IMG/VR virus record: IMGVR_UViG_3300025030_000041
Span: 124,001-188,000 of that record
Strand: one strand, 5' to 3'
DNA length: 64,000 bases
Below, one piece after another: positions 1 to 64,000 of the stretch. Position numbers and translations under genes: made by a program. The notes below the pieces were generated by a model. The model had not been told where the DNA came from. It made no database searches and worked only from the letters and a program-made list of their open reading frames with translations. Every line of letters begins with the position of its first letter. Position 1 is the stretch's first letter.

Positions 1-72
1 GATTTAGCAAAAAGCTATATTCTTGAAACAATTTCTTTTAATTATAATAAAAATACTCATAAATTATTTATA

Positions 73-345
73 ATGGGGCATACCCCAAAATTAGACGTAG
101 TAGCCTTAGTATTTAAAGAAATAGAAAGAGAAGCACTATACTCAGACGACTATTTTCAAAGATGGGTAAGAGCTGACGCTAAAATTAGATTAGGCAATAT
201 GCTTGGTACATACGAGTATTCTCTCGCGGGCGGGATAAAACTTAACGTGGATAGATTTATTGCAATAGGAGAAAAAGAATTACAAGAAGTAAAAGAAGCT
301 ATAAAAACTGAAAATAGTCCATCTTTTATGTTTTTTAGTTATTAA
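73..345 (+). CDS. hypothetical protein
   Basis: 90-aa ORF with ATG in A-rich context; no recognisable motif. Confidence 0.5.
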   Translation: MGHTPKLDVVALVFKEIEREALYSDDYFQRWVRADAKIRLGNMLGTYEYSLAGGIKLNVDRFIAIGEKELQEVKEAIKTENSPSFMFFSY

Positions 346-346
346 A

Positions 347-796
347 ATGAAAATGAAATATTTTTTAGTCATACTTGTTTTTTTATTTTTAAATTTAGTA
401 TCGTATTCTCAAATTAAACAATATAGTAATACATACCGAGCTTTATTTCCAAATAATTCGAGTGGGTATAACTGGCAGTTAATTGGAAATGTATGTCAAG
501 GGTGTGGAGCAGGTTATATTGGTATTGAAAGGAGTCAATTTACAAATAGCTTTGGAAATTATCAATATATAGTATATTTGTACACTTCGTCGTTTAATAA
601 TAATAACCAATTATCATATACTTATTTTAATAAAGTTAAAGTTTATGCATTATTTAATAATCAATGGATAGCCTTAGATAATAATTTACCGTTTGATATG
701 ATAGTTGGAAGTCAACCAACTATAGCATATACATTATTTAGTCCGTCGTCTTTACAATATATTTTGGTTACAATTGAAACAATAACACCTTATTAA
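347..796 (+). CDS. putative exported/membrane protein
   Basis: N-terminal K-rich then hydrophobic signal-like segment (MKYFLVILVFLFLNLVSYSQ). Confidence 0.55.
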   Translation: MKMKYFLVILVFLFLNLVSYSQIKQYSNTYRALFPNNSSGYNWQLIGNVCQGCGAGYIGIERSQFTNSFGNYQYIVYLYTSSFNNNNQLSYTYFNKVKVYALFNNQWIALDNNLPFDMIVGSQPTIAYTLFSPSSLQYILVTIETITPY

Positions 797-1048
797 ATGG
801 CAAAGAAATTATCTGAAAATAGTACAATAGTAATTCATTTAAACATAAAGACTATGCTATATATATTAGGTGTATTAATTTCAGTATATAGTGTTGGATT
901 TTATTTTTTAAATAATAAATTAATTGATGTAAATAAGTCAGTTGACCAACTTAAAAAGGAAGACATAGAAATTTTAAAAACTTCTATGAATAGAACAGAA
1001 GGCCAATTACAAATTTTAATTAAGTACGTAGATAAAAAAACAAAATAA
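797..1048 (+). CDS. single-TM plus coiled-coil protein (lysis accessory-like)
   Basis: hydrophobic MLYILGVLISVYSVGFYFL followed by heptad-like C-terminus. Confidence 0.45.
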   Translation: MAKKLSENSTIVIHLNIKTMLYILGVLISVYSVGFYFLNNKLIDVNKSVDQLKKEDIEILKTSMNRTEGQLQILIKYVDKKTK

Positions 1049-1060
1049 TATTTTATAAAA

Positions 1061-1783
1061 ATGGATAAAATAAAAGGCGGAAAATCTGATAATATGAATC
1101 AAGATGATATTGCAAAAATGCATAAAGTTGAGGTAAACCATATTTTAAATCAGCTTGAACTAGGTATTCAAGTTGAGTTTGAGCATACTAATGATTATTA
1201 TCTTGCAAAAGAAATAGCATTAGACCATCTTTATGAAAATCCAAACTATTATACTGAAAGTAGGCCAAACAAGTGGGCAGAACAAGAATTAAAAAAAGAA
1301 AAAGTTTATGAATATGTAAAAACTTTCTCCCAATTTGTTAAAGAAAATGAAAATTCTTATATAAATATTCCAAATAATTTTAAATCAAGATTAGATATTG
1401 AGAAGAAAAAGTCAGAAGGCTATTTAAAAAGTCCTATTGAATATAAATTAAAAATAAAAATACTATCTGATTTTAATTATGCTTATAATAGATTTTTAGA
1501 AACTTTAGAATATAAACAAATATATGATGAAAATTCTAATGAAGCTGAAACTATTTTTAATAGTGACTTTAAAAATATTATATTAGATAGTTTAAAATCT
1601 ACATATTATTATTTTAGTCAAGGTAAATTTACAGATTTAAATAAAATCACGTTTGACGAATTTATAAGCATTTTTAATAGCGAATTAGATAAATTTAAGT
1701 ATACGGATTTTATAGAAAATACTAAAAACAGAATTAAATTAGCTGAAGATGTATCTAATTTAGTAAGTAATAAATTAAAATAA
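1061..1783 (+). CDS. DUF5661-like domain protein with internal capsid-targeting-like motif
   Basis: LGIQVEFEHTND...AKEIALDHLYENPNYYT motif; internal YVKTFSQFVKE. Confidence 0.6.
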   Translation: MDKIKGGKSDNMNQDDIAKMHKVEVNHILNQLELGIQVEFEHTNDYYLAKEIALDHLYENPNYYTESRPNKWAEQELKKEKVYEYVKTFSQFVKENENSYINIPNNFKSRLDIEKKKSEGYLKSPIEYKLKIKILSDFNYAYNRFLETLEYKQIYDENSNEAETIFNSDFKNIILDSLKSTYYYFSQGKFTDLNKITFDEFISIFNSELDKFKYTDFIENTKNRIKLAEDVSNLVSNKLK

Positions 1784-1791
1784 ATAATTAC

Positions 1792-2154
1792 ATGTTAAGA
1801 GAACTCCCATTTAGAGATGAATTAGACCCCAATTATTTAGTAGATCATGTTGAAATAAATGACGACGTTGAAGCTCTTATATATCAACTGCAAAGCATTA
1901 TGCTAACTAGCAAAGGAGAAGTCTTAGGAGCGTCAGACTTTGGAGCAAACTTAGAAGACTTATTATTTACGTTTAATGCTAATGAATTTACAATTAATAC
2001 TACTCTAAATAGCCAAACTTATTTATTTTGCAATTTAGCAGATAAATATAAAGTTAAATTTAGTACTAAATTTATTAAAGAAGGATTCCACGATGTTGGA
2101 TTAATAGACGCTAGTATAGAAGATAAGACCGTATTTGGCGTATTATTCAAATAA
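1792..2154 (+). CDS. baseplate wedge protein, T4 gp25/GPW-like
   Basis: IMLTSKGEVLGASDFGANLEDLLF matches the gp25 T.kGE....dFG..L..lLF signature. Confidence 0.75.
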   Translation: MLRELPFRDELDPNYLVDHVEINDDVEALIYQLQSIMLTSKGEVLGASDFGANLEDLLFTFNANEFTINTTLNSQTYLFCNLADKYKVKFSTKFIKEGFHDVGLIDASIEDKTVFGVLFK

Positions 2155-2231
2155 ATGAAAATGTATTATTTTTGTAAAATGGATAAACTGTATAAGATAC
2201 TATATGTAGGTGATACCCCCTATTTAAATTA

Positions 2232-2357
2232 ATGAAAAATTTTACTGAATTTTTAACTGAAATTTTTAATTCTACTACACAGATCAAGTGGGATAATTCA
2301 AAATACCCAGATTTAACTGGATATTTTATAAGTAAGGTTTTATATAAAAAAATATAA
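2232..2357 (+). pseudogene. 5' fragment of a capsid-targeted protein gene interrupted by the tnpB element
   Basis: MKNFTEFLTEIFNSTTQIKWDNSKYPDLTGYF aligns by eye with the N-terminus of 43799-44296 (MFKNFQKFIIEGLKNPLLINWNKSQSEWIGVF). Confidence 0.6.
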
Positions 2358-2433
2358 AAATATTTAAATAAAAAGAAAAAAATAATAGTTTTTTAGATTT
2401 TTTTTTAAATTTCTAAATAAAATAAATAATATT

Positions 2434-2502
2434 ATGAAGTCTTACTCAAATAGAAGAAAACTAAATAAAATAAAAAAAGACTTAGAAACTACTACCGTCT
2501 AA
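2434..2502 (+). pseudogene. C-terminal remnant of IS607-type serine recombinase TnpA
   Basis: MKSYSNRRKLNKIKKDLE resembles the recalled YS.RR....K.L C-terminus of IS607 TnpA; directly upstream of tnpB. Confidence 0.45.
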
Positions 2503-2510
2503 CCTAACTC

Positions 2511-3872
2511 ATGCAAACTATTAAACTACCATACTATACGTCCTCTAACTCTGATAAATCTACTATTTTGTCATACCTTAAACAATACTCAAACTGCCTA
2601 CACTTTATGTTCAACCGTACAAATGATAACCTTTCTGAAACTACTATCAAACACCTACCAATCAATAATATACAACTGTTAGACAGCTGGTTTAAACAGT
2701 CTTGTGTGAAAGAGGCTACTCAAATTGCTACTACAAATAAAAATACTAAAGTAATATTTGGTGGAAAAAAGAATTTTTTCAACAGACTAAATAACAAAAT
2801 AACAAAAGACGAATACAAAATACTAAAACTTAGCCCTCTCTACTCTATAGGAGAAAAATCTAACCCTAGTGTAAAAGCTAACCGTAAATTTCATATAGAG
2901 CAAGACCTACTAAACATAACTTTCAAACCAAACAAACTTACCAAAATACCACTCAAACTTCCAATACTAAAACAAAACTACCTTAAAATACTCAAAACAC
3001 TATACCTTAGACAAGAACAAAAAAATATTTCTATAACCTATAAAATAGACACTAAATACATATACATATCTTTCGACGAAAAAGAACTATCAGTAAATCC
3101 TAATAGACCCTATACTGAAAACAGAGTACTATCTATAGACTTAAATCCTAACTATATAGGTTGGTCAATAGTTGATTGGTTGTCTGAGAGTGAGTTTAGG
3201 GTAGTAAAGAGTGGGGTATATTCGTTAAAATATTTAAATGATATAGAGAGGAAATTAAAGTTAAGTTCTAGTGATAGTAAGAGGAAGTATATTAGTGATA
3301 AGAGGAAGTGCGAGGTATTGGAGATATGTAAGAATTTGGTAGGTAAAGGTTTGTATTATGGAGTAGAAATAATTGGTATAGAGGATTTGAGTATTAGGGG
3401 GTCTGATAAGGGAAAGGGTAGGATGTTTAATAGGTTATGTAATAATAATTGGTTGAGGAATGATATTGTTAATAATATTGGTAAGAGGTGTAATATTTAT
3501 GGTATAAGGATGCAGAAAGTTAGGGCTGAGTATAGTAGTTTTGTAGGAAATATGGTATTTAGGGGGCTGAAACTACCTGATATGGTATTGAGTGCAATAG
3601 AGATAGGTAGAAGAGCTTATGAATATGTGAATCAATATATTAAGAAAATAAAAGATAAAAAAAAGAATATAATAATACCAAATGATAAATTCTATAAAGA
3701 TTTAGTAGTCAAGTCATTGGAAGAATTTGATATTAAATTTGAGTTTAGTAATTTGGTAGAGTTATATTACTTAGTAAAAAAGTCTAAAATTAGATATAGA
3801 CTTTCTTTAGAGGAGTTAGGTTTAAAGTTTTTGAGGCAAAGACATAAAAAATATGAGGCTATTATAATATAG
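2511..3872 (+). CDS. tnpB: TnpB/Cas12f-like RNA-guided RuvC endonuclease lacking the Zn finger
   Basis: RuvC-I VLSIDLNPNYIGWSI, RuvC-II IGIEDLSI, RuvC-III LPDMVLSAIEIGRR; no CxxC pairs between II and III. Confidence 0.85.
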   Translation: MQTIKLPYYTSSNSDKSTILSYLKQYSNCLHFMFNRTNDNLSETTIKHLPINNIQLLDSWFKQSCVKEATQIATTNKNTKVIFGGKKNFFNRLNNKITKDEYKILKLSPLYSIGEKSNPSVKANRKFHIEQDLLNITFKPNKLTKIPLKLPILKQNYLKILKTLYLRQEQKNISITYKIDTKYIYISFDEKELSVNPNRPYTENRVLSIDLNPNYIGWSIVDWLSESEFRVVKSGVYSLKYLNDIERKLKLSSSDSKRKYISDKRKCEVLEICKNLVGKGLYYGVEIIGIEDLSIRGSDKGKGRMFNRLCNNNWLRNDIVNNIGKRCNIYGIRMQKVRAEYSSFVGNMVFRGLKLPDMVLSAIEIGRRAYEYVNQYIKKIKDKKKNIIIPNDKFYKDLVVKSLEEFDIKFEFSNLVELYYLVKKSKIRYRLSLEELGLKFLRQRHKKYEAIII

Positions 3873-3896
3873 TATTATATTTTTTAATATTTTTGA

Positions 3897-4142
3897 TATT
3901 TAAATAAATCTAATCCTGACATTTTATTTTATACAACACACGAAGAAAAAAGACAAAACCGTTATGAAAATTTAACAGATTTTCTTTTACAAACTTAGAT
4001 TGGAAATACTTATAGCTACACTATATTTGATATTGGAAATAACGGTAAAATTTATGTATTGACTAAAAATGGAATTGATAAAAACTTAATTAATCAATTA
4101 GAAATTAATGATACCTTTATGAATTGGATAAATGAATTATAA
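3897..4142 (+). pseudogene. 3' fragment of the interrupted gene, with internal TAG at 3996
   Basis: YLNKSNPDILFYTTHEEKRQNRYENL resembles FIEEIQPESFIFCALDESKTRRLFYDRF of 43799-44296; no start codon, in-frame stop. Confidence 0.5.
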
Positions 4143-4167
4143 AAAATAATAGGGCTTTTTATTTTGT

Positions 4168-4194
4168 AAAGGACTCAAAAATGAGTCCTTTTTT
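4168..4194 (+). terminator. intrinsic terminator
   Basis: AAAGGACTCA-AAAA-TGAGTCCTTT hairpin followed by T-run. Confidence 0.7.
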
Positions 4195-4215
4195 GTTTGA
4201 ATAAATAATAATATA

Positions 4216-5967
4216 ATGGCAGATTTAATAGTTTCAATTACTCCAAGTGAAGATACTAATTATTTAACATATAATGGTAATTATAGAATTTATACTACAT
4301 GTGAACTAATTGCAAGTGTAGTATCTATTACTGGTTATATGGAAAATATTAATTTTCAAACGTATGACCAACTTGGTATGAAGAGGTCATTTAGATATTC
4401 AACAGACAAACTAAATTGGTCATTATGGATAGACTTCGATTCATCTGATTTAAGCCCACTAACAACTTTACAATTAGATAAACCAATTTATATAAGTATA
4501 AAATATTTTTATAATTCGTCTATACAATTAGAAGGAGAACATTTAATACCTAATATTAAGATTGAGCAGTTTCAGTTATCATTTAAACCAAGTGTAGAAA
4601 CTTTGCCAGATTATATATATATGCCTCCAGTGGAATGTAGTGATGAATTTAGTCCAAATATTGTAGTATGTAGGAATCTGAAATTTGATCCATATAAATT
4701 AGCACCGATTGTTAATATAATTAAACAATTAAATAATAGTGTAAATCAACAATTTGGACATGAAGTTCTATATTTTAGAACTGGAAGTACTGCACCAGAT
4801 TATACATTTAAAGAATATACTTTACAAAAAGTAATAGATAAAAAGTGTATTAAAGTATTAGTATTAAATAATCAATTTCCAGATAATAAACCCGTATTTG
4901 CAGAATTTGGAGTAGACTTTGAAACTCCTTTTGAAATACATATAGTTAATGAATACTTTGAAGAACAATTTGGTAAAAACTCAAGACCTAGAAAAAGAGA
5001 TTTTATGTATTTTCAAAAATTAAATAGGGTATATGAAATACAAGGAAGTTATTCTTATAGAGATATTAATATGGAAGAAATGTATCATAGAGTACAATTA
5101 GTTAAGTATAACCCAAATATTGATATGCAAATGAATGCTGAAAATCAACAGGCAATAGATGATTTAATAGTATCAACAGATGAGTTATTTAAAGATGAAT
5201 TGAAAAAAGAAAAAGATGATGCTATATTACCTCAGCAATTTAATACTACAAATAGAATAAAAGGAGATTCTAGAAAATCTATTGATAAAGGACTATTAAT
5301 ATCTGATTATAACCAATTAATGAATTGGGGACCTATTATTAATAATTATTATGATCTTTCAAAAATGACAAATAATGTTGCAGTAAATTATAAATATGAA
5401 TCTAATCTTTTAGAAAATGATAATTTAACATTTAGTACTTATTTTAAATTAATAGGTAAAACATCAGGAAATGTAATTTTCCTAGATGGAAGTTTAGGTA
5501 GTCCTATTGATGGATTAAAAATTAGCGGGCAATATAATAGAACAAATAATATATTAGTTTTAAATATAAATTTAAATACATTATTAAAAACATATACACT
5601 CACTGATATAATTTTTGATAATTGGTATAATTTAATAATAGAAATATCAAATGAATTTCAACAAATTGGAGTATACTTATATGAACCTATAATAGATTCA
5701 TCAATGACAAATAACTGGAATGATTTTACTCAAATATTTAAGAAAATAGAAACATTAACTAGAACTATAATTAATACTACTGAAAATTATAAATTATTAA
5801 AGGGTGACTTATATTTATCTAATATAAGATTATTTAATTATTTAGTAAAAGAAGAAAATCATAAATTAGTAATGAGTATGCTAACTATAAAAGATGAAGG
5901 AAATTCTCCCATTGTAGATAATTGCAAAAGAGAACTAAAGATACCATATATTGCATTAAACAAATAA
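4216..5967 (+). CDS. neck/head-completion protein (T4 gp14-like core) with extra N- and C-terminal domains
   Basis: FGHEVLYFR...FGVDFETPFEIHI...FG...PRKRDFMYF...NRVYEI gp14-like motif series; adjacent to terL. Confidence 0.6.
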   Translation: MADLIVSITPSEDTNYLTYNGNYRIYTTCELIASVVSITGYMENINFQTYDQLGMKRSFRYSTDKLNWSLWIDFDSSDLSPLTTLQLDKPIYISIKYFYNSSIQLEGEHLIPNIKIEQFQLSFKPSVETLPDYIYMPPVECSDEFSPNIVVCRNLKFDPYKLAPIVNIIKQLNNSVNQQFGHEVLYFRTGSTAPDYTFKEYTLQKVIDKKCIKVLVLNNQFPDNKPVFAEFGVDFETPFEIHIVNEYFEEQFGKNSRPRKRDFMYFQKLNRVYEIQGSYSYRDINMEEMYHRVQLVKYNPNIDMQMNAENQQAIDDLIVSTDELFKDELKKEKDDAILPQQFNTTNRIKGDSRKSIDKGLLISDYNQLMNWGPIINNYYDLSKMTNNVAVNYKYESNLLENDNLTFSTYFKLIGKTSGNVIFLDGSLGSPIDGLKISGQYNRTNNILVLNINLNTLLKTYTLTDIIFDNWYNLIIEISNEFQQIGVYLYEPIIDSSMTNNWNDFTQIFKKIETLTRTIINTTENYKLLKGDLYLSNIRLFNYLVKEENHKLVMSMLTIKDEGNSPIVDNCKRELKIPYIALNK

Positions 5968-5978
5968 TAAAAAATAAA

Positions 5979-6608
5979 ATGAAACATATAAAACTTTTTG
6001 AACAGTTTATATCTGAAGAAGACATACCTAAACTTAGTCGTAAAGATATATTTATACCTAGGAGGCTTAAAGAAAGATGGGATGACTTACTTATCCATTA
6101 CCTTAATAAAGGGTATACCAAAGAACAAATATTCGTTGCTAAACCTTTTAATGAACTTATTTTTATAACTAAAAATAATATAGAAGATTTTAAGAATATT
6201 AAAGTTATAATTGGTAATGTTAGAATAAGCGAAATACATGATTTAAGAGAGCTAAGTATAGAAGAAGTAAATGGATATTTTAGTTGCTCTTATAATAACT
6301 TAACTAGTCTAGATGGCGTCCCTAAAAAAGTTGACGAATTTTATTGTTCTAATAATAAACTAACTAATCTCAAAGGATCTCCTAGTATAGTTAACGGTGG
6401 TTTTTATTGTTCTAATAATAAACTAACTAGTTTAGAGGGAGCTCCTAATAATGTTAATGAATTTGATTGTTCTTATAATTATTTAACTAGTCTAGAAGAT
6501 GCTCCTAAAATAGTTAATGGAAATTTTTTTATTACTTATAATTATAAAGATTTTACAGAAAAAGAAGTAAGAGAAGTAATCGATGTTAAAGGAATAGCTT
6601 ATGTTTAA
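5979..6608 (+). CDS. capsid-targeted 21-aa LRR protein, paralogue 1 (4 repeats)
   Basis: MKHIKLFEQFISEE, IFIPRRLKERWDD core, FxCSxNxLTSLEGAP repeats; start moved from 5922 to the conserved ATG. Confidence 0.85.
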   Translation: MKHIKLFEQFISEEDIPKLSRKDIFIPRRLKERWDDLLIHYLNKGYTKEQIFVAKPFNELIFITKNNIEDFKNIKVIIGNVRISEIHDLRELSIEEVNGYFSCSYNNLTSLDGVPKKVDEFYCSNNKLTNLKGSPSIVNGGFYCSNNKLTSLEGAPNNVNEFDCSYNYLTSLEDAPKIVNGNFFITYNYKDFTEKEVREVIDVKGIAYV

Positions 6609-6623
6609 AATAATTATTATTAT

Positions 6624-8585
6624 TTGCGTGATTTTTTAAAAGATGGAAATTTTACATCTATCAAGTTATCAGATAGTGAGAGTAAAATTAAAACTGATCC
6701 AAAAACAGGAGAGGTTATATCTCAGTCTTCCTCTTTTATTTGGACATCTGATAAAATAAATGATATTCTTCAAAAATATAATGACGGTTTAGTTGAAATT
6801 AAAGGGATGTCAAATAGTCCTTTTTTTACTGGAGATATAGAATTGCGCCGAGGAAATATATTGTTTGAGTATACTCCATATGAATTAAATGAAATTAGAA
6901 AATGTAGAGAAGATATATTATATTTTGCAGATACATACTGTAAACTAATGACTGACAATGGGTATGAATTAATAAAAACTGCACCACATCAAAGAGAAGT
7001 ATTACTAAATTATGTAAATAATAAATTTACAATTAGTATGCAATCTAGACAATCATTTAAGTCTACTACTGCTAGTATATTTATAGCATGGGTTACATGT
7101 TTTTCTTATGATAAGAATGTATTAATGATTGCTGATGTTAGTGAAACCACTAAAGAAATAATAGATAAGTTCTGGAATATTTATCGTACTTTGCCATTTT
7201 TTATAAAACCTGGTGTAATAAATGATTCAGTTATGTCAAAGAAATTTGATAATTTATGTAGAATATTTGGCAGAAATACTAGTACTAAAAGTGCTATTGG
7301 AGTAACTGCATCTATTGTTTATATTGATGAGTTTGCTCATATTGAGCCGTCGTTTATAGAAAAATTCTATAAATCTGTTTACCCAACTATTAGTTCTAAG
7401 CCTGATGGAAAAGTTATAATAACATCTACTCCAAATGGTCCAAATAAATTTTATGAATTATACTTAGGAGCATTAGATAAACAAAATGAATATGTTCCAA
7501 TTAGAGTAGACTGGTGGCAAATACCAGGAAGAGACGAAAAATGGAAAAATCAAGAAATTGCTAACTTAGGTAATATAGAGTCATTTAATCAAGAATATGG
7601 TTTACAGTTTTTTTCGAGCGACTCATTATTATTAACTTCAGATAATATAAAGAAAATAAACAACTTAAAAACTTCATTTATACATAAATCAATATTTAAT
7701 TTTGAAGATGAAGAGATAACATATACTGAATTAAAATGGCATCCTAATTTTAAATTAGATAATTTAAAAAATGATAAACATTGTTATGTATTTACTGTAG
7801 ATACTGCTGACGGTATAGAAAACGATTATTCTGTTATTAATATATGGAAATTAACAACTATTCCTTTTAAATCATTATTTAAAAATAGAGATCTATTTAG
7901 AAATGAAATAGATTGCTTTGGATTAGTACAAGTTGGAGTATTTAGAAGTAATACAACTGATATTAATCAATTTAGCCGTATATTAGAAATATTATCATTT
8001 AAAGTATTTAATACTGATCATGTAAGAATAATACTTGAAATGAATCATAAGGGTGACCTATTAGTTAATAAATTGGAAAATAATAATTCTTATTGGCCAG
8101 GATTATTATTATACAGCAAGCACTCTAATGAATCTAAAATATTAAAACCTGGTATAAAAACTACATCATCTAATAAAGTCAGGTTTTGTGAAAGATTAAA
8201 TTATTTTATAACGTTAGATAAAATAATGCCGACTGACTCTGAAACTATTAAAGAATTAAATGCATTTGGTAAAACTAAAAACGGGTCATATAGAGGACAA
8301 AATGGTCATGACGATTTAAGTATGAGCTGTGTATTTTTAAGTGCATTTTATGAAAGTTCATTATTTATAGAATTAGCAAGTGAAAGCTACGATTTAATAC
8401 AAAATGTTGAATATAAGAAAAAATTTGAAAATGAAATATTAAAATATAATACTGAACGCGAATATAGTACTAATTCTGTAAATTTCAATTCATTAAACCA
8501 AATAAATAATCTTTTTAATAATGTTAATAATGGAAATTACTTACCACATTCATTGATAAATAGTGAAGACCCTTATAAAATTTAA
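6624..8585 (+). CDS. terL: terminase large subunit (T4 gp17-like)
   Basis: SRQxxKST Walker A region, YIDEFAH Walker B, ITSTPNG coupling motif, TVDTADG and GHDDL RNase H-like nuclease motifs. Confidence 0.92.
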   Translation: MRDFLKDGNFTSIKLSDSESKIKTDPKTGEVISQSSSFIWTSDKINDILQKYNDGLVEIKGMSNSPFFTGDIELRRGNILFEYTPYELNEIRKCREDILYFADTYCKLMTDNGYELIKTAPHQREVLLNYVNNKFTISMQSRQSFKSTTASIFIAWVTCFSYDKNVLMIADVSETTKEIIDKFWNIYRTLPFFIKPGVINDSVMSKKFDNLCRIFGRNTSTKSAIGVTASIVYIDEFAHIEPSFIEKFYKSVYPTISSKPDGKVIITSTPNGPNKFYELYLGALDKQNEYVPIRVDWWQIPGRDEKWKNQEIANLGNIESFNQEYGLQFFSSDSLLLTSDNIKKINNLKTSFIHKSIFNFEDEEITYTELKWHPNFKLDNLKNDKHCYVFTVDTADGIENDYSVINIWKLTTIPFKSLFKNRDLFRNEIDCFGLVQVGVFRSNTTDINQFSRILEILSFKVFNTDHVRIILEMNHKGDLLVNKLENNNSYWPGLLLYSKHSNESKILKPGIKTTSSNKVRFCERLNYFITLDKIMPTDSETIKELNAFGKTKNGSYRGQNGHDDLSMSCVFLSAFYESSLFIELASESYDLIQNVEYKKKFENEILKYNTEREYSTNSVNFNSLNQINNLFNNVNNGNYLPHSLINSEDPYKI

Positions 8586-8592
8586 TTTAAAT

Positions 8593-9228
8593 ATGAAACA
8601 TATAAAACTATTTGAACAATTCATATCTGAAGAAGACACTCCTAAGCTTAGTGCTAAAGATATATTTATACCTAGAAGACTTAAAGAAAGATGGGATGAC
8701 CTGTTACTTCCTTACCTAAATAAAGGTTATACCAAAGAACAAATATTTGTAGCTAAACCCTTTGATGAACCTATTGTTATAACTAAAAATAATATAGGAG
8801 ACTTTAAAAGTATTAAAGTTATAATTGGTAATGTTAGAATACGTGGAATAACTGATTTGAGGAAGTTAGGTATAGAGGAAGTAACTGGTTTTTTTGATTG
8901 TTCTAATAATAGCTTAACTAGTCTAGAAGGAAGTCCTATTATAGTTGGAGGATTTTTCTATTGTTATAATAATAATTTAACTAGTCTTGAAGGAGCTCCT
9001 GCTACATTTAATGGATGGTTTAATTGTTCATTTAATAGCTTAACTAGTCTTGAAGGAGCTCCTGCTACATTTAATGGATGGTTTAATTGTTCATTTAATA
9101 GCTTAACTAGTCTAGAAGGAGCTCCTAAAGTAGTTAATGGCAAATTTGCTATTAATGATAATATAAAGAACTTTACAGAAAAAGAAGTAAGAGAAGTAGT
9201 TGATGTAAAAGGAAAAGTTATTGTTTAA
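8593..9228 (+). CDS. capsid-targeted LRR protein, paralogue 2 (4 repeats)
   Basis: same architecture; near-perfect 63-bp tandem duplication around 8990-9120. Confidence 0.85.
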   Translation: MKHIKLFEQFISEEDTPKLSAKDIFIPRRLKERWDDLLLPYLNKGYTKEQIFVAKPFDEPIVITKNNIGDFKSIKVIIGNVRIRGITDLRKLGIEEVTGFFDCSNNSLTSLEGSPIIVGGFFYCYNNNLTSLEGAPATFNGWFNCSFNSLTSLEGAPATFNGWFNCSFNSLTSLEGAPKVVNGKFAINDNIKNFTEKEVREVVDVKGKVIV

Positions 9229-9229
9229 A

Positions 9230-9856
9230 ATGAAACATATTAAATTATTTGAAGAATATATTAATAGTATAGAACTAATTACTGAATTAGCGATTAGCCT
9301 TGAAACACTACTTGATATTAATAATAAGTCTATTGCATTAGTTATGCAAGAACTTAAACATAAAAAGTATAAATACTCTATTTATGATTTTGAAAATTCT
9401 AAAGTTCTTGGATTTATGGAAATTGCTGAAGACGACGGCATAATGCAAGTATCTAAGGTTGCTTCTGAAAAAGGTTATGGCCCGCTATTATACGATATAT
9501 CCATGATGAATATTTATCCAAACGGACTTTCACCAGATAGAAGCTCAATAACTAGTGGAGCTCTAAATTTATGGAAATACTATTATGAAAATAGGCGAGA
9601 TATTATAAAAAAAGAAATTAAACCAGGAGATCCTGCCTATATGGAATCATATAAAATGGGAGAAGACCTTACTATACATACTAACCCTGAAATTTTAAAA
9701 CTATTAAACACTATTTATTATTTAAAACCAACTACTACATATTATAAATATACATCATTAAGCAATCAAATAATTAATGATAAAAATGCTTCGCCTAACT
9801 ATATTTTAAATAAAGGCCAAACTTACTTTTGGAAAAAATACCTTAATAAAGTATAA
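9230..9856 (+). CDS. capsid-targeted protein with GNAT-like fold
   Basis: MKHIKLFEEYI N-terminus; QVSKVASEKGYGPLLYD resembles the GNAT acetyl-CoA motif A; SPDRSSITSGALNLWKYY. Confidence 0.55.
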   Translation: MKHIKLFEEYINSIELITELAISLETLLDINNKSIALVMQELKHKKYKYSIYDFENSKVLGFMEIAEDDGIMQVSKVASEKGYGPLLYDISMMNIYPNGLSPDRSSITSGALNLWKYYYENRRDIIKKEIKPGDPAYMESYKMGEDLTIHTNPEILKLLNTIYYLKPTTTYYKYTSLSNQIINDKNASPNYILNKGQTYFWKKYLNKV

Positions 9857-10097
9857 AAAACTCTAAATTTAAATACTTATTTACCAATCTATTATAAAAA
9901 CAGTTAATATAGATAGGGACAAGTATTTGTCTAATTATTTTAAGTTTATTTAAAACTTTTTTTGGTTTTAATAATATATCTTAAATAAATTCTCTTTGAA
10001 AAATACAGACTAGAGTTTGCCTAGCAATAACTAGAGTCTTTCTGGTAGTTGAATAAACTTAACTTCAATCATTGAGAATTATCTTATTTAATTAAAT

Positions 10098-10170
10098 TCC
10101 TCTGTAGCTCAGTTGGTAGAGCACATAACTGTTAATTATGTGGTCGGTGGATCATGCCCATCCAGAGGAG
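10098..10170 (+). tRNA. tRNA-Asn(GTT)
   Basis: acceptor TCCTCTG/CAGAGGA, D arm GCTC/GAGC, anticodon arm CATAA-CTGTTAA-TTATG, discriminator G; atypical T loop, no encoded CCA. Confidence 0.88.
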
Positions 10171-10188
10171 CATAAAAACTTTTATTTT

Positions 10189-10455
10189 ATGAATGATACT
10201 ACTAAATTTAAAGAAAACATTGAAAGTATATTAAATGAAATTGGATCTCTTTTAATAGAAAAAAATAGAAAATACGGTAATTCTGCCCTTAATCCAATTA
10301 GAATTATGAGTAAAGTAGGGCCTACTGAACAGATTCTAATTAGAATAGATGATAAACTAAATCGTATTAAAAATCAGCAATTAGATGAAGACGAGGATGT
10401 TATTAATGATTTAATTGGATATTTAATTTTATTAAAAATTGCAAGAAAAAAATAG
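10189..10455 (+). CDS. DUF1599-like (nucleotide-modification-associated) protein
   Basis: LLIEKNRKYGNS...IRIDDKLNRI...DLIGYLIL; start moved to 10189 because 10138 lies inside the tRNA. Confidence 0.7.
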   Translation: MNDTTKFKENIESILNEIGSLLIEKNRKYGNSALNPIRIMSKVGPTEQILIRIDDKLNRIKNQQLDEDEDVINDLIGYLILLKIARKK

Positions 10456-10492
10456 ATGCTGTAAAATAAATAGTTAAAAAAAACTATTTAAT

Positions 10493-10618
10493 ATGGCAAA
10501 GGGTAAAAACTCCGGAAATTTCAAAATAAGTTTAAATAAAAAGAAAACAAATAGAAAACCAAAAAGTAAAAAAAGAGGAGGTAACTTTAAGCACTCTTTA
10601 TTAGGCCATTCTAAATAG
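10493..10618 (+). CDS. 41-aa highly basic peptide
   Basis: own translation MAKGKNSGNFKISLNKKKTNRKPKSKKRGGNFKHSLLGHSK fills the gap before the topoisomerase gene. Confidence 0.55.
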   Translation: MAKGKNSGNFKISLNKKKTNRKPKSKKRGGNFKHSLLGHSK

Positions 10619-10625
10619 CATATAT

Positions 10626-12467
10626 ATGTCAAAGGAATCTATAGACGGAAAATATAAAAAATTAACAGATATTGAGCATATTTTAATTAGACCTGGAATG
10701 TATATAGGGTCTATTAAACCTCATAAAGAAGTTAAATATATTTTAAATGAGAATAATAAGTTTGAATTAAAAGAGATAGAGTATATTCCAGCATTTATTA
10801 AAATATTTGATGAAATTTTAATAAATTCAGTAGATGAGTCAAAGAGAAAAGGAAGTAAACTTACTACCATAAAAGTTAATATTGATAATAATAAAATTAT
10901 TATTATTGATAACGGAGGAATACCTGTTATTAAGCACACTGAGTACAAGGAGTGGATACCAGAAATGATATTTTCTAATATGAAGTCTGGTAGTAATTTT
11001 AATGATAACGAGCAAAGAGAATCAGCTGGAACTAATGGGGTAGGATCAACTATTACTAATGTATTTTCAACAGAATTCTATATATCAACGTGTGATGGTA
11101 AAAAACGATTTGAACAAACCTTTTCTAATAATATGAGAAGCCGGTCAACCCCTAAAATAACTACCTCAAATAAAAATCACACTATTATATCATATATACC
11201 AGATTTAGAAAAATTTGGTTTGACTGCAATAGATGAAACTCATTTTAATTTAATTAAAAAACGAGTTTACGATATTGCTGGGTGTAACCCAAAATTAAAA
11301 GTTTATTTTAATAATGAAGAAATAAAAATAAAATCATTCCAAGACTATACTAAATATTATATTGATTCCTGTTTTTATGAAGAAGATAAAAGATGGAATA
11401 TTGGAATTGCTTTAAGTACAGACGGATTTCAACAAGTAAGTTTTGCTAATAGTACAGAAACTTATGCTGGTGGAACTCATACTGACTATATAACATCACA
11501 AATTATAAATCAATTACGAGAATATTTTAATAAAAAACATAAAGTTGATATTAAGCCGTCTGATCTTAAAAGTCATTTATTTTTATTCATTAATAGTACT
11601 ATCATAAACCCAGCATTTAATAGTCAAACTAAAGAAAAACTAATAACTGAAACAAAAGATTTTGGGTCAGAATATATTATTACTAATAAAACAATTCAAT
11701 TAATATTAAAATCAGAAATAGTAGAGCACATCTTAGACTGGATACAACGTAAAAAAGATGCAGAAGAAAATAAATTAGCAAGAGAACTTAATAAAAATCT
11801 TAATAAAATTAAAGTTGATAATTTAATTGATGCAAAGGGCAAAGAACGAATGAAATGCTCTATATTTTTATTCGAAGGATTATCAGCAGGAGCAGCTTTT
11901 AGAAAATATAGAGTTCCAGAGTATCAGGGTAGTTTTTCATTAAGAGGTAAATTCATTAATGCAATGGAAATACCAAATTCTAAATTAGTTGAAAATACTG
12001 AAGTTGTTAATATAATGGCGGCAGTTGGTCTTAAATTAGGGCATAAACCTGACTTAAAACAAATTAGATATGGCAAAATAATAATTGCCGTTGATATGGA
12101 TGTAGATGGTAACTCGATTTGTGGGTTACTAATTAATTTCTTTTATAAATATTGGCCCGAATTGTTTGATTATGGTATAATATCGAAATTAGAGTCACCG
12201 TTAGTAGTAGTAAAAAATATAAAAACTAAAAAGAAAATATCTTTCTATTCTCAAACTGATTATGATACCTGGGCAATCTCTAATAATCTTAAAGAATATG
12301 AAGTATCTTATAAAAAAGGATTAGCTGCACTTGTTGAAGAAGAATATAAAGATATAATACAAACTCCTAAATTATTAACATTAAAAAATAATGAGGATAG
12401 TAAAAAATATTTAAATATTTGGTTTGGCAAAGACTCTAATTTACGAAAAATAGAAATTTTGAAATAG
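10626..12467 (+). CDS. type IIA DNA topoisomerase ATPase/TOPRIM subunit (T4 gp39+gp60-like)
   Basis: EHILIRPGMYIGS, EILINSVDE, GTNGVGS (GHKL), FEGLSA and DMDVDG (TOPRIM), YKKGLA. Confidence 0.95.
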   Translation: MSKESIDGKYKKLTDIEHILIRPGMYIGSIKPHKEVKYILNENNKFELKEIEYIPAFIKIFDEILINSVDESKRKGSKLTTIKVNIDNNKIIIIDNGGIPVIKHTEYKEWIPEMIFSNMKSGSNFNDNEQRESAGTNGVGSTITNVFSTEFYISTCDGKKRFEQTFSNNMRSRSTPKITTSNKNHTIISYIPDLEKFGLTAIDETHFNLIKKRVYDIAGCNPKLKVYFNNEEIKIKSFQDYTKYYIDSCFYEEDKRWNIGIALSTDGFQQVSFANSTETYAGGTHTDYITSQIINQLREYFNKKHKVDIKPSDLKSHLFLFINSTIINPAFNSQTKEKLITETKDFGSEYIITNKTIQLILKSEIVEHILDWIQRKKDAEENKLARELNKNLNKIKVDNLIDAKGKERMKCSIFLFEGLSAGAAFRKYRVPEYQGSFSLRGKFINAMEIPNSKLVENTEVVNIMAAVGLKLGHKPDLKQIRYGKIIIAVDMDVDGNSICGLLINFFYKYWPELFDYGIISKLESPLVVVKNIKTKKKISFYSQTDYDTWAISNNLKEYEVSYKKGLAALVEEEYKDIIQTPKLLTLKNNEDSKKYLNIWFGKDSNLRKIEILK

Positions 12468-12471
12468 TTAT

Positions 12472-13809
12472 ATGGAAAAAACTATAAAAGACTTTTTAAA
12501 TGAAGAATATAAAGATTTCTCATTATATACAATAGAACAACGAGCTATTCCATCAGTAATAGATGGGTTTAAGCCAACTGCTCGTAAAATAGTTGCATGT
12601 AGTATTTCAATATGGAAAAACGGAACTGAAAAACCTCTTAAAGTATTTCAATTAGTAGGACAAGTTGCAAGTACAATGCATTATCACCATGGTAACTCTA
12701 GTGCTGAATCTGCTGTTATTACACTAGCCCAAAAATTTAAAAATAATTTACCTCTACTAGATGAAGTTGGCCAATTTGGCTCAATAAGATCTCCTGACCC
12801 AGGCGCAGCTCGATATATTGGAACTAAACTTACTAAAGTATTCAATTTAATTTATAAAGATAATGACTTAGTATCATATAAATATGATGAAGGAGATAAA
12901 ATAGAGCCTAATTACTATTTACCAATTATACCTATGGTTTTAATAAATGGCAGCTCTGGCATAGCAGTTGGATTTAGTAGTAATATCTTAAATAGAAATC
13001 CGTCTGACATTACTAACGCCTGTCTAAATATCCTAAATGATAAAAAATTTTATAAAATAAAACCATTTAATAACTATTTTTCTGGAGAATATAAAAATGA
13101 CCCTGAAAATAATAAAAGATGGATTATTAGAGGTAAATATACTGTAGAAAATACATCAACTATTAAAATAGTAGAACTACCTCCTAGCATGACATATGAA
13201 AAATATGAAAAAGTTTTAGATAAACTAGTTGAAAATAGACATATAGCGTCATATACAGATAATTGTAAAGATAATATCGACTACACTATTAAATTTAATA
13301 GAGAAAAATTAGCAAGTCTAACTGAAGACGAAATATTTAATTTATTAAAACTAGAAGAATCTGAAACTGAAATGTTTTCAACTTTAGACGAATATGGTAA
13401 ACTTAAAATATTTGAAAGTGCAGAAGATATTATTTACTATTTTGTCAATTTCAGACTAAACTTTTATATAAAAAGAAAAAATAGTTTAATAGATAAATTA
13501 AATCATGAACTAAAAATAATAGCAAATAAAGCTAAATTTATTAAAACTATTATTGATAATAAATTATCAATTAATAATCGTAAAAAAGACGATATATGCA
13601 ATGATATAGAAAAACTTAGCCTGGATAAAATAGAAGGGTCCTGGGACTATCTTTTACGATTACCAATATATTCCCTTACTAAGGAGTTATATGATAAATT
13701 AAAGGACGATTTTAAGTTTAAAATAGAAGAGTTGGATAAGCTTAAGAAGAAGGATCCAAAGTCTATGTATATAGAAGATTTAGAAGAACTAAAACGAAAC
13801 TTAAGATAA
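12472..13809 (+). CDS. type IIA DNA topoisomerase breakage-reunion subunit (T4 gp52-like)
   Basis: RAIPSVIDGFKPTARK, YHHGNSS, AARY catalytic tyrosine, LINGSSGIAVGF. Confidence 0.95.
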   Translation: MEKTIKDFLNEEYKDFSLYTIEQRAIPSVIDGFKPTARKIVACSISIWKNGTEKPLKVFQLVGQVASTMHYHHGNSSAESAVITLAQKFKNNLPLLDEVGQFGSIRSPDPGAARYIGTKLTKVFNLIYKDNDLVSYKYDEGDKIEPNYYLPIIPMVLINGSSGIAVGFSSNILNRNPSDITNACLNILNDKKFYKIKPFNNYFSGEYKNDPENNKRWIIRGKYTVENTSTIKIVELPPSMTYEKYEKVLDKLVENRHIASYTDNCKDNIDYTIKFNREKLASLTEDEIFNLLKLEESETEMFSTLDEYGKLKIFESAEDIIYYFVNFRLNFYIKRKNSLIDKLNHELKIIANKAKFIKTIIDNKLSINNRKKDDICNDIEKLSLDKIEGSWDYLLRLPIYSLTKELYDKLKDDFKFKIEELDKLKKKDPKSMYIEDLEELKRNLR

Positions 13810-16623
13810 TCCGAGTTTAAATTCTGCAATTTGTATAGTACTACTCGGGCTTCCTAATGTTCCAGTGATAGAGTATTTAAGTTGAGTACCTGCTGGTAAA
13901 AATATAGTTGGAAGTGATATATAGTAGTGAGTCGGACTAACGTTATCCCTAGTAATTATTTGATTGCTAGTTCCATTCCAAATTTTAAATATAATTTCAA
14001 ATGTTCCAGTCGTACCGCCTAAGTACAAATATATTACTCTATCATATGTTGCTGAGCCAACTAGTATATCGTCTAGCGTTAAGGTAAGCTGGGCCTGCCC
14101 ATATGTTAAAGTCTTATTCAATACTTTAACTCCACTCGTATTCCATTCTAGGTGTGTTGTCTTAGTAGAGGTACCATTATTCGTAGATAACTCACCTCCG
14201 CTATAACCGTTTAAATAAGTTTTACCCTGGGGTGCTGCTAATAAAGTTGGAGTCCACAGGGAACCTACCCCTGCCCCTATAACGGTGGTACCTCCAACTC
14301 CACTCCAAATCGCGCCGCCGCCTGATGTAGTATCAATACCTAATGTTAATATAAAGTCTGAAGAAGATGAATTAAGTGTACTTATTGCTAAGTGCTTAAA
14401 TATATTATTAGCAAAGGCAGAATGAAGATGTAAATTATAGTCTGGACTAGTCGTGCCAATACCAACTTTGCCCAATACTCCAGTTGATGTTGTATTTAAT
14501 ATTAAATTAGTTAATGTAGAATCGGTAATTGAAGTTGCAGTTCGTAAATGGGCTTTACCAGATTCAGTTTTAATAACTAATTCTGGATATAAATTATCAT
14601 AATTTGTAGCAAATCTAAATTCTTTTGAAGTAGATCCTGTATTAAATCTACTTATGTCCGTGGTTACTTGTAAATAGGTAGACTGTGTGATGTCATCTCC
14701 TACGGCGAATTGTCCAGTTGCAGTTTGATTATAAAAATAGAAGTAGTTACTTTGGGAGTCGTCAGCTGGTTTAATCCTAAGCATTGGCATATTAATCTTA
14801 GTCGTTCCAACGTCTCCTGCTAGATTAATCCAAAATTCTGTGTTTTTATTATTATAATCTGCGAAATATAGTCCACCCCATGATTTTTTAGTTATATATC
14901 TTCCACTTGAAGCAATTCCACCAAAAGTTAATCCATAAATATTTGCAGAGTATTCTCCTCCACCTCCTGTTGCTACTGTAGTAGAACTTGGCATTAAATG
15001 AATAGTTCCAATATCTTTATTTAATCCAGCAATATCAATGAGTGGGTGTTGATTAGCATAAGCTGATACATATGAACTTTGTATTAATACTTTTGTAGTA
15101 GAACTAGATCTATTAGTAGAATCTTGTGTTAAACTTAATAAATCAGAATAGTATGTTCCTAGATTATCATATGCATTAGTTAAAACAAATTGTCCATTTC
15201 TTGTATTAATTGCAGCAGTTATTCTATCATTAATACTATTATAATTAATATCAGGAGTTCCACTAGTTTTATTATTTCTAAGAGTAAATCCTATTATTGG
15301 TACATTAGAATCTGAGGTGCTTCTATATCCTGGATTTAATACAATTCCATAGTCGGTTGTATCAGTCGAGTTTCGGGTGTCGTCATTACGTATATATAAT
15401 CCTGTTGATTTAAAGTTATCAGTTACTAGTGTAACAGTAAAAGTTCTATGATATTCTATAGCAAAATTACTTACATTATTTTCCGCAAGTCTACTATATC
15501 TTAGTAAATTTAAAGTAGTATTTTTAGTATATCCAAAAATTTGATTATTTGTATTAACATCTATTAAAGCGTTAACAGTTTCTCCACCTTTAAATATTCC
15601 TATTTTTTCATTATCAAATCTAGTATATTCAGTTGTTCCATTTGTTCCACCAAAAAAATTAATACTAGATACATTTCTTTTAAATAAAATATTATTAGTT
15701 CCTTGCTCCCAACCTATTCCAAATTTATTAGTTCCTAGTTCTAGAGTTGTGCCATTCAGCCAACTAGATTTACCAATTCTAAATACATGTTCTTTATCAG
15801 AAGGATTAGTTTTATCTCTAGTGATAATATTCATACTTGTATTAAAATCTGTTCCAGGTTCAGCTGATCCAATAGTAGATAATAATAAATTTAATTGAAA
15901 TTCGCCATTAGTTGGAGTTCCAGTATAATCATAACTAAGTTTTGCTGTTTCGTTTTTATCAGTTAGTCTAGTAATAGGAGTTCCTGACGTATAATCATCT
16001 GTAAAAAATGATCCTATTGCTATATGGTATCTTGCACTATTATTTTTTCTAAAAATTGATAATAATGAATTATATAGTCCAGTATTTGAAAAATTTTTAT
16101 TAGTAATCGTAGAAGATAATGGGTCAAAATTTGTTAATAATAAGGAGTCGTTAAATATATCTGGACCATCATTATTATTTTTAAATACAATAAATTGATT
16201 TTCATTACCAGGTATAGCAATATCGGATATTAGTCTTTTAAATTCATTTCCAGTTTGAGCAAAAATTGGATTAGAAAATGAAAAAGAAGTTGGAACGAAT
16301 ACGTTTGAACTTTCTATCCAACTGTATACGTCACCTGTACTTGTATTTACCCAAAGATCACCGTCTAATATTTCAGGAATAGGACTAGTTAATGATGGGT
16401 CAGTTGATGAAATTAGCCATTGTGTTCCTCTATCTCCAGTATCTCCTGTTATTCCTTTAGGTCCAGGAGGCCCGGGAATACCTTGGTCTCCTTGCTCTCC
16501 AGCTTCTCCGATTGTTCCTATTCCAAGTTCTAATAATTTGCGTAAATTATAATTTATTTTCTCAGTATAAATTGATTGAGAGTCTGAACTAAATAATTCT
16601 TTTATATTAATTTTAATTGCCAA
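13801..16623 (-). CDS. tail fibre-like structural protein with collagen-like segment
   Basis: Gly-X-Y run GEAGEQGDQGIPGPPGPKGITGDTGDRG followed by RGTQW..DGDLWVNTSTGDVY; VGIGTTSP motif; Thr/Gly/Asn-rich. Confidence 0.65.
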   Translation of the reverse strand: MAIKINIKELFSSDSQSIYTEKINYNLRKLLELGIGTIGEAGEQGDQGIPGPPGPKGITGDTGDRGTQWLISSTDPSLTSPIPEILDGDLWVNTSTGDVYSWIESSNVFVPTSFSFSNPIFAQTGNEFKRLISDIAIPGNENQFIVFKNNNDGPDIFNDSLLLTNFDPLSSTITNKNFSNTGLYNSLLSIFRKNNSARYHIAIGSFFTDDYTSGTPITRLTDKNETAKLSYDYTGTPTNGEFQLNLLLSTIGSAEPGTDFNTSMNIITRDKTNPSDKEHVFRIGKSSWLNGTTLELGTNKFGIGWEQGTNNILFKRNVSSINFFGGTNGTTEYTRFDNEKIGIFKGGETVNALIDVNTNNQIFGYTKNTTLNLLRYSRLAENNVSNFAIEYHRTFTVTLVTDNFKSTGLYIRNDDTRNSTDTTDYGIVLNPGYRSTSDSNVPIIGFTLRNNKTSGTPDINYNSINDRITAAINTRNGQFVLTNAYDNLGTYYSDLLSLTQDSTNRSSSTTKVLIQSSYVSAYANQHPLIDIAGLNKDIGTIHLMPSSTTVATGGGGEYSANIYGLTFGGIASSGRYITKKSWGGLYFADYNNKNTEFWINLAGDVGTTKINMPMLRIKPADDSQSNYFYFYNQTATGQFAVGDDITQSTYLQVTTDISRFNTGSTSKEFRFATNYDNLYPELVIKTESGKAHLRTATSITDSTLTNLILNTTSTGVLGKVGIGTTSPDYNLHLHSAFANNIFKHLAISTLNSSSSDFILTLGIDTTSGGGAIWSGVGGTTVIGAGVGSLWTPTLLAAPQGKTYLNGYSGGELSTNNGTSTKTTHLEWNTSGVKVLNKTLTYGQAQLTLTLDDILVGSATYDRVIYLYLGGTTGTFEIIFKIWNGTSNQIITRDNVSPTHYYISLPTIFLPAGTQLKYSITGTLGSPSSTIQIAEFKLGLS

Positions 16624-16664
16624 AATGTATAAATTCTTTTTGTATAAATTTATTTATTTAAAGT

Positions 16665-17495
16665 TTAAAGTATTTCATTAATATCAGAAGATGTAATATT
16701 ATTTTGAGTAGTATCATCTGTATTATTTGTTCTAATCATATCATCTGAAATATTTAATGTTTTCATTAGTTCAGATTTCATATTTGGATTAGTTAAAGCA
16801 TATGACTCTTTATCTTTATTTAGTTCTTTTATTTTTTCAATTGGAATTTCTTCATTAATTTGTTTTATTAAATTACGTGTTCCTACTCCAACATAATATT
16901 CATTTTTTAATATTTCAGTCGGAGTAGACATAGAGTCAATATTATGAGTATTTGTAGTATATTCTTCTTGATTATTTTTTTCCTGATAGTCTAATTTTAA
17001 TTTTTTATATGAATCTTCTAAGAATAATAAATAATTTGCCTTTGTTTTAATTACATTAGTTAGTTGTCCTTGCATTGCTGACATAACTTCTAGTAGTCTA
17101 GGGTGAGTATTTCCGCTTGTTATTTCTTCCATTGCCTTCTTAATGCATATCTTTATAGTTTCTAATTGAAACTCAATATCATTCATACTCTCCTCATCTA
17201 GACGTTTCTTATATTTAAAGTAATCGTCATTATTTATTACACCGAGGTCTATGTAAAAATTAAAAAGACTAGTTAAAAGTTCGTTGCTTTTTATTTTAAA
17301 TTTAGATTCCATTTCATCAAAATTTATTAATGATACTGTATCATTTGCTAAATCTGATATTGTACTTTTTAATTCATCTTGATTATTATTTAATTCGTCT
17401 GAAATTTTAGTATTAGAATCTAAATTTAATAAAGACTCAATTTCTTCTTTTAATGCAATCTTTTTATCTTTATTTAAAATATTTTTATTTGACAT
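16665..17495 (-). CDS. probable terminase small subunit (T4 gp16-like)
   Basis: HPRLLEVMSAMQ resembles the HPRxYEV motif of T4-like gp16; helical. Confidence 0.5.
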   Translation of the reverse strand: MSNKNILNKDKKIALKEEIESLLNLDSNTKISDELNNNQDELKSTISDLANDTVSLINFDEMESKFKIKSNELLTSLFNFYIDLGVINNDDYFKYKKRLDEESMNDIEFQLETIKICIKKAMEEITSGNTHPRLLEVMSAMQGQLTNVIKTKANYLLFLEDSYKKLKLDYQEKNNQEEYTTNTHNIDSMSTPTEILKNEYYVGVGTRNLIKQINEEIPIEKIKELNKDKESYALTNPNMKSELMKTLNISDDMIRTNNTDDTTQNNITSSDINEIL

Positions 17496-17499
17496 ATCG

Positions 17500-18393
17500 T
17501 TAACTATAAACTTTTCCTTTTACATCAATTAATTCTCTTACTTCTTTTTGTGTAAATTTCTTTATATTATTATCAATCCAAACATTTCCTTTAACTATTT
17601 CAGGGGCTCCGTCAAGACTAGTTAGCATATTGTTATTACACATAAAACTTTCATTAATTATTCGTGGAGTTCCAATTAAATTAGTTAATATATTATAAGC
17701 ACACTTAAAGTATCTACTGACTATATTAGGGCCGCCTTCAAGACTAGTTAAGTTATTATTAGAACAATCAAAATATCCATTAACTGCAGTAGGACATCCT
17801 TCTAGACTAGTTAGTTTATTAGTATTACAATCAACATATCCATTAATCAATTTAGGCAAGTTGACTAGACTAGTTAAGTTATTATAAGAACAACTAAACG
17901 CACCACTTACTGTTTTTGGACCTCCTTCAAGACTAGTTAAGTTATTATTAGAACAATCAAAATATCCATTAACTGTAACAGGAGCTCCTTCAAGACTAGT
18001 TAAATTATTAGCATAACAATAAAAATTTCCATTCACTATAGTAGGAGATCCGTCTAAACTAGTTAAGGCATTATCAGAACAATCAAAAAAACCATCTATT
18101 TCATCTATACTTAATACTCTTAAATCATTTATACCTTTCACTCTAACATTACCTATTATTACTTTAATATTTTTAAAGTCTTCTATATTAGTATGCCCTA
18201 TACTAATAGCTTCATTAATAGGTTTCACTACAAATATTTGGTCTTTGGTATAACCTTTATTAAGGTAAGGAATAAGTAAGTCATCCCATCTTTCTTTTAG
18301 CCTTCTAGGTATAAATATATCTTTAGCGCTAAGCTTAGGAGTAGGGCTTTCTTCTTCAGATATAAATTGTTCAAATAGTTTTATATGTTTCAT
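17500..18393 (-). CDS. capsid-targeted LRR protein, paralogue 3 (8 repeats)
   Basis: conserved N-terminal core plus eight 21-aa repeats. Confidence 0.85.
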   Translation of the reverse strand: MKHIKLFEQFISEEESPTPKLSAKDIFIPRRLKERWDDLLIPYLNKGYTKDQIFVVKPINEAISIGHTNIEDFKNIKVIIGNVRVKGINDLRVLSIDEIDGFFDCSDNALTSLDGSPTIVNGNFYCYANNLTSLEGAPVTVNGYFDCSNNNLTSLEGGPKTVSGAFSCSYNNLTSLVNLPKLINGYVDCNTNKLTSLEGCPTAVNGYFDCSNNNLTSLEGGPNIVSRYFKCAYNILTNLIGTPRIINESFMCNNNMLTSLDGAPEIVKGNVWIDNNIKKFTQKEVRELIDVKGKVYS

Positions 18394-19676
18394 TATGCTC
18401 CAAAACCTATAATATTAAGAAAATTATTTAAATCATGACTACTAAAAATATTATCTGCGGCGTCATACGCTTCTAATTTACCATTTGGAAAGCTAACTAC
18501 TGCAACTTTAAATAAATCTTCTATTTTTGAGGGTTTTAACTCTCTTTTTAGTTTTTCAACTCTATTAATAAACGATTTTTCAGTTTTTAGTTTTGATTTT
18601 ATTATATTAGACCTAATATCTACATAATAAAATGTTACGTTATCACTATACTGATACTTTATCCAATGAGTATTAGTATTAGCCGTAGTACACCATTTTG
18701 TTCCTGCCCCGTATATACAAGACGCTTCATGAGTATGAGGCACTATAATAAACATATCAGAGTTATCTACAATAATGTCAGCTTGCTTTTTAATACCTCT
18801 TTCAAATTCACTTTTTGTTTTTATTTTATTTAATTCTTCTACTAAATCATATAATTCTTTAAAAGTTTTAAAACGATTTATATCTTTTTTTTCTACTGGA
18901 ACAACTCTTTTATTTAAGAGAGCGTCATATTCTTCTATTTTATTTCTAATATCATTAATACCAATTCCTTCTAAATAAGATTTACCCATAAATGGTAAAT
19001 ACTTTTTAGTTTTACTAGGATCTATAGATACTAATTGATTAAAAATATCCTCAGGTATAAGATTAGTTTCTAAATATTTTTGTTTAGCTATTTTAACTGA
19101 CTCGTCAGTTCTTTCTCCTTTACTTGCAGCAAACCATTTTGAACTAAAATACTCTAAATCTTTATAATCTAGCTTCTTGAGACTTTCTTTAACATTATCA
19201 TCAATATATCCAAGTTCGTTTAACCTTGCATATAAGTCATTAAACAAATTTATGTTGCTGTGATAAAAGTCTGTATCTTCATGCATACTAATTAAAAAGT
19301 CTATCATATCTTCTTTAGTTTTGAAGTATGTACTTTCTTTTACTGCAAATTTACCGTTATTCCAACTTTGCATTCCAGGCAATTTTCTTTTATCTTCTTC
19401 TGGTTTAAATGTACCTTCTACTTTAGAATCAAATTCAGTATACTTAGGAGTATCGGCCTTATGCCTTCCTTTAGAAGAACCAATTATAGATCTATATGTA
19501 TAATCATAATGAGGATGTTTAAAATTTTCGCCTCTATCTATCTCATGTTGATACCCTTTTAAAATTTTAGGGTAATCCTTAAATTCTATACGTTTAGACG
19601 CTCCGCCTTCTTTTACCCATTTAAGATAACCTTCATAATCTAAAAGATCTCTTCTTTTTACATTAAATGTATCCAT
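18393..19676 (-). CDS. multi-domain phage protein with C-terminal ASCxYGxGTKWC module
   Basis: 427-aa ORF; PHTHEASCIYGAGTKWCT motif; several VKE/LxE sites. Confidence 0.55.
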   Translation of the reverse strand: MDTFNVKRRDLLDYEGYLKWVKEGGASKRIEFKDYPKILKGYQHEIDRGENFKHPHYDYTYRSIIGSSKGRHKADTPKYTEFDSKVEGTFKPEEDKRKLPGMQSWNNGKFAVKESTYFKTKEDMIDFLISMHEDTDFYHSNINLFNDLYARLNELGYIDDNVKESLKKLDYKDLEYFSSKWFAASKGERTDESVKIAKQKYLETNLIPEDIFNQLVSIDPSKTKKYLPFMGKSYLEGIGINDIRNKIEEYDALLNKRVVPVEKKDINRFKTFKELYDLVEELNKIKTKSEFERGIKKQADIIVDNSDMFIIVPHTHEASCIYGAGTKWCTTANTNTHWIKYQYSDNVTFYYVDIRSNIIKSKLKTEKSFINRVEKLKRELKPSKIEDLFKVAVVSFPNGKLEAYDAADNIFSSHDLNNFLNIIGFGA

Positions 19677-19699
19677 TATACTAACTTTATTTTTTATTT

Positions 19700-20275
19700 T
19701 TAAACATAAACTTTTCCTTTAACATCAACTACTCCTTTTACCTCTTCTTCGGTAAAGTTCTTTGTATTATCATTAATAGCAAAGTCGTCATTAACTACTT
19801 TAGGAGCTCCTTTAAGGTTAGTTAGTTTGTTATGACTGCAATAAAATCCAGCGTTAACTATAATAGGAGCTCCTTCTAGACTAGTTAACGTATTATTACT
19901 ACAAAAATAATCTTTAGTTACTAATAATTTAGGTCCTCCTTTTAAGCTAGTTAATCTATTAAATGAACAATTGAAATCTCCAGACACTTCATCTAAATTT
20001 AATTCTTTTAAAATATCTCCATTTATTATAACATCACCTATTATTACTTTAATATCCTTAAATTCTTTTACATTATTTTTAGTTATCTCTAGCTCTTCAT
20101 CAAGGGGTTTAGCAACGAATATTTGTTCTTTAGTATAACCTTTATTAAGGTAAGGAAGTACTAAGTCATCCCACCTTTCTTTTAGTCTCCTAGGTATAAA
20201 GATGTCTTTAGCACTAAGTTTAGGTTTCTTAGAGTCTTCAAGTATAAATTGTTCAAATAGTTTTATAGGTTTCAC
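19700..20275 (-). CDS. capsid-targeted LRR protein, paralogue 4 (3 repeats, GTG start)
   Basis: MKPIKLFEQFILED plus family core and repeats. Confidence 0.85.
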   Translation of the reverse strand: MKPIKLFEQFILEDSKKPKLSAKDIFIPRRLKERWDDLVLPYLNKGYTKEQIFVAKPLDEELEITKNNVKEFKDIKVIIGDVIINGDILKELNLDEVSGDFNCSFNRLTSLKGGPKLLVTKDYFCSNNTLTSLEGAPIIVNAGFYCSHNKLTNLKGAPKVVNDDFAINDNTKNFTEEEVKGVVDVKGKVYV

Positions 20276-20281
20276 GTTATA

Positions 20282-21685
20282 TTACTTTTGATTTTTATCT
20301 AATCCATCTTTACTTTCTCCACTCTTTTCAATTTTTAATTTATCAGTTTTTGCATCTGTATAAGACGGATTTTGTCCAAACACAGGCTTAACTTTAGATT
20401 TTTTAAATTCTTCGAAATTCATAACATAGTTTGAATTAGAAGATTTAGAATTAAGTAAAGGATGTTTAAATGATATTTTTTCATCTAAACTTTCCACTTC
20501 ATCTAGCTTTTCTTTAGATTTAACTAAAACTCCATCATCTCCATAATGATATACTATAGTATCTCCAATATGATGATCAAAACTTTCAAAATCATCAACT
20601 AGTACTACAGCAACATAATTATCATCGTCAGAATCATAAAACTCCAAATAATCGGAATAACTAGCTTGACTTCCTATCATATCGTTTTTTAAAGATTCAA
20701 GCGTACCTTTTTTAATAATTTTAACTAATTCATCATTATAGTCTGAACCTACCATTCCAGGTTTAACCTCATCAAATTCCAAGTATATATTTTTAGAATT
20801 TTCATCTATTTTTTCTTCAGTTTCTTCTTCATCTTCTGTATCTAATAGATTTAATAGTGCTTTGGGTTTAGGAGTTTCTTCAGGAGATTTTTTACCTGGT
20901 CTAAATGGATTAACATGAGGTTTACCTTTTTCTTTTTCCTTCTCTTTTTCTTTTGGCTTAACTTCGGGTAATACTTCTACTTCTTCAGTATTAGTTTCAT
21001 CAATAGATTCGGAATTACATTTACATTTTCCTTTTACTATTGTACATTCACATTTTTCACATAATTTATCAATTTTTTCTTCAATTTTTTTCATTTCATC
21101 TAAATAAAAAGTTGTTAAAACTTTATCATCTTTAATTATTTCTAAGTAACCCCCTAAACTTGAATAATATAAATCATAATCACTACCCTTTACAGTCTCA
21201 TCTTCTTCAGGATAATCATATTGTTCTAAAGCTTGCTCTCCATCATTAAGCTCAATATAATTATCTGCAAAATATATTTGATATTCGTCAAATTCATCAT
21301 AATAAGTATTTCCAATATATAAATTAAAATCTTTTATATTTTCAGTAATATTATTTTCATTTAAAAACTTTTCTCTTTTTAAGATACTATATACTCGTTC
21401 AATTGCCTCTAAAACAAATTGTGGCTCTGTACCAAACCTATTTTGATTTCTTAATGCGAACTCAACAATATCGTCAATTGATATATATAGACTTGCATTA
21501 AAAATAAATTCCTCAACATTTTTATCATACTGTGATAATGCTCTCTCTATTTTAGAATATAATTCATCAGATATATCAGAAGACCTACTTGCTATTTCGG
21601 ATAATTGCAATTTAGCAGATTTTAATTCACTTGAATATTGAATTAAAAAGTCAGAATATGATTTCTCATTAATTATAGTTTCCAT
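20282..21685 (-). CDS. acidic putative head-core/internal protein
   Basis: very D/E-rich; Pro/Lys linker EVKPKEKEKEKEKGKPHVNPFRP; many I/LxE sites (IINE, FLNE, IDE, LDE). Confidence 0.5.
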   Translation of the reverse strand: METIINEKSYSDFLIQYSSELKSAKLQLSEIASRSSDISDELYSKIERALSQYDKNVEEFIFNASLYISIDDIVEFALRNQNRFGTEPQFVLEAIERVYSILKREKFLNENNITENIKDFNLYIGNTYYDEFDEYQIYFADNYIELNDGEQALEQYDYPEEDETVKGSDYDLYYSSLGGYLEIIKDDKVLTTFYLDEMKKIEEKIDKLCEKCECTIVKGKCKCNSESIDETNTEEVEVLPEVKPKEKEKEKEKGKPHVNPFRPGKKSPEETPKPKALLNLLDTEDEEETEEKIDENSKNIYLEFDEVKPGMVGSDYNDELVKIIKKGTLESLKNDMIGSQASYSDYLEFYDSDDDNYVAVVLVDDFESFDHHIGDTIVYHYGDDGVLVKSKEKLDEVESLDEKISFKHPLLNSKSSNSNYVMNFEEFKKSKVKPVFGQNPSYTDAKTDKLKIEKSGESKDGLDKNQK

Positions 21686-21708
21686 TTAATAATATTATTT
21701 TTTTTTAT

Positions 21709-23685
21709 TTATTCAATTTTTTTTAGATTATTCCATTCAAATTTATAATTCCCACAATCATACACTCTATAAATATTCCTACTTATCATTATATCATGTT
21801 CAGTCATATTACTGTCATAACCCTCTGCTATCAATTTATCCTTTCTAAAATTAAACCTATGCCTCCTTACTCCATCTACTACATACCAATAATTAGGTCT
21901 GCTGGTACTCACATACTCAAATCCTAATTTAATATACAAGTTATTATCCTTGGCGTTTGTCCAACATCTATTAGCATAACTTATAATTTTAATAGGAGTA
22001 TACTCTTCCACAAAATATTTAAATAGTTTAGACGCTGCACCTATTACACTAGTATTTAACTTATTACAAAACCTTAATAACTCATACTCTCCATTTTTAG
22101 ATACTTGGCCTAAACTTTTTCTTTTATTACCAAATGTCATCAAACTAACTAACTCCTCTCCATAATACAAACCTATATTATATTTACTTACACACTTGCC
22201 CTGCAAATGATTATCTTCTAAAAACTGATTAGACTCTTTAAACGAGACTTCTTTAATTCTACACTTCCTAGAATATATTCTATTAAGAGTCTTATTTAAA
22301 AGGTTAAGTATACGTGATTTAATAATATCTTGCATATAAGTCCAGTCATCTTCCCATATATGAATTAAAGTTATATCATTTTTAATAGCAAGTTCAGTTT
22401 TTGTTAAATGATAGTTTTTATCTCTATATAATTCATTATGCCAATATACTCCATTAAATTCAAATGCTAATTTATAATCAGGTAAATATACGTCAAGTTC
22501 CTTTGGAGAAATAACACTTCTGTCATTAACTGTAATACTTATTAGAGTGTCTATTGATAAAATAAAATCATAAATACTTTTTTGAGAATCAGAGTAACTA
22601 TATACTGGATTACAATGAATACACGGAGTAACTTTATATCTTATTACTCTTAAATATAAAAAATTTAAAAGTATTGAGTACTCATTATTACATTTATCAC
22701 ATAAAATTTTAATATTTCTATTTAAATCTATACTTAGAATATTTAAATTATCATATTTTTCTTTTATTCTAATGATAGATTTTTTTAAATTATTATCTTT
22801 TATTTTATCAGTAATATATTTAGATTTAGTTGGATTATCTACCCCATACTTTTCTATTAAAGACTTTTTTATTTTATCTTTAACTAAACCAAATTGAACA
22901 TTATAGTCAACTTGGTATTTATCATTACATGTATTTTTTCTTTTAATATTTGAAGTTTGTATTTCTTCTTTATCTCTATTTAAATGAGAATTTTTAATTT
23001 TATTTCTTATTTTTTCTGATTGATTCGGATGGCTAACACCATACTTTTTAATAGAAGTATTTTTAATTTTATCTCTAATTTCTTTAGATTGAGAAATATA
23101 TTCTACTCCGCGTCTTTCTAAATTAGTTTTTTTAATTTTTTCTTTAACTTTTTCTAATTGAAAGACATTATCTATTCCATATTTTTGTTTTATTTTTAGT
23201 CTAATTTCGTCTTTGCTCTTATTAAATGGATGGTCAGTTTTTGTTTTACCATTCTTATAAGCAACTTCCCATGGAGAGTTACCTCCATTTTTTTTCATAG
23301 TTTCTTTTTTAAGTAGAATCGTTTCTTCATTAATTACGCATTGTGAACAACAATACTTTCTATACCCAATTGAAATATTTCTATAATCAACAATATTATT
23401 ACATTCTTTATTATTACATTTAATTATAGAAGTTATATCATTTATATAATGATATAATAATTGATTAAAATATTTATCATTTCTTAATAAACTTTCCAAA
23501 CTATTTTTAATACTGTAATTTAAAACTTCTAAATATAAATTAAAATAATTTTTCTTTATATATTTTTCAGTACATCTGGACGCTGGCCTATCTAATATAA
23601 AATCTATTATACCATTATACGAATCTTTAGGTTTTTCTGTAAAAACATTTTCTTCTAAAAGACTAATAACTTTATTTTTATCCAT
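21709..23685 (-). CDS. Hef-like homing endonuclease
   Basis: Cys clusters, KYGVxN repeats, ELDVYLPDYKLAFEFNGVYWH nuclease motif, C-terminal FLEDNHLQG...YELLRFC domain; free-standing downstream of tail tube. Confidence 0.75.
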   Translation of the reverse strand: MDKNKVISLLEENVFTEKPKDSYNGIIDFILDRPASRCTEKYIKKNYFNLYLEVLNYSIKNSLESLLRNDKYFNQLLYHYINDITSIIKCNNKECNNIVDYRNISIGYRKYCCSQCVINEETILLKKETMKKNGGNSPWEVAYKNGKTKTDHPFNKSKDEIRLKIKQKYGIDNVFQLEKVKEKIKKTNLERRGVEYISQSKEIRDKIKNTSIKKYGVSHPNQSEKIRNKIKNSHLNRDKEEIQTSNIKRKNTCNDKYQVDYNVQFGLVKDKIKKSLIEKYGVDNPTKSKYITDKIKDNNLKKSIIRIKEKYDNLNILSIDLNRNIKILCDKCNNEYSILLNFLYLRVIRYKVTPCIHCNPVYSYSDSQKSIYDFILSIDTLISITVNDRSVISPKELDVYLPDYKLAFEFNGVYWHNELYRDKNYHLTKTELAIKNDITLIHIWEDDWTYMQDIIKSRILNLLNKTLNRIYSRKCRIKEVSFKESNQFLEDNHLQGKCVSKYNIGLYYGEELVSLMTFGNKRKSLGQVSKNGEYELLRFCNKLNTSVIGAASKLFKYFVEEYTPIKIISYANRCWTNAKDNNLYIKLGFEYVSTSRPNYWYVVDGVRRHRFNFRKDKLIAEGYDSNMTEHDIMISRNIYRVYDCGNYKFEWNNLKKIE

Positions 23686-23703
23686 TTCTGTATTTGCTAA
23701 ACT

Positions 23704-23731
23704 AAAAGAGCTGCATTATGCAGCTCTTTTT
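23704..23731 (-). terminator. intrinsic terminator after tail tube gene
   Basis: AAAAGAGCTGCA-TTA-TGCAGCTCTTTT perfect 12-bp stem. Confidence 0.8.
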
Positions 23732-23758
23732 ATATTAAAAAGAATTAGTTTTGTTTTT

Positions 23759-24319
23759 TTATGGTTTTCTTATTTCTGTCCAAGAGTCTGCTCTTAATGA
23801 TAAGTCTAATGCATAAAGTTCTTCTGAATTATAATCTAAAGCCATAGGATTAAATTTTTCATTTAATATAACGGGACTAAATTTAAATTCTCTAAAAATA
23901 TCTCCGTTTTTGTTGTGTATAGCAATATAACATTCTCCGGCATAATCTTTTTTAAGTCCTTGTGATCCTGTCTCAGGGTCAAATTGAATATCTGCCCATT
24001 TACGTAGTATATTATATACGTACATACTATTATTATCGTTTAAGTTAACGGTGAAGTTAATTTTAAGATCTGCTGTAGTATTTTCAGGTTTAGACTTAGC
24101 ATATGACCTAGTCGAGAATTTATATTTTTGTTCAACGACTCCAACTGGCGTAATTTCAGGTAGTCCTTCTATTTTTAGAACGTGTTCAACTAAAATTTCA
24201 GATCCTGCTGAAACTGTAGCCGGAGGAGTTATAATAACTTGAAATTGATTTAAAAATACAGGTTCGTAGTTTTTTACACTAGCTGTTGAATTTTTAAAAT
24301 GTGGTAAGCCTGATGCCAT
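23759..24319 (-). CDS. tail tube protein (T4 gp19-like)
   Basis: 186 aa; YEPVFLNQFQV, INFTVNLND, LRKWADIQFDPETG..G.KKDY tube signature. Confidence 0.8.
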   Translation of the reverse strand: MASGLPHFKNSTASVKNYEPVFLNQFQVIITPPATVSAGSEILVEHVLKIEGLPEITPVGVVEQKYKFSTRSYAKSKPENTTADLKINFTVNLNDNNSMYVYNILRKWADIQFDPETGSQGLKKDYAGECYIAIHNKNGDIFREFKFSPVILNEKFNPMALDYNSEELYALDLSLRADSWTEIRKP

Positions 24320-24375
24320 CTATATAGTATTATTTTTAGTTATTTATTTTATTTATTTATTCAAAAAAAAAACTT

Positions 24376-25011
24376 TTAAACATAAACGTCTTCTTTTACA
24401 TCAATTACTTCTATTACTTCTTTTTTTGTAAATTTCTTTGTATTATTAGAACAATCAAACCATCCATTAATTGTAGTAGGAGCTCCTTCAAGACTAGTTA
24501 AATAATTATAAGAACAATCAAAACCTCCATTAACTGTAACAGGGGCTCCTTCAAGACTAGTTAACTTATTATTAGAACAATAAAAATATCCATTAACTGT
24601 AACAGGAGCTCCTTCAAGACTAGTTAACTTATTATAAAAACATGAAAAATATCCATTAACCGTCATAGGAGCTCCTTCTAGACTAGTTAAGTTAGTATTA
24701 GAACAATCAAAATTTCCAACTACTTCTTCTATATTTAGCTCTCTTAAATCGTTTATTTCCTTTATTCTAACATTACTAATTATGACTTTAATATTCTTAA
24801 AGTCTTCTATATTATTTTTAGTTATAAGCATATCTTTATTAAAAGGTTTAGCAATAAATATTTGTTCTTTGGTATAGCCTTTATTTAGGTAAGGAAGTAA
24901 CAGGTCATCCCAACGTTCTTTAAGTCTTCTAGGTATAAATATATCTTTAGCACTAAGTTTAGGAGTTTCTTCTTCAGATATAAATTGTTCAAACAGCTTC
25001 ATATGTTTCAT
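24376..25011 (-). CDS. capsid-targeted LRR protein, paralogue 5 (4 repeats)
   Basis: family core and repeats. Confidence 0.85.
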   Translation of the reverse strand: MKHMKLFEQFISEEETPKLSAKDIFIPRRLKERWDDLLLPYLNKGYTKEQIFIAKPFNKDMLITKNNIEDFKNIKVIISNVRIKEINDLRELNIEEVVGNFDCSNTNLTSLEGAPMTVNGYFSCFYNKLTSLEGAPVTVNGYFYCSNNKLTSLEGAPVTVNGGFDCSYNYLTSLEGAPTTINGWFDCSNNTKKFTKKEVIEVIDVKEDVYV

Positions 25012-25016
25012 TATTT

Positions 25017-25343
25017 TTATGAATTTATTTGAGTAGAAGTATCTATTGTTTGCGATGTATCTGACAATTTTACAACTTCGTCTGATACAGATGGTCCAGT
25101 TGATAATTTGCGTACACCTAATAATGATGCTCCTAATGTTATTATACCAGATGAGTAAAAAATTATGTCGTTTTTATTACTTATATATGAAAAATCTATG
25201 CATCCATATATAAAGCATAATAGTCCTATTAAGATTGTAATAACTCCACATACTCCAGTAGAACTAGTTTTTCCATCGGAATTAGACAGCATTTGTTGCC
25301 AGCTAAATTTATTAATATTTTCTTTTAAATCTTCAATTGTCAT
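25017..25343 (-). CDS. two-TM membrane protein (holin-like)
   Basis: SNSDGKTSS followed by two hydrophobic helices. Confidence 0.5.
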   Translation of the reverse strand: MTIEDLKENINKFSWQQMLSNSDGKTSSTGVCGVITILIGLLCFIYGCIDFSYISNKNDIIFYSSGIITLGASLLGVRKLSTGPSVSDEVVKLSDTSQTIDTSTQINS

Positions 25344-25350
25344 TTTTTAT

Positions 25351-25533
25351 TTATATTTTTATTTCTCCTCTATATATAATTTGATTAAAATCGCTCATAT
25401 GGTCTATTACGAATCGTTTAGCAGAATCTTCAGATTTAAAATATAAAAAATCATATTTATCTATTACTCCAATAAGATAATTAATTTTTACTTCATATCT
25501 ATAGTTATCATCAGACTTATATGTATAATCCAT
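25351..25533 (-). CDS. hypothetical protein
   Basis: 60-aa ORF filling an operon gap. Confidence 0.5.
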   Translation of the reverse strand: MDYTYKSDDNYRYEVKINYLIGVIDKYDFLYFKSEDSAKRFVIDHMSDFNQIIYRGEIKI

Positions 25534-25545
25534 ATTATTTAATTT

Positions 25546-26175
25546 TTATTTAGGAGGGGTAGTCGCTGCTTCTTTTTTTCTATCTATTACTCCATAAATT
25601 ATTTTACTTCCTTTTTTAAAGTCTTGAATACTCCTAAATCTAAAAAATGTGGATCCTTCTACTACTATTGCAGTATAAGAAATTTTTGAATTTCCTAATT
25701 CAGTTTTAGCTTTAGATATATTTTGTGGATTTATTAATTCAATTTGTAATTGATTTGTTGTATCATCTGCTTCATTTAATGGAAATGTAAAGTATATAAT
25801 ATACACGTCACCAGATCTCCAATTATCAGAGTATAGTATGCCATCTAATTCGTCTTTATCAGAATCATCTAAGTTTCTCCATTTTTCTATTTTATAATTT
25901 CCTTTTTTAAATCCAATTGGTGAATCCCTTTCCATATTTCCAACTGAATATCCTTCGTCTTTTAAGTATTTTCTTGCATCATAAAATGCTTGAAAATCAG
26001 TTTCTCCTTTATCTACTTTTTCGGCTAATGCTACGTTTCTATTTTCGATTCCAAAATCATTTTTAATTAAATCAATATCAGATACTTTTTTATTAATGAA
26101 ATCATATAAGGTTTCATTTTTAATACTTACTAAATTTTCTTGTATAAATTCTTCAAATAATTTTATAAATTTCAT
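25546..26175 (-). CDS. capsid-targeted hypothetical protein
   Basis: MKFIKLFEEFIQE; alternative upstream ATG (26205) overlaps the LRR-6 stop. Confidence 0.7.
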   Translation of the reverse strand: MKFIKLFEEFIQENLVSIKNETLYDFINKKVSDIDLIKNDFGIENRNVALAEKVDKGETDFQAFYDARKYLKDEGYSVGNMERDSPIGFKKGNYKIEKWRNLDDSDKDELDGILYSDNWRSGDVYIIYFTFPLNEADDTTNQLQIELINPQNISKAKTELGNSKISYTAIVVEGSTFFRFRSIQDFKKGSKIIYGVIDRKKEAATTPPK

Positions 26176-26197
26176 ATTTTTATTTTTATTTTTATTT

Positions 26198-26833
26198 TTA
26201 AACATAAACCTTTCCTTTTACATCAATTACTTCTCTTACTTCTTTTTCTGTAAATTTCTTTGTATTATTAGAACAATCAAACCATCCATTAATTGTAGTA
26301 GGAGCTCCTTCAAGACTAGTTAGTTTATTCGTATTACAATCAAAATATCCATTAAATGTAGCAGGAGCTCCTTCAAGACTAGTTATATTATTAATAAAAC
26401 AATAATAACTTCCCTTAGCTATAGTAGGACCCCCTTCAAGACTATTTAACTTATTATTAGAACAATAAAAACCTCCATTAACTGTAGTAGGAGATCCTTC
26501 AAGACTAGTTAAACTATTATTAGAACAATAAAAAAAACCAGTTACTTCGTCTATATCTAGCCCACTCAAATAAGTTATTTCATGTATTCTAACGTTACCT
26601 ATTATAACTTTAATATTCTTAAAGTCTTCTATATTATTTTTAGTTATAAGCATATCTTTATTAAAAGGTTTAGCGACAAATATTTGTTCTTTAGTATAAC
26701 CTTTATTTAGGTAAGGAAGTAACAGGTCATCCCAACGTTCTTTAAGTCTTCTAGGTATAAATATATCTTTAGCACTAAGTTTAGGAGTTTCTTCTTCAGA
26801 TATAAACTGCTCAAAAAGTTTTATATGTTTCAT
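26198..26833 (-). CDS. capsid-targeted LRR protein, paralogue 6 (4 repeats)
   Basis: family core; N- and C-terminal blocks nearly identical to paralogue 5. Confidence 0.85.
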   Translation of the reverse strand: MKHIKLFEQFISEEETPKLSAKDIFIPRRLKERWDDLLLPYLNKGYTKEQIFVAKPFNKDMLITKNNIEDFKNIKVIIGNVRIHEITYLSGLDIDEVTGFFYCSNNSLTSLEGSPTTVNGGFYCSNNKLNSLEGGPTIAKGSYYCFINNITSLEGAPATFNGYFDCNTNKLTSLEGAPTTINGWFDCSNNTKKFTEKEVREVIDVKGKVYV

Positions 26834-27525
26834 TTTAATTCGTCTTGATTTAAATCTAGTACTTTATTAAAATTGTCATTTGATATTAACACAACTTTCA
26901 TAGGCTGGTTATTAGTATATTCTAAGTAATTTAATTTTGGGAATGCTATAAATTTAATATCATTATATTCAAACAAAAATGGGGATTCAATTTGTTCTTT
27001 AAATATATCAGATCCTGATGGTAATGTAATACTAGTTTTTTTAGATTTTACCCCTATATTTTTAGCAAAAAACTCTACAATATTTTTATTTGAAGTTTCA
27101 GTAAATATTAATAGACTATTAATATTCGTTTCTAAAGTTTTTAAAAGACTTGGGAATAATGTATTGTTTAAATAAGTAAAATATTGTTGTTCTTTAAGTA
27201 TATTTTCAGCTTGCTTAATTGATTCATCATCTTTAGTGTCATTCGCAGGCTCAGCTTCATTAATGAATGATAAAAAATCTTTAGTATATTGTTCATCTAT
27301 TTTATAAGTAAACCAGTTTGATTTTTCATTTAATTTAATACCAAATAATGATTTATTATTATAATTTATAGTTGAAATATAAAATTTTTTATTATTTGTT
27401 AGTTCTATTAATCTTATAGATTCTTTATTATTTTCTTTTATTAAAGAAATATTTTTTATTCTATTAGGTAAAATATTATTAGAATATAAAAAATTAGAGA
27501 TTATAGTATTTAATTGTCTTTCCAT
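26830..27525 (-). CDS. hypothetical protein
   Basis: 231-aa ORF coupled by ATGA overlap. Confidence 0.6.
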   Translation of the reverse strand: MERQLNTIISNFLYSNNILPNRIKNISLIKENNKESIRLIELTNNKKFYISTINYNNKSLFGIKLNEKSNWFTYKIDEQYTKDFLSFINEAEPANDTKDDESIKQAENILKEQQYFTYLNNTLFPSLLKTLETNINSLLIFTETSNKNIVEFFAKNIGVKSKKTSITLPSGSDIFKEQIESPFLFEYNDIKFIAFPKLNYLEYTNNQPMKVVLISNDNFNKVLDLNQDELK

Positions 27526-27825
27526 TTAATTTAATTTATTTTGAATAAAATATGTTATTTTAATACTACCATCAGCTTGAGTATCTATATCAAATAATTC
27601 AGTATCCCATAGATCTCCTAGGACATCATTCATTAGTTCTATGGTTAAAGTATCTTCTGGAATAACATTATACACATAATTTCCATCTGTAGTTACTCCA
27701 TCATATTCTATATCTCTAGCATGTTCTTTAAAGGTATTCCATAATATTTTTTTAATTTCATCTGGGTGATACTCTTCAAATTCATTAATAAATTCCTCAA
27801 ATATTTTAATGTGTTTCATTTTCAT
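27526..27825 (-). CDS. capsid-targeted small acidic protein
   Basis: MKHIKIFEEFINE. Confidence 0.7.
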   Translation of the reverse strand: MKMKHIKIFEEFINEFEEYHPDEIKKILWNTFKEHARDIEYDGVTTDGNYVYNVIPEDTLTIELMNDVLGDLWDTELFDIDTQADGSIKITYFIQNKLN

Positions 27826-28520
27826 GTATAAACTCCACCTTTTACTTTAACAGCGTTTCTCACTTCTTTTTCTGTAAATACTTTACTATTATAAGTAATA
27901 GTAAAATTTCCACCAACAATAGTAGGAGCTCCTTCTAGACTAATTAACATATTATCAGAACAATGAAAATTTCCAGTAACTGTAGTAGGAGCTCCTTCTA
28001 GACTAATTAACATATTATCAGAACAATGAAAATTTTCATTAACTGTAGTAGGAGCTCCTTCTAGACTAGTTAATTTATTATTAAAACAATAAAAATCTCC
28101 ATTAACTATAATAGGGCTTCCTTCAAGACTAGTTAATTTATTATTAAAACAATAAAAATCTCCATTAACTATAATAGGGCTTCCTTCAAGACTAGTTAGC
28201 TTATTATTAGAACAATTAAAATATCCAGTTACTTCTTCTATACCTAGTGCTCTCAGATCAGTTATTTCTTTTATTCTAACACCACCTATTATTACTTTAA
28301 TATTTTTAAAGTCTTCTATATTATCTTTAGTTATAATAATAGGTTCATTAAATGGTTTAGCAACAAGTATTTGTTCTTTGGTATAACCTTTATTTAGGTA
28401 AGGAATGAGCAAATCATCCCATCTTTCTTTAAGCCTCCTAGGTATAAATATATCTTTAGCGCTAGGCTTAGGAGTTTCTTCTTCAGATATGAATTGTTCA
28501 AAAAGTTTTATATATTTCAT
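27822..28520 (-). CDS. capsid-targeted LRR protein, paralogue 7 (5 repeats)
   Basis: family core; two pairs of near-identical 63-bp repeats. Confidence 0.85.
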   Translation of the reverse strand: MKYIKLFEQFISEEETPKPSAKDIFIPRRLKERWDDLLIPYLNKGYTKEQILVAKPFNEPIIITKDNIEDFKNIKVIIGGVRIKEITDLRALGIEEVTGYFNCSNNKLTSLEGSPIIVNGDFYCFNNKLTSLEGSPIIVNGDFYCFNNKLTSLEGAPTTVNENFHCSDNMLISLEGAPTTVTGNFHCSDNMLISLEGAPTIVGGNFTITYNSKVFTEKEVRNAVKVKGGVYT

Positions 28521-28981
28521 TTTCCTCCAATGTGATCTCCTATTATTGCTCCAACTGAGGCATTAAATAATCTACTTGTTAATAGGTCATATAAAATACC
28601 TTTTTCAATTCCTAGAGCTTTTGATATAGCTTTACCAATCCATGGTCCAGCAATAAACCCTGTTACGCCTCCTACTAATTTAGATATTATGCCTTCGTCT
28701 AATTTAGAAATTTCAGGATCCTTTTTTAGTTCTTCTAGTAGTTTAGTTTCTATTTCTTTATAGATACATAAAATGTCTTCATCATTTAATGATTCTTTAG
28801 TATTTTCATTAATTTTATAAATAATACTAATATTTTCTGCAATTCTAAGTATATTAGAAACAATTAGGTCTTTATTATCAATGAAGATAATTGTATCATC
28901 CAATTCCTCTAAAATATTTGCAGATATTATTTCTTTATCTAAAATAATAGTTTCTACTATACAGTCATTAAATAATTTCAT
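28517..28981 (-). CDS. hypothetical protein with Gly-rich amphipathic C-terminus
   Basis: KLDEGIISKLVGGVTGFIAGPWIGKAISKALGI; start moved to ATG 28981. Confidence 0.55.
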   Translation of the reverse strand: MKLFNDCIVETIILDKEIISANILEELDDTIIFIDNKDLIVSNILRIAENISIIYKINENTKESLNDEDILCIYKEIETKLLEELKKDPEISKLDEGIISKLVGGVTGFIAGPWIGKAISKALGIEKGILYDLLTSRLFNASVGAIIGDHIGGK

Positions 28982-28985
28982 ATTA

Positions 28986-29612
28986 TTATTTATATAAATT
29001 ATGTAGTTTTTCTTTAGCATTTTTTAATTTATGCTTATCCTCACTAGATAGTTTCGTGCCTGCTCTATTAATATAATAATTTAGTCTAGACATTGCTTGT
29101 TTTAGGCTATCCGATTCTTTCTTAAGATATTTAGCTATTTCAATTGCATTTTTTGTAAAAATTCCTTCTTTAGGCTCCCATTTAGTTTTAACTTTTCCAG
29201 ACCATTTCTTTTCAAATACATGTTTTTCATTTAATTTAAGTGATTCGTCATAAGTAACTTCTTCCCAAGATATAATTTCTTTTAATATTCTTTCATAAAT
29301 AAGACCAGTTAATCGATCTTCTATAGTTACTGATTTTGGTCCTTTTTCATTATCAAGTTTAATATCTTTTGCTGCTTTTAATGCATCATCAATTGATGTA
29401 TATTCACCGATAACTGTAATTCCAGAGTTATCTTCATAATACTCTGAGTCAATATCTAAAAATGTATTACTAACACTAACCCAAAACATATTAGGTTCTT
29501 TATCATCCCCTACCATCTCTTTTGCATTTTTAGCAGCTTCTGTATTTTCAGTATAGTTAGCATAGGATTCATTTACAGATTTCCAGTCAGAATATTTTTT
29601 AATATAATTCAT
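28986..29612 (-). CDS. capsid-targeted hypothetical protein
   Basis: MNYIKKYSDWKSVNE variant of the motif; KLNE internal site. Confidence 0.65.
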   Translation of the reverse strand: MNYIKKYSDWKSVNESYANYTENTEAAKNAKEMVGDDKEPNMFWVSVSNTFLDIDSEYYEDNSGITVIGEYTSIDDALKAAKDIKLDNEKGPKSVTIEDRLTGLIYERILKEIISWEEVTYDESLKLNEKHVFEKKWSGKVKTKWEPKEGIFTKNAIEIAKYLKKESDSLKQAMSRLNYYINRAGTKLSSEDKHKLKNAKEKLHNLYK

Positions 29613-29630
29613 TTTAAATTTTTGTTTTTT

Positions 29631-29930
29631 TTATTTATTTTGAAATTCATTTAGTATTTTTAAGTTATTATGTAATTTTTCACATAGAGACATAAAATCG
29701 GGTCTTTCATTTTCTATTAAATAAAACCATTCTCCATTTATTTTGTGGTGTTTCCATATTCTATGAAAAAACCCTTCTAAATTCCTTGCATATTTACTTT
29801 TAAATGTTGAAATTACTTCAATTTTATTTGGACATCCAGTTTGTAAATTTTTTAATCTTGACTCTAAATCTCGAGTAATCCCAATTTTATAATTATCAGT
29901 TTGGTCTTGTCTTAGTAAATAAATTAGCAT
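29631..29930 (-). CDS. GIY-YIG superfamily (T5orf172/MUG113-like) protein
   Basis: IYLL..YKIGITRDLESRLKNLQTG...E..FH...GEWF. Confidence 0.8.
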   Translation of the reverse strand: MLIYLLRQDQTDNYKIGITRDLESRLKNLQTGCPNKIEVISTFKSKYARNLEGFFHRIWKHHKINGEWFYLIENERPDFMSLCEKLHNNLKILNEFQNK

Positions 29931-30211
29931 TACTTTGTTAATTCAAAATATTTTTCACCAGAATCTATTTTATAACCAGATTTTTCTAGAAAATACTTCC
30001 ATTCATTAGGATTATGACTTTTTAAAAAATCTTTTAGCTGAGCAATTTCATCTTCGATGTATATATCATATATTGTAAAATTAATTGATGAATCTAAATT
30101 TGAACCAATAAATAGGAGGTTATTATCCGGAGAATATAAAATACCTATAGTTTCATCCAAAAAATTCTTTTCTTGTTCAACTATGTAATCTTTAAATGAT
30201 TGAATTTTCAT
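29930..30211 (-). CDS. capsid-targeted small protein
   Basis: MKIQSFKDYIVE. Confidence 0.6.
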   Translation of the reverse strand: MKIQSFKDYIVEQEKNFLDETIGILYSPDNNLLFIGSNLDSSINFTIYDIYIEDEIAQLKDFLKSHNPNEWKYFLEKSGYKIDSGEKYFELTK

Positions 30212-30416
30212 ATTAAAATGTTTATTTAACTCTAATTTATTTATTTATTCAAAATGTGTTAATCCATTTGTATTAAATAATAGTAATTGGTTTCTTTACT
30301 TATACTTATAGTAGTGTGTAAATGATAAACAATAGAGTTAAAACAATTTAGCTATAAAAACATACATAAAGTATATATTAACTTAAAAATGGTGAGCCTT
30401 TAATACTTTAAATTTA

Positions 30417-32066
30417 ATGGAAGTCATATCTAAAAAACTCATAATAGATAAATTAAATTCTTATAAATTTAAAGTTAAAGAATTTCAAGTAGATATTATT
30501 TATGAAATACTAGACTCATTTTTAAATGGATATACTAATGTTATATTGAATGCTCCAACTGGTGTAGGAAAAAGTGTAATTGGATTTATTGTAGCGGATA
30601 TACTAGGAGATATTGAGAAAGAAAAATTAAAATCAATAATATTAATACAAAATAATTCATTAGTCGATCAATATAAAGATATGTTTCAATATTTTTCAAA
30701 TACTGAAATTATAAAAGGTGCCGATAATTATGAATGTGAAATTTTAAATAAAAGTGCAAAGTACTGTATTTATAATATATTAAAAGAACAAAAAAGTAAA
30801 GGTAAATTATATAATTGTTATAACTGTAAATTTAAGAAGTCAAGACAAAAAATAAATGAAATACCTCATCTTATAACAAATTATCAATATTTTTTCATAT
30901 CGCGACTATATTCAGACCATTTAGAAAAACGATTAATTACAATATATGATGAGTGCCATGAAATTAATGACGCTTTTTCTAATAGTTATACAATATATAT
31001 TTCTGAGCAATTACTAAATGAATATTTAAAAGAATTACAAAGTGAAGACCCTAATATTCTAAGTAGAGCTTTAAATATATTTAATTTTGTATCAATATTA
31101 GATAAAGATTATCGTAAAACCTTAAATTTTTTATTTGAAGCATATTCGTTATTAGAAAAATATTTTCATGATAAAGCATTAGAAAGAGTTTTGAAAAATG
31201 ATTATAAAGGGTACTATAAATATAAATCTAAAGAAATAAAATATAAAGGGCTAGGTTGTAAAATTGATGATTTATTAAAATATAACTACACTCACACTGT
31301 AGATATTAATAATGTAACTAACGAGCTAACTATAAAACCTGTATTTATAAATGATTTGTTTAGTAGTATTACTTTTTCAAAATTTAATCTATTCATGAGC
31401 GCAACAATTCATCAAGATTTTATAATTAAAACTTTAAATTTAGATAAAAATGCTATAAAATTCATAGGAGCAGACTCTCCATTTAAAAAAGAAAATAAAA
31501 AAGTTATATTTTTAAATTCACATACTTTAAATTATAAGAATACTAAAGACTCGGGTGTTATACAAAAAATATCAGATATATGTAATTTAATAATTGAAAA
31601 AAAACATAAAAACGAAAAAGGTATTATCTTAACACCATCTTTTTATTTAACAAATGAAATATTTAATAATTTTATAAAATTAAATTCAATTAAAGTATTT
31701 AAACATGAAAGTGGACAAATCCTAAATTTAATCATAAATGATTTTAAGTTATATAATGGTCCAGCTTTACTAATATCTCCATCTCTATTTATAGGAATAG
31801 ACTTACCAAACGATTTTTCAAGATTTCAAATAATGATAAAGGCACCATTTCATTCTTTAGGAGATTCGCGTATGTCATATATATTAAAAAATTACCCTGA
31901 TATTTATAATATAATTACAATGTTTAAAATTATACAAGGATTTGGAAGAAGCACTAGAAATGAACATGACTACTCGACTACATACTGCCTAGATACTAAT
32001 ATCAAACGGCTATTTAATATCGCCCCACTGGAAATACAAAATCAATTTGATATAATAAATGTATAA
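30417..32066 (+). CDS. DinG/XPD-family SF2 helicase
   Basis: APTGVGKS Walker A, YDECH Walker B, MSATI motif III, GIDLP and IQGFGRSTR motif VI; Cys residues at the Fe-S position. Confidence 0.85.
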   Translation: MEVISKKLIIDKLNSYKFKVKEFQVDIIYEILDSFLNGYTNVILNAPTGVGKSVIGFIVADILGDIEKEKLKSIILIQNNSLVDQYKDMFQYFSNTEIIKGADNYECEILNKSAKYCIYNILKEQKSKGKLYNCYNCKFKKSRQKINEIPHLITNYQYFFISRLYSDHLEKRLITIYDECHEINDAFSNSYTIYISEQLLNEYLKELQSEDPNILSRALNIFNFVSILDKDYRKTLNFLFEAYSLLEKYFHDKALERVLKNDYKGYYKYKSKEIKYKGLGCKIDDLLKYNYTHTVDINNVTNELTIKPVFINDLFSSITFSKFNLFMSATIHQDFIIKTLNLDKNAIKFIGADSPFKKENKKVIFLNSHTLNYKNTKDSGVIQKISDICNLIIEKKHKNEKGIILTPSFYLTNEIFNNFIKLNSIKVFKHESGQILNLIINDFKLYNGPALLISPSLFIGIDLPNDFSRFQIMIKAPFHSLGDSRMSYILKNYPDIYNIITMFKIIQGFGRSTRNEHDYSTTYCLDTNIKRLFNIAPLEIQNQFDIINV

Positions 32067-32094
32067 AAATAAACGATTGATTATCAATTAATTA

Positions 32095-32169
32095 TATTTA
32101 GTTCAAAAATAAAGTACTTAAAAATTTTAATATATCAAACTTATTTCTTATTTTTGTATTAAATATAAC
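32095..32169 (+). promoter_or_regulatory. gene-less promoter module, copy 1 (upstream GTTA deleted)
   Basis: near-identical to 35873-35950 and 56282-56359; TATTTTTG at 32149 fits the Bacteroidota -7 box TAnnTTTG. Confidence 0.65.
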
Positions 32170-32263
32170 GGTTACAGCCTTATTTAGTGTGGGCAAAATT
32201 TTTGTTTTCTTTTTTCTCCTCACAGTTCGTAGTAATGTTGATACGAAGCACGGTTATTGCATG

Positions 32264-32471
32264 TAACGTTTTCGGGCTTGGAGATAGTTTTTAATGCGAT
32301 TTAAACAACAGAAATATGTTAGAAAAGATACAGAAAAAAGTAGAAGACCTTAGAATAAAGGTATATGCTGGACAGAACAACGAAGACACAGAAAAATACT
32401 TATATGACATTGAGCAAATGATATTCAAAGCGATGGACGAAGCATTAAAGATTTCTTCCAAGCCAGTGTTA
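32264..32471 (+). repeat. attC-like hairpin H1 (208 bp, contains start of ORF 32316)
   Basis: TAAC gttttcg GGCTTGGA ... TCCAAGCC agt GTTA. Confidence 0.75.
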
Positions 32472-32564
32472 GCAGATAGTTGCCAACATAATTGGCTGAA
32501 ATCTCATTCAAGGCATATGCTCTATTGTGGGAGCTGCGGTAAATATAAACCCGAAGGCTCTTAG
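32316..32564 (+). CDS. cassette protein crossing the GTTA junction, CxxxW...CxxC C-terminus
   Basis: junction at KPV|LADS; Zn-ribbon-like CQHNW..CGSCG. Confidence 0.65.
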   Translation: MLEKIQKKVEDLRIKVYAGQNNEDTEKYLYDIEQMIFKAMDEALKISSKPVLADSCQHNWLKSHSRHMLYCGSCGKYKPEGS

Positions 32565-32578
32565 TTGGCAATTTCTGC

Positions 32579-32658
32579 TAACGTTTTGCAGATAAGCGAA
32601 GGCACAAATAGCTTTGGCTTTGTGGGGTGGGATTTGGGCTTTTGCTTATGTGCTGTTA
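32579..32658 (+). repeat. attC-like hairpin H2 (80 bp)
   Basis: TAAC gttttgc AGATAAGCGAAGGC ... GCTTTTGCTTATGT gct GTTA. Confidence 0.85.
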
Positions 32659-32733
32659 TGTGTCTGTAAAATTTTTAATAATTATTTTTTGCGTGGGAAT
32701 TAATCAATTTAATCATTTAATAAAAACAACAAA

Positions 32734-33264
32734 ATGGAAACTTTAAACAAATTATTTACCGAACAAGATGTAGAAAATGTATCAGAAAAAATACTTTCAT
32801 CAACTAAACAAAAAATCAAAGACCAAATTGCTGATACCTTTTACGAAGAAATGTCAGATTGTTTGTTTGAACATTACAACAATTTCAAAGACGGAATGAA
32901 AGCCGATTTGCTAAAGGAAATTACAGACCAATATGTAAGCGACCCTGTAAATTATCAATTTAGAGAATTTAGAAATAAGCTATTTGCAGAGAACAAAGAT
33001 GTAATTCTAAAATCATTGACCGACCAAGCAATTTTTGAAACAGTTGAGAGTATCATTTTAGAATATACTCATAAACAACAAACTTTTGGATGGATGTGGA
33101 ATGAGGCTATCGCAAAAATTGTATTAGCAAATTGGGGTAAATTCAAAGATGATGAAAGAATACAAATGTCATTTGGTAGAGAAATTGATAATTTGAAAGG
33201 ACAAATACAAAGACTGCAAGAACGACTAAATGAAGTTTCATCAATAGTAGACGAAAATCATTAA
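32734..33264 (+). CDS. cassette hypothetical protein (helical, C-terminal coiled coil)
   Basis: 176-aa ORF inside module 32655-33315. Confidence 0.7.
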   Translation: METLNKLFTEQDVENVSEKILSSTKQKIKDQIADTFYEEMSDCLFEHYNNFKDGMKADLLKEITDQYVSDPVNYQFREFRNKLFAENKDVILKSLTDQAIFETVESIILEYTHKQQTFGWMWNEAIAKIVLANWGKFKDDERIQMSFGREIDNLKGQIQRLQERLNEVSSIVDENH

Positions 33265-33311
33265 ATCATTTGTGCGGTGGGAAAAATAATTATTAAAAAT
33301 TTTATTGCACA

Positions 33312-33401
33312 TAACGGTTGGGGGTTTGCGATAGTGCCGCTTACCACAAATTCCAATTTCAGCACTAAACTTCATAGCGGCATTTTGCAAACCCTGTGTT
33401 A
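33312..33401 (+). repeat. attC-like hairpin H3 (90 bp)
   Basis: TAAC ggttgg GGGTTTGCGATAGTGCCGCT ... AGCGGCATTTTGCAAACCC tgt GTTA. Confidence 0.85.
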
Positions 33402-33448
33402 TATGAAGTTTTATTTTTTGAAGGGCGGGCAACAAACAAATTATTAAA

Positions 33449-33718
33449 ATGGAAAAATTAACATCAATCAGATTGCAGCCAATGATTAACATCAATAAAC
33501 CCAATATGGATTTGTGGTGTCCGACATTAAATTTTGGAAGAAAGAAAGCAGGTAAATTCAAATTTCCAATAGTATTTAAAAGTATTAAACCTGCTGAAAA
33601 ACTTTACGATGAACTCCAAAATTTAATTGGCAAATCATTGGACGAAGTGAAAGCTGCATCTGAACCGCTTTATGATAAATACAAGAAGTACGATTATCGG
33701 GTGGGTGGTAAAAAATAA
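33449..33718 (+). CDS. cassette hypothetical protein
   Basis: 89-aa ORF in module 33398-33731. Confidence 0.65.
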   Translation: MEKLTSIRLQPMININKPNMDLWCPTLNFGRKKAGKFKFPIVFKSIKPAEKLYDELQNLIGKSLDEVKAASEPLYDKYKKYDYRVGGKK

Positions 33719-33727
33719 AATTTCCTA

Positions 33728-33841
33728 TAACGGTTTGGTATAAACGCAGTGTTTAACTAAACTTAATTTGAAATACAAAACTTAAAATTATGATAAAGAC
33801 ATTGATTGAAAAACTGGAAACATTACGTTTATACTTTGTTA
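33728..33841 (+). repeat. attC-like hairpin H4 (114 bp, contains start of ORF 33790)
   Basis: TAAC ggtttg GTATAAACGCAGTGTTT ... AAACATTACGTTTATAC ttt GTTA. Confidence 0.85.
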
Positions 33842-33996
33842 GTAAACGCTGTTTTAAAGTAACTTATAAAAGTAAATTGAATGGTAATATAGGAACAATT
33901 GGATATTATGGTAAATCAATTGATGGTGTTAAGAAAAAGTTTCAAAAAGAATTTGAAAATTCAATTATTTTAGACGTTTCTTACAATGTTTACTAA
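33790..33996 (+). CDS. cassette protein crossing the GTTA junction
   Basis: LRLYFV|SKR; stop codon is the TAA of the next TAAC. Confidence 0.65.
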   Translation: MIKTLIEKLETLRLYFVSKRCFKVTYKSKLNGNIGTIGYYGKSIDGVKKKFQKEFENSIILDVSYNVY

Positions 33997-34365
33997 CGTT
34001 ATCGGGCTTGGCGAAGGGCGATTATTAACCGAGAATGTTACTACGAAGAACTAAACAAAAATTTAATAAATAAAAAAAGCGATGGAAATAGATGTAAAAA
34101 AACTGATGCCAGAAGTAACAGATAATCATTTTGAAACGATAGACTTGTTACTTAAAGCAAACCAAGAAATAATTGAAGCATTACATATTATGCAATCCAG
34201 CATTGACAATTGGGATGATGCAGAATGTATGCAAATCAATAAAGACAGAATGATAAAATACTTTAATAGATTTAGTAAGGAGGTGTAGGCTTTTTATTTA
34301 TTAAATTTTTGAACCGAAATGATAATACGAAGCGATAAACTAAGCCTTTTGCCAAGCCTGTGTTA
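33994..34365 (+). repeat. attC-like hairpin H5 (372 bp, encloses ORF 34082-34288)
   Basis: TAAC gttatcg GGCTTGGCGAAGGGC ... GCCTTTTGCCAAGCC tgt GTTA. Confidence 0.8.
34082..34288 (+). CDS. hypothetical protein inside hairpin loop
   Basis: 68-aa ORF with A-rich leader. Confidence 0.6.
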   Translation: MEIDVKKLMPEVTDNHFETIDLLLKANQEIIEALHIMQSSIDNWDDAECMQINKDRMIKYFNRFSKEV

Positions 34366-34404
34366 TAAGGCGAAGCGAACCGTTGGCTTTTCGCCAATGG
34401 CTTA

Positions 34405-34533
34405 TAACGGTTTGCAGGTTTATTCAGTTGCGACTTTAAAAACGAAAAATTATGATAACAGAAAAACAATACTTAAAAGCGAAAAAGTTAATTGCAGACT
34501 ACGAAAGCCAGCAATTGAATAAACATGTTGTTA
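34405..34533 (+). repeat. attC-like hairpin H6 (129 bp, contains start of ORF 34452)
   Basis: TAAC ggtttgc AGGTTTATTCAGTTGC ... GCAATTGAATAAACAT gtt GTTA. Confidence 0.85.
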
Positions 34534-34622
34534 TAAGCAGTAAGCCGACCTCAAAAAAGAAGAAGGTGATTATAGATGCAGATAAATTTTCAAAGATGTG
34601 TGATGTTATTAAACGGATATAG
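34452..34622 (+). CDS. 56-aa cassette protein crossing the GTTA junction (not in ORF track)
   Basis: own translation MITEKQYLKAKKLIADYESQQLNKHVV|ISSKPTSKKKKVIIDADKFSKMCDVIKRI. Confidence 0.6.
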   Translation: MITEKQYLKAKKLIADYESQQLNKHVVISSKPTSKKKKVIIDADKFSKMCDVIKRI

Positions 34623-34634
34623 GCTTATTGCTGC

Positions 34635-34758
34635 TAACGGCTACAAACATGCTTAGTGCCTAATTAAATAGTAATTAACAATCAAAATAGTAGAATTATG
34701 AAAATAGCAAAAATGTTCAAAACTGCACTACAACAGGCATTAAGTATGTTTGTTGTTA
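34635..34758 (+). repeat. attC-like hairpin H7 (124 bp, contains start of ORF 34698)
   Basis: TAAC ggctac AAACATGCTTAGTGCCT ... AGGCATTAAGTATGTTT gtt GTTA. Confidence 0.85.
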
Positions 34759-34958
34759 GCAACCATGTTTACTGGGTTTTCCGTAAATTCAAACGACTTG
34801 AAACAATGGAAACTGCACCTGAAACATGGTTAATTGATGTGGATTTTGCAATCCATTTTGTAGAGCCATTTAAAAGTTATAAAGAGGCAAAGAAAGCAGT
34901 TGACTTTGCAAAACATTTACAACCTTGGCAAGAGTTTGTCATCTTACATGGTTGCTAA
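34698..34958 (+). CDS. cassette protein crossing the GTTA junction
   Basis: ALSMFVV|SNH; stop codon is the TAA of the next TAAT core. Confidence 0.65.
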   Translation: MKIAKMFKTALQQALSMFVVSNHVYWVFRKFKRLETMETAPETWLIDVDFAIHFVEPFKSYKEAKKAVDFAKHLQPWQEFVILHGC

Positions 34959-35045
34959 TGGTTGAGTGTATGAGTAGTGTGGCTTTGCACATACTTTCAA
35001 CTTACAGATAAACTTATTTAGCCACATTACTTATACACTTTGTTA
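34956..35045 (+). repeat. attC-like hairpin H8 (90 bp, TAAT core)
   Basis: TAAT ggttga GTGTATGAGTAGTGTGGCT ... AGCCACATTACTTATACAC ttt GTTA. Confidence 0.85.
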
Positions 35046-35067
35046 TAGGTATGTAAAATTTACGGAT

Positions 35068-35292
35068 ATGAAATTTATAAAAAAACAATTACTTAGAAGT
35101 ATAAACTTTGTTAAACGCTATTGGGAATTTATCGTTGTAGAATTTGCCGAAGATTTGGATTTAACTTGGTTTGGTAAATGGTTTTTAAGAACAATGATGT
35201 TTGGTTTATTTATGTGTTATATTCCAATAGTAATTGTTTTTATGCCACTATGGTTAATTATATTCAAATACGATGAAAGTTTAGGAATGTAG
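35068..35292 (+). CDS. cassette membrane protein (one TM)
   Basis: hydrophobic MMFGLFMCYIPIVIVFMPLWLIIF. Confidence 0.6.
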   Translation: MKFIKKQLLRSINFVKRYWEFIVVEFAEDLDLTWFGKWFLRTMMFGLFMCYIPIVIVFMPLWLIIFKYDESLGM

Positions 35293-35312
35293 GTAGTAAA
35301 TTTTATTACCTA

Positions 35313-35400
35313 TAACATTTAGGTGTATGAGAAGGTTTGCTTAGATGAACTTTCAAATTACCGACAATACTTATAGCAAACTTTCTTATACACCTTGTTA
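35313..35400 (+). repeat. attC-like hairpin H9 (88 bp; second copy at 55317)
   Basis: TAAC atttag GTGTATGAGAAGGTTTGCT ... AGCAAACTTTCTTATACAC ctt GTTA. Confidence 0.85.
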
Positions 35401-35460
35401 TAACCAGTACGATAAAATTAGTAGAAACTTAAATTGAAACATAAATAAAATTTTTTAAAT

Positions 35461-35781
35461 ATGAACGAATACAAATTAAAATTATTGGATTACATCTCAA
35501 AAAATTATGAGAATGTGGTAAAATCAGCACAAGGTGGTGAATATATTGAAATAGATTTAATACCAAACAGCCACGATGGATTACACGATTTACCCGAAAT
35601 TTTGGAATGTTGTGAAAAAAACGGAATTGATGTATATATGTTTTTACGTAGTTATCCAATGGATATTGGTGATGGTATTAGAATGGGAAGATATATGTAT
35701 TATATGCAAAAAACCACCAAGGCAATACTGGATGATTTAAAAAATTTTAACACAGAAACTCAAAACGAAGAACAAAAGTAA
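35461..35781 (+). CDS. cassette hypothetical protein
   Basis: 106-aa ORF in module 35397-35794. Confidence 0.65.
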   Translation: MNEYKLKLLDYISKNYENVVKSAQGGEYIEIDLIPNSHDGLHDLPEILECCEKNGIDVYMFLRSYPMDIGDGIRMGRYMYYMQKTTKAILDDLKNFNTETQNEEQK

Positions 35782-35790
35782 TATTGGTTA

Positions 35791-35876
35791 TAACGTTCTG
35801 TAAATATGATTAGTTGAAGAGTACTGTCATTTATAATTTAGTAGATTGATTATCAATTAATTATATTTACTTGTTA
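35791..35876 (+). repeat. attC-like hairpin H10 (86 bp; copies at 56199 and partial at 32075)
   Basis: TAAC gttct GTAAATATGATTAGTTGA ... TCAATTAATTATATTTAC tt GTTA. Confidence 0.85.
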
Positions 35877-35950
35877 TATTTAGTTCAAAAATAAAGTACT
35901 AAACGTGTTAATATATCAAAAATATTTCTTATTTTTGTATTAAATATAAC
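35873..35950 (+). promoter_or_regulatory. gene-less promoter module, copy 2
   Basis: GTTATATTTAGTTCAAAAATAA...TTATTTTTGTATTAAATATAAC; TAnnTTTG at 35930. Confidence 0.7.
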
Positions 35951-36070
35951 GGTTGAGAATATAAGTAGTAACCGATTTGAAACAAAAATGTTAAATTAAC
36001 GTATAATGATATTAAAAGGTAGTAACTTAAATAAACCACATAACTCGGTTATTACTTATATTCTTTGTTA
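35947..36070 (+). repeat. attC-like hairpin H11 (124 bp)
   Basis: TAAC ggttga GAATATAAGTAGTAACCGA ... TCGGTTATTACTTATATTC ttt GTTA. Confidence 0.85.
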
Positions 36071-36097
36071 TGTGTATGTAAAAATAAATTTATACCA

Positions 36098-36373
36098 ATG
36101 AAAAAAGAAATTAAAATAGGTGACAAGACGTTTGAATTTGAGAGTCCAAACATCTTAGATAAATCAACAACAGATATGATGAATGACTGGTGTAGATTAG
36201 TAGAACAACAAAAGAGTGATGAAGATGTTTGGACGGTGATACCTGAACTACCAGAATACAAATTCAAAAATCTTAAAATAGAGAGTAGTCCGTTTGAAAC
36301 AACAGAAGAAACTACTGAAATGACAGTAACTTTTAAGTATGATGATTTTGAATTTGATGATAAAAACTCATAA
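36098..36373 (+). CDS. cassette acidic hypothetical protein
   Basis: ATG at 36098 in module 36067-36395. Confidence 0.65.
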   Translation: MKKEIKIGDKTFEFESPNILDKSTTDMMNDWCRLVEQQKSDEDVWTVIPELPEYKFKNLKIESSPFETTEETTEMTVTFKYDDFEFDDKNS

Positions 36374-36391
36374 ATTTATTTTTATTACACA

Positions 36392-36474
36392 TAACGGTTG
36401 AGGGTTTATGCAGTTAAATTTTTACCAATAAAAAATAGAAATGAAAAAATTTTATTGCATTAAACCCTGTGTTA
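36392..36474 (+). repeat. attC-like hairpin H12 (83 bp)
   Basis: TAAC ggttga GGGTTTATGCAGTTAAATTTTT ... AAAAATTTTATTGCATTAAACCC tgt GTTA. Confidence 0.85.
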
Positions 36475-36552
36475 GCCGTCTGTATTTTTTAAACATTATT
36501 TTTTTAGGGAGGCATTTAATTAATCAATTTAATCATTAATAAAAACAAAAAA

Positions 36553-37110
36553 ATGGAACAAGTAAAAAAAGCATACGAAGAAATATTCAAAGCGTTAAAG
36601 AAACACAAGGACATTTGCGTTTTTGATGTAGAAGATTTGGAAAGAAAATCAAAAGTTCATCTTTTCGGGCTTACATTAAAAGAGGAATATGGCTTAAACA
36701 TAGACCCGAAGCAAGTTCAGGCGGTAAACTATTTTAAACCATCAGACCATACTTGGATTGGATGGTATGGCGAAAAGCATAATCGAACAATAAGCTGGAG
36801 CGTTGATGGCAGACAGCCCGAAGATGAACTTTTATTGCAAATCGGATTTCCAACAGGGGCTTATATTTTTGGCGAAGATTATGCAACCGATTTCTTTCAA
36901 AAGTTTTGGTTGGAATTGAAAACATACAAGCCCGATTATATTGATGAAGCGAACTGTTGCTTGTATTGGAACATCAAAAACGCAAAAGAGATTTTCAATT
37001 CATATAACGCTTTGCTAAAAAAATATTACGAACTAAATAAAGAGGATGCGAAACAAAGACTAATTGATAAAATGAAAAAGGAATTGGAGCAGTTAGAAAA
37101 ATCATCTTAA
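36553..37110 (+). CDS. cassette hypothetical protein
   Basis: 185-aa ORF in module 36471-37159; ISWSVDGRQP, FPTGAYIFG motifs. Confidence 0.7.
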   Translation: MEQVKKAYEEIFKALKKHKDICVFDVEDLERKSKVHLFGLTLKEEYGLNIDPKQVQAVNYFKPSDHTWIGWYGEKHNRTISWSVDGRQPEDELLLQIGFPTGAYIFGEDYATDFFQKFWLELKTYKPDYIDEANCCLYWNIKNAKEIFNSYNALLKKYYELNKEDAKQRLIDKMKKELEQLEKSS

Positions 37111-37283
37111 TCATTGGAGCGTTGGCAAAAAATAATGTTTAAAAAATATTGCGGCTAACTATTATATATATACAAGTATGCTTAATATATTGAATATGAA
37201 TACTAAATTCGATTGCATTATCAGACAATTTAAAAAAACTCAGATAACCCCTTAATACACATCAAATAAAACAATTTAAACTT

Positions 37284-37484
37284 ATGAAAATTGAAAAAAT
37301 AAAATGTGAAAGATGTGGTGAAATACTAAATCCTAAAACTACTAAATGGCTTGAACTTTCACAAACTGATGGCAATTATTATGACGCCATACCTATTGGT
37401 CATATATCACAAGGAGGATTTAGTTTCGGAACTACATGTGCAATTATACAACTTAAAGAAACTATAAAATGTTTAAAAAATTAA
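37284..37484 (+). CDS. small Zn-binding-like protein
   Basis: CERCGE...W.EL...C. Confidence 0.55.
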   Translation: MKIEKIKCERCGEILNPKTTKWLELSQTDGNYYDAIPIGHISQGGFSFGTTCAIIQLKETIKCLKN

Positions 37485-37693
37485 GTCAAGACCAAATTAA
37501 TGAAGTCTTAAATCATGCAAAAGATATGATAAGACAACACCCAGAATACAGATGGGGCCAATCTGTATTTAATTCACTATGCCAGTTTTACCCAGACACA
37601 GCTAATGCAATCCGCACAACTGAAAATGATCCGTATTATAATGATGGTATAGTTGACCAGTGTATTAATTTTATAAAAGAAAAAGAGGATTAA
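37469..37693 (+). CDS. small phage protein
   Basis: YRWGQSVFN...DPYY motif. Confidence 0.6.
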   Translation: MFKKLSQDQINEVLNHAKDMIRQHPEYRWGQSVFNSLCQFYPDTANAIRTTENDPYYNDGIVDQCINFIKEKED

Positions 37694-37716
37694 AAATTTA
37701 ATTTTAATCCTCTTTT
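37681..37716. terminator. bidirectional intrinsic terminator between convergent genes
   Basis: AAAAGAGGATTAAAA-ATTTAA-TTTTAATCCTCTTTT. Confidence 0.75.
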
Positions 37717-37735
37717 CTTATTTTAAATTATTAAT

Positions 37736-40564
37736 TTAAAAGCTTGGAATAAACCCTGTTGACGAACTTGATAGTTGGCCATTAGCTCTAGTAATAGTGA
37801 TTCTATTAACTATTTTATGTAGAGCTCTAGTAAAGTTTACACTAATATCTATTATACCAGTATTAGTTTCAATTACTTCAGACGTATTATTTGAAGCATC
37901 CATTATTACTTCAAATGAAGTTAATCCTCCTGCAGCTTTAACCGCTTCTAAATAGTTTTCTACAATTGTTCTTATTCTTAATCTTGTAATTTCATCATTA
38001 AAATCAAATAAGAAGTTGAATAATATTCTTTCAATATCATTTTCAATTGTAATTAAGCTATCTCTAACATGTAGGTTATTTAATGCAGATTGGATTTTTT
38101 GGTATCCTGTGTTATTACTCATTAACATAATACCAAATCCTCTTTTTCTTGTAATTAGATTAAATCCTATAGGTTCAAGATAGTCTCTATCAGTTTTAGT
38201 TAATTCATATTCTATACCAATTACTTCCGAATCGCTTATTATACCTCTTTTTGCGGCTGTTGCAGTAAATGGATTTCCTCCAGTAAATTTACGCATAAAC
38301 AAATTCGCTACATACATAGCTGGAGGTATTAACTTATTTTGTCCAGCCTCTCTTATGATTAACCACGGCATACAATATGCGGCAAACGTAGACATATTAA
38401 TACCACCAATTTGCTCATCTACTAAGTTAAAAGTAAACGAAGGGTTTAATGATAAATCTCCGCCTTGTGATATATATTGTGAACTTACTAATCCCGTTGT
38501 TGAATCAATAAAAGATGGGTCATTTGATTTTTCAAATTGTTCAAATGATGGAGCATTCACAAATGCAATCATTCGTTGATGCATTGCTGCAAGTTTAATT
38601 AAAGGATTTTTACTTGCTCCACTTATATCGCCTGACCAACAATCAATTAAATATCTAACATTAACGATTTCTCGTTCCGCAAGAGTAGATGGAATATTAG
38701 TACTATCAAATAAGTAATTTAGAATAGTATTTTGATTAATTCCATTAGCCAAATGCCTATTAATATCTAATTTAAATTCTTTAAGAGTTTGTCCTTTAAT
38801 TTCAGTAATAAATGTATCAACTCCTTTAATTGAAGTAACTGATACTGGACTTCCATTTACTAAAATTTCATCTTTACATTTTACAGTTAAATATGTAGTA
38901 GTAACTAAAGGAGATCCACTATCAACTTTAGTTTCTTTAACTGATAAAATTCTAGTAAGTCGAGGTCTTCCTTCAGATACTGACGCTCTTAAAAATTGTC
39001 CAGGTTTTAAAAATTCTGAAGTATTAGTTGAGTTATCATATGTTGTAGTATTACCTTGTACTATTTTTTTAACAATAACAACTTCAGTTGGACTAACTTG
39101 AGAATCAACATTAAAATCTAAAGAAAATTCAGTTTGAGATGTATTAAATTCTATAACTGTATCTGGCCCGGATGTATATGTTAATATATCGCTTTGATTT
39201 AATAAAGTTATATCGTCATATGCTTTAATTGTAATATATTTTAAATTACCATTTCCAGTATCTACAAATGATCCTTCAACTTTAATATATTTAACAGTTG
39301 GTGAAGGAAGATTATCAGTATTTATATCACCCGTTTTAATAAATCCATCAAAATATGATTTATAAAGGGGAGTTCCTTCATATGCTCGTACTACTTTAGT
39401 AGTTCCACTTACATATGCGGTGTTACTAGTAATAGTACCAGGAACTGTATTTGTTCCATCAGCATCATCTTGATATAATAAAATACTAGATACTGGCTTT
39501 TTATAAGAAATAACATCTATTAATTTAGTACCGTAATCATCAGCATCTTTAGTTAATTCAGAATATCCATGACCAATTAAATCTAACCTATGTGACTCAA
39601 TACTTAAATCTGTAAAAGTATCATTAGTTAAATCAATTAGCTCAGTTTTTTCTGTATCTATTGCACAAAGCACTTCAGTTATAGGAAATAAATTATTAAC
39701 TAATCTTGAAATATCAATTATTCTACCTCCTCTATCTTTAAAATCAGGAATCATACACCCTTGAGTTCTTCCAAGAACTTTTATTTCTTTAAGTTGTAAA
39801 AACTCATTAATTAAAGACTTTTTAAGTCCTTCTGCTGTAAAATATTTACCAAATACTGCGTCTTTAGATAAAGATATATAGTCATTATAAGTACCTTCTA
39901 TTATAAGAACATCAACAAAATAATCACTTATATAATCTTTAGGATGTATAAAAGATGGAACTGGAATTTGGTCAGCTAATGAGCCATACCACTCTTGAAC
40001 AGTTATGTCATACCCTAAAATTTCAGCTTTTTTAGTAAAAATAGTAACAGGTTTTTTACCTAAATTAGAGAATGATAATATTTTGTTTACCTCAGATGTT
40101 CCAGTTAAGCCAGACGCATTATTTTTAACCTTAGTAAGTTGTTTATCACTTGCAAACCAAAGTTTTTGTGTATTGAAAAATTTAGAGTATCCATCTTGAG
40201 CTGGTAAACTTATAGTATTTCCAGTAGATACTTCAGTATTAAATGTAGTAAAATACGCCTTATCTAGTGTATCATCAATAGGGCCAACGTTCATTACATA
40301 TACTGGGCCTTCTTTAAGAGCTATCTCAATTGCTCTATGAAAAAAACATCCTCTATTTTCTAAATAAGGATCTTTATCACCAAAAACTGAATTTCTAGTT
40401 CTTAAATCTGGTATAAATACTATACTATTAATTGGGCCTTTGCGGCTATTTCCAATTATTAATCTGCCAGTAGTAATAGGCAAAGAAATATTAGAACTTT
40501 GGTCTATTTCGATTTGGTATACACCAGATGATTTAAATTGTTGTAAATTTAATGTTTCAGCCAT
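37736..40564 (-). CDS. contractile tail sheath protein (T4 gp18-like)
   Basis: FKSSGVYQIEIDQS, GNSRKGP, PPAMYVANLF, AAKRGII, SALNNLHVRD.L, LFNFLFDFNDEITR, DASNNT.EVI sheath motifs. Confidence 0.92.
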   Translation of the reverse strand: MAETLNLQQFKSSGVYQIEIDQSSNISLPITTGRLIIGNSRKGPINSIVFIPDLRTRNSVFGDKDPYLENRGCFFHRAIEIALKEGPVYVMNVGPIDDTLDKAYFTTFNTEVSTGNTISLPAQDGYSKFFNTQKLWFASDKQLTKVKNNASGLTGTSEVNKILSFSNLGKKPVTIFTKKAEILGYDITVQEWYGSLADQIPVPSFIHPKDYISDYFVDVLIIEGTYNDYISLSKDAVFGKYFTAEGLKKSLINEFLQLKEIKVLGRTQGCMIPDFKDRGGRIIDISRLVNNLFPITEVLCAIDTEKTELIDLTNDTFTDLSIESHRLDLIGHGYSELTKDADDYGTKLIDVISYKKPVSSILLYQDDADGTNTVPGTITSNTAYVSGTTKVVRAYEGTPLYKSYFDGFIKTGDINTDNLPSPTVKYIKVEGSFVDTGNGNLKYITIKAYDDITLLNQSDILTYTSGPDTVIEFNTSQTEFSLDFNVDSQVSPTEVVIVKKIVQGNTTTYDNSTNTSEFLKPGQFLRASVSEGRPRLTRILSVKETKVDSGSPLVTTTYLTVKCKDEILVNGSPVSVTSIKGVDTFITEIKGQTLKEFKLDINRHLANGINQNTILNYLFDSTNIPSTLAEREIVNVRYLIDCWSGDISGASKNPLIKLAAMHQRMIAFVNAPSFEQFEKSNDPSFIDSTTGLVSSQYISQGGDLSLNPSFTFNLVDEQIGGINMSTFAAYCMPWLIIREAGQNKLIPPAMYVANLFMRKFTGGNPFTATAAKRGIISDSEVIGIEYELTKTDRDYLEPIGFNLITRKRGFGIMLMSNNTGYQKIQSALNNLHVRDSLITIENDIERILFNFLFDFNDEITRLRIRTIVENYLEAVKAAGGLTSFEVIMDASNNTSEVIETNTGIIDISVNFTRALHKIVNRITITRANGQLSSSSTGFIPSF

Positions 40565-40647
40565 TTCTTAAAATTTATTTTTATATTTTTATTTATTTAA
40601 AAAATAATGCAAAAAAAAATAAAATGACAGAAAAATAAATTATTATT

Positions 40648-41094
40648 TTAAGTATAGACATCACCTTTTACATCAATTAATTTTCGTACTTCTTCTTCTG
40701 TAAATTTCTTCTTATTATTATTACTAAAAAAATTTCCATTAACTATTTTAGGAGCGCCTTCTAGACTAATTAAGTTATTATAAGAACAACTAAAATATCC
40801 AACTACTTCTTCTATATTTAGCTCTCTTAAATCGTTTATTTCCTTTATTTTAGCATTACCTATTAAAACCGTAATATTCTTAAAATCTTTCATATTATCT
40901 TTAGTTATAATAAAAGTGTCATTAATGGGTTTCACTACAAATATTTGTTCTTTGGTATAACCTTTATTAAGGTAAGGAAGTAATAAGTCATCCCATCTTT
41001 CTTTAAGCCTCCTAGGTATAAATATATCTTTAGCGCTAAGCTTAGGAGTTTCTTCTTCGGATATAAATTGTTCAAATAGTTTTATGTGTTTCAT
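40648..41094 (-). CDS. capsid-targeted LRR protein, paralogue 8 (1 repeat)
   Basis: minimal member with intact N- and C-caps. Confidence 0.85.
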   Translation of the reverse strand: MKHIKLFEQFISEEETPKLSAKDIFIPRRLKERWDDLLLPYLNKGYTKEQIFVVKPINDTFIITKDNMKDFKNITVLIGNAKIKEINDLRELNIEEVVGYFSCSYNNLISLEGAPKIVNGNFFSNNNKKKFTEEEVRKLIDVKGDVYT

Positions 41095-43191
41095 TTATCT
41101 AATCCTGTCAGTTCTAAAAGTTAAATTTTGTATAGTACTATCTATACAAATTATATCAAAAATTGGTTTATATAAAAATAAGGTAGAACCTGCGAAGTCT
41201 GCATCACTAAATATGTCTATTACGTCTATGTAGTTATTTGTAGAATTTGTTAATAATTTAATACTAAACGTGTTTGGAACAATTTCATCATTAAAAATTA
41301 GTCTAAATACTTGGCCGTTTTTCCATTTATTTTTAGAATCGTCTATTATAATTTCAACATCTCCATTTAATACTATTCTAGTACCAGAGTTAACATGTCT
41401 TAAGTAGTTAGTAAATTGTTTTAATTCTATTGTTGTTACATTTATAATATTTACTTCTGGAGAATTTGATAAATTATAATTTTGTACAGTATTAGTTATT
41501 CCAATTTTATTCGGAACATTTTTATCAATTGAAATTCCATCACCGTTTTTTATTGCGTCTATATTATACGAAACTTGGATAGACGTTTTATTATTATAAA
41601 TATTACTAATTTCATCATAATTTTTATTAATTAAACTCATTATAGTTTCGGTATTATCAAATAATGCTTGGTTTGAATTTAATGAATCCTCTATTGTTTT
41701 AAGTCTAGTATCTATTGAAGTAGTCACAGCAGAATCTATTATTAATGATTTTAAATCTGTAATTTCATTTTTTATATTAACAATTTCACTAATATTATCT
41801 CCATAAATTCTAGTTAAATCTTTAAATTGAGTAAGAACATCAGTGTAAAGGTCTAATGAAAATGTAGAATAATCATTAATACTTTTTTCTATAAATACAG
41901 TATCAATAGATGTATCAAATTTAAAATTAGCTTTAAATGCATATGATGTTCCATTAGTATTATTAATAGGGTCTGGCCGATATTTCATTAAAGTTGGAAT
42001 TTTAAAATTAATTCCAGATTGTTCAGGTTTATTTAAAAATAAAATACCATATAAATTAGTAGAAGTATCAGCTGGATTATTTTGATCAAATACATCATAA
42101 TATATTAATACAGCATTAAATTCAAAAGATTTACTTCCAGCGTCATCAGCTAATTGGCTTAAAGATTTAATTGATAAATTTTGTGAAGCTAATGTATAAT
42201 CATTTAATGTAAAATCCAAAGATATACCGTCTAAAGTAGACCTCTTATATTCTACCGTAGTAGATCCTTTTATTTTTCTTATTTTTTCAGTTAATGCACT
42301 ATGAAAATTAGTTATGGAATCAGTAAAATATGAATTATTAGTTTGATTTGGTGAATGCCAATATCTTTCTTCCCATTGAGATAACTGGTAATTATATATT
42401 TCTTGTGTTACACTTCTATCATCAATATCAAAAAATGATTTAATAGATAATCCGTATGGATGAGTATCAAAATAATTTCTTCCAACTAAATATTCAGTAT
42501 TTAATGGATTATCAGGAATATTAGTTAAATTCATTCCAGGTGCATAATTCTCGTCTTCTACTGAATCAAATAATACATAAGGCGTATTACCAACGGAGGT
42601 AGGAGTATGAATATATACCTCAGTATACGCATTTTTAGAATGTTTAACACTATTAACAACATCTATATCTGCAATATATCGTACAACTTTTTTATAATTT
42701 GATGGAGTATTAGTATTACTTAATAGGTGTTCATCTTCTTCAACAAATAAATCTTTAACATTTGTAATTGAATTTTCAAATGGAGTAGCTTTTCTAAATC
42801 GCATAACCCCTAATTCTTTAAGCCATTTCCAAAATACTCTTTCACTTACATTTCTTTTTAATTCTCTATTATAAGCACTCCTACTTGTAATTAAACTTTC
42901 TAAGTTTAAACAATAATTTTGAAATGACTCACTTAAATTAATAGATTGGTCAGTATTTACTCCTTCTATTAATGGGGTTTCTCCTAATACATTAAATTGT
43001 AAAAAATTTTGGTTAGTTTCAGCGTCATTTATTTTACCTATTTCTGGGATACGTAATAATGCAAATTTGCTAAATACAAACTTATTTCCTGTATTATTTG
43101 CAGTAGTCGTTAAGTCTTCAATTGAAGACGGAAATGAATAAAAAATACCCTCGCTGCTTTTTATTGGTTTTATAAATGGAGTTGTTGCCAT
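41095..43191 (-). CDS. large putative virion structural protein
   Basis: 698 aa beside sheath gene; FVFSKFALLRIP, ERVFWKWLKE, AYTEVYIH motifs; coiled-coil segment. Confidence 0.55.
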   Translation of the reverse strand: MATTPFIKPIKSSEGIFYSFPSSIEDLTTTANNTGNKFVFSKFALLRIPEIGKINDAETNQNFLQFNVLGETPLIEGVNTDQSINLSESFQNYCLNLESLITSRSAYNRELKRNVSERVFWKWLKELGVMRFRKATPFENSITNVKDLFVEEDEHLLSNTNTPSNYKKVVRYIADIDVVNSVKHSKNAYTEVYIHTPTSVGNTPYVLFDSVEDENYAPGMNLTNIPDNPLNTEYLVGRNYFDTHPYGLSIKSFFDIDDRSVTQEIYNYQLSQWEERYWHSPNQTNNSYFTDSITNFHSALTEKIRKIKGSTTVEYKRSTLDGISLDFTLNDYTLASQNLSIKSLSQLADDAGSKSFEFNAVLIYYDVFDQNNPADTSTNLYGILFLNKPEQSGINFKIPTLMKYRPDPINNTNGTSYAFKANFKFDTSIDTVFIEKSINDYSTFSLDLYTDVLTQFKDLTRIYGDNISEIVNIKNEITDLKSLIIDSAVTTSIDTRLKTIEDSLNSNQALFDNTETIMSLINKNYDEISNIYNNKTSIQVSYNIDAIKNGDGISIDKNVPNKIGITNTVQNYNLSNSPEVNIINVTTIELKQFTNYLRHVNSGTRIVLNGDVEIIIDDSKNKWKNGQVFRLIFNDEIVPNTFSIKLLTNSTNNYIDVIDIFSDADFAGSTLFLYKPIFDIICIDSTIQNLTFRTDRIR

Positions 43192-43233
43192 TATTTAATA
43201 TTTTTTTAAGATAATTAGAGCTATATGTAGGTA

Positions 43234-43749
43234 TTAATAATTAATAATTCCAGCTTTAGTATCAATTGCATGTTTTATTTCTTTTTGTAAAAACTTTTTG
43301 CCTCTATTTTGGGATATGATAACATCATCTGTAACTAATTTAGGAGCTCCTTCTAGACTAGTTAATGCATTAAAAGTACTAATGAATCTGCCATTTACTA
43401 TTTTAGGACTACCTTTACGATTAGTTAAATTATTGCTAGAACAATTAAAATCTCCAAGCACCTCATCTATATCTATATCCCATTTATTCATATCGCCGTT
43501 TATATAAACTAAACCAACTATAATTTTAATATCTTTAAAATCTTTTACATTATTATCATTTATAATAACTTCATCTCTAAGAGATTTAGCAACTACTATT
43601 TGTTCTTTTGTATAACCTTTATTAAGGTAAGGGATAAGAAGGTCATCCCATCTTTCTTTAAGTCTTCTAGGTATAAATATATTTTTACGACTAAGTTTAG
43701 GTATGTCTTCTTCAGATATAAACTGTTCAAATAATTTAATACGTCTCAT
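43234..43749 (-). CDS. capsid-targeted LRR protein, paralogue 9 (2 repeats, divergent)
   Basis: MRRIKLFEQFISEE plus family core. Confidence 0.8.
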   Translation of the reverse strand: MRRIKLFEQFISEEDIPKLSRKNIFIPRRLKERWDDLLIPYLNKGYTKEQIVVAKSLRDEVIINDNNVKDFKDIKIIVGLVYINGDMNKWDIDIDEVLGDFNCSSNNLTNRKGSPKIVNGRFISTFNALTSLEGAPKLVTDDVIISQNRGKKFLQKEIKHAIDTKAGIINY

Positions 43750-43798
43750 TATTTTTATTTATATAAAAATTAAAAAAAAATATGATTTGCTCCTTGAA

Positions 43799-44296
43799 TT
43801 AAAAATTAAAATCTTTTGCAATTTTAGTTATATTGTTATCTAATTCAGTTAGGTCACACTCTTTAGATTTTAATATATAAAAATCCAAATTAAAAAATTG
43901 TAATGGCTTATGTGTATACTTTAAAGATGACCTGTATTTTTTAACAATTTTATAACAAAACCTATCATAAAAAAGTCTTCTAGTTTTAGATTCGTCTAAT
44001 GCACAAAAAATAAAAGACTCTGGCTGTATTTCTTCTATAAATTGAATGGCTGCTGAATCGATAGTAGGAATAGATAAAAAAGCTTTTTTAGGATCATTTA
44101 ACAACTTAAATTCTCCATTTGCTTTAAACTTAAATAACCAGTGGTTTTGTAAAGTTGAATAGTTTGTGATAGCTATATCATATTTAATATCATCTATTTT
44201 AAATACTCCTATCCATTCGCTTTGCGATTTATTCCAATTTATTAATAACGGATTTTTTAATCCTTCTATAATAAATTTTTGAAAATTTTTAAACAT
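43799..44296 (-). CDS. capsid-targeted protein (intact relative of pseudogene at 2232/3897)
   Basis: MFKNFQKFIIE; RRLFYDRF motif. Confidence 0.65.
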   Translation of the reverse strand: MFKNFQKFIIEGLKNPLLINWNKSQSEWIGVFKIDDIKYDIAITNYSTLQNHWLFKFKANGEFKLLNDPKKAFLSIPTIDSAAIQFIEEIQPESFIFCALDESKTRRLFYDRFCYKIVKKYRSSLKYTHKPLQFFNLDFYILKSKECDLTELDNNITKIAKDFNF

Positions 44297-44993
44297 AAAC
44301 TTCTCCTTTTATATCAATAACATGTCTTACTTCTTTTTCTGTAAATTTCTTTAAATTATTGCTTATATTAAAATCTCCTCTTATTATAGAGGGTGTCCCT
44401 TCAAGGCTAGTTAATCTATTATAAGAACAATCAAAAAAGCCATTAACTATAACGGGACCACCATCTAAACTAGTTAAGATATTATTAGAACAATTAAAGT
44501 TACCTCCTATTGTGGAAAGGCATCCTTCAAGACTAGTTAACTTATTATTAGAGCATGAGAAATTTCCATTAACTGATACAGGACTTCCTTCTAAACTAGT
44601 TAAGTTATTATTAGAACAACTAAAATACCCATTAACTATAGTAGGACCGCCTTCTAAACTAGTTAGTTTATTTAACTTATTTAAGTAACAATCAAAATTT
44701 CCTGATATTTCATCTACCCTTAATACTCTCAAATCATTTATTCCTCGTATTATAGCATTACCTATTATAACTTTAATATTCTTAAAGTCTTTTATATTAT
44801 TTTTAGTTATACTAATAACTTCATTAAAGGGTTTAGTTACAAATATTTGGTCTTTTGTATAACCTTTATTTAGATATGGAATACACAAAGAATCTCGTCT
44901 TTCTTTAAGTGGTATAAATATATCTTTGACACTATAATTATGATTCTTAAATTTATTAGATGCATTACAGTCTAATAGACTATGATATTTCAT
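44289..44993 (-). CDS. LRR protein, paralogue 10 (5 repeats; targeting peptide replaced)
   Basis: family core from KDIFIP onward, unrelated first ~20 aa. Confidence 0.8.
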   Translation of the reverse strand: MKYHSLLDCNASNKFKNHNYSVKDIFIPLKERRDSLCIPYLNKGYTKDQIFVTKPFNEVISITKNNIKDFKNIKVIIGNAIIRGINDLRVLRVDEISGNFDCYLNKLNKLTSLEGGPTIVNGYFSCSNNNLTSLEGSPVSVNGNFSCSNNKLTSLEGCLSTIGGNFNCSNNILTSLDGGPVIVNGFFDCSYNRLTSLEGTPSIIRGDFNISNNLKKFTEKEVRHVIDIKGEVYV

Positions 44994-44995
44994 TT

Positions 44996-46429
44996 TTATA
45001 AAGTATCTACTGTTAATTTAATTAAGTCAGCCATAGATTTAAATGGTTGTTTACTATTTATTACTTTCTTTAGTGCATCTTCTACTAATTTTTCGTCGAA
45101 CCCAGCTTTAATTAATTTAGTTTTAGCTTTACTTAAAATCTCCGAGTCTTTTATATTTTTTGCTTTATTTACTTCAGGTTTATTTACAGCGTCTTTAATT
45201 GTAAAAGTTACAAAATTTTCTACAGTTTCTTCTGCTTGTTTAGTAACTTTCTCTAATTCTTTCTTTTTAGTTTCATCTTCTTTTTGTTTTAGTTGAGTTT
45301 CTAATTTAAAAATAAGTTCTTTTTGTTTTTTTAATTCTTCTACATATTTAGAAGTATCAGTTGGTTTAACAACAGTATTTAATTTATTAATATCAGTATT
45401 TAAATTTTGTTCTTCCTCTTTTAATCTCTTATTTAAACCGGATATTTCGACTTGAATTTTTTCTTTTTCTTTTTTAGTAATATTGGCACTATTAATAATA
45501 TTTTCTTTTTGCCTAATAGATTTTTTAATAATTATAATATTTTTATTAGTTATATCAATCTGTTCTTTTAAATCATTAATACTAGCCCGAGGAGCTTCTT
45601 CTTTTTTTTCGGTAGGCACTTCTTTTTTTTCAGTAGGCCCTTCTTTTTTCTCAATAGGTATTTCTAATTTCGAAATACTTTCTGTAGCTTGCTTATTACT
45701 TTCAATAAATTCATTTTTAAATTTTTCTAAGTCTTTAAATAATGGGTCTTTACTAATATCTTCTGATGGAATTAAAGCCTGCCTAACATCTGCTTCTAAA
45801 TTAGTCAAAGCAACTTTAATAAGATTAAACCGGTTCAATAATATATCTTTGATTGCCACTAACTCTTTAACTCTTTTCGGTTTATCATGGTATTTTTCTG
45901 CTAACTTTTTTAAATCATTTACGAAATTATCAAATTTATTTTCTATAAATTCTATATTAGATGTTTTAGCTTTTCGCAAAGCTTCCTTTGCATTTTTAGT
46001 TCTTTCATATAATATTTCAGTTCTTGTTTTCAATTCGTCATACTCAGGCAATCCTCGCTGCTGAGATTTTTTCAATTGCTTTAATGCAATTGTTCCTTTG
46101 TAATATTCCTCTTCTAACATTAATTCTCTAAATAATAAAGTTAAATACGTTTTTAATAATTTACTAGAACTAATAGTAGAATCACCTAACACAGCGTCAG
46201 CTATATCTCTTACAGATTGACCTTTAAATTTTCTAAATTTCTTAAATCTTAAATCTTTAGCATCTATACTTTCTTCTAAAGAATCTAACCCTACTATATC
46301 TTCACCTTCTTTTTTTATTTTTAAAGACTCTTTATCAAATTTAGCCTTAGTAAATAACCCATGTATAAAACTAAATAACCCCTCGTTAATACTATTTTCT
46401 TGCATTTTATTTTTTTTATTTTTAAGCAA
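44996..46429 (-). CDS. Lys/Glu-rich coiled-coil protein, putative internal head protein
   Basis: SINE|GLFSFI possible processing site; long heptad stretches. Confidence 0.5.
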   Translation of the reverse strand: MLKNKKNKMQENSINEGLFSFIHGLFTKAKFDKESLKIKKEGEDIVGLDSLEESIDAKDLRFKKFRKFKGQSVRDIADAVLGDSTISSSKLLKTYLTLLFRELMLEEEYYKGTIALKQLKKSQQRGLPEYDELKTRTEILYERTKNAKEALRKAKTSNIEFIENKFDNFVNDLKKLAEKYHDKPKRVKELVAIKDILLNRFNLIKVALTNLEADVRQALIPSEDISKDPLFKDLEKFKNEFIESNKQATESISKLEIPIEKKEGPTEKKEVPTEKKEEAPRASINDLKEQIDITNKNIIIIKKSIRQKENIINSANITKKEKEKIQVEISGLNKRLKEEEQNLNTDINKLNTVVKPTDTSKYVEELKKQKELIFKLETQLKQKEDETKKKELEKVTKQAEETVENFVTFTIKDAVNKPEVNKAKNIKDSEILSKAKTKLIKAGFDEKLVEDALKKVINSKQPFKSMADLIKLTVDTL

Positions 46430-49400
46430 CTTTTAATAAAGTTAAAATTCTATTTCCCATTGTTGCAGTTGCTCCAGACGTTAACCATCTTCCTTCTATT
46501 GCTTGCCCAGCTGAAACTGTTACAATAGCAGTTGTAGTAGCTATAAATCTATCATTATTACCATTATTTAATAATACAGTTTTATCTGAATTAGTTACTA
46601 AAGATCCATTTGCATATACTGATATAGTTATTGATCTAGAATTTGTAGTATGCGTTAAATCTGTATTAAACCATACAATATATGTTCCAGCTCCAGGAGT
46701 AATTGTCATATCAGTAGCAAGAACTGCAGTAGCAGAAGCCGTTGTAATATTTCCAGCAGCATTTACACTATTATATGGCAAGTTAGGAGCTCCCCATTCT
46801 ATTCCATTAGCTGCCCCTGAATTTGCAATTATAGCTTGCCCATTAGTTCCTACCCCTAGCCTAACATTATTAGTTCCACTATGAGTTATAATATCTCCTT
46901 TAGTAGTTAAAGGAGATAAATTATTAAATCCAGTAGTTTGAGTAGAAGCATTAGTTCCTCCATTTGCTATAGGCAATACTCCAGTAACTCCTGTAGTTAA
47001 TGAAATATTAGTTATTGTATTTAAACTACCATTTATTGTTTTATTTGTTAATGACTGAATAAAATCTTGAAATACAAACGTATCATTTCCAGTTAATAAT
47101 GGTAAAGATATAGTTCTATCTGCTAAAACGGCTGATCCACTAAAAATATAATTAAATGTATTACCAGGATTTCTTAATTTTAAATATGTATCTCTAAATA
47201 TTTGTTCAAATAATCCAAATGTATTAGATTGGTCATTATATATAATACCTGAATTTAATTGTACTTTATTAGTAATTGTTATTTTAGTAGACGTATGTGT
47301 ATTAATATTAATGTCTGATACTGCATTTGTTCCAATTGAATGTTGATGGTCAGACTTAGCAAAGCTATTTGCAATTCCTATACTATTAGATGTACTAACT
47401 GAAATAGGGATTCCACTAGTTAATGGGTCACTTCCATTAGGTAAGTGTCTAGATGCATGAGATGTTACATCTATTCCATCTACTAGATTTATATTAATAA
47501 TATTATTATTATTTAAATCTAAATTGCCAGTTAACAAACGAGTTCCATTAGTTAATAAATATTGTGGATGGTCATCATCACTTAATCCTAATAAATTACC
47601 ATGGTTAGCTCCGGCACTAATTGCACTTGAACTTCCAGCAAAAGTTGGTCTCTCGTCTCTAATTTGTATTATATTAAAGGTTCCTTCTTTAACTACAATT
47701 GATGCAATAGGAGTAACTGAATCTATAAAAAATGGAGGAGGAAGAGGTAATGCCGCAGACTCAACTTCAATTAGTGTTGCATATTCGGCTTGTGCGTATA
47801 TTAGCATATACCGTTCAGTATTGCCTTCTCCTGATAAATATAATGAATGTTTAGCATAATATCCTGATGTTATTGGAGTTAATGTTCCAGTGTTAGTATC
47901 ATAATATGTATTACTTGCAGTATTTTGAGAATATTTATACCAACTGTTACTACCATCTCTATAAAAGGCTTCCCATGTTATAGAGGTTCCCCCCGTTGGA
48001 AGATACTCTTTAGTTCCAAAATGATAATGACCTCCTGTTACATCTAGTTGTCTGTCTATAGCAGATTCAGAAACAGTAGATCCTGAATTAAATATTGTTC
48101 CAATTACTTCTCTTATATAATCTTCTAATTCATTTGCATGATTATTAATATTAATTGAACTTGTATCTATAAAATTTAAAGATCCATCTCTAACTGCAGC
48201 TCGACCTAATATAACATTATATTTTAAATCAGGGTCTGATGCAGAAACAGCTACAGTAGAACTAGAGTTTACATAAACATAATTATGTGAATTATTAGTT
48301 AAATTTAAAACGGTAGTATTCCAACTAACTTCTTTTTTATAATTTAGAAGTTGATCTGTTAAAAATCCAGTTCCAGCTTCAACTAATACTTGTAATGCAG
48401 GCGAGCCATATTCTGATAAATTTCCACCAGTTAATACTCCAGTTACTATACTAGATTTAAGTAATTTAGTTATATTAGTAAGTCTATCAGTTCTAAGCCC
48501 TTGATAAATATCTCCAGTTACAACATTTCCACCAACTACTCCTGATTCATTAAATGATATACTAAACGAGGCATTATCTGGATTTATAAAAATTCTACTT
48601 CTACTTCCTATTCCAGTATAACCCCCAATTGTTAATGGATGTAAAACTGATAAATCCTCTTCATTTTCAGCTAAAATACTACCAGCTACTATAATAGTAC
48701 ATCCACTTCCTACATTTCCATTTTCAATTCCAATATTCCAGTGTTTAATTTCAGTACTTAAAATATCACAAGATGCTCCATTTTGTAAATATATTCCAAC
48801 TCCTACTAAAGGCGAACCTCCTGGACCATATAACTCTCCTCCTATTATTCCTAATTCGGCCTCAACTCCAGTTGCATAAATTCCATACGAATCCCCTATA
48901 GCGTGAAGATGAATCGTATCGATATGAGTAGATGCCTCATATCCGTTATTTGAATCTATACATATTCCTTTCGAAAAATTTCCAGTTATACTAATTCCGT
49001 TTATAAAAGACTCTGTATCTTGATTTTCAGATTTAATTAATACTCCTATATCACAATCATTAATACTTATATTATAAATAGAATCGTGTGTAACTTCAGC
49101 GTCATTAATATAAATTGCAGAGTAGTCAGATCCTGCATTTTTTAGCGCTAGATTAGATATTTGGGTATATTCGCCAAGACTTATGATATGATGTAAACTT
49201 GAGTCAGGCTCTATTATTATATTCGTATTAGAGTGTCCTATTATAGAAACATAAGGCTTATTTTTTAAATCTATTAAGGGTTCAGTATATGTACCTGGGC
49301 CAACTCGTAGTTCATACCTATTATTTATAGTATTATTTGTAATACTATTTAATGCAGTAACAATAGATGAATAATCTCCTCCAAGTTTAGCTACATTTAT

Positions 49401-50540
49401 TACATTTTTATCTTGACCTTGAATATAAATAGCACTTCCATTTAATTCAGATTTAGTTCTATCTATTAAACCATTAAATACTCCAACTGCATTAGAATTT
49501 TCAACAACTAAGTCTTGGGTACAGTCTTCAAAACTAACAGCATTTGCAAATAAAGTTTGGCCTGCTCCAGTATTAGGAAGCCAAATACCTTTAGCAAATC
49601 CTCTTAAATTTAGTCCAATTAATCTTAGTTTACCTCCATTTATAGCTTTAATTCCAGTATTTCCTGCTCCTGGACATCTAATTTGTACAGAATTTGTAAT
49701 AAATTCACAATTTAATCCATCAACGATAGCGACTTCAGTAGGATATGGAGTAGACATTCCAGTAGTTATACTATTCTGTAATGCGATTTTACCAATTCCT
49801 GAACCATTATTTGTTGCAATAAATCCTTTATTAAATTGGTAATTGCTACCAATCATGCCTTTGTTTATAAAAACAGTAGAGTCATTTCCAGGAGCTTCAC
49901 ATTTTACTAAAATGTCGTTATTACCAAATCTTACAAATTCTACATGAAATGCGTCATTAGTTGTTCCAGTTAGACTAGAATGATATACTGCGGCATATCC
50001 TGTTCCAGTTGCTCCTGTTAAAGTACAACAACTAACTTCAGAATTAATTGATCCAATGATTACATGTTTATTAGGAGAATCAACCTGTATTATAGTGACA
50101 TCTTCATTAGTTCCACTAAGATAAACGTATGGTTTTAATGTAATAGTATCTTCAGTAAATATTCCAGGCCCAGTTTTTACATAATATCTATTAGATGAAG
50201 TATTATCAGTTATAGAATCTATTGCGGTTTTTATTGAAGAGAATTCTCCAATTCCAGGATTTAGTTTTACATTTATTACATTTTCTGTAAAAAGTCTATT
50301 ATCATTAATAAATATAGTATTATTTAAATCAGATAATGAAGTTATATCAATACCATTAAATTTTGCAGTGATATAGCCTAAGTCTAGTGCATTTCCTAAA
50401 TCTGTTGAATTTCTAAGTTCATCAGAACTATATTCTTGTTCTAAATCATAGTTTGTAGTAGGATGTGTAAATGTTCTTTTTCCTAAATCATTGAATATTA
50501 TAGTTCCTAATGTTCCAGTCGTTGTTATTAAAAAAGCCAT
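46422..50540 (-). CDS. tail fibre/tailspike with two beta-helix-like modules
   Basis: duplicated GxFSSIxxAxxSITxN...Y...GPG.Y.E pectinesterase-like openers; Gly/Thr/Asn-rich fibre C-terminus. Confidence 0.7.
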   Translation of the reverse strand: MAFLITTTGTLGTIIFNDLGKRTFTHPTTNYDLEQEYSSDELRNSTDLGNALDLGYITAKFNGIDITSLSDLNNTIFINDNRLFTENVINVKLNPGIGEFSSIKTAIDSITDNTSSNRYYVKTGPGIFTEDTITLKPYVYLSGTNEDVTIIQVDSPNKHVIIGSINSEVSCCTLTGATGTGYAAVYHSSLTGTTNDAFHVEFVRFGNNDILVKCEAPGNDSTVFINKGMIGSNYQFNKGFIATNNGSGIGKIALQNSITTGMSTPYPTEVAIVDGLNCEFITNSVQIRCPGAGNTGIKAINGGKLRLIGLNLRGFAKGIWLPNTGAGQTLFANAVSFEDCTQDLVVENSNAVGVFNGLIDRTKSELNGSAIYIQGQDKNVINVAKLGGDYSSIVTALNSITNNTINNRYELRVGPGTYTEPLIDLKNKPYVSIIGHSNTNIIIEPDSSLHHIISLGEYTQISNLALKNAGSDYSAIYINDAEVTHDSIYNISINDCDIGVLIKSENQDTESFINGISITGNFSKGICIDSNNGYEASTHIDTIHLHAIGDSYGIYATGVEAELGIIGGELYGPGGSPLVGVGIYLQNGASCDILSTEIKHWNIGIENGNVGSGCTIIVAGSILAENEEDLSVLHPLTIGGYTGIGSRSRIFINPDNASFSISFNESGVVGGNVVTGDIYQGLRTDRLTNITKLLKSSIVTGVLTGGNLSEYGSPALQVLVEAGTGFLTDQLLNYKKEVSWNTTVLNLTNNSHNYVYVNSSSTVAVSASDPDLKYNVILGRAAVRDGSLNFIDTSSININNHANELEDYIREVIGTIFNSGSTVSESAIDRQLDVTGGHYHFGTKEYLPTGGTSITWEAFYRDGSNSWYKYSQNTASNTYYDTNTGTLTPITSGYYAKHSLYLSGEGNTERYMLIYAQAEYATLIEVESAALPLPPPFFIDSVTPIASIVVKEGTFNIIQIRDERPTFAGSSSAISAGANHGNLLGLSDDDHPQYLLTNGTRLLTGNLDLNNNNIININLVDGIDVTSHASRHLPNGSDPLTSGIPISVSTSNSIGIANSFAKSDHQHSIGTNAVSDININTHTSTKITITNKVQLNSGIIYNDQSNTFGLFEQIFRDTYLKLRNPGNTFNYIFSGSAVLADRTISLPLLTGNDTFVFQDFIQSLTNKTINGSLNTITNISLTTGVTGVLPIANGGTNASTQTTGFNNLSPLTTKGDIITHSGTNNVRLGVGTNGQAIIANSGAANGIEWGAPNLPYNSVNAAGNITTASATAVLATDMTITPGAGTYIVWFNTDLTHTTNSRSITISVYANGSLVTNSDKTVLLNNGNNDRFIATTTAIVTVSAGQAIEGRWLTSGATATMGNRILTLLKVA

Positions 50541-50548
50541 TTATTATC

Positions 50549-51004
50549 TTATCTTATTTTAAATACTGCTTCAATTGTTGGGTGGTCAATTAAAGTCCCA
50601 TTACAATATAATTGAACCTTATCTCCTGCATTAAAATTTATATTATATGATGAATATCCAGAATTGGTTGCACTTATATTTAAAAATGCTCCTGTTACTA
50701 AAACTTCATTAACATGAACTTCAGCTGACCATGTGAAATTACCATCTGTTGCAGCACTTATGTATAATAGAGTCGCATTAAACGGTAAAATAAAAGGGCT
50801 TTGATTCATATAGATTGAGTCTAATCCTTTTAAATACGAATTAGTGGTATTTCCATTTTTACCACCAAGAACTTGTATAGTTTTAGTTAATGAATCTATA
50901 TTTACATAATTCATATTAACACCATCAGTTCCAACATCAGGAGAACCAACATTAATTAATTTGTTATTATCTAGGTCTATATCAGTAAGAAAGGTCTTTG
51001 CCAT
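50549..51004 (-). CDS. tail fibre-associated protein
   Basis: IDLDNNKLINVGSP...DGVNMNYV fibre motif; upstream of the large fibre gene. Confidence 0.55.
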   Translation of the reverse strand: MAKTFLTDIDLDNNKLINVGSPDVGTDGVNMNYVNIDSLTKTIQVLGGKNGNTTNSYLKGLDSIYMNQSPFILPFNATLLYISAATDGNFTWSAEVHVNEVLVTGAFLNISATNSGYSSYNINFNAGDKVQLYCNGTLIDHPTIEAVFKIR

Positions 51005-51101
51005 TTAGTTTATTTATTTTCTTTTTAAAATTATCTTTTAAAAATTTATTTATTTTAAAATCTATTTTCAAATAAATAATAAGAAAATATTGTATATAAA
51101 A

Positions 51102-51614
51102 ATGGGATATGCTAAATTATATGAAGAGTTTCTTTTTGAAGTATCAGTAGAAGCTGAAGATGTAAAAACAGAAGATTTAATATCAGAAGATAAGTTTAAA
51201 TCTCTAATTACTAAATTAGTTAAACATGAATTAAAAGAAGAACTTGATCCAGAAGAAGAAACTAAAGAAGTTTCTATGGAAGGTTTAACTAAAGAAGAAC
51301 TTGAGAAAGTAAATAAGTTTATTGAAACTTTATGGGTTAATGAAGAACCTAGTAAAAATGAAGTAAATGAAGCTGATTGGTTTGGATTAAAAAGAAAAAA
51401 ATTAGAAGAAAATTTAAATAGTAAAGTAAAAGTATGGGTTCCTAACGCTATGAATAAGCCTACTCAAGAAATTCTTAATAAATTCTGGGAAGATGCTAAA
51501 AACGATAGTTATGACGGACTTCCTAGTATAGGCGAAGATAAAAACTTAATATATAGACCATCCAGTTCAATAAAATGGGGTACAAAACGACATGCTTTTG
51601 GCGGCGGTAAATAA
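51102..51614 (+). CDS. capsid-targeted acidic protein
   Basis: MGYAKLYEEFLFE; VNE|AD site; ATG at 51102. Confidence 0.6.
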   Translation: MGYAKLYEEFLFEVSVEAEDVKTEDLISEDKFKSLITKLVKHELKEELDPEEETKEVSMEGLTKEELEKVNKFIETLWVNEEPSKNEVNEADWFGLKRKKLEENLNSKVKVWVPNAMNKPTQEILNKFWEDAKNDSYDGLPSIGEDKNLIYRPSSSIKWGTKRHAFGGGK

Positions 51615-51743
51615 TTTTATTTAATTAGACACCAATAAGTTATATAATATATGATATATTTATTTTTATATATCGCATATTTTTATTAATTTTACAGTAC
51701 AATTAGTTCTTTATTATTGTTTAACAATTAAAACTTAGAACTC

Positions 51744-52088
51744 ATGGAAGCATTACTTATAACATTTAATAATGGAGTATTTTCACCATTATTATACGAT
51801 TCTAAAACTAATAAAATGTTAGTTATTATTAATAGAATGTGTTTAGAAAATGATTGTGAATTAATTCTTAATATAGAAGATTTTGAGTTATTAAAGCTTA
51901 CATATAATAAAGAAAATAAATTATACAATGGGCCTGGCATTTATAATAATAAATGCGAAAAAACTAATTATATAAAAGCCAATGATGTAATAGCGTATTT
52001 TACTAGAAAATATAGCGAGATTGGTGAAATGTCTGATGCTAAGTCTACTCAAATTAATATAAATAAGTCTTTACAATTCTTTAATTAA
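51744..52088 (+). CDS. hypothetical protein
   Basis: 114-aa ORF. Confidence 0.55.
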   Translation: MEALLITFNNGVFSPLLYDSKTNKMLVIINRMCLENDCELILNIEDFELLKLTYNKENKLYNGPGIYNNKCEKTNYIKANDVIAYFTRKYSEIGEMSDAKSTQININKSLQFFN

Positions 52089-52234
52089 TAATACACGAAA
52101 CATTTCTTTCTAAAGTATGAGGAGAAAATGATAAGTTCAGAATATATACTTTATTAATAATTCAACTAAATTCTATTTTTACACAGAGAGTATTACTAAT
52201 TTTTATATTTAAATTAAACTAAAAACTATAAATC

Positions 52235-54364
52235 ATGAAAAAAATTCTTTTATTTTTAAGTATTGGATATTTATCAATTCAATTTTCAAGTGCTCAGTTT
52301 GCAATAATAAAAACACAAACTAATGCAACATGTGTAGGAGATAGTAATGGTACAGCAAAAGTTTCAGTAAGTAGACGAACCCCTCCATATACTTACTCTT
52401 GGTCTAAAGACGGATCAACCGATGTTATTGGAATATCTGATAGTCTAAGTGGGTTAACTGCAGGGTCTTATAATTGCAATATTACAGACGTTGAGGGATT
52501 CCAAACTACCATCTCATTTACTATTACTTATAAAAGTCGTATTATTAGTACAACTGGGGGGTTTGGGTGTGAGACCATACTTCCATCATGTAGTTCTAGT
52601 AATACCGGGTCAGCATGTATACAAGTTTGGCAAGGAATTCCTCCATATACCTATTCTTGGAATACTACTCCTATACAGACAACTGAGACGGCCATTAATC
52701 TTTCCGAAGGATATTACACATATAGTATTACAGATTCACTTGGATGTTCAGATACTAATTCTTTTTATTTACCCTCAGCTATTCCTAACTTCAATCTTTC
52801 ATTCGCGGCAAGCCCACAAACTGGAGTATCACCTCTTGCTGTAGCTTTTAATAATAATACACCAAATATTGATAATTATACTTTTAAATGGTTTTTTGGT
52901 GATGGAAACTCTATTGATGATAGCAGTAGTACAGTATTTCATACATATCAATACTCAGGTAGCTATGATATAGCGCTAATTGCAATTGATAAAAATACTG
53001 GGTGTAGCGACACTCTTTTAAAAAATGGATTTATTTATACAACTGGAGCAGGATGTACACATAGCGCAACAATTACTACACTAAGTTCTACTACAGCGTG
53101 CCAAGGAGATACTATAATTCTTTCTGCAAATATAGACACATCTTTTACTTATAAATGGAATATAAACGGCACGGCTATTGATGGAGAAACTAATAATATA
53201 TTAAAAGCTACTCAAACTGGATATTATTCCGTAACTGTTTTAAAAGATAATTGTCCAGTTACCTCAAATGCTACACCAGTAACATTTAAAAATGGGCCAC
53301 CTATTCCTACTATTACTTCGGTAGGAACAATTGAGCCATGTATAGGTGGAGCAGTTACATTATCAGTTATGCCTATATATGGAATAAACTATTTATGGAA
53401 TACTGGAGATACTACTAATTCTATAACTACACATAATACTGGAATTTATTCAGTATCATTAGTAGATACTATATCAGGGTGTAGTAAAATGTCTGATATA
53501 TATAGACTTAGCACAACTCTATCTATACAAGATATTTGTATGGTAACATCAAATGATTCTTCAACTCATAATATTATTATTTGGGAAAAACCCATATCTA
53601 CTAATATAGATAGCTTTATAATTTATAGAGAAGTTGTAACGAATGTATATAATAAAATTGCAAGTATTAATTACAATTCATTAAGTGAATATCATGATTA
53701 TGACGCTAATCCAAATGTAACATCGTATAAGTATAAAATTGAAGTCATTGATACATGTGGCTCAGTGAGCCAATTAAGTAATTTTCATAACAGTATTCAT
53801 TTACAAAATTTAGGTAATGGTAATTTTCAGTGGACTCTATATAATATAGAAAATTCTATTAATCCTATCCAGTATTATATAATGTATCGTGACAATTATA
53901 GAAATGGCAGTTTTTTGCCAATAAGTAGTACTATTCCATCTGGAAATTCAACGTATACAGACTTAGAGTATTCAATGTATCCAGATGCTAAGTATAGAGT
54001 CGCAGCTTTATGGAATATTTCATGTATTCCTACTAAAAAAACTAATGAAATACCTCCAAATACTACGTATTCTAATATAAAAAATCAGGAAAGTATACCC
54101 ACTGGAATTTCATTTAATAATATAGATTTAAGTATCTCAGCTTACCCTAACCCTACAAATAATATAGTAAATATAGAAGGATTAGGACAGATTAAAAAAG
54201 GATCAATACAAATTATTAATATTACTGGACAAATCCTTTACACTGAGCATATTTCAAGCACTCCTAATATAAAACAAATAGATATTAGTAGTTACTATAA
54301 TGGATTTTATACTATAGTTATAGAAAATCATGGAATTAAAACCTATAAAAAAATAAAAAAATAA
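52235..54364 (+). CDS. T9SS-cargo-like surface protein: signal peptide, SprB-like repeats, PKD and Ig-like domains, type A C-terminal sorting domain
   Basis: MKKILLFLSIGYL signal; C..S.G.A....G.PPYTYSW repeats; WFFGDG...HTY...G.Y PKD; AYPNPTNNIVNI...IDISSYYNGFYTIVI...YKKIKK CTD. Confidence 0.85.
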   Translation: MKKILLFLSIGYLSIQFSSAQFAIIKTQTNATCVGDSNGTAKVSVSRRTPPYTYSWSKDGSTDVIGISDSLSGLTAGSYNCNITDVEGFQTTISFTITYKSRIISTTGGFGCETILPSCSSSNTGSACIQVWQGIPPYTYSWNTTPIQTTETAINLSEGYYTYSITDSLGCSDTNSFYLPSAIPNFNLSFAASPQTGVSPLAVAFNNNTPNIDNYTFKWFFGDGNSIDDSSSTVFHTYQYSGSYDIALIAIDKNTGCSDTLLKNGFIYTTGAGCTHSATITTLSSTTACQGDTIILSANIDTSFTYKWNINGTAIDGETNNILKATQTGYYSVTVLKDNCPVTSNATPVTFKNGPPIPTITSVGTIEPCIGGAVTLSVMPIYGINYLWNTGDTTNSITTHNTGIYSVSLVDTISGCSKMSDIYRLSTTLSIQDICMVTSNDSSTHNIIIWEKPISTNIDSFIIYREVVTNVYNKIASINYNSLSEYHDYDANPNVTSYKYKIEVIDTCGSVSQLSNFHNSIHLQNLGNGNFQWTLYNIENSINPIQYYIMYRDNYRNGSFLPISSTIPSGNSTYTDLEYSMYPDAKYRVAALWNISCIPTKKTNEIPPNTTYSNIKNQESIPTGISFNNIDLSISAYPNPTNNIVNIEGLGQIKKGSIQIINITGQILYTEHISSTPNIKQIDISSYYNGFYTIVIENHGIKTYKKIKK

Positions 54365-54423
54365 TTAAATATTAAATACTGCTAAATTACAATATACTTT
54401 TGTATTATTTTAATACAAGTATG

Positions 54424-54460
54424 TATATCAAAAACTTTTCTTATATTTGTATTAAATACT
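54424..54460 (+). promoter_or_regulatory. Bacteroidota-type promoter related to the promoter module
   Basis: TATATCAAAAACTTTTCTTATATTTGTATTAAATA; TATATTTG at 54442. Confidence 0.6.
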
Positions 54461-54492
54461 AAGTTTTATTTTTAACCTAAAACCTATATATC

Positions 54493-54906
54493 ATGACATT
54501 AGATGAATCTATAAAAGTACTTGAATTATTTAACAAGTGGAGAAGAGGTGAAGAGATACCTCAAGAAAACCCGACTAAAATTGGAATAGCAATTGATATT
54601 GTTTTAGATGAATTAAAAAAGTTAAGCCACTTTACGCATAATACAGTAGAATGTGATAAAAATAGGATAGGCCCTACTGATTTAATAGACTTAGAAAAAA
54701 ATGATTTAGTTAAATTATTAACAGTTACATTGCCATATTATTCAAAACTAAGTGAATCTGAAAAAGACCTAGTTGCTAAAGGTGGATTATTACCAAATGG
54801 TAGTACTACAGGAGAGCTATATTGGAATTATTGTAAGTTAGTTAGTATGGACCGGCTAGATTTATTTAAATTATATGTTATATGCAAAGACAGTTGGAAG
54901 AGATAA
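54493..54906 (+). CDS. hypothetical phage protein (possibly fused modules)
   Basis: N-terminal FNKWRRG...KIGIAID motif. Confidence 0.65.
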   Translation: MTLDESIKVLELFNKWRRGEEIPQENPTKIGIAIDIVLDELKKLSHFTHNTVECDKNRIGPTDLIDLEKNDLVKLLTVTLPYYSKLSESEKDLVAKGGLLPNGSTTGELYWNYCKLVSMDRLDLFKLYVICKDSWKR

Positions 54907-55046
54907 CCCCAAACTATTGATTATAAAAGAGCAATGACTCATTTTTTAAAAATTAATATTTGCATAGCTTTCATAGATTTTTAAAGTGCAGTCTAAACAT
55001 ATATACATAATAGCCAAAAATTAAATAGACCTAACAAACTTAGAAA

Positions 55047-55309
55047 ATGCAAACGAAAATTTGGATAACATATAAGCCTGATATTGACAAATTTCGGGAA
55101 TGGGATATTATGATGCCAACTCATTGGATAAAACTTCCTGATAATCCGAAAGAGTATTATTTTTTAGTTTATTAATAGAAACAAAAGAAGGAACAATGAA
55201 AGTATGTCGGGATGATTGGATTATCAAAGAACCATTTCAAACAGGCAATATATATATTTATCCTTGTAAAGACGATATTTTTCAAAGTACCTACTACGTC
55301 GTCTTATAA
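55047..55309 (+). pseudogene. two overlapping truncated gene remnants
   Basis: PTHWIKLPDNP (DUF551-like C-terminus) and TKEGTM...DWIIKE...YPCKDDIF.STY, in different frames, both lacking N-termini. Confidence 0.55.
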
Positions 55310-55316
55310 TTGGTAG

Positions 55317-55393
55317 TAATGATTTAGTGTATGAGAAGGATTGCTTAGATGAACTACCAAATTAACTACAGTTGTTGATAGCAAACTTTCTTG
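55317..55393 (+). repeat. truncated copy of hairpin H9
   Basis: GTGTATGAGAAGGATTGCTTAGATGAACT...AGCAAACTTTCTT, with terminal ATACAC..GTTA missing. Confidence 0.75.
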
Positions 55394-55414
55394 TAAAATT
55401 TAACTTTTTGAGCT

Positions 55415-55585
55415 ATGGATAGAATAAGAATTGAAATATTAGAATACAATTATTGGGAGCATTTTAAAGCACTAAAAGATATTGCATTGATTTTACCAAT
55501 TGAACACCCAAAAAGAAAGAAACTTGAAAAAGCTACAAACGAAATATTGAAAGAATTACACGAACTAAAGAGTGGTGGCAGTTAA
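55415..55585 (+). CDS. 56-aa cassette protein (not in ORF track)
   Basis: own translation MDRIRIEILEYNYWEHFKALKDIALILPIEHPKRKKLEKATNEILKELHELKSGGS. Confidence 0.6.
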   Translation: MDRIRIEILEYNYWEHFKALKDIALILPIEHPKRKKLEKATNEILKELHELKSGGS

Positions 55586-55598
55586 ATTTTATTTCTGC

Positions 55599-55722
55599 TA
55601 ACAGTTGGGGGTATATGTAGTGCGAGATTTTAAACACTAAACTTGACTTAACCCCAGAACTTAATTAGAAGTAGAAATGTTGAATAAATCGCTGAACCTC
55701 ACATTACATATACACCTTGTTA
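55599..55722 (+). repeat. attC-like hairpin H13 (124 bp)
   Basis: TAAC agttg GGGGTATATGTAGTGCGAG ... CTCACATTACATATACACC tt GTTA. Confidence 0.85.
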
Positions 55723-55772
55723 TACCCCGTATTTCGTGGGTTGGAAATTATAAACTTAATAAATAAATAAAA

Positions 55773-56003
55773 ATGAAAAATCTAATAGTAGAAAAACCAG
55801 AAGTAAAATTGAATGAAGAAGAAAAAGTAAATTCCTTCATTGAAAACTCAAAAAGTAATGATGGTGTTATCATTAAAATTCAAAATAATGTATATAGACA
55901 TTTAATAGATAAAGATGGTAAATGTTTTATTAAAAATATAACACCTATTTTTGAGTTTGATAGTTACGATGAATTGGAAACGATTTTAAAAACACAAATA
56001 TGA
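55773..56003 (+). CDS. cassette hypothetical protein
   Basis: 76-aa ORF in module 55719-56202. Confidence 0.6.
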   Translation: MKNLIVEKPEVKLNEEEKVNSFIENSKSNDGVIIKIQNNVYRHLIDKDGKCFIKNITPIFEFDSYDELETILKTQI

Positions 56004-56185
56004 TAACATTAATTTATTTAGGTATAGGGTGGTTAATTGGATTTTTAATAATTCAAACTTATCAAAAATTAGGTACTATAATAGTAGATACTAACGTAGA
56101 TAGTTATAGATTGAGAGTTAAATGTTTACTTTCATTTTTAGGTATTATAAATTTAATAGTAGTTCCTATTTTGAGGGTAAGGTAA
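56000..56185 (+). CDS. cassette two-TM membrane protein
   Basis: two hydrophobic segments; ATGA overlap with previous ORF. Confidence 0.55.
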   Translation: MITLIYLGIGWLIGFLIIQTYQKLGTIIVDTNVDSYRLRVKCLLSFLGIINLIVVPILRVR

Positions 56186-56198
56186 AAAATATTGTGTA

Positions 56199-56285
56199 TA
56201 ATGCCCCGTAAATATAATTTAGTTAAAGAGTACTGTCATTTATAATTTAGTAGATTGATTATCAATTAATTATATTTACCTGTTA
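56199..56285 (+). repeat. attC-like hairpin H14 (copy of H10)
   Basis: TAAT gcccc GTAAATATAATTTAGTT ... ATCAATTAATTATATTTAC ct GTTA; loop nearly identical to H10. Confidence 0.85.
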
Positions 56286-56359
56286 TATTTAGTTCAAAAA
56301 TAAAGTACTAAAAATGTTAATATATCAAAAACATTTCTTATTTTTGTATTAAATATAAT
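56282..56359 (+). promoter_or_regulatory. gene-less promoter module, copy 3 (no downstream + strand gene)
   Basis: near-identical to copy 2; TAnnTTTG at 56339. Confidence 0.7.
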
Positions 56360-56469
56360 ATATATATATTCAATTAACGTTATCATATTGATTATTAATA
56401 TATTTAGTTAAAAATATTTAAAGATTCATTTTAAAACTTTAAAAATAGAGACTGTCTTATTTAACCTAC

Positions 56470-57270
56470 TTACTTACTTACTTTTACAGTATCAGATAGT
56501 GCCATTATTTTATATAATTCAGTTAAATTAACACATAATCCGGGTGTACTATTCATTTTAGTATCAATAATTTCGGCCAGGGTTCTTAGTAAAATAAATA
56601 AAGGTTCTCCTAATACAGCTTTATACTGAGGAATATGCCCAATTTTAACAGTTGCTCCATCAGTCCAAATTTCATTTGATATATCATGAATACTACTTCC
56701 TGCTGTAGTATTAACTTGAGAACTACTATTAATTGTTATAATTCCTCCTTTTAATTCTATCATAGACTGAGTTCCTTTATGTTCTAATACTATAGAATTA
56801 TCTGGCAGAATATTAACTTTAGATTCATCTAATTCAAAAGTTAATCCTTTAGTCGTAGTATAATACATTTTTAGTTTTACATCGCCATCAAAACAAAATA
56901 TATGAGTTCCATCATACTCACTTTGTAATTGGTCTTTAACGTCTTTTGCTAATTCTTGGTGAAAATGATATTCTGGACAGTAAATATCTTGGTTATCAAA
57001 AGTAACTTTAAGAATAGCCCCATTTTTAGGTATTGAGATTTGTCCAGATAATCCGTCTTGCCCAAAAATATTACCTAAACGAGGATACGCCCATGGTAAA
57101 TCTTCAGTTGCTAAATTATCAAAAACGCCAAATACATTAATTTTACATCTTCCTTTTTTTTCAGGATCTTGATTATCTACAACCTTACCTAAAAAATCTC
57201 TACCTAAAAATTCATCTCTACCTAAATTATAAATATCTCTATTTTGGCCTATTTGCCTTGATAAACTCAT
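56470..57270 (-). CDS. baseplate central spike/hub, gp5/VgrG N-terminal OB-fold type, no lysozyme domain
   Basis: FLGKVVDNQDPEKKGRCKINVFG...DLPWAYP...SIPK.G..L.V.F. Confidence 0.8.
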   Translation of the reverse strand: MSLSRQIGQNRDIYNLGRDEFLGRDFLGKVVDNQDPEKKGRCKINVFGVFDNLATEDLPWAYPRLGNIFGQDGLSGQISIPKNGAILKVTFDNQDIYCPEYHFHQELAKDVKDQLQSEYDGTHIFCFDGDVKLKMYYTTTKGLTFELDESKVNILPDNSIVLEHKGTQSMIELKGGIITINSSSQVNTTAGSSIHDISNEIWTDGATVKIGHIPQYKAVLGEPLFILLRTLAEIIDTKMNSTPGLCVNLTELYKIMALSDTVKVSK

Positions 57271-57304
57271 AATACTAAACTCTTAATTTATTTGTAAACA
57301 TTTC

Positions 57305-58480
57305 TTATCGTTGAGGTTTCTTATCATATACATTTCCTAACTCAGTTCTTATATTAGGTGGTATAAATTTATTAATATCATCATAAACTTTCTTATTAGT
57401 TAATGGTAAGTTAAGAAGCAAGGGTTTTCCTTTATATACATTACCCATTGGAGTTAATTTAGATTCTAACTTATTTACAACTCCACCTATTAATTCTGCT
57501 GGAGCTCTTCCTATTTTACCTAATACATTATCTTTAATAATGTCAGCTTTTTTAATTGCATTACTAAAAATTCCAAAATTATCTCCAGTATAAGCTGTTT
57601 TTAATTTATTAGTTTCGTCTAATCTAATTTTATCTACATTATACTCATCTTGTGTTTGCGGGGCATGCCCGACTCCTCTTATCATTGTTGTATCAAAATA
57701 TGGAAATTTATTTTTTTCATACCACTTATGTACTTTAATTTTAAATTTGCCATTAGCCATTTTAGGATCTGCATTATCAACAGAATCTCCACCTGGAAAA
57801 CTTTCACTAAAATCAAATTCACATTGAGTAAATACAAATTCTATATAGTTTAATTGATTTACTATACTTTCTAATCGTAAAAGCCGTTCCTCATCAGTTA
57901 AAGCATTCATTTTTACATTATCTAATGCATCCAATGTTGCTCTAATATTTCTAAATTCACAAACTTGAATACTCATCTCAAAATATCTTAAATTTTCTGG
58001 AACTACTTCTCGCATATATACAGTGTCATAAATTGCGCTTCTATATAAATTTGCTAAAAATGCCATCCGCAAATCAACTGATTCTAAACAATTAAAAGTT
58101 AAAACTGCAGTTTGAAGCGGCTTACTTATATCAGTACTCAATTTCCATACTTCATTTAAGCCTTCAATAGACTGAAAATACCAAGGAGTAGTATCCTGTA
58201 TCCAACTTATAATATCTCTAAACTTATCTAAATAATCAGACTCCTTTTTATATCCTAATAAACTTAAATATTCAATTGCGCCATACCCATCACCTGGACG
58301 AGTAAATAACGGTGAATTCATTAATTTGCTATCATATTGTAAAAAAGAATTTAAATTAAATTGAACATTAAATGAAAGAAAGGTTGGATCTTCAATTCCA
58401 TATTTACTTTCAAATAAAAATCCTCTTCTAAAATTTTGAAATTCATTAGTATTTACAAAACTTCTTAGATTAGTAGCCAT
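57305..58480 (-). CDS. putative baseplate/tube-initiator structural protein
   Basis: EDPTFLSF, PWYFQSIEGL, CLESVDLR, REVVPENLRYF; baseplate cluster context. Confidence 0.45.
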   Translation of the reverse strand: MATNLRSFVNTNEFQNFRRGFLFESKYGIEDPTFLSFNVQFNLNSFLQYDSKLMNSPLFTRPGDGYGAIEYLSLLGYKKESDYLDKFRDIISWIQDTTPWYFQSIEGLNEVWKLSTDISKPLQTAVLTFNCLESVDLRMAFLANLYRSAIYDTVYMREVVPENLRYFEMSIQVCEFRNIRATLDALDNVKMNALTDEERLLRLESIVNQLNYIEFVFTQCEFDFSESFPGGDSVDNADPKMANGKFKIKVHKWYEKNKFPYFDTTMIRGVGHAPQTQDEYNVDKIRLDETNKLKTAYTGDNFGIFSNAIKKADIIKDNVLGKIGRAPAELIGGVVNKLESKLTPMGNVYKGKPLLLNLPLTNKKVYDDINKFIPPNIRTELGNVYDKKPQR

Positions 58481-58493
58481 TTAATTTATTTAT

Positions 58494-60008
58494 TTAAACT
58501 GCTGAATTTGGATTAGTACTACCTATTTCAGGTATAGGCTTCCACTCTCGCTTTGTTAAAATCATCTGAGTCCAAAAATTAGTTGTATCACCTGTATATT
58601 GGTTACTTCCCTTACTATAATTTACTATTAAACTATCTACATAATAATAATCAGATAAAAATCTATCAATTTTTATATTTAATTGTTTTTCAGCTTGATA
58701 GATACTTCCATCTAAATCTTTTTCTTCATATTCTTCACTATGTACAGAATCTGACGAGTTTTCATTTACTATTACAATTGGTATTCTCATACCTCTAATT
58801 ACAGATGGATTATACCCAAGAGTAGTTATTTTTAATTGGATTTTATTTAATTCAATATTATTTTGAAAATTATGAAATTTGCTATATATATAATTCATAT
58901 GTCTATTATCGTATTCTATTCCAGCCCATTTATGTACTTCTAAATCTTTTAAAACATCATTTGTCGGTTTCAAACTATTCTTTTTAGATTTCATATTTCG
59001 AGTAACTAATGACTCTACAAATAAATCTTGATATTTATTAGTTTCTAGATTAGCTTCATAATAATTCATTTTACGTCTTACTCCATTCTCAATTAAGTTA
59101 CTTCCTAAATTAGAAACTAAATTATAACTTGTAATAAACATTGGAGACTTTCTATATTTAGAAAAATTACTAAATAATAATCTCATAGTATCGTCTTCTA
59201 TTTCTTTTTTATCATTTAATAAATAATCAGTCATAGTTAATGAATAAAAAATAAAATCATCTATTGTTTGCTCATCACTAAATTGGTTATTGACATTAAT
59301 TAAATTTAAATAATAGTACTTATCAATAAATGTTCTATAAAAAGATTCATCATTTTTCCAAATATGTTTTACTGTATCTTTTATAAAACCTTCATAATTC
59401 CAATTTGGATTAATCCATGTCATTTTATCATCCATGGAGTCTTCATTTGTAGCATATCCAATCTGCATTTCAATAGCTAATTGTTTAAATAAATCAAAAG
59501 ATGTTAAGTCTTTATACGCTTTAATATTATATTTCCATAAAGTCGGAACAAATAAAATACCACTTATTGTAAATGTTTTATTTTTACCATGCATTTCCAT
59601 TTCTCCACTTCCACTTGACATTGGAGTTGCATCAATTATTAAAAAATCAGCGCGTATAGGTTTATATTGCTCTTTTTTAGACCTAATATATATACTTATC
59701 TTTTCATCAGATTTAGGAAAAAAAGCACTATTTAAATTTCCATTTACATCTAATACTGTTACAGTAATACTTGGCAAAAATGAATCTTCTTCTAATCTCA
59801 ATGACCTAATAGTATCATATGCAAACCTATATTTACCAATTTGAATAAATGGAAATAAATCCCCGTATATTCTAGATTCATCTCTTAACGAATCTTTCCT
59901 TTGTTCAGGTTTAACACTTGGATTATCTAAAACAGTATCCATAGTAGACATCTTTTCTAATGGTATCTTAGGATCAACTAGAGTAAGTATTTTATTTGAA
60001 ACTCCCAT
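58494..60008 (-). CDS. putative baseplate hub protein (gp27/GpD-like)
   Basis: position between gp53-like and gp5-like genes; FIDKYYYLNLINVN motif. Confidence 0.5.
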   Translation of the reverse strand: MGVSNKILTLVDPKIPLEKMSTMDTVLDNPSVKPEQRKDSLRDESRIYGDLFPFIQIGKYRFAYDTIRSLRLEEDSFLPSITVTVLDVNGNLNSAFFPKSDEKISIYIRSKKEQYKPIRADFLIIDATPMSSGSGEMEMHGKNKTFTISGILFVPTLWKYNIKAYKDLTSFDLFKQLAIEMQIGYATNEDSMDDKMTWINPNWNYEGFIKDTVKHIWKNDESFYRTFIDKYYYLNLINVNNQFSDEQTIDDFIFYSLTMTDYLLNDKKEIEDDTMRLLFSNFSKYRKSPMFITSYNLVSNLGSNLIENGVRRKMNYYEANLETNKYQDLFVESLVTRNMKSKKNSLKPTNDVLKDLEVHKWAGIEYDNRHMNYIYSKFHNFQNNIELNKIQLKITTLGYNPSVIRGMRIPIVIVNENSSDSVHSEEYEEKDLDGSIYQAEKQLNIKIDRFLSDYYYVDSLIVNYSKGSNQYTGDTTNFWTQMILTKREWKPIPEIGSTNPNSAV

Positions 60009-60019
60009 GTATTAAATAG

Positions 60020-60610
60020 TTAACCAAATATTTTTTTAGTAAGTAATCTTTCTTTTAATCTAGCCTTACTTAATGGTTCAGGACAATTTTGAGTAGTTAT
60101 TTGAGTAACATCTGGGCCGAATACAATTTCTCCATTTTCTATTTTAATATTCTGAGTTCCGGGCTTAGATATATTAGGAGGTAATACTTCTTTTTTTCCT
60201 AACTCTACCTTCTGCTTAATTAAATCTAACCTCTTTTTATCTTTAACTGTTTCAGCCTTTATTGCAATCTCTTCTTTTTTATTTTGATTTTCATTTATAC
60301 CATCAGACGGAGTAACTATCATTGCATCCATCTCGCTTCTCTCTGGGATTAGCAGGATTTGCCCAGGCTCAATTGATAATGGATTTGATATTCCATTATA
60401 AGTTAATATATAATCTAACAGAGACTCATCCCCGTACTTTAATTTAGCTATTAAATCAGGTCGCATTGCAAATTCATCTGTTACTACTACAATGTCTTTA
60501 ATAGCTGGAGCAAATTTATATTTAATAGTATTAACAGCTAAGTCAACTATAACATCGTTATTAGGTTTTTTAAAAAACCTTTTATTAAGAAGAGTCGTTA
60601 AATTTAGCAT
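60020..60610 (-). CDS. baseplate wedge protein, gp53/LysM-like
   Basis: MRPDLIAKLKYGD....DYILTYNGISNPLSIEPGQILLIP. Confidence 0.75.
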   Translation of the reverse strand: MLNLTTLLNKRFFKKPNNDVIVDLAVNTIKYKFAPAIKDIVVVTDEFAMRPDLIAKLKYGDESLLDYILTYNGISNPLSIEPGQILLIPERSEMDAMIVTPSDGINENQNKKEEIAIKAETVKDKKRLDLIKQKVELGKKEVLPPNISKPGTQNIKIENGEIVFGPDVTQITTQNCPEPLSKARLKERLLTKKIFG

Positions 60611-60613
60611 TAA

Positions 60614-62344
60614 TTAGAAATTAGTTTTTGTTCCATCAATAAATGCAGGAAGAGCTGGGTTATTTGCCATATATTCACCCCATCTAACTTTAACTCTATC
60701 TCTTATGACATCTACATCTCGCTTATTTCCTCTAGCTGAATCATTATCTTTTTTAAGAGTTTCTGCTGTATTTTTATTAGTTGGTATTCCATTAACATCT
60801 GCCCCGGGAAATGTATTTCTTTCAGATGGTAATTGGCCAAGAGTAGAATAATACATTCGGCCTGTTCCTAAATTTAACATACTTTCTATATCTCCTTTAT
60901 CTCTAGGTTTTCCATGTTTTAATTTAACAGTAAAAGTTACTTCAGTAGGAAAATCCTCTGCACCTAATTTTTCTGAAAATTCAAGAGTACTGTCATCTAA
61001 TATTAAATTACCAATAACTGCTATAGGATTTAACGGATTTCCAATTGCTAAATGCCATTCTCCAATAGGCTCACCTGTTAATAATGATTTAACAGATAAC
61101 ATCTTAGGTCTAGACTGAGACGCTAAGTTACCCATCGCTAAGTTTAATCCGCCCTTTATTAATTCTTCTAACCCTGCTCCTGAAAATAATTTACTTAAAA
61201 AAGACTCTCCACCTTTAGTTGCAGCGCCGAGCTGGCTTTTTATAGAATCATAATATTTACCACTATAAAATAAGTTTTGATCTCCTAAGAAACCAACTTT
61301 ATTAGATTTTGGAAAATACCGTCTCGCACCACCCCAAAATTTAGCATTAGAAAATGTTAATAATAAAAAATTAGATATAATATCTAGCATTGCAACCTTA
61401 GGACTTATCTTATCATAAGAATTTAATTTATAATGAAATTTAACAGTAATTGGATTATCAAATTTAAGTCCACGAGTTCTCATATGTGTTTTATCAATAA
61501 CATTAACAGGTCCGTATACTCTATTTTGAAATGACCCACTAGACGGATCGTATATGCCTTTGGCCCACTCATTATAGTTTTCCTTTCTTCCATCCCAATC
61601 GCCATTCCCTTGACCTGCTTGTATTAATCCAAGAGCTTTCTGTATTTTATCTGGTGCAAATTGTTCAATTCCGCTACCAAACTGGGTCTCATTACCATCA
61701 ATATTTTGCACTTCAGACTTTAGTTCCTCCCAATTATATCCATATGTAAATTTTAAAATATCTTTAAGTGAATTGCCTGGGTCTTCACCTAACCAACTAA
61801 CCGACTGAGCAATTGGTACTAATATTTGGTCTTCTGTGCCTTTAAGATTATCTAAAACAGGCATTGGATAACGTCTTAAAGTAATCATATAATTATTAGG
61901 TATTTTACCATAATGTTTACAATATAAAAAATCATTCCATGAATACGGAGCTGGACCAAATACTGAATTTTCATCTTTTTGATCTTGAGACCATTTAATA
62001 ATTTTAGCAGCAGTTGGGGTAGATGCCTCTGGGGCGTATTGATCATTTAAATTTGTAAGATAATGTGAAGTCTCATTATACTCGGCTTTATTTAATCCAT
62101 ATCCATTCTTTGCAACTCTAAATACAACATAATTATTAAATAATGAATTAGTACCACTAATAGAAGGTATATCACCAGTTAATACCTTATCAGTATATCC
62201 TCCTGTAATATTTTCAGTGATAGACTTAGTAGTAACACTACTTGCAACATTTTCTTGTTGAGTATCTAGCATATCATCCAATAATTCTGGATTCATACCA
62301 GCAGCAAGCATTTGCTCTCGTCGACTCTTAGGATCAATTGCCAT
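60614..62344 (-). CDS. putative baseplate structural protein
   Basis: FLYCKHYGKIPNNYMITLRRYP; GEWHLAIGNPLNPIAVIGNLI...GAEDFPTE....V.LKHGKPRD; baseplate cluster. Confidence 0.5.
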   Translation of the reverse strand: MAIDPKSRREQMLAAGMNPELLDDMLDTQQENVASSVTTKSITENITGGYTDKVLTGDIPSISGTNSLFNNYVVFRVAKNGYGLNKAEYNETSHYLTNLNDQYAPEASTPTAAKIIKWSQDQKDENSVFGPAPYSWNDFLYCKHYGKIPNNYMITLRRYPMPVLDNLKGTEDQILVPIAQSVSWLGEDPGNSLKDILKFTYGYNWEELKSEVQNIDGNETQFGSGIEQFAPDKIQKALGLIQAGQGNGDWDGRKENYNEWAKGIYDPSSGSFQNRVYGPVNVIDKTHMRTRGLKFDNPITVKFHYKLNSYDKISPKVAMLDIISNFLLLTFSNAKFWGGARRYFPKSNKVGFLGDQNLFYSGKYYDSIKSQLGAATKGGESFLSKLFSGAGLEELIKGGLNLAMGNLASQSRPKMLSVKSLLTGEPIGEWHLAIGNPLNPIAVIGNLILDDSTLEFSEKLGAEDFPTEVTFTVKLKHGKPRDKGDIESMLNLGTGRMYYSTLGQLPSERNTFPGADVNGIPTNKNTAETLKKDNDSARGNKRDVDVIRDRVKVRWGEYMANNPALPAFIDGTKTNF

Positions 62345-62380
62345 ATATTAATACCTCTTTTTTATTATTTATTAAAAATA

Positions 62381-62410
62381 AAAAAAGCCTTAAAAAATTA
62401 AGGCCTTTTT
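62381..62410 (-). terminator. probable intrinsic terminator
   Basis: AAAAAAGCCTTAA-AAAA-TTAAGGCCTTTTT imperfect hairpin downstream of 62431-62832. Confidence 0.55.
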
Positions 62411-62430
62411 AAAATTATGTTAAATATGCA

Positions 62431-62832
62431 TTATTCAGTTGGAAATAACTCCCTAATATCGTCATGATCAATAGATTTATCACCAGATACTGTTTTTAGT
62501 ATGCGACCATCACCATCTTCATCATGCTGACCAAATTTAACTTTAGCAACTGTAGTAAAATGTTCACGAATTTTAGAAAAATAATTTATTTCATCTTCAT
62601 CATAATCATCAATACTAAATGGAATAGCATATACTGGTAAAATACTATACCCTGCATCATTTTTATCATAATGCTCCCAATGGCCTTCATCAACAAAAAT
62701 ATAGTATATATCCTTTTTTAATTTATTTTTTTCATATTTTTGTTTTTGTTTTTCAAAGTCAGGGTCCCCATCATATTTATATTTTGGTCTAGGCGACTTA
62801 AATTCTTCAAATAATTTTACATATTTTTTCAT
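62431..62832 (-). CDS. capsid-targeted acidic protein
   Basis: MKKYVKLFEEF. Confidence 0.65.
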   Translation of the reverse strand: MKKYVKLFEEFKSPRPKYKYDGDPDFEKQKQKYEKNKLKKDIYYIFVDEGHWEHYDKNDAGYSILPVYAIPFSIDDYDEDEINYFSKIREHFTTVAKVKFGQHDEDGDGRILKTVSGDKSIDHDDIRELFPTE

Positions 62833-62892
62833 TTTCTTATTATATTTTTAATTATTTATATTGAAAAATTTCAGAAAACTTATAAAAACTAG

Positions 62893-62918
62893 TATATATA
62901 TATATATATATATATATA
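62893..62918. repeat. (TA)13 microsatellite
   Basis: direct count in intergenic DNA. Confidence 0.9.
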
Positions 62919-62945
62919 ACATTGATACACAATTAAATAAAATTT

Positions 62946-63578
62946 TCAAAAATAAACTTCTCCTTTTATATCAACTATGCCTCTTATTTCTTCTTCTGTA
63001 AATTTCTTCACATTATCGATAATCATAAAATCTCCTTTAACTATCTTAGGAGCTCCTTCTATACTAGTTATAATATTATAAGAACACTTAAAATCTCCAT
63101 TAACTATCGTAGGAGCTCCTACTAGACTAGTTATATCATTAGTAGAACAACTAAAATCTCCATTAGATATAGTAGGGCCGCCTTCTAGACTAGTTAACTT
63201 ATTATGAAAACAACTAAAATCTCCATTAGATATAGTAGGAGATCCTTTTAAACTAGTTAATCCATTAAATGAACAATTAAACTCTCCAGATACTTCTTCT
63301 AAATTTAATTCTTTTAAAATATCACCATTTATTCTAACACCACCTATTATTACTTTAATATCCTTAAATTCTTTTACATTAGTGTTATTTATACTAATAA
63401 ATTCATTAAAATCTTTAGATACATATATTTGGTCTTTAGTATACCCTTTATTTAGGTATGGAATAAGTAAGTCATCCCATCTTTCTTTAAGTCTTCTTGG
63501 TATAAATATATCTTTAGCACTAAGTTTAGGAGCTTCTTCTTTGAGTATAAATTGTTCAAATAGTTTTATATGTTTCAT
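62946..63578 (-). CDS. capsid-targeted LRR protein, paralogue 11 (4 repeats)
   Basis: family core; middle block shared with paralogue 4. Confidence 0.85.
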   Translation of the reverse strand: MKHIKLFEQFILKEEAPKLSAKDIFIPRRLKERWDDLLIPYLNKGYTKDQIYVSKDFNEFISINNTNVKEFKDIKVIIGGVRINGDILKELNLEEVSGEFNCSFNGLTSLKGSPTISNGDFSCFHNKLTSLEGGPTISNGDFSCSTNDITSLVGAPTIVNGDFKCSYNIITSIEGAPKIVKGDFMIIDNVKKFTEEEIRGIVDIKGEVYF

Positions 63579-64000
63579 TTCTTAAATTCTCTTTTAACAA
63601 AACTATAAGTATTAATATTTTCAGGTTTTATAAAAATTTCAGTTTCAGTAGGTCTATTAACTAATGTGAAGCTATTACCTTTATCTTCTATAAATCCATT
63701 AAATTTTGCAGCAGAATACACAATTTCCCCATTTTTAGTCATATCATAAACTTTATATACTGAATCTTTTATTAAATTATCTTCCATATTACGTGATTCT
63801 TTAGAAAACGCTAAGTAATCATTATTATTTTGAAATTTTGAAGAAGACTTTTCATCAATACTTTCATTTTCTTTTTCCGGTACATTATACCCTTTTCTTT
63901 TAGCATATGAATAAGCTATTGCAATAGCTTGTTGTTGAGGGTATCCTTCATGCCTTAATTTAGAAATCTTTTTACTTATATAATCTTGAGCATCTTTACT
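63575..64000 (-). CDS. partial phage protein (5' end outside window)
   Basis: frame is open from 64000 to 63575; contains ISKKISKLRHEGYPQQQAIAIAYS motif. Confidence 0.6.
   Translation of the reverse strand, partial: SKDAQDYISKKISKLRHEGYPQQQAIAIAYSYAKRKGYNVPEKENESIDEKSSSKFQNNNDYLAFSKESRNMEDNLIKDSVYKVYDMTKNGEIVYSAAKFNGFIEDKGNSFTLVNRPTETEIFIKPENINTYSFVKREFKK

Follow-up and report, generated by a model that had tools for sequence, protein, structure and literature searches.

A 13-residue N-terminal peptide, MKHIKLFEQFISE, is carried by about one quarter of the genes in the window, that is, the whole 64,000-nucleotide stretch analysed here, which belongs to the 246-kb contig of a giant groundwater phage. 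The tag is selected as a peptide, precedes many unrelated proteins, is specific to viruses and is associated with head modules and with scaffold proteins. Because it resembles the signal that loads proteins into the T4 capsid, it may mark proteins that are carried into hosts, and we consider it likely to be the propeptide by which a T4-related jumbo phage targets proteins to its capsid. We conclude that the tags make up a novel version of the T4 capsid-targeting system on a much enlarged scale, with packaging, cleavage and injection as its predicted steps. The host is probably a member of the Bacteroidota; no near-identical deposited phage was found, only distant huge-phage relatives. Long ORFs end in each of TAA, TGA and TAG, and the ORF statistics agree with the standard code; stop-codon recoding was therefore dismissed.

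The peptide, or a shorter T4-like form of it, heads ten LRR paralogs of the window, together with six to nine small, unrelated genes (Table 1), whose products measure 93-297 aa. All N-termini listed in a first-pass annotation were recovered, and most of the approximately 19 tagged genes that it proposed stood, the one at 29612 being weak and the one at 2232 doubtful. The set, drawn up for the window, extends beyond it: at least 26 tagged genes lie in the 87 kb of contig sequence covered, at least seven of them outside the window. The length and the final residue of the tag also called for correction. The consensus, MKHIKLFEQFI[SN]E, has 13 residues, not 10, and offers two sites as candidates for cleavage, one at L-F-E (6-8) and one at I-S-E (11-13); shorter variants such as MKNFTEFLTE occur. 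The final Glu (Glu13) is missing at 9230, 62832 and 63578, where L-F-E is still present.

Six-frame translation of the window yielded 20 occurrences of the core [FY]x[EQDK][FYW][ILV]xE, 15 of which start 3-6 residues past the start Met. Among 72 non-overlapping window genes, 13 N-terminal matches to this core were seen versus 0.11 expected, and at least seven independent families are tagged when paralogs are counted once (Poisson P ~4e-11). Fifteen N-termini agree with the core in T4-type form; those at 9230, 62832, 63578 and 29612 do not. A degenerate 33-nt DNA pattern of the tag matched ten times in the window versus none in 100 shuffles. Across 15 LRR copies, tag positions 4-11 show 19 synonymous versus 2 non-synonymous changes, thus selection acts on the peptide and not on the DNA or RNA. 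No conserved DNA was found 5' of the tagged start codons in the window; the 50 nt upstream are unrelated, which rules out a larger DNA repeat or a common promoter as the source of the likeness. The T4 late-promoter box TATAAATA was not enriched (43 seen versus 39.6 expected).

Table 1. Tagged genes, candidates and the tagless LRR copy, in window coordinates.
Coordinates	Strand	Feature	N-terminus or motif	Remarks
1061..1783	+	DUF5661 protein	FSQFVKE, internal and tag-like	from residue 89 (nt 1325-1345)
2232..2357	+	doubtful 41-aa ORF	MKNFTEFLTE	perfect 10-residue motif; just upstream of TnpB-like ORF
5979..6608	+	tagged LRR paralog	MKHIKLFEQFISE	followed by linker, N-cap and 22-aa LRRs
8593..9228	+	tagged LRR paralog
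9230..9856	+	tagged non-LRR cargo	MKHIKLFEEYINSIELITE (MKHIKLFEEY start)	strong tag; directly after LRR gene
17500..18393	-	tagged LRR paralog		longest, 297 aa
19700..20275	-	tagged LRR paralog	VKPIKLFEQFILE	GTG start
24376..25011	-	tagged LRR paralog	MKHMKLFEQFISE
25546..26175	-	tagged non-LRR cargo	MKFIKLFEEFIQE (MKFIKLFEEF start)	strong tag; directly after LRR gene
26198..26833	-	tagged LRR paralog
27526..27819	-	tagged non-LRR cargo, 97 aa	MKHIKIFEEFINE (MKHIKIFEEF)	strong tag; directly after LRR gene; alternative start 27825
27822..28520	-	tagged LRR paralog	MKYIKLFEQFISE
28986..29612	-	weak candidate	MNYIKKYSDWKSVNE	fits relaxed half-tag pattern only; C-terminal DUF3175 domain
29930..30211	-	93-aa protein, short T4-like tag	MKIQSFKDYIVE
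40648..41094	-	tagged LRR paralog		shortest, 148 aa; adjoins tail sheath gene
43234..43749	-	tagged LRR paralog	MRRIKLFEQFISE
43799..44296	-	165-aa protein, short T4-like tag	MFKNFQKFIIE
44289..44993	-	LRR paralog without tag	MKYHSLLDCNASN...	eleventh LRR copy in window; natural tagless control
51102..51614	+	tagged 170-aa protein, short T4-like	MGYAKLYEEFLFE	start ambiguous, TTG at 51090
62431..62832	-	half tag	MKKYVKLFEEFKSP	L-F-E present, I-x-E absent
62946..63578	-	tagged LRR paralog	MKHIKLFEQFILK	Glu13 -> Lys

When aligned, the LRR paralogs of the window have about 100 conserved N-terminal residues in common, and the alignment shows 22-aa tandem repeats of LRR type, as judged by the 20-24-aa, LxxLxLxxN-type repeat of a solenoid. 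In an AF2 model of the 5979..6608 protein, residues 1-30, comprising the tag and the linker, are unstructured (pLDDT <50) and residues 31-209 form a confident LRR solenoid (pLDDT >90). The best Foldseek matches of this model are LRR domains, a generic fold, none at E 1e-3 or better, and the Pfam LRR_4 score of a window LRR protein is only 22 bits, under the cut-off. The untagged eleventh paralog was not mentioned in the first-pass annotation. A load of at least 15 LRR paralogs would be unusual for internal proteins.

Most window cargoes received no functional assignment from Pfam or PHROG. Neither matched the 9230..9856 protein, for which a GNAT-like fold is a lead only, as is the similarity of the 43799..44296 product to DUF6169/DUF6934. 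The ORF at 2232 is not called by the JGI gene caller and has no homolog in any of the fetched loci; its reading as the remnant of a larger tagged gene split by a TnpB-like insertion was set aside, there being no homolog to back it. The internal copy previously reported in the DUF5661 gene is real, and may be an internal cleavage site or a gene-fusion junction; elsewhere, DUF5661 is found as a stand-alone tagged cargo. Most of the tagged window genes lie among tail sheath, tube, baseplate and terminase genes and not among head genes.

In E. coli, the capsid-targeting sequence (CTS) of T4 loads foreign proteins into capsids, and T4 IPI* is an injected counter-defence factor. The T4 proteins IPII (100 aa) and IPIII (193 aa) both begin with MKTYQEFIAE. 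According to a review, targeting by the CTS depends on residues 4 and 7 and processing on residues 8 and 10, with gp21 cleaving behind L/I-x-E. The T4-like character first attributed to the peptide is borne out at the same four key positions: like the CTS, the tag sits at the very N-terminus of small proteins that are otherwise unrelated, with aromatic or hydrophobic residues at targeting positions 4 and 7 and [IL]-x-E at processing positions 8-10. Indeed, when the window-derived pattern was applied to the T4 region with ipII and ipIII, it retrieved exactly these two among 277 candidate starts; the T4 head-gene region (259 starts) and phage PTm1 (3388) gave no match. The two systems also differ. 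The tag consensus is longer and has two candidate cleavage sites, as opposed to the 10-mer of T4, at least 26 tagged genes were found in the 87 kb covered versus three IP genes in T4, and the main cargo is an LRR paralog family, unlike in T4. The tagged genes of the predicted system are dispersed over the structural gene region, whereas T4 has an IP locus. Since 10-13 residues are too few to prove homology, it is possible that the tag and the CTS converged, both being hydrophobic peptides with a terminal Glu.

The same genome encodes, in contig positions 86984-98606 (L127), a 681-aa Peptidase_S77 protein (L127:117-2162, minus strand), which scores 34.7 bits against a Pfam cut-off of 27. It joins a prohead protease of the T4 gp21 family to a region resembling a scaffold. 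Six further tagged genes, four LRR and two other, lie just upstream of the protease gene. In alignment with T4 gp21, His85 and Ser140 (T4 gp21 H85 and S140) are invariant, and an N-terminal L-[IL]-x-E motif and a post-domain [IL]-x-E-[SA] motif are conserved. The C-terminal extension of about 480 aa contains a tag-like IIKYNEYLAE near residue 314, and residues 300-600 hold 16 [IL]-x-E sites, resembling the T4 scaffold gp22; no Pfam match to gp22 was obtained in this phage. In a near-identical sister contig (L115), a Gp23-family major capsid protein (118 bits) follows the protease gene. This phage itself gave large terminase PHROG, Terminase_6N and Phage_T4_gp13 matches; the Portal_T4 match is in the relative LR756500 and not from the phage's own sequence. 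A capsid-protein alignment search of IMG/VR did not return the capsid gene of this phage, the best 80 matches all being closer to LR756500. Judged from these matches, the phage has predicted T4-type head genes, and its clade shares with T4 a protease of the gp21 family and a capsid protein of the Gp23 family, to which relatives add a T4-type portal (Peptidase_S77, Gp23 and Portal_T4, all above the Pfam cut-off). The T4-type reading is supported by the protease in the same genome and by the clustering of tags in and around the head-assembly module, scaffold proteins included, in this phage and its relatives.

The nearest cultured relative, on the basis of large terminase (34% identity) and capsid protein, is Sphingomonas (Sphingobacterium) phage PAU. 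Of its 219-kb genome, 114.7 kb (10-125 kb) were examined; 15 genes there start with MK[TS][IL]xx[LM][YF]E, all of them at 90.6-121 kb around the portal, protease and capsid genes and none at 10-90 kb. They include gp142, gp145, gp146, gp149, gp150 and gp152-154, among which the depositors annotated a scaffolding protein (gp152) and internal capsid proteins (gp142 and gp154). PAU has in common with our phage the first half of the tag, MKxIxKL[FY]E, and a Peptidase_S77 protease. Its tag mostly ends at L-[YF]-E, in some cases continuing to KLNE, unlike the 13-residue tag; its tagged genes are confined to about 30 kb at the head module, whereas ours are dispersed, and no LRR cargo was seen in the 114.7 kb. 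Among capsid-protein relatives, 47 of 80 head-module loci carry 93 tagged N-termini, typically on capsid-flanking genes. Phage PTm1 has a Peptidase_S77 protease and essentially no tags, which shows that a genome with the protease need not have the tag, and PTm1 was rejected as a model for the tag system.

An exact DNA pattern of the tag matched 130 times in IMG/VR, at an ORF start in every case (130/130), and in front of 46 unrelated cargo families. In these families, drawn from about 100 contigs of many samples, the same 13 residues are followed by complete divergence. Bacterial and archaeal genomes totalling 596 Gb gave a single match, on a contig that looks phage-like. Tagged cargoes include a cytidylyltransferase, a Zeta/AAA_33 kinase, a 2H phosphoesterase, ATP-grasp and LRR proteins. 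Head genes were near tagged genes at 17 of 105 IMG/VR loci versus a roughly estimated 8% expected, an excess of only about twofold. We found no description of the peptide string or of CTS-like tags in these phages in the literature. The first-pass annotation had proposed a portable packaging tag on unrelated cargo; portability is upheld by at least seven window families and the 46 in related viral contigs, and packaging is the predicted part.

In the mechanism that we propose, the hydrophobic residues at positions 4, 6/7, 10 and 11 would dock newly made proteins onto the prohead scaffolding core, and the Peptidase_S77 protein, a gp21-family serine protease, would cut after the Glu of [IL]-x-E, at L-F-E 6-8 and/or I-S-E 11-13. 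Cleavage would free the cargo within the capsid, at least part of it to be ejected later with the DNA, and the LRR and enzyme cargoes may have a counter-defence role. The T4 proteins gp22, gp67 and gp68 are scaffold or core parts degraded at maturation and, by analogy, some tagged proteins may be such parts, degraded and not injected. Carried to its limit, this would make the tag a prohead-core or scaffold assembly signal, its bearers being mostly transient, degraded and expelled like gp22, gp67 and gp68, with little or no payload. The tag on the annotated scaffolding protein of PAU, the protease-scaffold fusion with its internal tag-like site and many [IL]-x-E, and the N-proximal [IL]-x-E motifs likewise found in T4 core proteins all point this way. 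However, the listed enzymes and binding modules have no obvious scaffold role, the LRR cargo is modelled as compact and well folded behind a disordered linker, and the obvious [IL]-x-E of the 5979-6608 protein is only within the tag (by an unsystematic count); we regard this reading as unlikely.

The N-terminus might instead be a non-capsid address or regulator, such as a tail or baseplate signal, a chaperone site, a degron or a translation-initiation enhancer. The dispersal of the window's tagged genes among tail sheath, tube, baseplate and terminase genes would suit such a role, as would the AAA second codon and AT-rich starts, which are common in expressed genes. We nevertheless hold it to be improbable, given the selection on the peptide at positions 4-11, the unconserved upstream DNA, the gp21-type cleavage motif that ends the tag, the tagged scaffold proteins and adjacent protease and capsid genes of several lineages, and the fact that the same pattern singles out known T4 internal proteins. 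Finally, the likeness could reflect paralogy and 5'-end gene conversion among recent duplicates, with no targeting function: LRR paralogs, with their shared N-terminal region, make up 10 of the 19 cases in the window, and four non-LRR tagged genes directly follow LRR genes. This is already contradicted by the 46 cargo families that diverge fully behind the same 13 residues; moreover, the short-form tags at 30211, 44296 and 2232 have the motif in common while their DNA differs, and one LRR paralog lacks the tag and keeps the rest of the protein, so that we give this explanation hardly any credence.

Other phages offer partial parallels to a capsid-targeting propeptide. In phiKZ/SPN3US-type phages, head-internal proteins carry propeptides that are cut after Glu by a gp21-related protease (review). 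As in the proposed system, these internal proteins are many and their propeptides N-terminal. However, the phiKZ/SPN3US cleavage motif is S/A/G-x-E in place of the I/L-x-E that closes our tags; their propeptides are long and particular to each protein, with no short portable tag described, whereas ours is short and shared; and their capsid and portal are of another lineage. The I/L-x-E ending and the short shared peptide rule out the phiKZ-like inner-body propeptide class. In the MuF-domain polymorphic toxins of temperate phages, a conserved N-terminal module has been proposed to send variable C-terminal effectors to the capsid. The tag likewise joins a constant N-terminal module to variable cargo, but MuF folds into a large domain and is itself a minor component of the capsid, in contrast to a putatively cleavable 13-residue peptide, and no MuF match was obtained with Pfam in the tagged proteins scanned.

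Injected phage proteins that are carried in the capsid act before phage gene expression, and some serve in counter-defence; to our knowledge, such proteins are not recognisable from sequence outside a few model phages. As a tentative extension, which could well prove too broad, nearly all members of a large clade of T4-related jumbo and huge phages of Bacteroidota, hardly any of them in culture, may use MKHIKLFEQFI[NS]E as an address label for pre-loaded, injected effectors against host defence. If so, N-termini alone would list the pre-loaded, injected effectors of each phage, which would include expanding families of LRR binders, a 2H/Acb1-like phosphoesterase, a cytidylyltransferase, a Zeta-like kinase and ATP-grasp, acting against host defences ahead of any phage gene expression. 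The LRR families, the 2H/Acb1-like enzyme and the kinases are thereby pointed to as counter-defence candidates. A virus-restricted, highly specific 13-residue tag together with a gp21-family protease would allow packaged proteins to be predicted in hundreds of uncultured jumbo-phage genomes, and the tag could serve as a ready-made peptide for loading foreign proteins into the capsids of Bacteroidota phages. All together, the results suggest that CTS-type targeting is older than the split of the T-even phages from these distant relatives.

Ten copies of a leucine-rich-repeat (LRR) paralog family in the window start with MKHIKLFEQFISE or a variant differing from it at one or two residues, as the first-pass annotation had stated, and an eleventh paralog (44289-44993) has lost this tag while keeping the remainder of the protein. 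The same annotation extended the tag to unrelated genes, named here by window coordinate, and this held in part: the full tag is present at 9230, 26175 and 27819, but it is weak at 29612 and doubtful at 2232, a 41-aa ORF, and 62832 carries the first half (KLFEEF) without the second. The tags of 30211 (MKIQSFKDYIVE), 44296 (MFKNFQKFIIE) and 51102 (MGYAKLYEEFLFE) are shorter forms. An internal tag-like copy in gene 1061 was also borne out: 1061-1783 (+) encodes a DUF5661 domain, the tag-like site and then a second domain. This arrangement resembles a fusion of genes or a polyprotein cleaved at an internal site; elsewhere, DUF5661 occurs as a stand-alone tagged 85-aa cargo (L109, another viral contig).

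A six-frame translation of the window contained 20 matches to the core [FY]x[EQDK][FYW][ILV]xE, 15 of them 3-6 residues past a start methionine. Among the 72 genes, 13 N-terminal core matches were observed for 0.11 expected, and these fall into at least seven independent families (P ~4e-11). A degenerate 33-nt DNA pattern of the tag matched 10 times in the window and never in shuffles. It is the peptide that is conserved: across 15 LRR copies, tag positions 4-11 show 19 synonymous versus 2 non-synonymous differences, and the amino-acid changes in the tag fall chiefly at positions 2, 3 and 12. The 50 nt upstream of tagged starts showed no relatedness among them, and there was no enrichment of the T4 late-promoter box. 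The tag is a peptide signal rather than a DNA element. Elsewhere in the window, a 427-aa protein of unassigned function (18393-19676, minus strand) has a core motif, YLKWVKE, at residues 17-23, which may reflect a longer propeptide with a protease site.

The LRR proteins consist of the tag, an acidic and proline-rich linker of about 17 residues, a helical cap and two to eight repeats of 22 residues, and differ mainly in the number of repeats. In an AlphaFold2 model of one copy (5979-6608), tag and linker (residues 1-30) have pLDDT values below 50 and an LRR solenoid is modelled with confidence at residues 31-209 (mean pLDDT 86); its structural neighbours are generic bacterial LRR domains, none at an E-value of 1e-3 or better. 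Four non-LRR tagged genes (9230, 26175, 27819 and 44296) lie immediately after an LRR gene, which suggests two-gene cassettes. Language-model and fold searches gave no more than leads for 9230 (GNAT-like) and 44296 (DUF6169/DUF6934-like), and nothing for the 26175 cargo; 28986-29612 has a DUF3175 domain at its C-terminal end. Just downstream of the doubtful 2232 ORF, a 453-aa ORF (2511-3872, plus strand) resembles TnpB/Cas12 by eye; it had no match in Pfam, PHROG or PDB sequences, and the assembly of a near-identical sister contig stops within it, suggesting a repeated or mobile element.

The exact DNA pattern for M-K-x-I-K-x-F-E-[QE]-[FY]-I had 130 matches in IMG/VR, in 117 stretches from about 100 contigs and many samples, and all 130 were at ORF starts. 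Past residue 13 the proteins diverge completely, and all-against-all BLAST of the cargo parts defined 46 families. Together with the families in the window, this agrees with the earlier proposal that the tag is a portable module attached to unrelated cargo. Pfam-recognised cargo comprised ATP-grasp (below cut-off), DUF5661, DUF5824, a cytidylyltransferase-like enzyme, an AAA_33/Zeta-toxin-like kinase and a 2H phosphoesterase. The latter has a below-cut-off likeness to the anti-CBASS enzyme Acb1 (23.7 bits) and, by sequence, is a candidate pre-packaged degrader of defence signalling molecules. In bacterial and archaeal genomes the exact pattern matched once in 596 Gb, in JALOAD010000028.1 of a MAG binned as 'Candidatus Muiribacterium halophilum'. 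On this contig lie a tagged 123-aa gene, one guanylate-kinase-like and one gp6-like baseplate gene, and two LRR genes whose 22-aa repeats are of the same type as in the window; given these LRR and baseplate genes, the contig probably belongs to a phage and was misbinned.

The source contig (246,115 bp; JGI 3300025030 Ga0209518_1000025 = IMGVR_UViG_3300025030_000041) comes from a groundwater metagenome, and the 64-kb window spans its positions 124,001-188,000. The window has a G+C content of 26%, uses the standard genetic code and is the structural region of a large myovirus (see table). The encoded protein with SprB, PKD and T9SS sorting domains indicates a Bacteroidota host, and this protein is possibly exported via the host type IX secretion system. 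The large terminase and the capsid protein place this phage closest to PAU, the Tenacibaculum phages PTm1 and pT24, Lak megaphages and the uncultured-phage records LR7565xx (462-735 kb); the host of PAU has since been reclassified as Sphingobacterium, according to the title of PMC3738902. A 429-kb contig from the same groundwater sample (IMGVR_UViG_3300025030_000039) has a capsid gene 100% identical to that of the 462-kb record LR756500, so two related giant phages co-occur at this site. Three DUF7487/HNH homing-endonuclease-like genes were seen, inserted beside the tail tube gene (window 21709-23685, minus strand), a capsid gene (L115:6085-7158, on the sister contig) and an intein-containing ribonucleotide reductase gene (locus L006, 3334-4368).

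Features of the window and of related loci (window coordinates unless another sequence is named)
Feature	Position	Strand	Remarks
T4 gp13-like neck protein	left edge of window		
Large terminase	6624-8585		
tRNA-Asn(GTT) gene	10098-10171	+	between tagged gene 9230 and topoisomerase genes
Topoisomerase II subunits	10626-13809		
Fibre-like protein	13801-16623		
Tail tube	23759-24319		
T5orf172/GIY-YIG-like gene, 99 aa	29631-29930	-	flanked by two tagged genes
Tail sheath	37736-40564		
709-aa protein	52235-54364	+	signal-peptide-like N-terminus, SprB repeat, PKD domain, T9SS C-terminal sorting domain
gp5-like hub and baseplate genes	56470-62344		
Head module	L127 (same contig), contig positions 86,984-98,606		
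Tagged 2H phosphoesterase, 182 aa	L116:8009-8554 (IMG/VR contig 3300025684_000026)	-	2_5_RNA_ligase2, 27.3 bits vs cut-off 27

When IMG/VR was scanned with the tag DNA pattern, two further stretches of the source contig, both outside the window, were recovered. One of them, L127, contains the head module. Its gene at L127:117-2162 (minus strand) specifies 681 aa and opens with a Peptidase_S77 domain (about residues 1-200), the family of T4 gp21 (34.7 bits, cut-off 27); directly upstream of this gene are six more tagged genes, four of them LRR genes and the other two starting MNKKFKLYEEF and MEKYVKLFEDF. On the sister contig, the Peptidase_S77 gene is followed by that of a Gp23-family capsid protein (118 bits). 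In an alignment to T4 gp21, both invariant residues, His and Ser (T4 positions 85 and 140), are retained in the protease, as are an N-terminal L-[IL]-x-E and an [IL]-x-E-[SA] right behind the catalytic domain. The first of these motifs conforms in T4 to the gp21 cleavage logo, and T4 gp21 undergoes C-terminal processing (PMC9026906). The C-terminal half of the fusion contains a tag-like IIKYNEYLAE near residue 314, and residues 300-600 hold 16 [IL]-x-E sites, as would be expected of a gp22-like scaffold cut to pieces. About 60 residues into the capsid protein there is an L-F-E-S site, and the capsid proteins of relatives carry [IL]-x-E-[SN] sites at a comparable N-terminal location; the equivalent region of T4 gp23 contains L-T-E, which we take to be the gp23 maturation cut.

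The relatives also tie the tag to the head. PAU is the only cultured relative that bears the tag; 15 of its genes start with MK[TS][IL]xx[LM][YF]E, all within 90.6-121 kb, in the neighbourhood of the genes for head completion, portal, protease and capsid, and no such start was found at 10-90 kb. Among them are gp152, a scaffolding gene in the depositors' annotation, and gp142 and gp154, annotated there as internal capsid protein. The PAU tag corresponds to the first half of the window tag (KL[FY]E), which suggests L-F-E at residues 6-8 as a cleavage site besides I-S-E at 11-13. Of 80 IMG/VR head-module loci retrieved via capsid-protein alignment, 47 carry tagged N-termini (93 in all), most commonly on the gene right after the capsid gene (MKRLKSYNQFITE, MAKLKTYSEFVNE) and on those just before it; Portal_T4, Peptidase_S77 and Gp23 domains score above Pfam cut-offs in this clade. 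Conversely, at least 23 of 105 foreign tag-bearing loci have recognisable structural genes of the clade, and 17 of 105 have capsid, protease or portal genes, a modest enrichment only, at about twice a rough expectation of ~8%.

In the T4 record, ipII and ipIII start with MKTYQEFIAE and ipI with MKTFKEFTSTTTPVSTITE. The first 10 residues of IPIII are enough for packaging, gp21 cleaves after L/I-x-E, and the capsid-targeting sequence (CTS) holds targeting information in residues 4 and 7 and processing information in residues 8 and 10 (PMC9026906); these four are exactly the constrained positions of the window core motif. Fusion to the CTS brings GFP, nucleases and other foreign proteins into capsids and onward into cells (PMC9026906). 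The long tag can be read as the T4 tag plus one extra helical turn (MKxI..F-EQF-I.E versus MKTY..F-I.E). Patterns built from the window alone, applied to a 16-kb region of T4 with 277 candidate starts, retrieved ipII and ipIII and no others; they matched none of 259 starts in the T4 head-gene region and none of 3388 in PTm1 (a genome of 225 kb). A stretch of ten to thirteen residues is too short to prove common descent of the tag and the CTS.

We consider it quite probable that the tag is the form which the T4 capsid-targeting propeptide takes in this lineage. It would dock a cargo protein onto the scaffolding core and then be removed after Glu by the Peptidase_S77 protease, leaving the cargo within the head. 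Several observations run against this reading: the tagged genes of the window are scattered among tail and baseplate genes, the final Glu is missing from some tags, PTm1 has the protease without tags, and LRR paralogs are many: the 87 kb of genome read contain at least 15 tagged ones. Part of the tagged set probably serves as scaffold or core and stays behind in the cell that made it. That a large part is injected, with LRR paralogs and enzymes acting against host defences, is a tentative proposal that we rate at slightly under even chances, by analogy with T4 IPI* and Alt.

CTS-mediated packaging and the diversity of T-even internal proteins were already established. In the papers searched, we found neither the tag nor its counterpart in PAU described, nor any CTS-like tags reported for jumbo or huge phages of Bacteroidota, and the tag peptide strings were in none of them. 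All together, the logic and the protease family are those of T4, whereas the longer and remarkably invariant tag, the much larger set of tagged genes and the types of cargo are new, as is the wide spread of such tags in uncultured phages.

What the first reader, a model, noticed from the sequence alone, without database searches (positions are those of the whole stretch)
5979..63578. Eleven dispersed paralogues of a variable LRR protein: an antibody-like repertoire in a phage
Seen: copies at 5979, 8593, 17500, 19700, 24376, 26198, 27822, 40648, 43234, 44289 and 62946 share an N-terminal core (IFIPRRLKERWDD...YLNKGYTKEQI) and a C-cap (FTEKEVR..IDVKG.VYV). Between them lie 4, 4, 8, 3, 4, 4, 5, 1, 2, 5 and 4 repeats of about 21 aa (xGxFxCxxNxLTSLEGAPxxV; 44 in total). 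The framework is constant, while positions around F and C vary among Y/F/W/H/D/N/S. Established: in LRR solenoids these beta-strand positions form the concave binding face, as in variable lymphocyte receptors. Inference: a diversified binder family, plausibly inhibitors or decoys for host defence proteins.
Basis: partly seen in the sequence, partly recalled or inferred. Interest (0 to 1): 0.86.

Follow-up and report, generated by a model that had tools for sequence, protein, structure and literature searches.

The report
Tagged variable LRR family in phage
A large T4-like phage carries at least 18 copies of a small leucine-rich-repeat protein whose predicted binding face is diversifying, and each copy begins with a 13-residue tag that resembles the signal phage T4 uses to load proteins into its head, so the copies may be pre-packed binders delivered into the host.

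Summary

- **Source.** The window is part of a 246-kb T4-like jumbo myovirus (IMG/VR contig), probably of a Bacteroidota host. At least 7 more copies lie outside the window, giving 18 or more.
- **Lineage-specific.** The N-terminal core occurs only in this phage lineage, whereas the LRR type itself occurs in more than 7,000 metagenome proteins.
- **Selection.** Predicted concave-face positions 3, 5 and 8 give dN/dS of about 2. The framework gives 0.34, and its synonymous codons are far more uniform than genome usage.
- **Repeat number.** It differs by exact 63-nt units between strains.
- **New finding: a portable tag.** The first 13 residues (MKHIKLFEQF-I-x-E) form a separable module under strong purifying selection and are unstructured in AlphaFold2. 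Five unrelated ORFs in the window carry the tag, as do at least 61 unrelated protein families in IMG/VR. Conservation stops abruptly after an (I/V/L)-x-E.
- **Best explanation, unproven.** The tag resembles the T4 capsid-targeting sequence and the gp21 cleavage motif, and this phage has a gp21-type protease. The proteins are therefore probably head-packaged, ejected LRR binders.

"Antibody-like" is overstated, because nothing suggests somatic diversification.

The parts
5979..6608 (+). LRR paralogue, 209 aa, 4 units, with tag MKHIKLFEQFISE. It lies directly upstream of the large terminase gene.
8593..9228 (+). LRR paralogue, 211 aa, 4 units, including an exact 63-nt tandem duplication. It lies directly downstream of the terminase gene. 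A strain variant (P0011) lacks one unit.
17500..18393 (-). LRR paralogue, 297 aa, 8 units (the longest array)
19700..20275 (-). LRR paralogue, 191 aa, 3 units, GTG start
24376..25011 (-). LRR paralogue, 211 aa, 4 units, immediately upstream of the tail-tube gene
26198..26833 (-). LRR paralogue, 211 aa, 4 units. It shares a 107-nt identical tract with copy 24376.
27822..28520 (-). LRR paralogue, 232 aa, 5 units, with exact tandem unit duplications. A strain variant (P0018) lacks two units.
40648..41094 (-). LRR paralogue, 148 aa, 1 unit, immediately upstream of the tail-sheath gene
43234..43749 (-). LRR paralogue, 171 aa, 2 units, divergent C-cap
44289..44993 (-). LRR paralogue, 234 aa, 5 units plus a partial one. 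The N-terminal tag is absent and the core is degenerate.
62946..63578 (-). LRR paralogue, 210 aa, 4 units
9230..9856 (+). Unrelated 208-aa ORF with the same N-terminal tag (MKHIKLFEEY...), directly downstream of LRR copy 8593
25546..26175 (-). Unrelated 209-aa ORF with the tag (MKFIKLFEEFIQE), directly downstream of LRR copy 26198
27526..27819 (-). Unrelated 97-aa ORF with the tag (MKHIKIFEEFINE), directly downstream of LRR copy 27822
51102..51614 (+). Unrelated 170-aa ORF with a tag variant (MGYAKLYEEFLFE)
62431..62832 (-). Unrelated 133-aa ORF with a tag variant (MKKYVKLFEEF), downstream of LRR copy 62946
6807..8585 (+). Context: large terminase subunit (T4-type), flanked on both sides by LRR genes
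37736..40564 (-). Context: tail sheath
23759..24319 (-). Context: tail tube
56470..57270 (-). Context: baseplate hub / gp5-like OB domain

Best explanation
The genes are a lineage-specific expansion (at least 18 copies in one 246-kb T4-like jumbo phage) of small cytoplasm-type LRR solenoids of 15-31 kDa. Each copy has four parts: (i) a 13-residue N-terminal tag; (ii) a flexible linker; (iii) an invariant helical cap/core; (iv) 1-8 cysteine-ladder LRR units whose strand-face residues are under diversifying selection, closed by a conserved C-cap.

I propose that the tag is a capsid-targeting propeptide of the T4 internal-protein type. It would dock the protein onto the scaffold core of the prohead. 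The phage's gp21-type (S77) prohead protease would then cut it off after the (I/L/V)-x-E at residues 11-13. The mature LRR proteins would stay in the head and be ejected with the DNA. On this model the virion carries a panel of ready-made binders that meet host proteins before any phage gene is expressed. The most plausible targets are variable host defence or surface-proximal proteins, which would explain the arms-race signature.

Shown: the family, its architecture, the selection pattern, the modularity and wide distribution of the tag, and the presence of the protease. Inferred: packaging, cleavage, ejection and the nature of the targets.
For: **Family and fold**
- Alignment, units and AlphaFold2 model.
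- Sequence match to internalin J (3bz5), E 3e-19.

**Lineage-specific expansion**
- Residues 1-95 find only 19 protein clusters among 5.8 billion, all from this phage and its strains.
- Eighteen genes were seen in the roughly 135 kb of the contig that I read.

**Diversifying selection**
- dN/dS is 2.0 at unit positions 3, 5 and 8 (bootstrap 1.4-2.5), against 0.34 for the framework and 0.34 for the core.
- Framework codons are nearly fixed although the genome uses several synonyms. Thr is ACT in 40/40 units against 60% in the background, and Ser is AGT in 38/40 against 31%.
- In the variable codons the 1st and 2nd bases vary while the 3rd-base T is kept.

**The tag is a separate module**
- dN/dS is 0.11 with dS 0.62, so conservation acts on the protein and not the DNA.
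- AlphaFold2 pLDDT is below 50 for residues 1-32 although this is the most conserved stretch.
- Homology between copies starts exactly at the ATG.
- The 7-mer occurs 14 times in the six-frame translation, always at residue 4-5 of an ORF, and 0 times in shuffles. Five of these ORFs are unrelated to the LRR family.
- In IMG/VR the exact first 10 residues occur in more than 120 stretches (the scan was truncated), on at least 61 unrelated protein clusters.
- In those clusters, residues 11-13 were not part of the search pattern, yet they are [ILVM]-x-E in 43/61 against 1.5% per position in the background. Conservation collapses at residue 14.
- Pfam domains in tagged cargo start at residue 25-34.

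**Resemblance to the T4 capsid-targeting sequence (CTS)**
- T4 IPII/IPIII begin MKTYQEFIAE and IPI begins MKTFKEF. The CTS is a 10-19-residue propeptide. Residues 4 and 7 determine targeting and residues 8 and 10 determine processing (PMC9026906).
- T4 internal proteins share only the CTS and act as anti-restriction proteins (PMC3012670).

**Required machinery is present**
- An S77/gp21-type protease-scaffold gene and a gp23-type capsid gene lie on the same contig, with five LRR genes immediately upstream.
- The capsid protein's propeptide region contains IAE39 and LFE55.

**Independent phages**
- In locus L065, four tagged ORFs sit between the portal, protease-scaffold and major capsid genes. 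This is where T4 has its core proteins gp67 and gp68.
- Other tag-bearing contigs also carry gp21-, gp23-, gp18- and gp19-like genes.

**Gene position**
- The LRR genes are embedded with tiny or overlapping gaps in co-directional late structural operons (terminase, sheath, tube). This fits virion proteins better than early cytoplasmic inhibitors.

**Wider LRR family**
- In 52 of 99 metagenome relatives the first [ILVM]-x-E ends at residue 11-13, against 0.9% in the background.
Against: - There is no direct evidence of packaging, cleavage or ejection. The phage is uncultured and no proteome exists.
- The mature proteins are mostly mildly acidic (pI 5-6.8), unlike the basic T4 IPII/IPIII.
- [ILV]-x-E is a short motif, and further matches occur inside the folded part.
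- Some tagged cargo elsewhere are ordinary-looking enzymes, whose packaging is less obviously useful: a cytidylyltransferase, an AAA_33 kinase and, with a variant tag, a pterin dehydratase.
- Tagged genes are not enriched near head genes overall. About 5% of non-self loci had the protease within reach, which is roughly the chance level.
- One contig carrying a tagged LRR relative shows a ClpP-family protease and no S77 protease in the 20 kb visible.
- The dN/dS estimate is a crude Nei-Gojobori count over paralogous repeat units that recombine. It is not a phylogenetic site model.
- Solvent exposure of the variable positions was inferred from canonical LRR geometry and the DSSP string. It was not measured on coordinates.
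Confidence: 0.45

Rival explanations
1. The proteins are cytoplasmic binders, decoys or adaptors made during infection and not packaged. The tag would serve another purpose, for example a docking helix for a phage assembly factor or chaperone, or a stability or translation element. The invariant core would recruit a common partner, such as a protease, to targets chosen by the LRR array.
For: The evidence for a binder under diversifying selection is the same as above. There is no signal peptide or membrane segment. The nearly invariant core at residues 22-70 suggests a shared partner. The acidic to neutral pI is unlike basic T4 internal proteins. Tagged enzymes such as a cytidylyltransferase and a kinase would work perfectly well in the cytoplasm.
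Against: This reading does not explain four things: why a 13-residue unstructured peptide is kept identical across at least 61 unrelated families; why it ends sharply at an (I/V/L)-x-E; why it resembles the T4 CTS; and why tagged genes sit between the portal, protease and capsid genes in L065. Placement in late structural operons is also a poor fit for inhibitors that must act before host defences fire.
Confidence: 0.27
2. The proteins are external virion decorations or adhesins. The tag and core would anchor them on the head, neck or tail. The variable LRR face would bind host surface glycans or proteins and broaden or tune adsorption. The Goslar tail-associated fibre proteins are comparable: a conserved N-terminal module carries carbohydrate-binding or LRR domains.
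For: The genes are interleaved with terminase, sheath, tube, baseplate and fibre genes. Phage LRR domains have been proposed as host-recognition modules (PMC13742148; PMC10945359). The closest solved relative, internalin J, is an extracellular adhesin-type LRR. Diversifying selection is typical of receptor-binding proteins.
Against: The proteins are small monomer-sized solenoids. There is no recognisable fibre, trimerisation or capsid-binding (Hoc/Soc-like) domain. The tag is also found on intracellular-type enzymes. Eighteen different decorations would be unusual.
Confidence: 0.15
3. This is a neutral or selfish expansion. A recombination-prone repeat gene spreads through the genome, and the x positions are simply unconstrained. 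There would be no panel of distinct specificities.
For: Repeat number changes by exact units. Mosaic copies exist. One copy, 44289, looks decayed. In any LRR family the x positions are the least constrained.
Against: At positions 3, 5 and 8 dN clearly exceeds dS, and the 3rd codon base is conserved while the 1st and 2nd vary. Relaxed constraint cannot push omega above 1. All 11 window copies keep intact ORFs, caps and framework at dS of about 0.4-0.6. The tag has omega 0.11.
Confidence: 0.08
4. The variable codons are produced by programmed hypermutation (a diversity-generating retroelement or similar).
For: The variable codons are mostly N-A-T or N-N-T with the third-base T kept, for example TAT, GAT, AAT, CAT, TTT, AGT and GGT. 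This superficially resembles the adenine-directed spectrum of such elements acting on AAT codons.
Against: No reverse transcriptase was found among the window's ORFs. There is no template/variable repeat pair. Variation is spread over 44 units in 11 or more genes instead of one C-terminal variable region. The paralogues differ throughout at dS 0.4-0.6. LRR is not a known target fold (own knowledge).
Confidence: 0.02

Closest known systems
Internalin J (InlJ) of Listeria, the cysteine-ladder LRR (PDB 3bz5; Bublitz et al. 2008, cited in PMC9525666)
   Same: Both have a 21-residue period. A Cys replaces the hydrophobic residue at LRR position 6 (42 of 44 units here). Both contain an N-x-L-T-x-L segment. 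It is the best sequence match among solved structures, at E 3e-19 over several repeats.
   Different: InlJ is a secreted, cell-wall-anchored bacterial surface protein with internalin cap and Ig-like domains. The phage proteins have no signal peptide, use their own N- and C-caps, have only 1-8 units and carry the N-terminal tag.
T4 internal proteins IPI, IPII and IPIII with their capsid-targeting sequence (Mullaney and Black 1996; PMC9026906, PMC3012670)
   Same: In both, a short N-terminal peptide is shared by otherwise unrelated proteins of one phage. It starts M-K-x-hydrophobic-K/Q, has F at position 7 and ends in (I/L)-x-E. Both phages have a gp21-type protease. In both cases the cargo is polymorphic and consistent with an arms race.
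   Different: The mature parts share no homology. The tag here is 13 residues and differs in detail. The cargo is LRR solenoids, mostly not basic. There are at least 24 tagged genes here against 3-4 in T4. Packaging is unproven.
Ejection-protein paralogue families of giant phages SPN3US and phiKZ (PMC5694885)
   Same: These are multi-copy head-protein paralogues that have diverged but keep identical N-terminal residues containing an x-E protease motif. They are cleaved by a T4-related prohead protease.
   Different: Their propeptides are usually longer than 100 residues and the motif is A/S-x-E. The proteins are not LRRs, and the phage lineage is different (Chimalliviridae-like).
Lamprey variable lymphocyte receptors (VLRs)
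   Same: Both are LRR solenoids in which diversity is concentrated on concave-face strand positions and is rich in Tyr, Asp, Asn, Ser and Trp. The number of LRR modules varies.
   Different: VLR diversity is assembled somatically from cassettes and the proteins have Cys-knot LRRNT/LRRCT caps. Here all diversity is germline, in separate complete genes. Sequence similarity is negligible (E 0.53).
Repeat-protein gene expansions of giant viruses, such as the FNIP/FGxxFN LRR family of Cafeteria roenbergensis virus (PMC9525666)
   Same: Both are large virus-encoded families of LRR proteins of unknown targets, expanded within one virus lineage.
   Different: Those are viruses of eukaryotes, with a different LRR class (22-23 residues, FGxxFN) and no N-terminal tag.
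LRR substrate-recognition domains of bacterial IpaH/SspH-type ligases
   Same: Both are short bacterial-type LRRs used to select target proteins. There are weak sequence and fold matches.
   Different: There is no ligase domain. The repeat length and consensus differ, and the E-values are far weaker than for InlJ.

Membership tests
Leucine-rich repeat superfamily | Tandem 20-30-residue units containing LxxLxLxxN/CxL | tested here: met
   There are 44 units of 21 residues. F is at LRR position 4 (40/44), C at 6 (42/44), N at 9 (43/44) and L at 11 (41/44).
Leucine-rich repeat superfamily | Curved solenoid with one parallel beta-strand per unit | tested here: met
   The AlphaFold2 model has pLDDT above 90 across the array, with one short strand per unit. 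Foldseek returns only LRR proteins near the top, but weakly (best E 9e-3). This is a prediction, not an experiment.
Leucine-rich repeat superfamily | Match to a curated Pfam LRR model above its gathering score | tested here: not met
   LRR_4 scores 14-24 bits against a cut-off of 27. The family is not captured by the current models.
InlJ-type cysteine-ladder LRR / internalins | 21-residue period with Cys at the inner position 6 | tested here: met
InlJ-type cysteine-ladder LRR / internalins | Secretion signal, internalin N-cap and inter-repeat Ig-like domain, cell-wall anchor | tested here: not met
   There is no hydrophobic signal peptide and the proteins end in their own 25-residue C-cap. They are therefore not internalins.
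T4-type capsid-targeted internal proteins | 10-19-residue N-terminal propeptide shared by otherwise unrelated proteins of the phage | tested here: met
   The 13-residue tag is on 10 of 11 LRR copies and on 5 unrelated ORFs in the window. It is also on at least 61 unrelated clusters in IMG/VR.
T4-type capsid-targeted internal proteins | Propeptide ends in the prohead-protease motif (L/I)-x-E | tested here: met
   I-S-E or I-L-E at residues 11-13 in 9 of 11 window copies, and L-K-E at residues 12-14 in copy 62946. [ILVM]-x-E is present in 43 of 61 unrelated tagged clusters, against 1.5% per position in the background.
T4-type capsid-targeted internal proteins | Phage encodes a gp21-type (S77) prohead protease, a scaffold core and a gp23-type capsid | tested here: met
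   Pfam Peptidase_S77 and Gp23 on the same phage. There is a tblastn match to T4 gp21 and to gp23.
T4-type capsid-targeted internal proteins | Protein physically present in the head, N-terminally processed and ejected with the DNA | not testable with these tools
   This needs virion proteomics or fusion-protein packaging assays.
Variable lymphocyte receptor / antibody-like somatic repertoire | Somatic assembly of one incomplete gene from flanking cassettes, with LRRNT/LRRCT caps | tested here: not met
   All copies are complete, separately placed genes with their own start codon and caps. The LRRNT hits are insignificant.
Diversity-generating retroelement target | Reverse transcriptase plus template/variable repeat pair with adenine-specific differences | tested here: not met
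   There is no RT domain in the window's ORFs that I scanned, and variation is spread over 44 units. The remaining roughly 110 kb of the contig was not examined.

The most novel reading that the evidence does not exclude
A broad clade of uncultured T4-like phages uses one portable 13-residue propeptide (MKHIKLFEQF-[IVL]-N-E) as a general loading address for the capsid. It would pre-pack dozens of unrelated cargo families. These include arrays of rapidly evolving LRR binders, Acb1-like 2H phosphoesterases, NMNAT-like nucleotidyltransferases, zeta-toxin-like kinases and lysozymes. All would be injected with the DNA as a ready-made counter-defence and takeover kit. In this reading the phage in the window has expanded the LRR cargo to 18 or more specificities, a germline binder repertoire delivered as protein.
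Probability: 0.4. Interest if true: 0.88.

Novelty: new variant of a known kind. Interest (0 to 1): 0.72.

Why it matters
Three things would follow if the reading is right.

- **Scale of protein delivery.** The T4 internal-protein strategy, in which anti-defence proteins are delivered inside the capsid, would be used far more widely and with far more cargo than the three or four T4 examples suggest. A simple sequence tag would then allow ejected effectors to be predicted directly from metagenomes.
- **A new binder scaffold.** Phages would have independently arrived at an LRR-based, positively selected multigene binder repertoire. Its targets would point to the host defence or envelope components that matter most in Bacteroidota.
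- **A possible tool.** A 13-residue address that loads arbitrary proteins into a capsid is useful for phage-based protein delivery, as the T4 CTS already is.

Even if packaging is disproved, two results stand as unreported observations: an 18-member LRR family with dN/dS above 1 on its binding face, and a tag shared by at least 61 unrelated phage protein families.

Tried and rejected
- **Shared upstream promoter or cassette.** The 60 nt upstream of the 11 genes show no conservation, and homology starts at the ATG.
- **T4-type late promoter TATAAATA.** There are 43 matches against 39.6 expected, so no enrichment and no timing inference.
- **DGR-type hypermutation.** It was considered because the variable codons are N-N-T. 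No reverse transcriptase was found in the window.
- **Recent gene conversion as the only cause of framework identity.** The longest identical tract between any two copies is 107 nt and otherwise 52 nt or less. The copies are therefore old (dS 0.4-0.6), not freshly homogenised.
- **Curated family assignment.** Pfam LRR_4 is below threshold. PHROGs returns only unknown-function families phrog_21719 and phrog_7816. None of the five tagged non-LRR ORFs got a functional assignment: four had no PHROG hit and one (27526-27819) only a weak hit to an unknown-function family.
- **Fold search.** It gave only weak, generic LRR hits, so it adds nothing beyond the sequence match to InlJ.
- **Basic charge as a signature of internal proteins.** It is not found.
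- **Enrichment of tagged genes next to head genes across IMG/VR loci.** This is about the chance level. Only individual loci (L065, L009) show the striking arrangement.
- **Literature.** No paper in the library contains the tag sequence. No paper was found describing an LRR expansion in a phage.

Full report
**1. What the window is**

The window has 22-32% G+C (mostly about 26%) and long co-directional gene blocks. Profile searches identify the following:
- a T4-type large terminase (6807-8585);
- topoisomerase II subunits (10626-13809);
- a collagen-motif tail fibre (13801-16623);
- a tail tube (23759-24319);
- a homing endonuclease (21709-23685);
- a helicase (30417-32066);
- a tail sheath (37736-40564);
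- a baseplate hub (56470-57270).

The terminase is about 34% identical to those of phage PAU, the Lak phages and other huge phages, and 30% identical to that of a Flavobacterium phage. No DNA-level relative exists among deposited phage genomes.

The window maps to IMG/VR contig IMGVR_UViG_3300025030_000041 (246,115 bp), at roughly positions 124,001-188,000. One ORF (52235-54364) carries a signal peptide, SprB and PKD repeats and a type-IX-secretion sorting domain. Together with the absence of Shine-Dalgarno-like sequences upstream of the genes, this points to a Bacteroidota host. The host assignment is an inference.

**2. The observation**

All eleven genes are real ORFs at the stated positions. 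They align end to end at 58-76% identity to the first copy. The repeat counts are 4, 4, 8, 3, 4, 4, 5, 1, 2, 5 and 4, giving 44 units with a period of 21 residues.

The unit consensus is N-G-x-F-x-C-S-x-N-x-L-T-S-L-E-G-A-P-x-x-V. Seven further copies lie on the same contig outside the window:
- five directly upstream of the prohead protease and major capsid genes;
- one at about 26 kb;
- one at about 209 kb.

That makes at least 18 copies in the roughly 135 kb I could read. One of the outside copies keeps the N-terminal tag and the LRR array but lacks the 'IFIPRR...YLNKGYTKEQI' core, so the parts are modular.

**3. Fold and class**

An AlphaFold2 model of copy 5979, built with the 11 paralogues as the alignment, has mean pLDDT 85.8. 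It shows a helix at residues 28-43 followed by a regular strand-per-unit solenoid with pLDDT above 90. Residues 1-32 are below 50.

A profile of the family matches the solved structure of internalin J at E 3e-19 over several repeats. Internalin J is the LRR with a 'cysteine ladder' and a 21-residue period (reference in PMC9525666). IpaH/SspH-type LRRs match far more weakly. Pfam LRR_4 stays below its cut-off, and PHROGs gives only unknown-function families.

The LRR type is common in metagenomes. More than 7,000 proteins reach E of 1e-3 or better, usually with other N- and C-terminal domains. It also occurs in a cultured 196-kb Vibrio phage as a 'hypothetical protein'. In contrast, the N-terminal 95 residues of the window's family find only 19 protein clusters among 5.8 billion, all from this phage and its close strains. 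The family is therefore a lineage-specific expansion.

**4. How it evolves**

*Where the variation sits.* Entropy peaks at unit positions 3, 5, 8, 10 and 19, with lesser peaks at 1, 17 and 20. Positions 3, 5 and 8 are dominated by Y, D, N, S, F, H, G and W. With F at LRR position 4 and C at position 6, positions 3 and 5 are the outward-facing strand residues of the concave sheet, and 8 and 10 begin the ascending loop. This assignment rests on established LRR geometry and the DSSP strands of the model. Exposure was not computed from coordinates.

*Codon evidence.*
- Framework codons are almost fixed although the genome uses several synonyms. Thr is ACT in 40/40 units against 60% in the background. 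Ser is AGT in 38/40 against 31%. Pro is CCT in 39/43 against 41%.
- In the variable codons the first and second bases vary while the third-base T is retained.

*Nei-Gojobori dN/dS.*

| Region | dN/dS |
|---|---|
| 13-codon tag (dS 0.62) | 0.11 |
| Core | 0.34 |
| LRR framework | 0.34 |
| Unit positions 3, 5, 8 | 2.0 (bootstrap over units 1.4-2.5, relative to overall dS) |

These counts are crude, because the units are paralogous, they recombine and the genome is AT-rich. Even so, the direction is clear and is not what relaxed constraint alone would give.

*Repeat number and mosaics.*
- Copies 8593 and 27822 contain exact 63-nt tandem duplications.
- Their counterparts in other assemblies (P0011, P0018) lack exactly those units. 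Collapse of repeats during assembly cannot be excluded.
- P0028 is a clean chimera of two other copies.
- Between paralogues the longest identical DNA tract is 107 nt, so the copies are old and are maintained.
- No reverse transcriptase was found in the window, so a diversity-generating retroelement is unlikely.

**5. The N-terminal tag**

The most conserved part of the proteins is the first 13 residues (MKHIKLFEQFISE). AlphaFold2 nevertheless leaves this stretch unstructured, and homology between copies begins exactly at the ATG.

*In the window.* In the six-frame translation the 7-mer [IVA]K[LI][FY]E[EQ][FY] occurs 14 times, always at residue 4-5 of an ORF, and never in shuffled sequence. 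Five of these ORFs share nothing else with the LRR family or with each other: 9230-9856, 25546-26175, 27526-27819, 51102-51614 and 62431-62832. Three of them lie immediately downstream of an LRR gene. More tagged, unrelated ORFs occur elsewhere on the contig.

After the tag was removed, the 123 complete proteins of 70 residues or more fell into 61 unrelated clusters.

Within those 61 clusters:
- residues 11-13, which were not part of the search pattern, are [ILVM]-x-E in 43 (E13 in 48), against 1.5% per position in the background;
- conservation vanishes from residue 14 onward;
- the residue after E13 is most often S, A, K or G.

*Cargo that could be named.*
- an Acb1-like 2H phosphoesterase;
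- a cytidylyltransferase (NMNAT-like);
- an AAA_33/zeta-toxin-like kinase;
- DUF5661 and DUF5824 proteins;
- a phage lysozyme.

In each case the Pfam domain starts at residue 25-34, so the tag plus a short linker is an add-on. Among 99 metagenome LRR relatives from other lineages, the first [ILVM]-x-E ends at residue 11-13 in 52, against 0.9% in the background. No paper in the library contains the tag sequence.

**6. Why I read the tag as a capsid-targeting propeptide**

*The T4 precedent.* The T4 internal proteins begin MKTYQEFIAE (IPII, IPIII) and MKTFKEF (IPI). I read these from the T4 record and did not rely on memory. Three points come from the literature:
- These 10-19-residue propeptides target otherwise unrelated proteins to the scaffold core. 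Residues 4 and 7 matter for targeting and residues 8 and 10 for processing (PMC9026906).
- gp21 removes them after Glu in an (L/I)-x-E context (PMC5694885).
- The cargo is a polymorphic set of anti-restriction proteins that share only the CTS (PMC3012670).

*The match here.* The tag has a hydrophobic residue at position 4, Phe at position 7 and (I/V/L)-x-E at its end.

*The machinery.*
- The same contig encodes a gp21-type S77 protease fused to a repetitive scaffold domain, and a gp23-type capsid protein.
- The capsid protein's N-terminal region contains IAE39 and LFE55, about where T4 gp23 is cut.
- Five LRR genes lie immediately upstream of the protease gene.

*Independent phages.* In L065 the gene order is portal, tagged ORF, protease-scaffold, three tagged ORFs, major capsid protein. 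These are the slots that T4 fills with core proteins gp67 and gp68. Other tag-bearing contigs carry T4-like sheath, tube, terminase, protease or capsid genes.

*Gene position.* The LRR genes of the window are spliced into late structural operons with gaps of 0-60 nt or with overlaps. That position makes sense for proteins that must be present when proheads assemble.

*Precedent from giant phages.* SPN3US has diverged ejection-protein paralogues that keep identical N-terminal residues containing a protease motif (PMC5694885).

**7. What argues against it**

- Nothing here shows packaging or cleavage.
- The mature LRR proteins are mostly mildly acidic.
- The motif is short.
- Some tagged cargo look like ordinary metabolic enzymes.
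- Tagged genes are not generally enriched near head genes.
- One contig with a tagged LRR relative shows a ClpP-type protease, and no S77 protease, in the visible 20 kb.

I therefore give the full mechanism (packaged, cleaved, ejected, and binding host defence or other host proteins) a confidence of 0.45. Confidence in the component claims is:

| Claim | Confidence |
|---|---|
| Real family | above 0.95 |
| Diversifying selection on the strand face | about 0.75 |
| Tag is a separable functional module | about 0.9 |
| Tag is a capsid-targeting propeptide | about 0.5-0.55 |

**8. Rivals**

- Cytoplasmic binders or adaptors with some other role for the tag (0.27).
- External virion adhesins (0.15). 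Compare the Goslar fibre proteins, which carry LRR domains on a conserved N-terminal module, and the tail-module LRR-like protein of a vibriophage.
- Neutral or selfish expansion (0.08).
- Programmed hypermutation (0.02).

**9. Comparison with what is known, and novelty**

By fold and sequence these are InlJ-type cysteine-ladder LRRs, but they are not internalins. By proposed mechanism they work like T4 internal proteins, though membership in that group cannot be claimed without proteomics. The resemblance to lamprey VLRs is limited to where the diversity sits.

I found no report of an LRR multigene family in a phage or of this tag. I rate the finding 'new variant of a known kind': a virus-encoded repeat-protein expansion combined with T4-style tagged cargo. 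The tag itself may be the more important discovery.

Noticed in passing
window 52235-54364 (+): This phage-encoded 709-aa protein has an N-terminal signal peptide, an SprB repeat, PKD domains and a type-IX-secretion C-terminal sorting domain. The phage may therefore put a protein on the host's surface through the host's T9SS. It also supports a Bacteroidota host.
   Followed up: partly
IMG/VR loci L025-L144, e.g. L136:4690-6535, L065:1172-5725: The exact N-terminal decapeptide MKHIKLFE[EQ]F occurs on at least 61 unrelated protein families in many uncultured phage contigs. Several tagged small ORFs often lie in a row. Conservation ends sharply after an (I/V/L)-x-E at residues 11-13.
   Followed up: yes
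L089:10488-11045(-), L093:56-649(-), L094:1120-1851(-), L018:738-1592(+): Named cargo behind the tag includes an Acb1-like 2H phosphoesterase, an NMNAT-like cytidylyltransferase, a zeta-toxin/AAA_33-like kinase and a phage lysozyme. These functions are compatible with counter-defence or entry.
   Followed up: partly
L009:11857-13902 (same contig as the window): The prohead protease (S77) is fused to a long C-terminal domain. That domain is made of degenerate Asn-rich repeats of about 14 residues (...NINYTQHVAENTN...), presumably the scaffold.
   Followed up: no
window 21709-23685 (-) and L009:15678-17432 (+): There are two copies of a large DUF7487/HNH-type homing endonuclease. One lies next to the tail-tube gene and one directly after the major capsid gene. 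This resembles the seg/mob genes that interrupt T4 structural clusters.
   Followed up: no
window 8593-9228 and 27822-28520: Both genes contain exact 63-nt tandem unit duplications. Protein variants from other assemblies (P0011, P0018) lack exactly these units. This is either real strain-level repeat-number variation or repeat collapse during assembly.
   Followed up: partly
window 10098-10171 (+): A single tRNA-Asn (GTT) lies between the tagged ORF 9230-9856 and the topoisomerase genes. Asn is the most frequent residue at the LRR framework and variable positions.
   Followed up: no
L022:7561-12418 (NCBI GCA_043534235.1, 290-kb contig): Another large viral contig carries six tandem LRR paralogues of the same repeat type. 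They have a different N-terminal domain and a tag variant (MKNLKTYRQLFES). Similar expansions have therefore arisen independently elsewhere, there in tandem and not dispersed.
   Followed up: partly
L024:5968-6603 (Vibrio phage VB_VaC_SRILMA, PP083314.1): A cultured 196-kb vibriophage encodes a 211-aa protein made almost entirely of near-identical units of the same LRR type. It lies next to a DnaB-like helicase gene and is annotated only as hypothetical. It could serve as an experimental handle on the fold.
   Followed up: no
window 2511-3872 (+), 4216-5967 (+), 41095-43191 (-), 46422-50540 (-), 60614-62344 (-): Several large ORFs of 453-1372 aa in the structural region have no Pfam or PHROG match at all.
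   Followed up: no

Follow-up and report, generated by a model that had tools for sequence, protein, structure and literature searches.

How does a single phage genome come to hold many versions of one repeat protein, and do the copies diversify by exchanging parts, by gaining and losing repeats, or by point change only? A 246-kb groundwater jumbo-phage record encodes 18 copies of a small leucine-rich-repeat (LRR) protein, dispersed over at least 180 kb of the genome, and 11 of these lie within the window, i.e. the whole 64,000-nt stretch of DNA analysed here (Table 1). The copies begin with a leader, MKxIKLFEQFIxEE, continue through an N-cap helix and degenerate first repeats into 0 to 7 internal repeats of 21 residues, and end in a C-cap; as a whole, each copy amounts to a single LRR domain, 148-297 aa long. 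Allowing at most one mismatch, the window has 38 occurrences of the repeat core, TAACTAGTYTWGAAGG, compared to 0.01 expected from shuffles, and all 38 are inside the 11 copies. The core contains 17 invariant nt, and 63-bp arrays were detected by TRF in copies 5, 6 and 7. Among the 47 internal units, near-invariant V, F, C, N and L residues occupy unit positions 11, 15, 17 and 20 and position 1 of the next unit. Relatives are nearly all viral. Megablast of 10 kb of the region against phage records found no match, and a PHROGs search returned weak families of unknown function only.

Table 1. LRR copies, their parts and neighbouring leader-bearing ORFs, in window coordinates.
Feature	Position	Strand	Remarks
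Copy 1 (g07)	5979..6608	+	209 aa
Copy 2 (g08)	8593..9228	+	211 aa; r2 8977-9039 = r3 9040-9102 (63/63)
Leader-bearing ORF without repeat units	9230..9856	+	208 aa; directly downstream of copy 2
Copy 3 (g09)	17500..18393	-	297 aa, 7 internal units
Copy 4 (g10)	19700..20275	-	GTG start
Copy 5 (g11)	24376..25011	-	211 aa
Copy 5 leader, N-cap and first degenerate repeats	25011-24691	-	
Copy 5 units	r1 24690-24628, r2 24627-24565, r3 24564-24502	-	
Copy 5 last repeat and C-cap	24501-24376	-	
Putative young tract common to copies 5 and 6	24393..24500 (copy 6: 26215-26322)	-	108 nt, 2 mismatches; begins at repeat core
Leader-bearing ORF without repeat units	25546..26175	-	leader MKFIKLFEEFIQE; directly downstream of copy 6
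Copy 6 (g12)	26198..26833	-	211 aa
Copy 6 N-terminal part	26833-26513	-	
Copy 6 units	r1 26512-26450, r2 26449-26387, r3 26386-26324	-	
Copy 6 last repeat and C-cap	26323-26198	-	
Leader-bearing ORF without repeat units	27526..27825	-	99 aa; directly downstream of copy 7
Copy 7 (g13)	27822..28520	-	232 aa
Copy 7 N-terminal part	28520-28200	-	
Copy 7 units r1, r2	r1 28199-28137, r2 28136-28074	-	62/63 identical
Copy 7 units r3, r4	r3 28073-28011, r4 28010-27948	-	60/63 identical
Copy 7 cap	27947-27822	-	
Copy 8 (g14)	40648..41094	-	148 aa, without internal unit
Copy 9 (g15)	43234..43749	-	171 aa, most divergent of the copies
Copy 10 (g16)	44289..44993	-	234 aa; unrelated residues in place of leader
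Copy 11 (g17)	62946..63578	-	210 aa

The 21-residue units fall within the LRR superfamily definition of 20-30 residues with an LxxLxLxxNxL-type segment. An AF2 model of copy 6 (pLDDT 78, pTM 0.71) was compared to known structures with VIA-align, in which most of the top matches were solved LRR proteins (Z 8-10), together with a small number of receptor L-domain and other structures. Foldseek against the PDB gave nothing at E<=0.001, so that the LRR fold was visible only with the wide VIA search. The LRR copies are thus modelled as a curved LRR-type solenoid. Pfam LRR_4 scored 17.6-22.1 bits on the copies, compared to a cut-off of 27, and precomputed PF12799 matches are present on many of their relatives; Pfam matches to DUF4893 and NUP210 were rejected as spurious.

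The closest solved sequence was InlJ (PDB 3bz5, E=5.5e-19), which aligned unit by unit over ~120 residues with gaps of single residues only and which is known for LRRs containing cysteine (PMC7291126). Because of this match, the 63-bp period and the presence of Cys at position 17 in 46 of the 47 internal units, the repeats are assigned by sequence to the InlJ cysteine-ladder LRR subtype. The phage proteins share with InlJ the 21-residue period and the conserved core Cys in the LxxLxLxxNxL segment, but do not have its signal peptide, internalin N-domain, inter-repeat region, MucBP domain or LPXTG anchor. Membership in the internalin family of Listeria was rejected: the copies are a single LRR domain with no internalin domains in Pfam, and the NCBIfam InlJ model, with its cut-off of 1700 bits, scored them at 53. 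The LRR domains of IpaH, SspH1 and YopM, of the bacterial short LRR class, likewise have short repeats with an NxLTxL...P motif; SspH1 (E=4e-6) and IpaH9.8 (E=6e-3) were matched in sequence, and YopM and SspH1 in structure (Z ~8-9). This likeness is one of repeat scaffold only, and the phage proteins contain no E3 ligase domain or secretion signal.

Based on its reading of the letters, an earlier note had proposed that ongoing gene conversion and slippage through the repeat core generate new specificities. The near-exact tandem 63-bp units that it described in copies 2 and 7 were found as claimed (Table 1), and they stand out from the mean identity of 43.7/63 over all unit pairs. Identity of at least 58/63 was observed in 4 of 45 adjacent unit pairs and in 7 of 2035 non-adjacent ones (Fisher p=5.7e-5), supporting recent tandem duplication of 63-bp units. 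An internal duplication of three units is suggested for copy 3, in which 52 nt recur identically 189 nt away.

Evidence for exchange between copies had initially consisted of shared peptide blocks. All of the quoted blocks were present in the copies named and were only 0-2 nt apart in DNA. Nevertheless, short common blocks of 8-12 residues are, taken alone, weak evidence of exchange, because identical residues mostly take identical codons in a genome of 26% GC. Recombination detection and phylogeny had been put forward as checks in the note. The PHI test was significant among the paralogues (p=0.0005), and over-long shared runs were observed in 5 of 120 gene pairs, none of them matched in 2000 permutations. 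The run in g01/g18 covers 110 consecutive polymorphic sites, in a tract of 323 nt with 4 mismatches. Trees of three gene segments rejected each other (AU, p 6e-5 to 1e-73); the sister of copy 4 was g04 over codons 1-55, copy 11 over what remains of the N-terminal part and copy 2 at the cap, with bootstrap values of at least 92% in each case. In the short segments compared (150-170 nt), and with small pS counts, pS along the gene went from 0.24 to 0.016 to 0.33 in g01/g18 (Fisher p=0.002 for 0.24 vs 0.016), and was 0.20, 0.26 and 0.04 in g11/g12 (copies 5 and 6) and 0.37, 0.33 and 0.11 in g02/g03. Because the PHI test, the over-long tracts, the mutually rejecting segment trees and the shifting synonymous divergence all point the same way, exchange of segments between paralogues is supported by these sequence comparisons, and the mosaicism is statistically solid.

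In contrast to these results, a swap of middles between copies 5 and 6 was not supported. dS was equal in the 5' block (0.22) and the middle (0.24) of this pair, while dN was 0.011 and 0.253, respectively, suggesting purifying selection on the one part and diversifying or relaxed selection on the other within one lineage. A younger tract is apparent only over the 3' ~110 nt, where dS was 0.04. The pair thus agrees with an alternative in which the family arose by duplication and divergence only, and apparent mosaics reflect uneven selection along the gene, purifying over the N-terminal part and the cap but diversifying over the repeats. That young units differ mostly at hypervariable codons also fits this alternative. 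However, it leaves unexplained why synonymous divergence itself shifts along g01/g18, why the 323-nt tract lies between flanks that are 8% and ~30% divergent, and why copy 4 has three different sisters in segments whose trees reject a common topology. We therefore consider divergence only improbable, and largely refuted by the synonymous-site and AU comparisons.

The scale of exchange and the position of its boundaries are less clear. Unit r2 of copy 3 (g09) and r2 of copy 5 (g11) are identical at 61/63 positions, but whole-unit exchange of this kind is not fully separable from common descent with fast change of hypervariable codons in neighbouring units. Seven of eight tract boundaries in the repeat region fell at the repeat core, a small count that is biased because tracts run through invariant cores automatically, and breakpoints at the core are therefore tentatively supported. 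Thus, exchange and recent unit duplication, as proposed in the earlier note, stood, and the passage of both through the core has the weaker standing of these boundaries.

Six unit positions, 7, 9, 14, 16, 19 and 21, are exposed and hypervariable. pN/pS was 1.76 at these positions compared to 0.16 at conserved positions, a comparison that uses non-independent pairs and hypervariable positions chosen from the data being compared. Of the 21 non-synonymous changes between units of young pairs, 16 were located on the six positions. It appears from these substitution patterns that fold-determining positions are under strong purifying selection and that the six exposed positions are replaced fast.

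A further alternative is that mosaics and tandem duplicates are short-read chimeras between near-identical repeats. Other assemblies of the same phage contain copy 2 minus one unit, copy 7 and g03 minus two units each, and four chimeras (unit-deleted or chimeric proteins P0005, P0006, P0022, P0011, P0014, P0015 and P0017), and in a 73.9-kb contig the upstream flank of g18 is joined to the downstream flank of g01 via a hybrid gene. Ten runs from four studies contain part of the stretch, as k=31 contigs only; over 24000-29000 these end inside every LRR gene, and their two joints (24531 to 28060, 28105 to 28193) are as shared 31-mers would produce. Against an artefact in the record, 15 of the 18 protein sequences were letter-for-letter identical to proteins from other assemblies, with g11 and g12 differing by one residue, and JGI, ENA k127, k141 and ANAN16 contigs of 16-20 kb were 99.99-100% identical to the record except for one 63-bp unit. 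In addition, divergent mosaics such as copy 4 contain no long identical stretch for an assembler to cross. An assembly origin is thus very unlikely.

The assembly variants were set aside as evidence of ongoing change: the deleted units share a 33-74-nt exact stretch with a neighbour, and their deletion is therefore what de Bruijn graph collapse would give. Other assemblies contain variants of copies 5 and 6 that differ at one residue and match the other copy at that site, and these were also rejected as swaps; the copy 5 change is one base in DNA, at window position 25000, and the copy 6 variant is V53I, seen at the protein level. In practical terms, it is at the LRR genes that short-read assembly of this phage breaks or errs.

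Hypermutation by a diversity-generating retroelement, which the focus of variation on few codons of a phage-encoded predicted binding domain might suggest, is extremely improbable, since no reverse transcriptase (PF00078) was found in the record (92% complete, ~19.5 kb absent; controls positive), no template repeat was seen, and substitutions in young unit pairs are of mixed type.

We consider it likely that the family, whose architecture, recent unit duplications, mosaic histories and site-specific replacement pattern are observed in the genes themselves, diversified by unit gain and loss, exchange between copies and fast replacement at exposed positions. Unequal recombination or slippage between 63-bp units would add or remove units, and homologous exchange (gene conversion) between dispersed copies would produce mosaic genes. 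The invariant 17-nt core and the conserved 5' segments could serve as stretches of identity, with the recombination machinery presumably acting through the cores, while amino acids at the six exposed positions per unit would be replaced rapidly and fold positions conserved. The products would be binding modules with targets that differ between copies.

How such proteins might be delivered is suggested by the leader. Its 13 residues are present on 17 LRR genes and on 6 unrelated ORFs, similarity among leader-bearing genes begins exactly at the start codon, and I-S-E occupies residues 11-13 in most copies. The genome encodes a gp21-type protease and a gp23-type capsid protein, with a Peptidase_S77 match (37.8 bits, cut-off 27) at G000 88639-89136, adjoining g02. 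The T4 internal-protein leader is MKTYQEFIAE (PMC8442874), the T4 protease gp21 cuts at ITE and LTE sites (PMC5694885), and the internal proteins of T-even phages are diverse, with a targeting leader as their sole common part (PMC3012670). As in T4 IPI-III, otherwise unrelated proteins here have a short N-terminal leader in common, ending in I-x-E, the kind of site cut by gp21. In contrast to T4 internal proteins, the phage LRR proteins are not basic (pI 4.9-9.2), and the leader match is too short for statistics. The resemblance of the leader to the T4 capsid-targeting sequence is a lead, not a result. It is possible, though doubtful, that the leader is a capsid-targeting propeptide and that the 18 LRR paralogues and the six other leader proteins are packed in the head, undergo trimming by the gp21-type protease and are ejected into the host along with the DNA, as a recombining arsenal of binders against variable host defence or surface proteins.

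A similar design was found in other huge phages, in which a leader M..K..(L/I)FE is followed by multi-copy cysteine-ladder LRRs. In the giant phage SPN3US, the ejection paralogues gp53 and gp54 have identical N-terminal propeptides (PMC5694885). Phage virion proteins can carry LRR or beta-helix domains alongside an N-terminal module that is conserved, as in Goslar, where a DUF7941 module precedes LRR domains (bioRxiv 10.64898/2026.04.21.720040). The likeness of the SPN3US and Goslar proteins to the LRR copies is one of architecture, with no sequence relationship seen, and it compares virion proteins to predicted gene products.

LRR families diversified by recombination include plant resistance-gene clusters and lamprey variable lymphocyte receptors. 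The phage family has the same gain and loss of units by unequal crossing-over, exchange via short conserved stretches and hypervariable exposed positions, but differs in being germ-line-like evolution in one genome, with dispersed copies and neither a cassette array nor a cytidine deaminase. Unit duplication, inter-copy exchange and surface hypervariability are a standard LRR recognition design in plants, animals and bacterial pathogens, and here this design takes the form of an 18-copy family in one phage. While the mode of diversification is familiar, the phage family that carries it is undescribed; a literature search of partial coverage returned no relevant work on LRR multigene families of phages or on ejection proteins with LRRs, which leaves novelty unproven. 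The common leader opens an experimental route to how the LRR proteins are delivered. Multi-copy look-alike families are also present in a 735-kb phage and in the 195-kb Vibrio phages, and make up many clusters of viral proteins that are uncharacterised, suggesting that large phages maintain a diversifying set of predicted binding modules for dealing with their hosts.

The 246,115-bp IMG/VR record (completeness 92% by CheckV, GC ~26%), in which the window spans bases 124001-188000, comes from groundwater metagenomes. Its gene content makes it a large myovirus-like phage: a T4-type major capsid protein, gp21-type prohead protease, tail sheath, tail-tube-like protein and terminase are all present, as are homing endonucleases. 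The same phage occurs in other assemblies at up to 265.6 kb. The record carries 18 LRR paralogues (g01 to g18), 11 of which lie in the window (copies 1 to 11, g07 to g17). The diversity described in the earlier note is real and was mostly read correctly: all of the peptide blocks quoted there were found in the named copies, with DNA differences of 0-2 nt, and the conserved repeat core occurred 38 times in the window at ≤1 mismatch, as compared to 0.01 expected by chance, in family genes only.

Each family protein is essentially one LRR domain. It starts with a leader (MKxIKLFEQFIxEE), which a linker (pLDDT <50) connects to an N-cap helix (residues 28-43). Degenerate first repeats come next, then 0-7 internal 21-residue units, a final unit in which isoleucine replaces the cysteine, and a short helix at the C terminus. 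In the unit consensus, L-T-S-L-E-G-x-P-x-x-V-x-G-x-F-x-C-x-x-N-x, positions 1-4, 6, 8, 13, 15, 17 and 20 are near-invariant, while positions 7, 9, 14, 16, 19 and 21 are hypervariable; the unit corresponds to the LxxLxLxxNxL segment, its core residues being valine, phenylalanine and cysteine. In the structural search, solved LRR proteins came out on top at Z ~10, among them Leptospira LIC12234, internalins, Roco, YopM and SspH1. The best sequence match to a solved protein was to Listeria InlJ, with unit aligning against unit (E=5.5e-19); next came the SspH1 and IpaH9.8 LRR domains. Repeats that contain cysteine (the 'cysteine ladder') are a known trait of InlJ (PMC7291126); the phage proteins have the same repeat subtype, but lack all remaining internalin parts. 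Two copies depart from this architecture: copy 10 (window 44289-44993) has lost the leader and its first ~20 residues are unrelated, and g06 (whole record 95362-95961) keeps the leader without the N-cap segment. Each could be either a decaying or a specialised copy.

The family is a mosaic. Exchange between paralogues, as had been proposed, was detected by the PHI test (p=0.0005; N-terminal part and cap aligned, 17 genes), and in a GENECONV-style permutation, 5 of 120 pairs had shared runs of polymorphic sites reached by none of 2000 shuffles, with g01 and g18 sharing 110 consecutive sites. Maximum-likelihood trees were built for three segments (codons 1-55, the rest of the N-terminal part, and the cap), and each tree was rejected by the other two segments (AU p 6e-5 to 1e-73). 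The partner of copy 4 (g10) changed from g04 to g17 to g08 along these segments, with bootstrap values of 92-97%. Selection alone cannot explain this signal, since synonymous divergence also shifts along the genes: pS between g01 and g18 was 0.24 over nt 1-114, 0.016 over nt 115-438 (Fisher p=0.002) and 0.33 in the cap, and between g02 and g03 it was 0.37, 0.33 and 0.11. The suggestion that exchange occurs at the repeat core was tentatively supported, with 7 of 8 boundaries of high-identity tracts in the repeat region falling there, but the count is small, its binomial p of ~0.002 was estimated by hand assuming a ~0.32 chance per random boundary, and invariant cores lengthen tracts by construction.

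Copies 5 and 6 (g11 and g12), previously thought to have swapped middles, require a different reading. Their identity is high, low and high along the gene (~96%, 78% and 97%), and dN rises from 0.011 in the 5' block to 0.253 in the middle, whereas dS is nearly equal in the two (0.22 and 0.24). Thus, the two copies have a single age across the first 510 nt, and the divergence of their middles reflects fast amino-acid replacement, not module swapping. Only the last 108 nt, which begin at a repeat core, are a younger tract (2 mismatches, dS 0.04). Family-wide data point the same way: in four collinear genes, pN/pS was 1.76 at the six hypervariable positions versus 0.16 at conserved positions, and these six positions held 16 of 21 non-synonymous changes in young unit pairs. 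In the second strand of each unit of the predicted model, core residues 15 and 17 are interleaved with positions 14 and 16, which should thus face outward on the sheet. Two local features were also seen. At window position 25000, the record has C, which gives Met (ATG) as the fourth codon of copy 5; the sole other assembly compared in DNA (L017) is one base off the record, Ile at this codon is a variant on six contigs, and Logan contigs of two runs have T (ATA, Ile, matching other paralogues). The C is a rare variant or a record error. The stop codon of copy 6 is separated from the leader of the ORF that follows by a perfect 6-bp microsatellite (TATTTT x 4.3, plus strand, window 26175-26200); translation starting at the upstream ATG (26205) would read it as KNKNKNKN.

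Near-exact tandem 63-bp units were present where they had been reported, in copy 2 (g08, r2 and r3, 63/63) and copy 7 (g13, r1 and r2, 62/63). Further pairs were g13 r3/r4 (60/63) and g03 r1/r2 (58/63), against an average identity of 43.7/63 (n=2080 pairs), and in g09 (copy 3) a 52-nt stretch recurs identically three units away. Arrays of 63-bp period were found by TRF in copies 5, 6 and 7. Near-identical pairs are strongly enriched for adjacency (4/45 adjacent versus 7/2035 non-adjacent, p=5.7e-5).

Coordinates of LRR copies and associated features
Feature	Location	Strand	Remark
Copy 5 (g11)	window 24376-25011	-	
Copy 6 (g12)	window 26198-26833	-	
Copy 7 (g13)	window 27822-28520	-	
Five-copy LRR cluster g02-g06	whole record 89200-95961		just upstream of protease and capsid genes
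gp21-type prohead protease	whole record 88639-89136	-	directly downstream of g02
658-aa HNH/homing-endonuclease-like protein (DUF7487)	window 21709-23685	-	among LRR genes
99-aa T5orf172/MUG113-type protein	window 29631-29930	-	among LRR genes
tRNA-Asn (GTT)	window 10098-10171	+	sole tRNA of window
Leader ORF without LRR units	window 9230-9856	+	
Leader ORF without LRR units	window 25546-26175	-	
Leader ORF without LRR units	window 27526-27825	-	
Leader ORF without LRR units	whole record 63676-63996		
Leader ORF without LRR units	whole record 112073-113179		
Leader ORF without LRR units	whole record 210331-211143		
Hybrid gene P0015	IMGVR_UViG_3300025012_000068 (L004, 73.9 kb), 10001-10570		g18-g01 junction
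Cysteine-ladder LRR tandem cluster, at least 4 paralogues	LR756501.1 (735-kb uncultured phage), 5013-8639		

Other assemblies contained variants with one unit fewer in copy 2 (contigs as long as 265,604 bp), two fewer in copy 7 (two versions) and two fewer in g03, as well as four chimeric genes (g18/g01, g07/g05, g04/g02 and g07/g02). The rest of the variant contigs examined (L018 and L019) was identical to the record. Every change sits in 33-300 nt of exact sequence common to neighbouring units or copies, the kind of stretch that de Bruijn assemblers collapse or use to jump from one copy to another. Run contigs (k=31) stop inside every LRR copy, and a 265.6-kb scaffold from another assembly starts inside g05, just before g06; thus, assemblies break at LRR genes. 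In contig L004, sequence from upstream of g18 (~209.2 kb in the record) is joined through the hybrid gene to sequence from downstream of g01 (~25.7 kb); g18 and g01 have a 323-nt stretch in common that differs at 4 positions. The contig is probably an assembly chimera rather than a recombinant genome, because a real genome would need a large deletion or a circle.

The leader (first 11-14 residues) is found on 17 of the 18 LRR genes and on six unrelated ORFs, which start MKxIKLFE(E/Q)FI and four of which immediately follow an LRR gene. The start codon marks the precise onset of similarity; the DNA before it is unrelated. This upstream DNA is A-rich, several genes overlap the preceding stop codon, and no Shine-Dalgarno-like sequence was found before any of the 18 start codons of the family. 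In sequence, the leader is similar to the T4 capsid-targeting sequence, MKTYQEFIAE (PMC8442874), which is the sole common part of the diverse T-even internal proteins (PMC3012670). T4 gp21 cleaves after glutamate at sites such as ITE and LTE (PMC5694885). This likeness, the type of gp21 site and the gp21-type protease near g02 lead us to hypothesize that the leader may target the LRR and other leader-bearing proteins to the prohead; however, T4 internal proteins are basic and the LRR proteins are not.

A word search gave 4309 matches to the family. The nearest Atlas clusters were 98-100% viral, without a functional name, and 50 of 101 metagenomic relatives start M..K..(L/I)FE. Look-alike multi-copy families occur in 195-kb Vibrio phages and in the 735-kb uncultured phage, whose LRR copies start MIKxF..(F/Y)E; one further match in that phage, outside the cluster, contains an in-frame TGA. 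In the present phage, the DUF7487 and T5orf172/MUG113-type elements could be a source of breaks that start gene conversion. The literature searched apparently contains no description of this diversification mechanism in phages; for LRR families, it is a familiar one.
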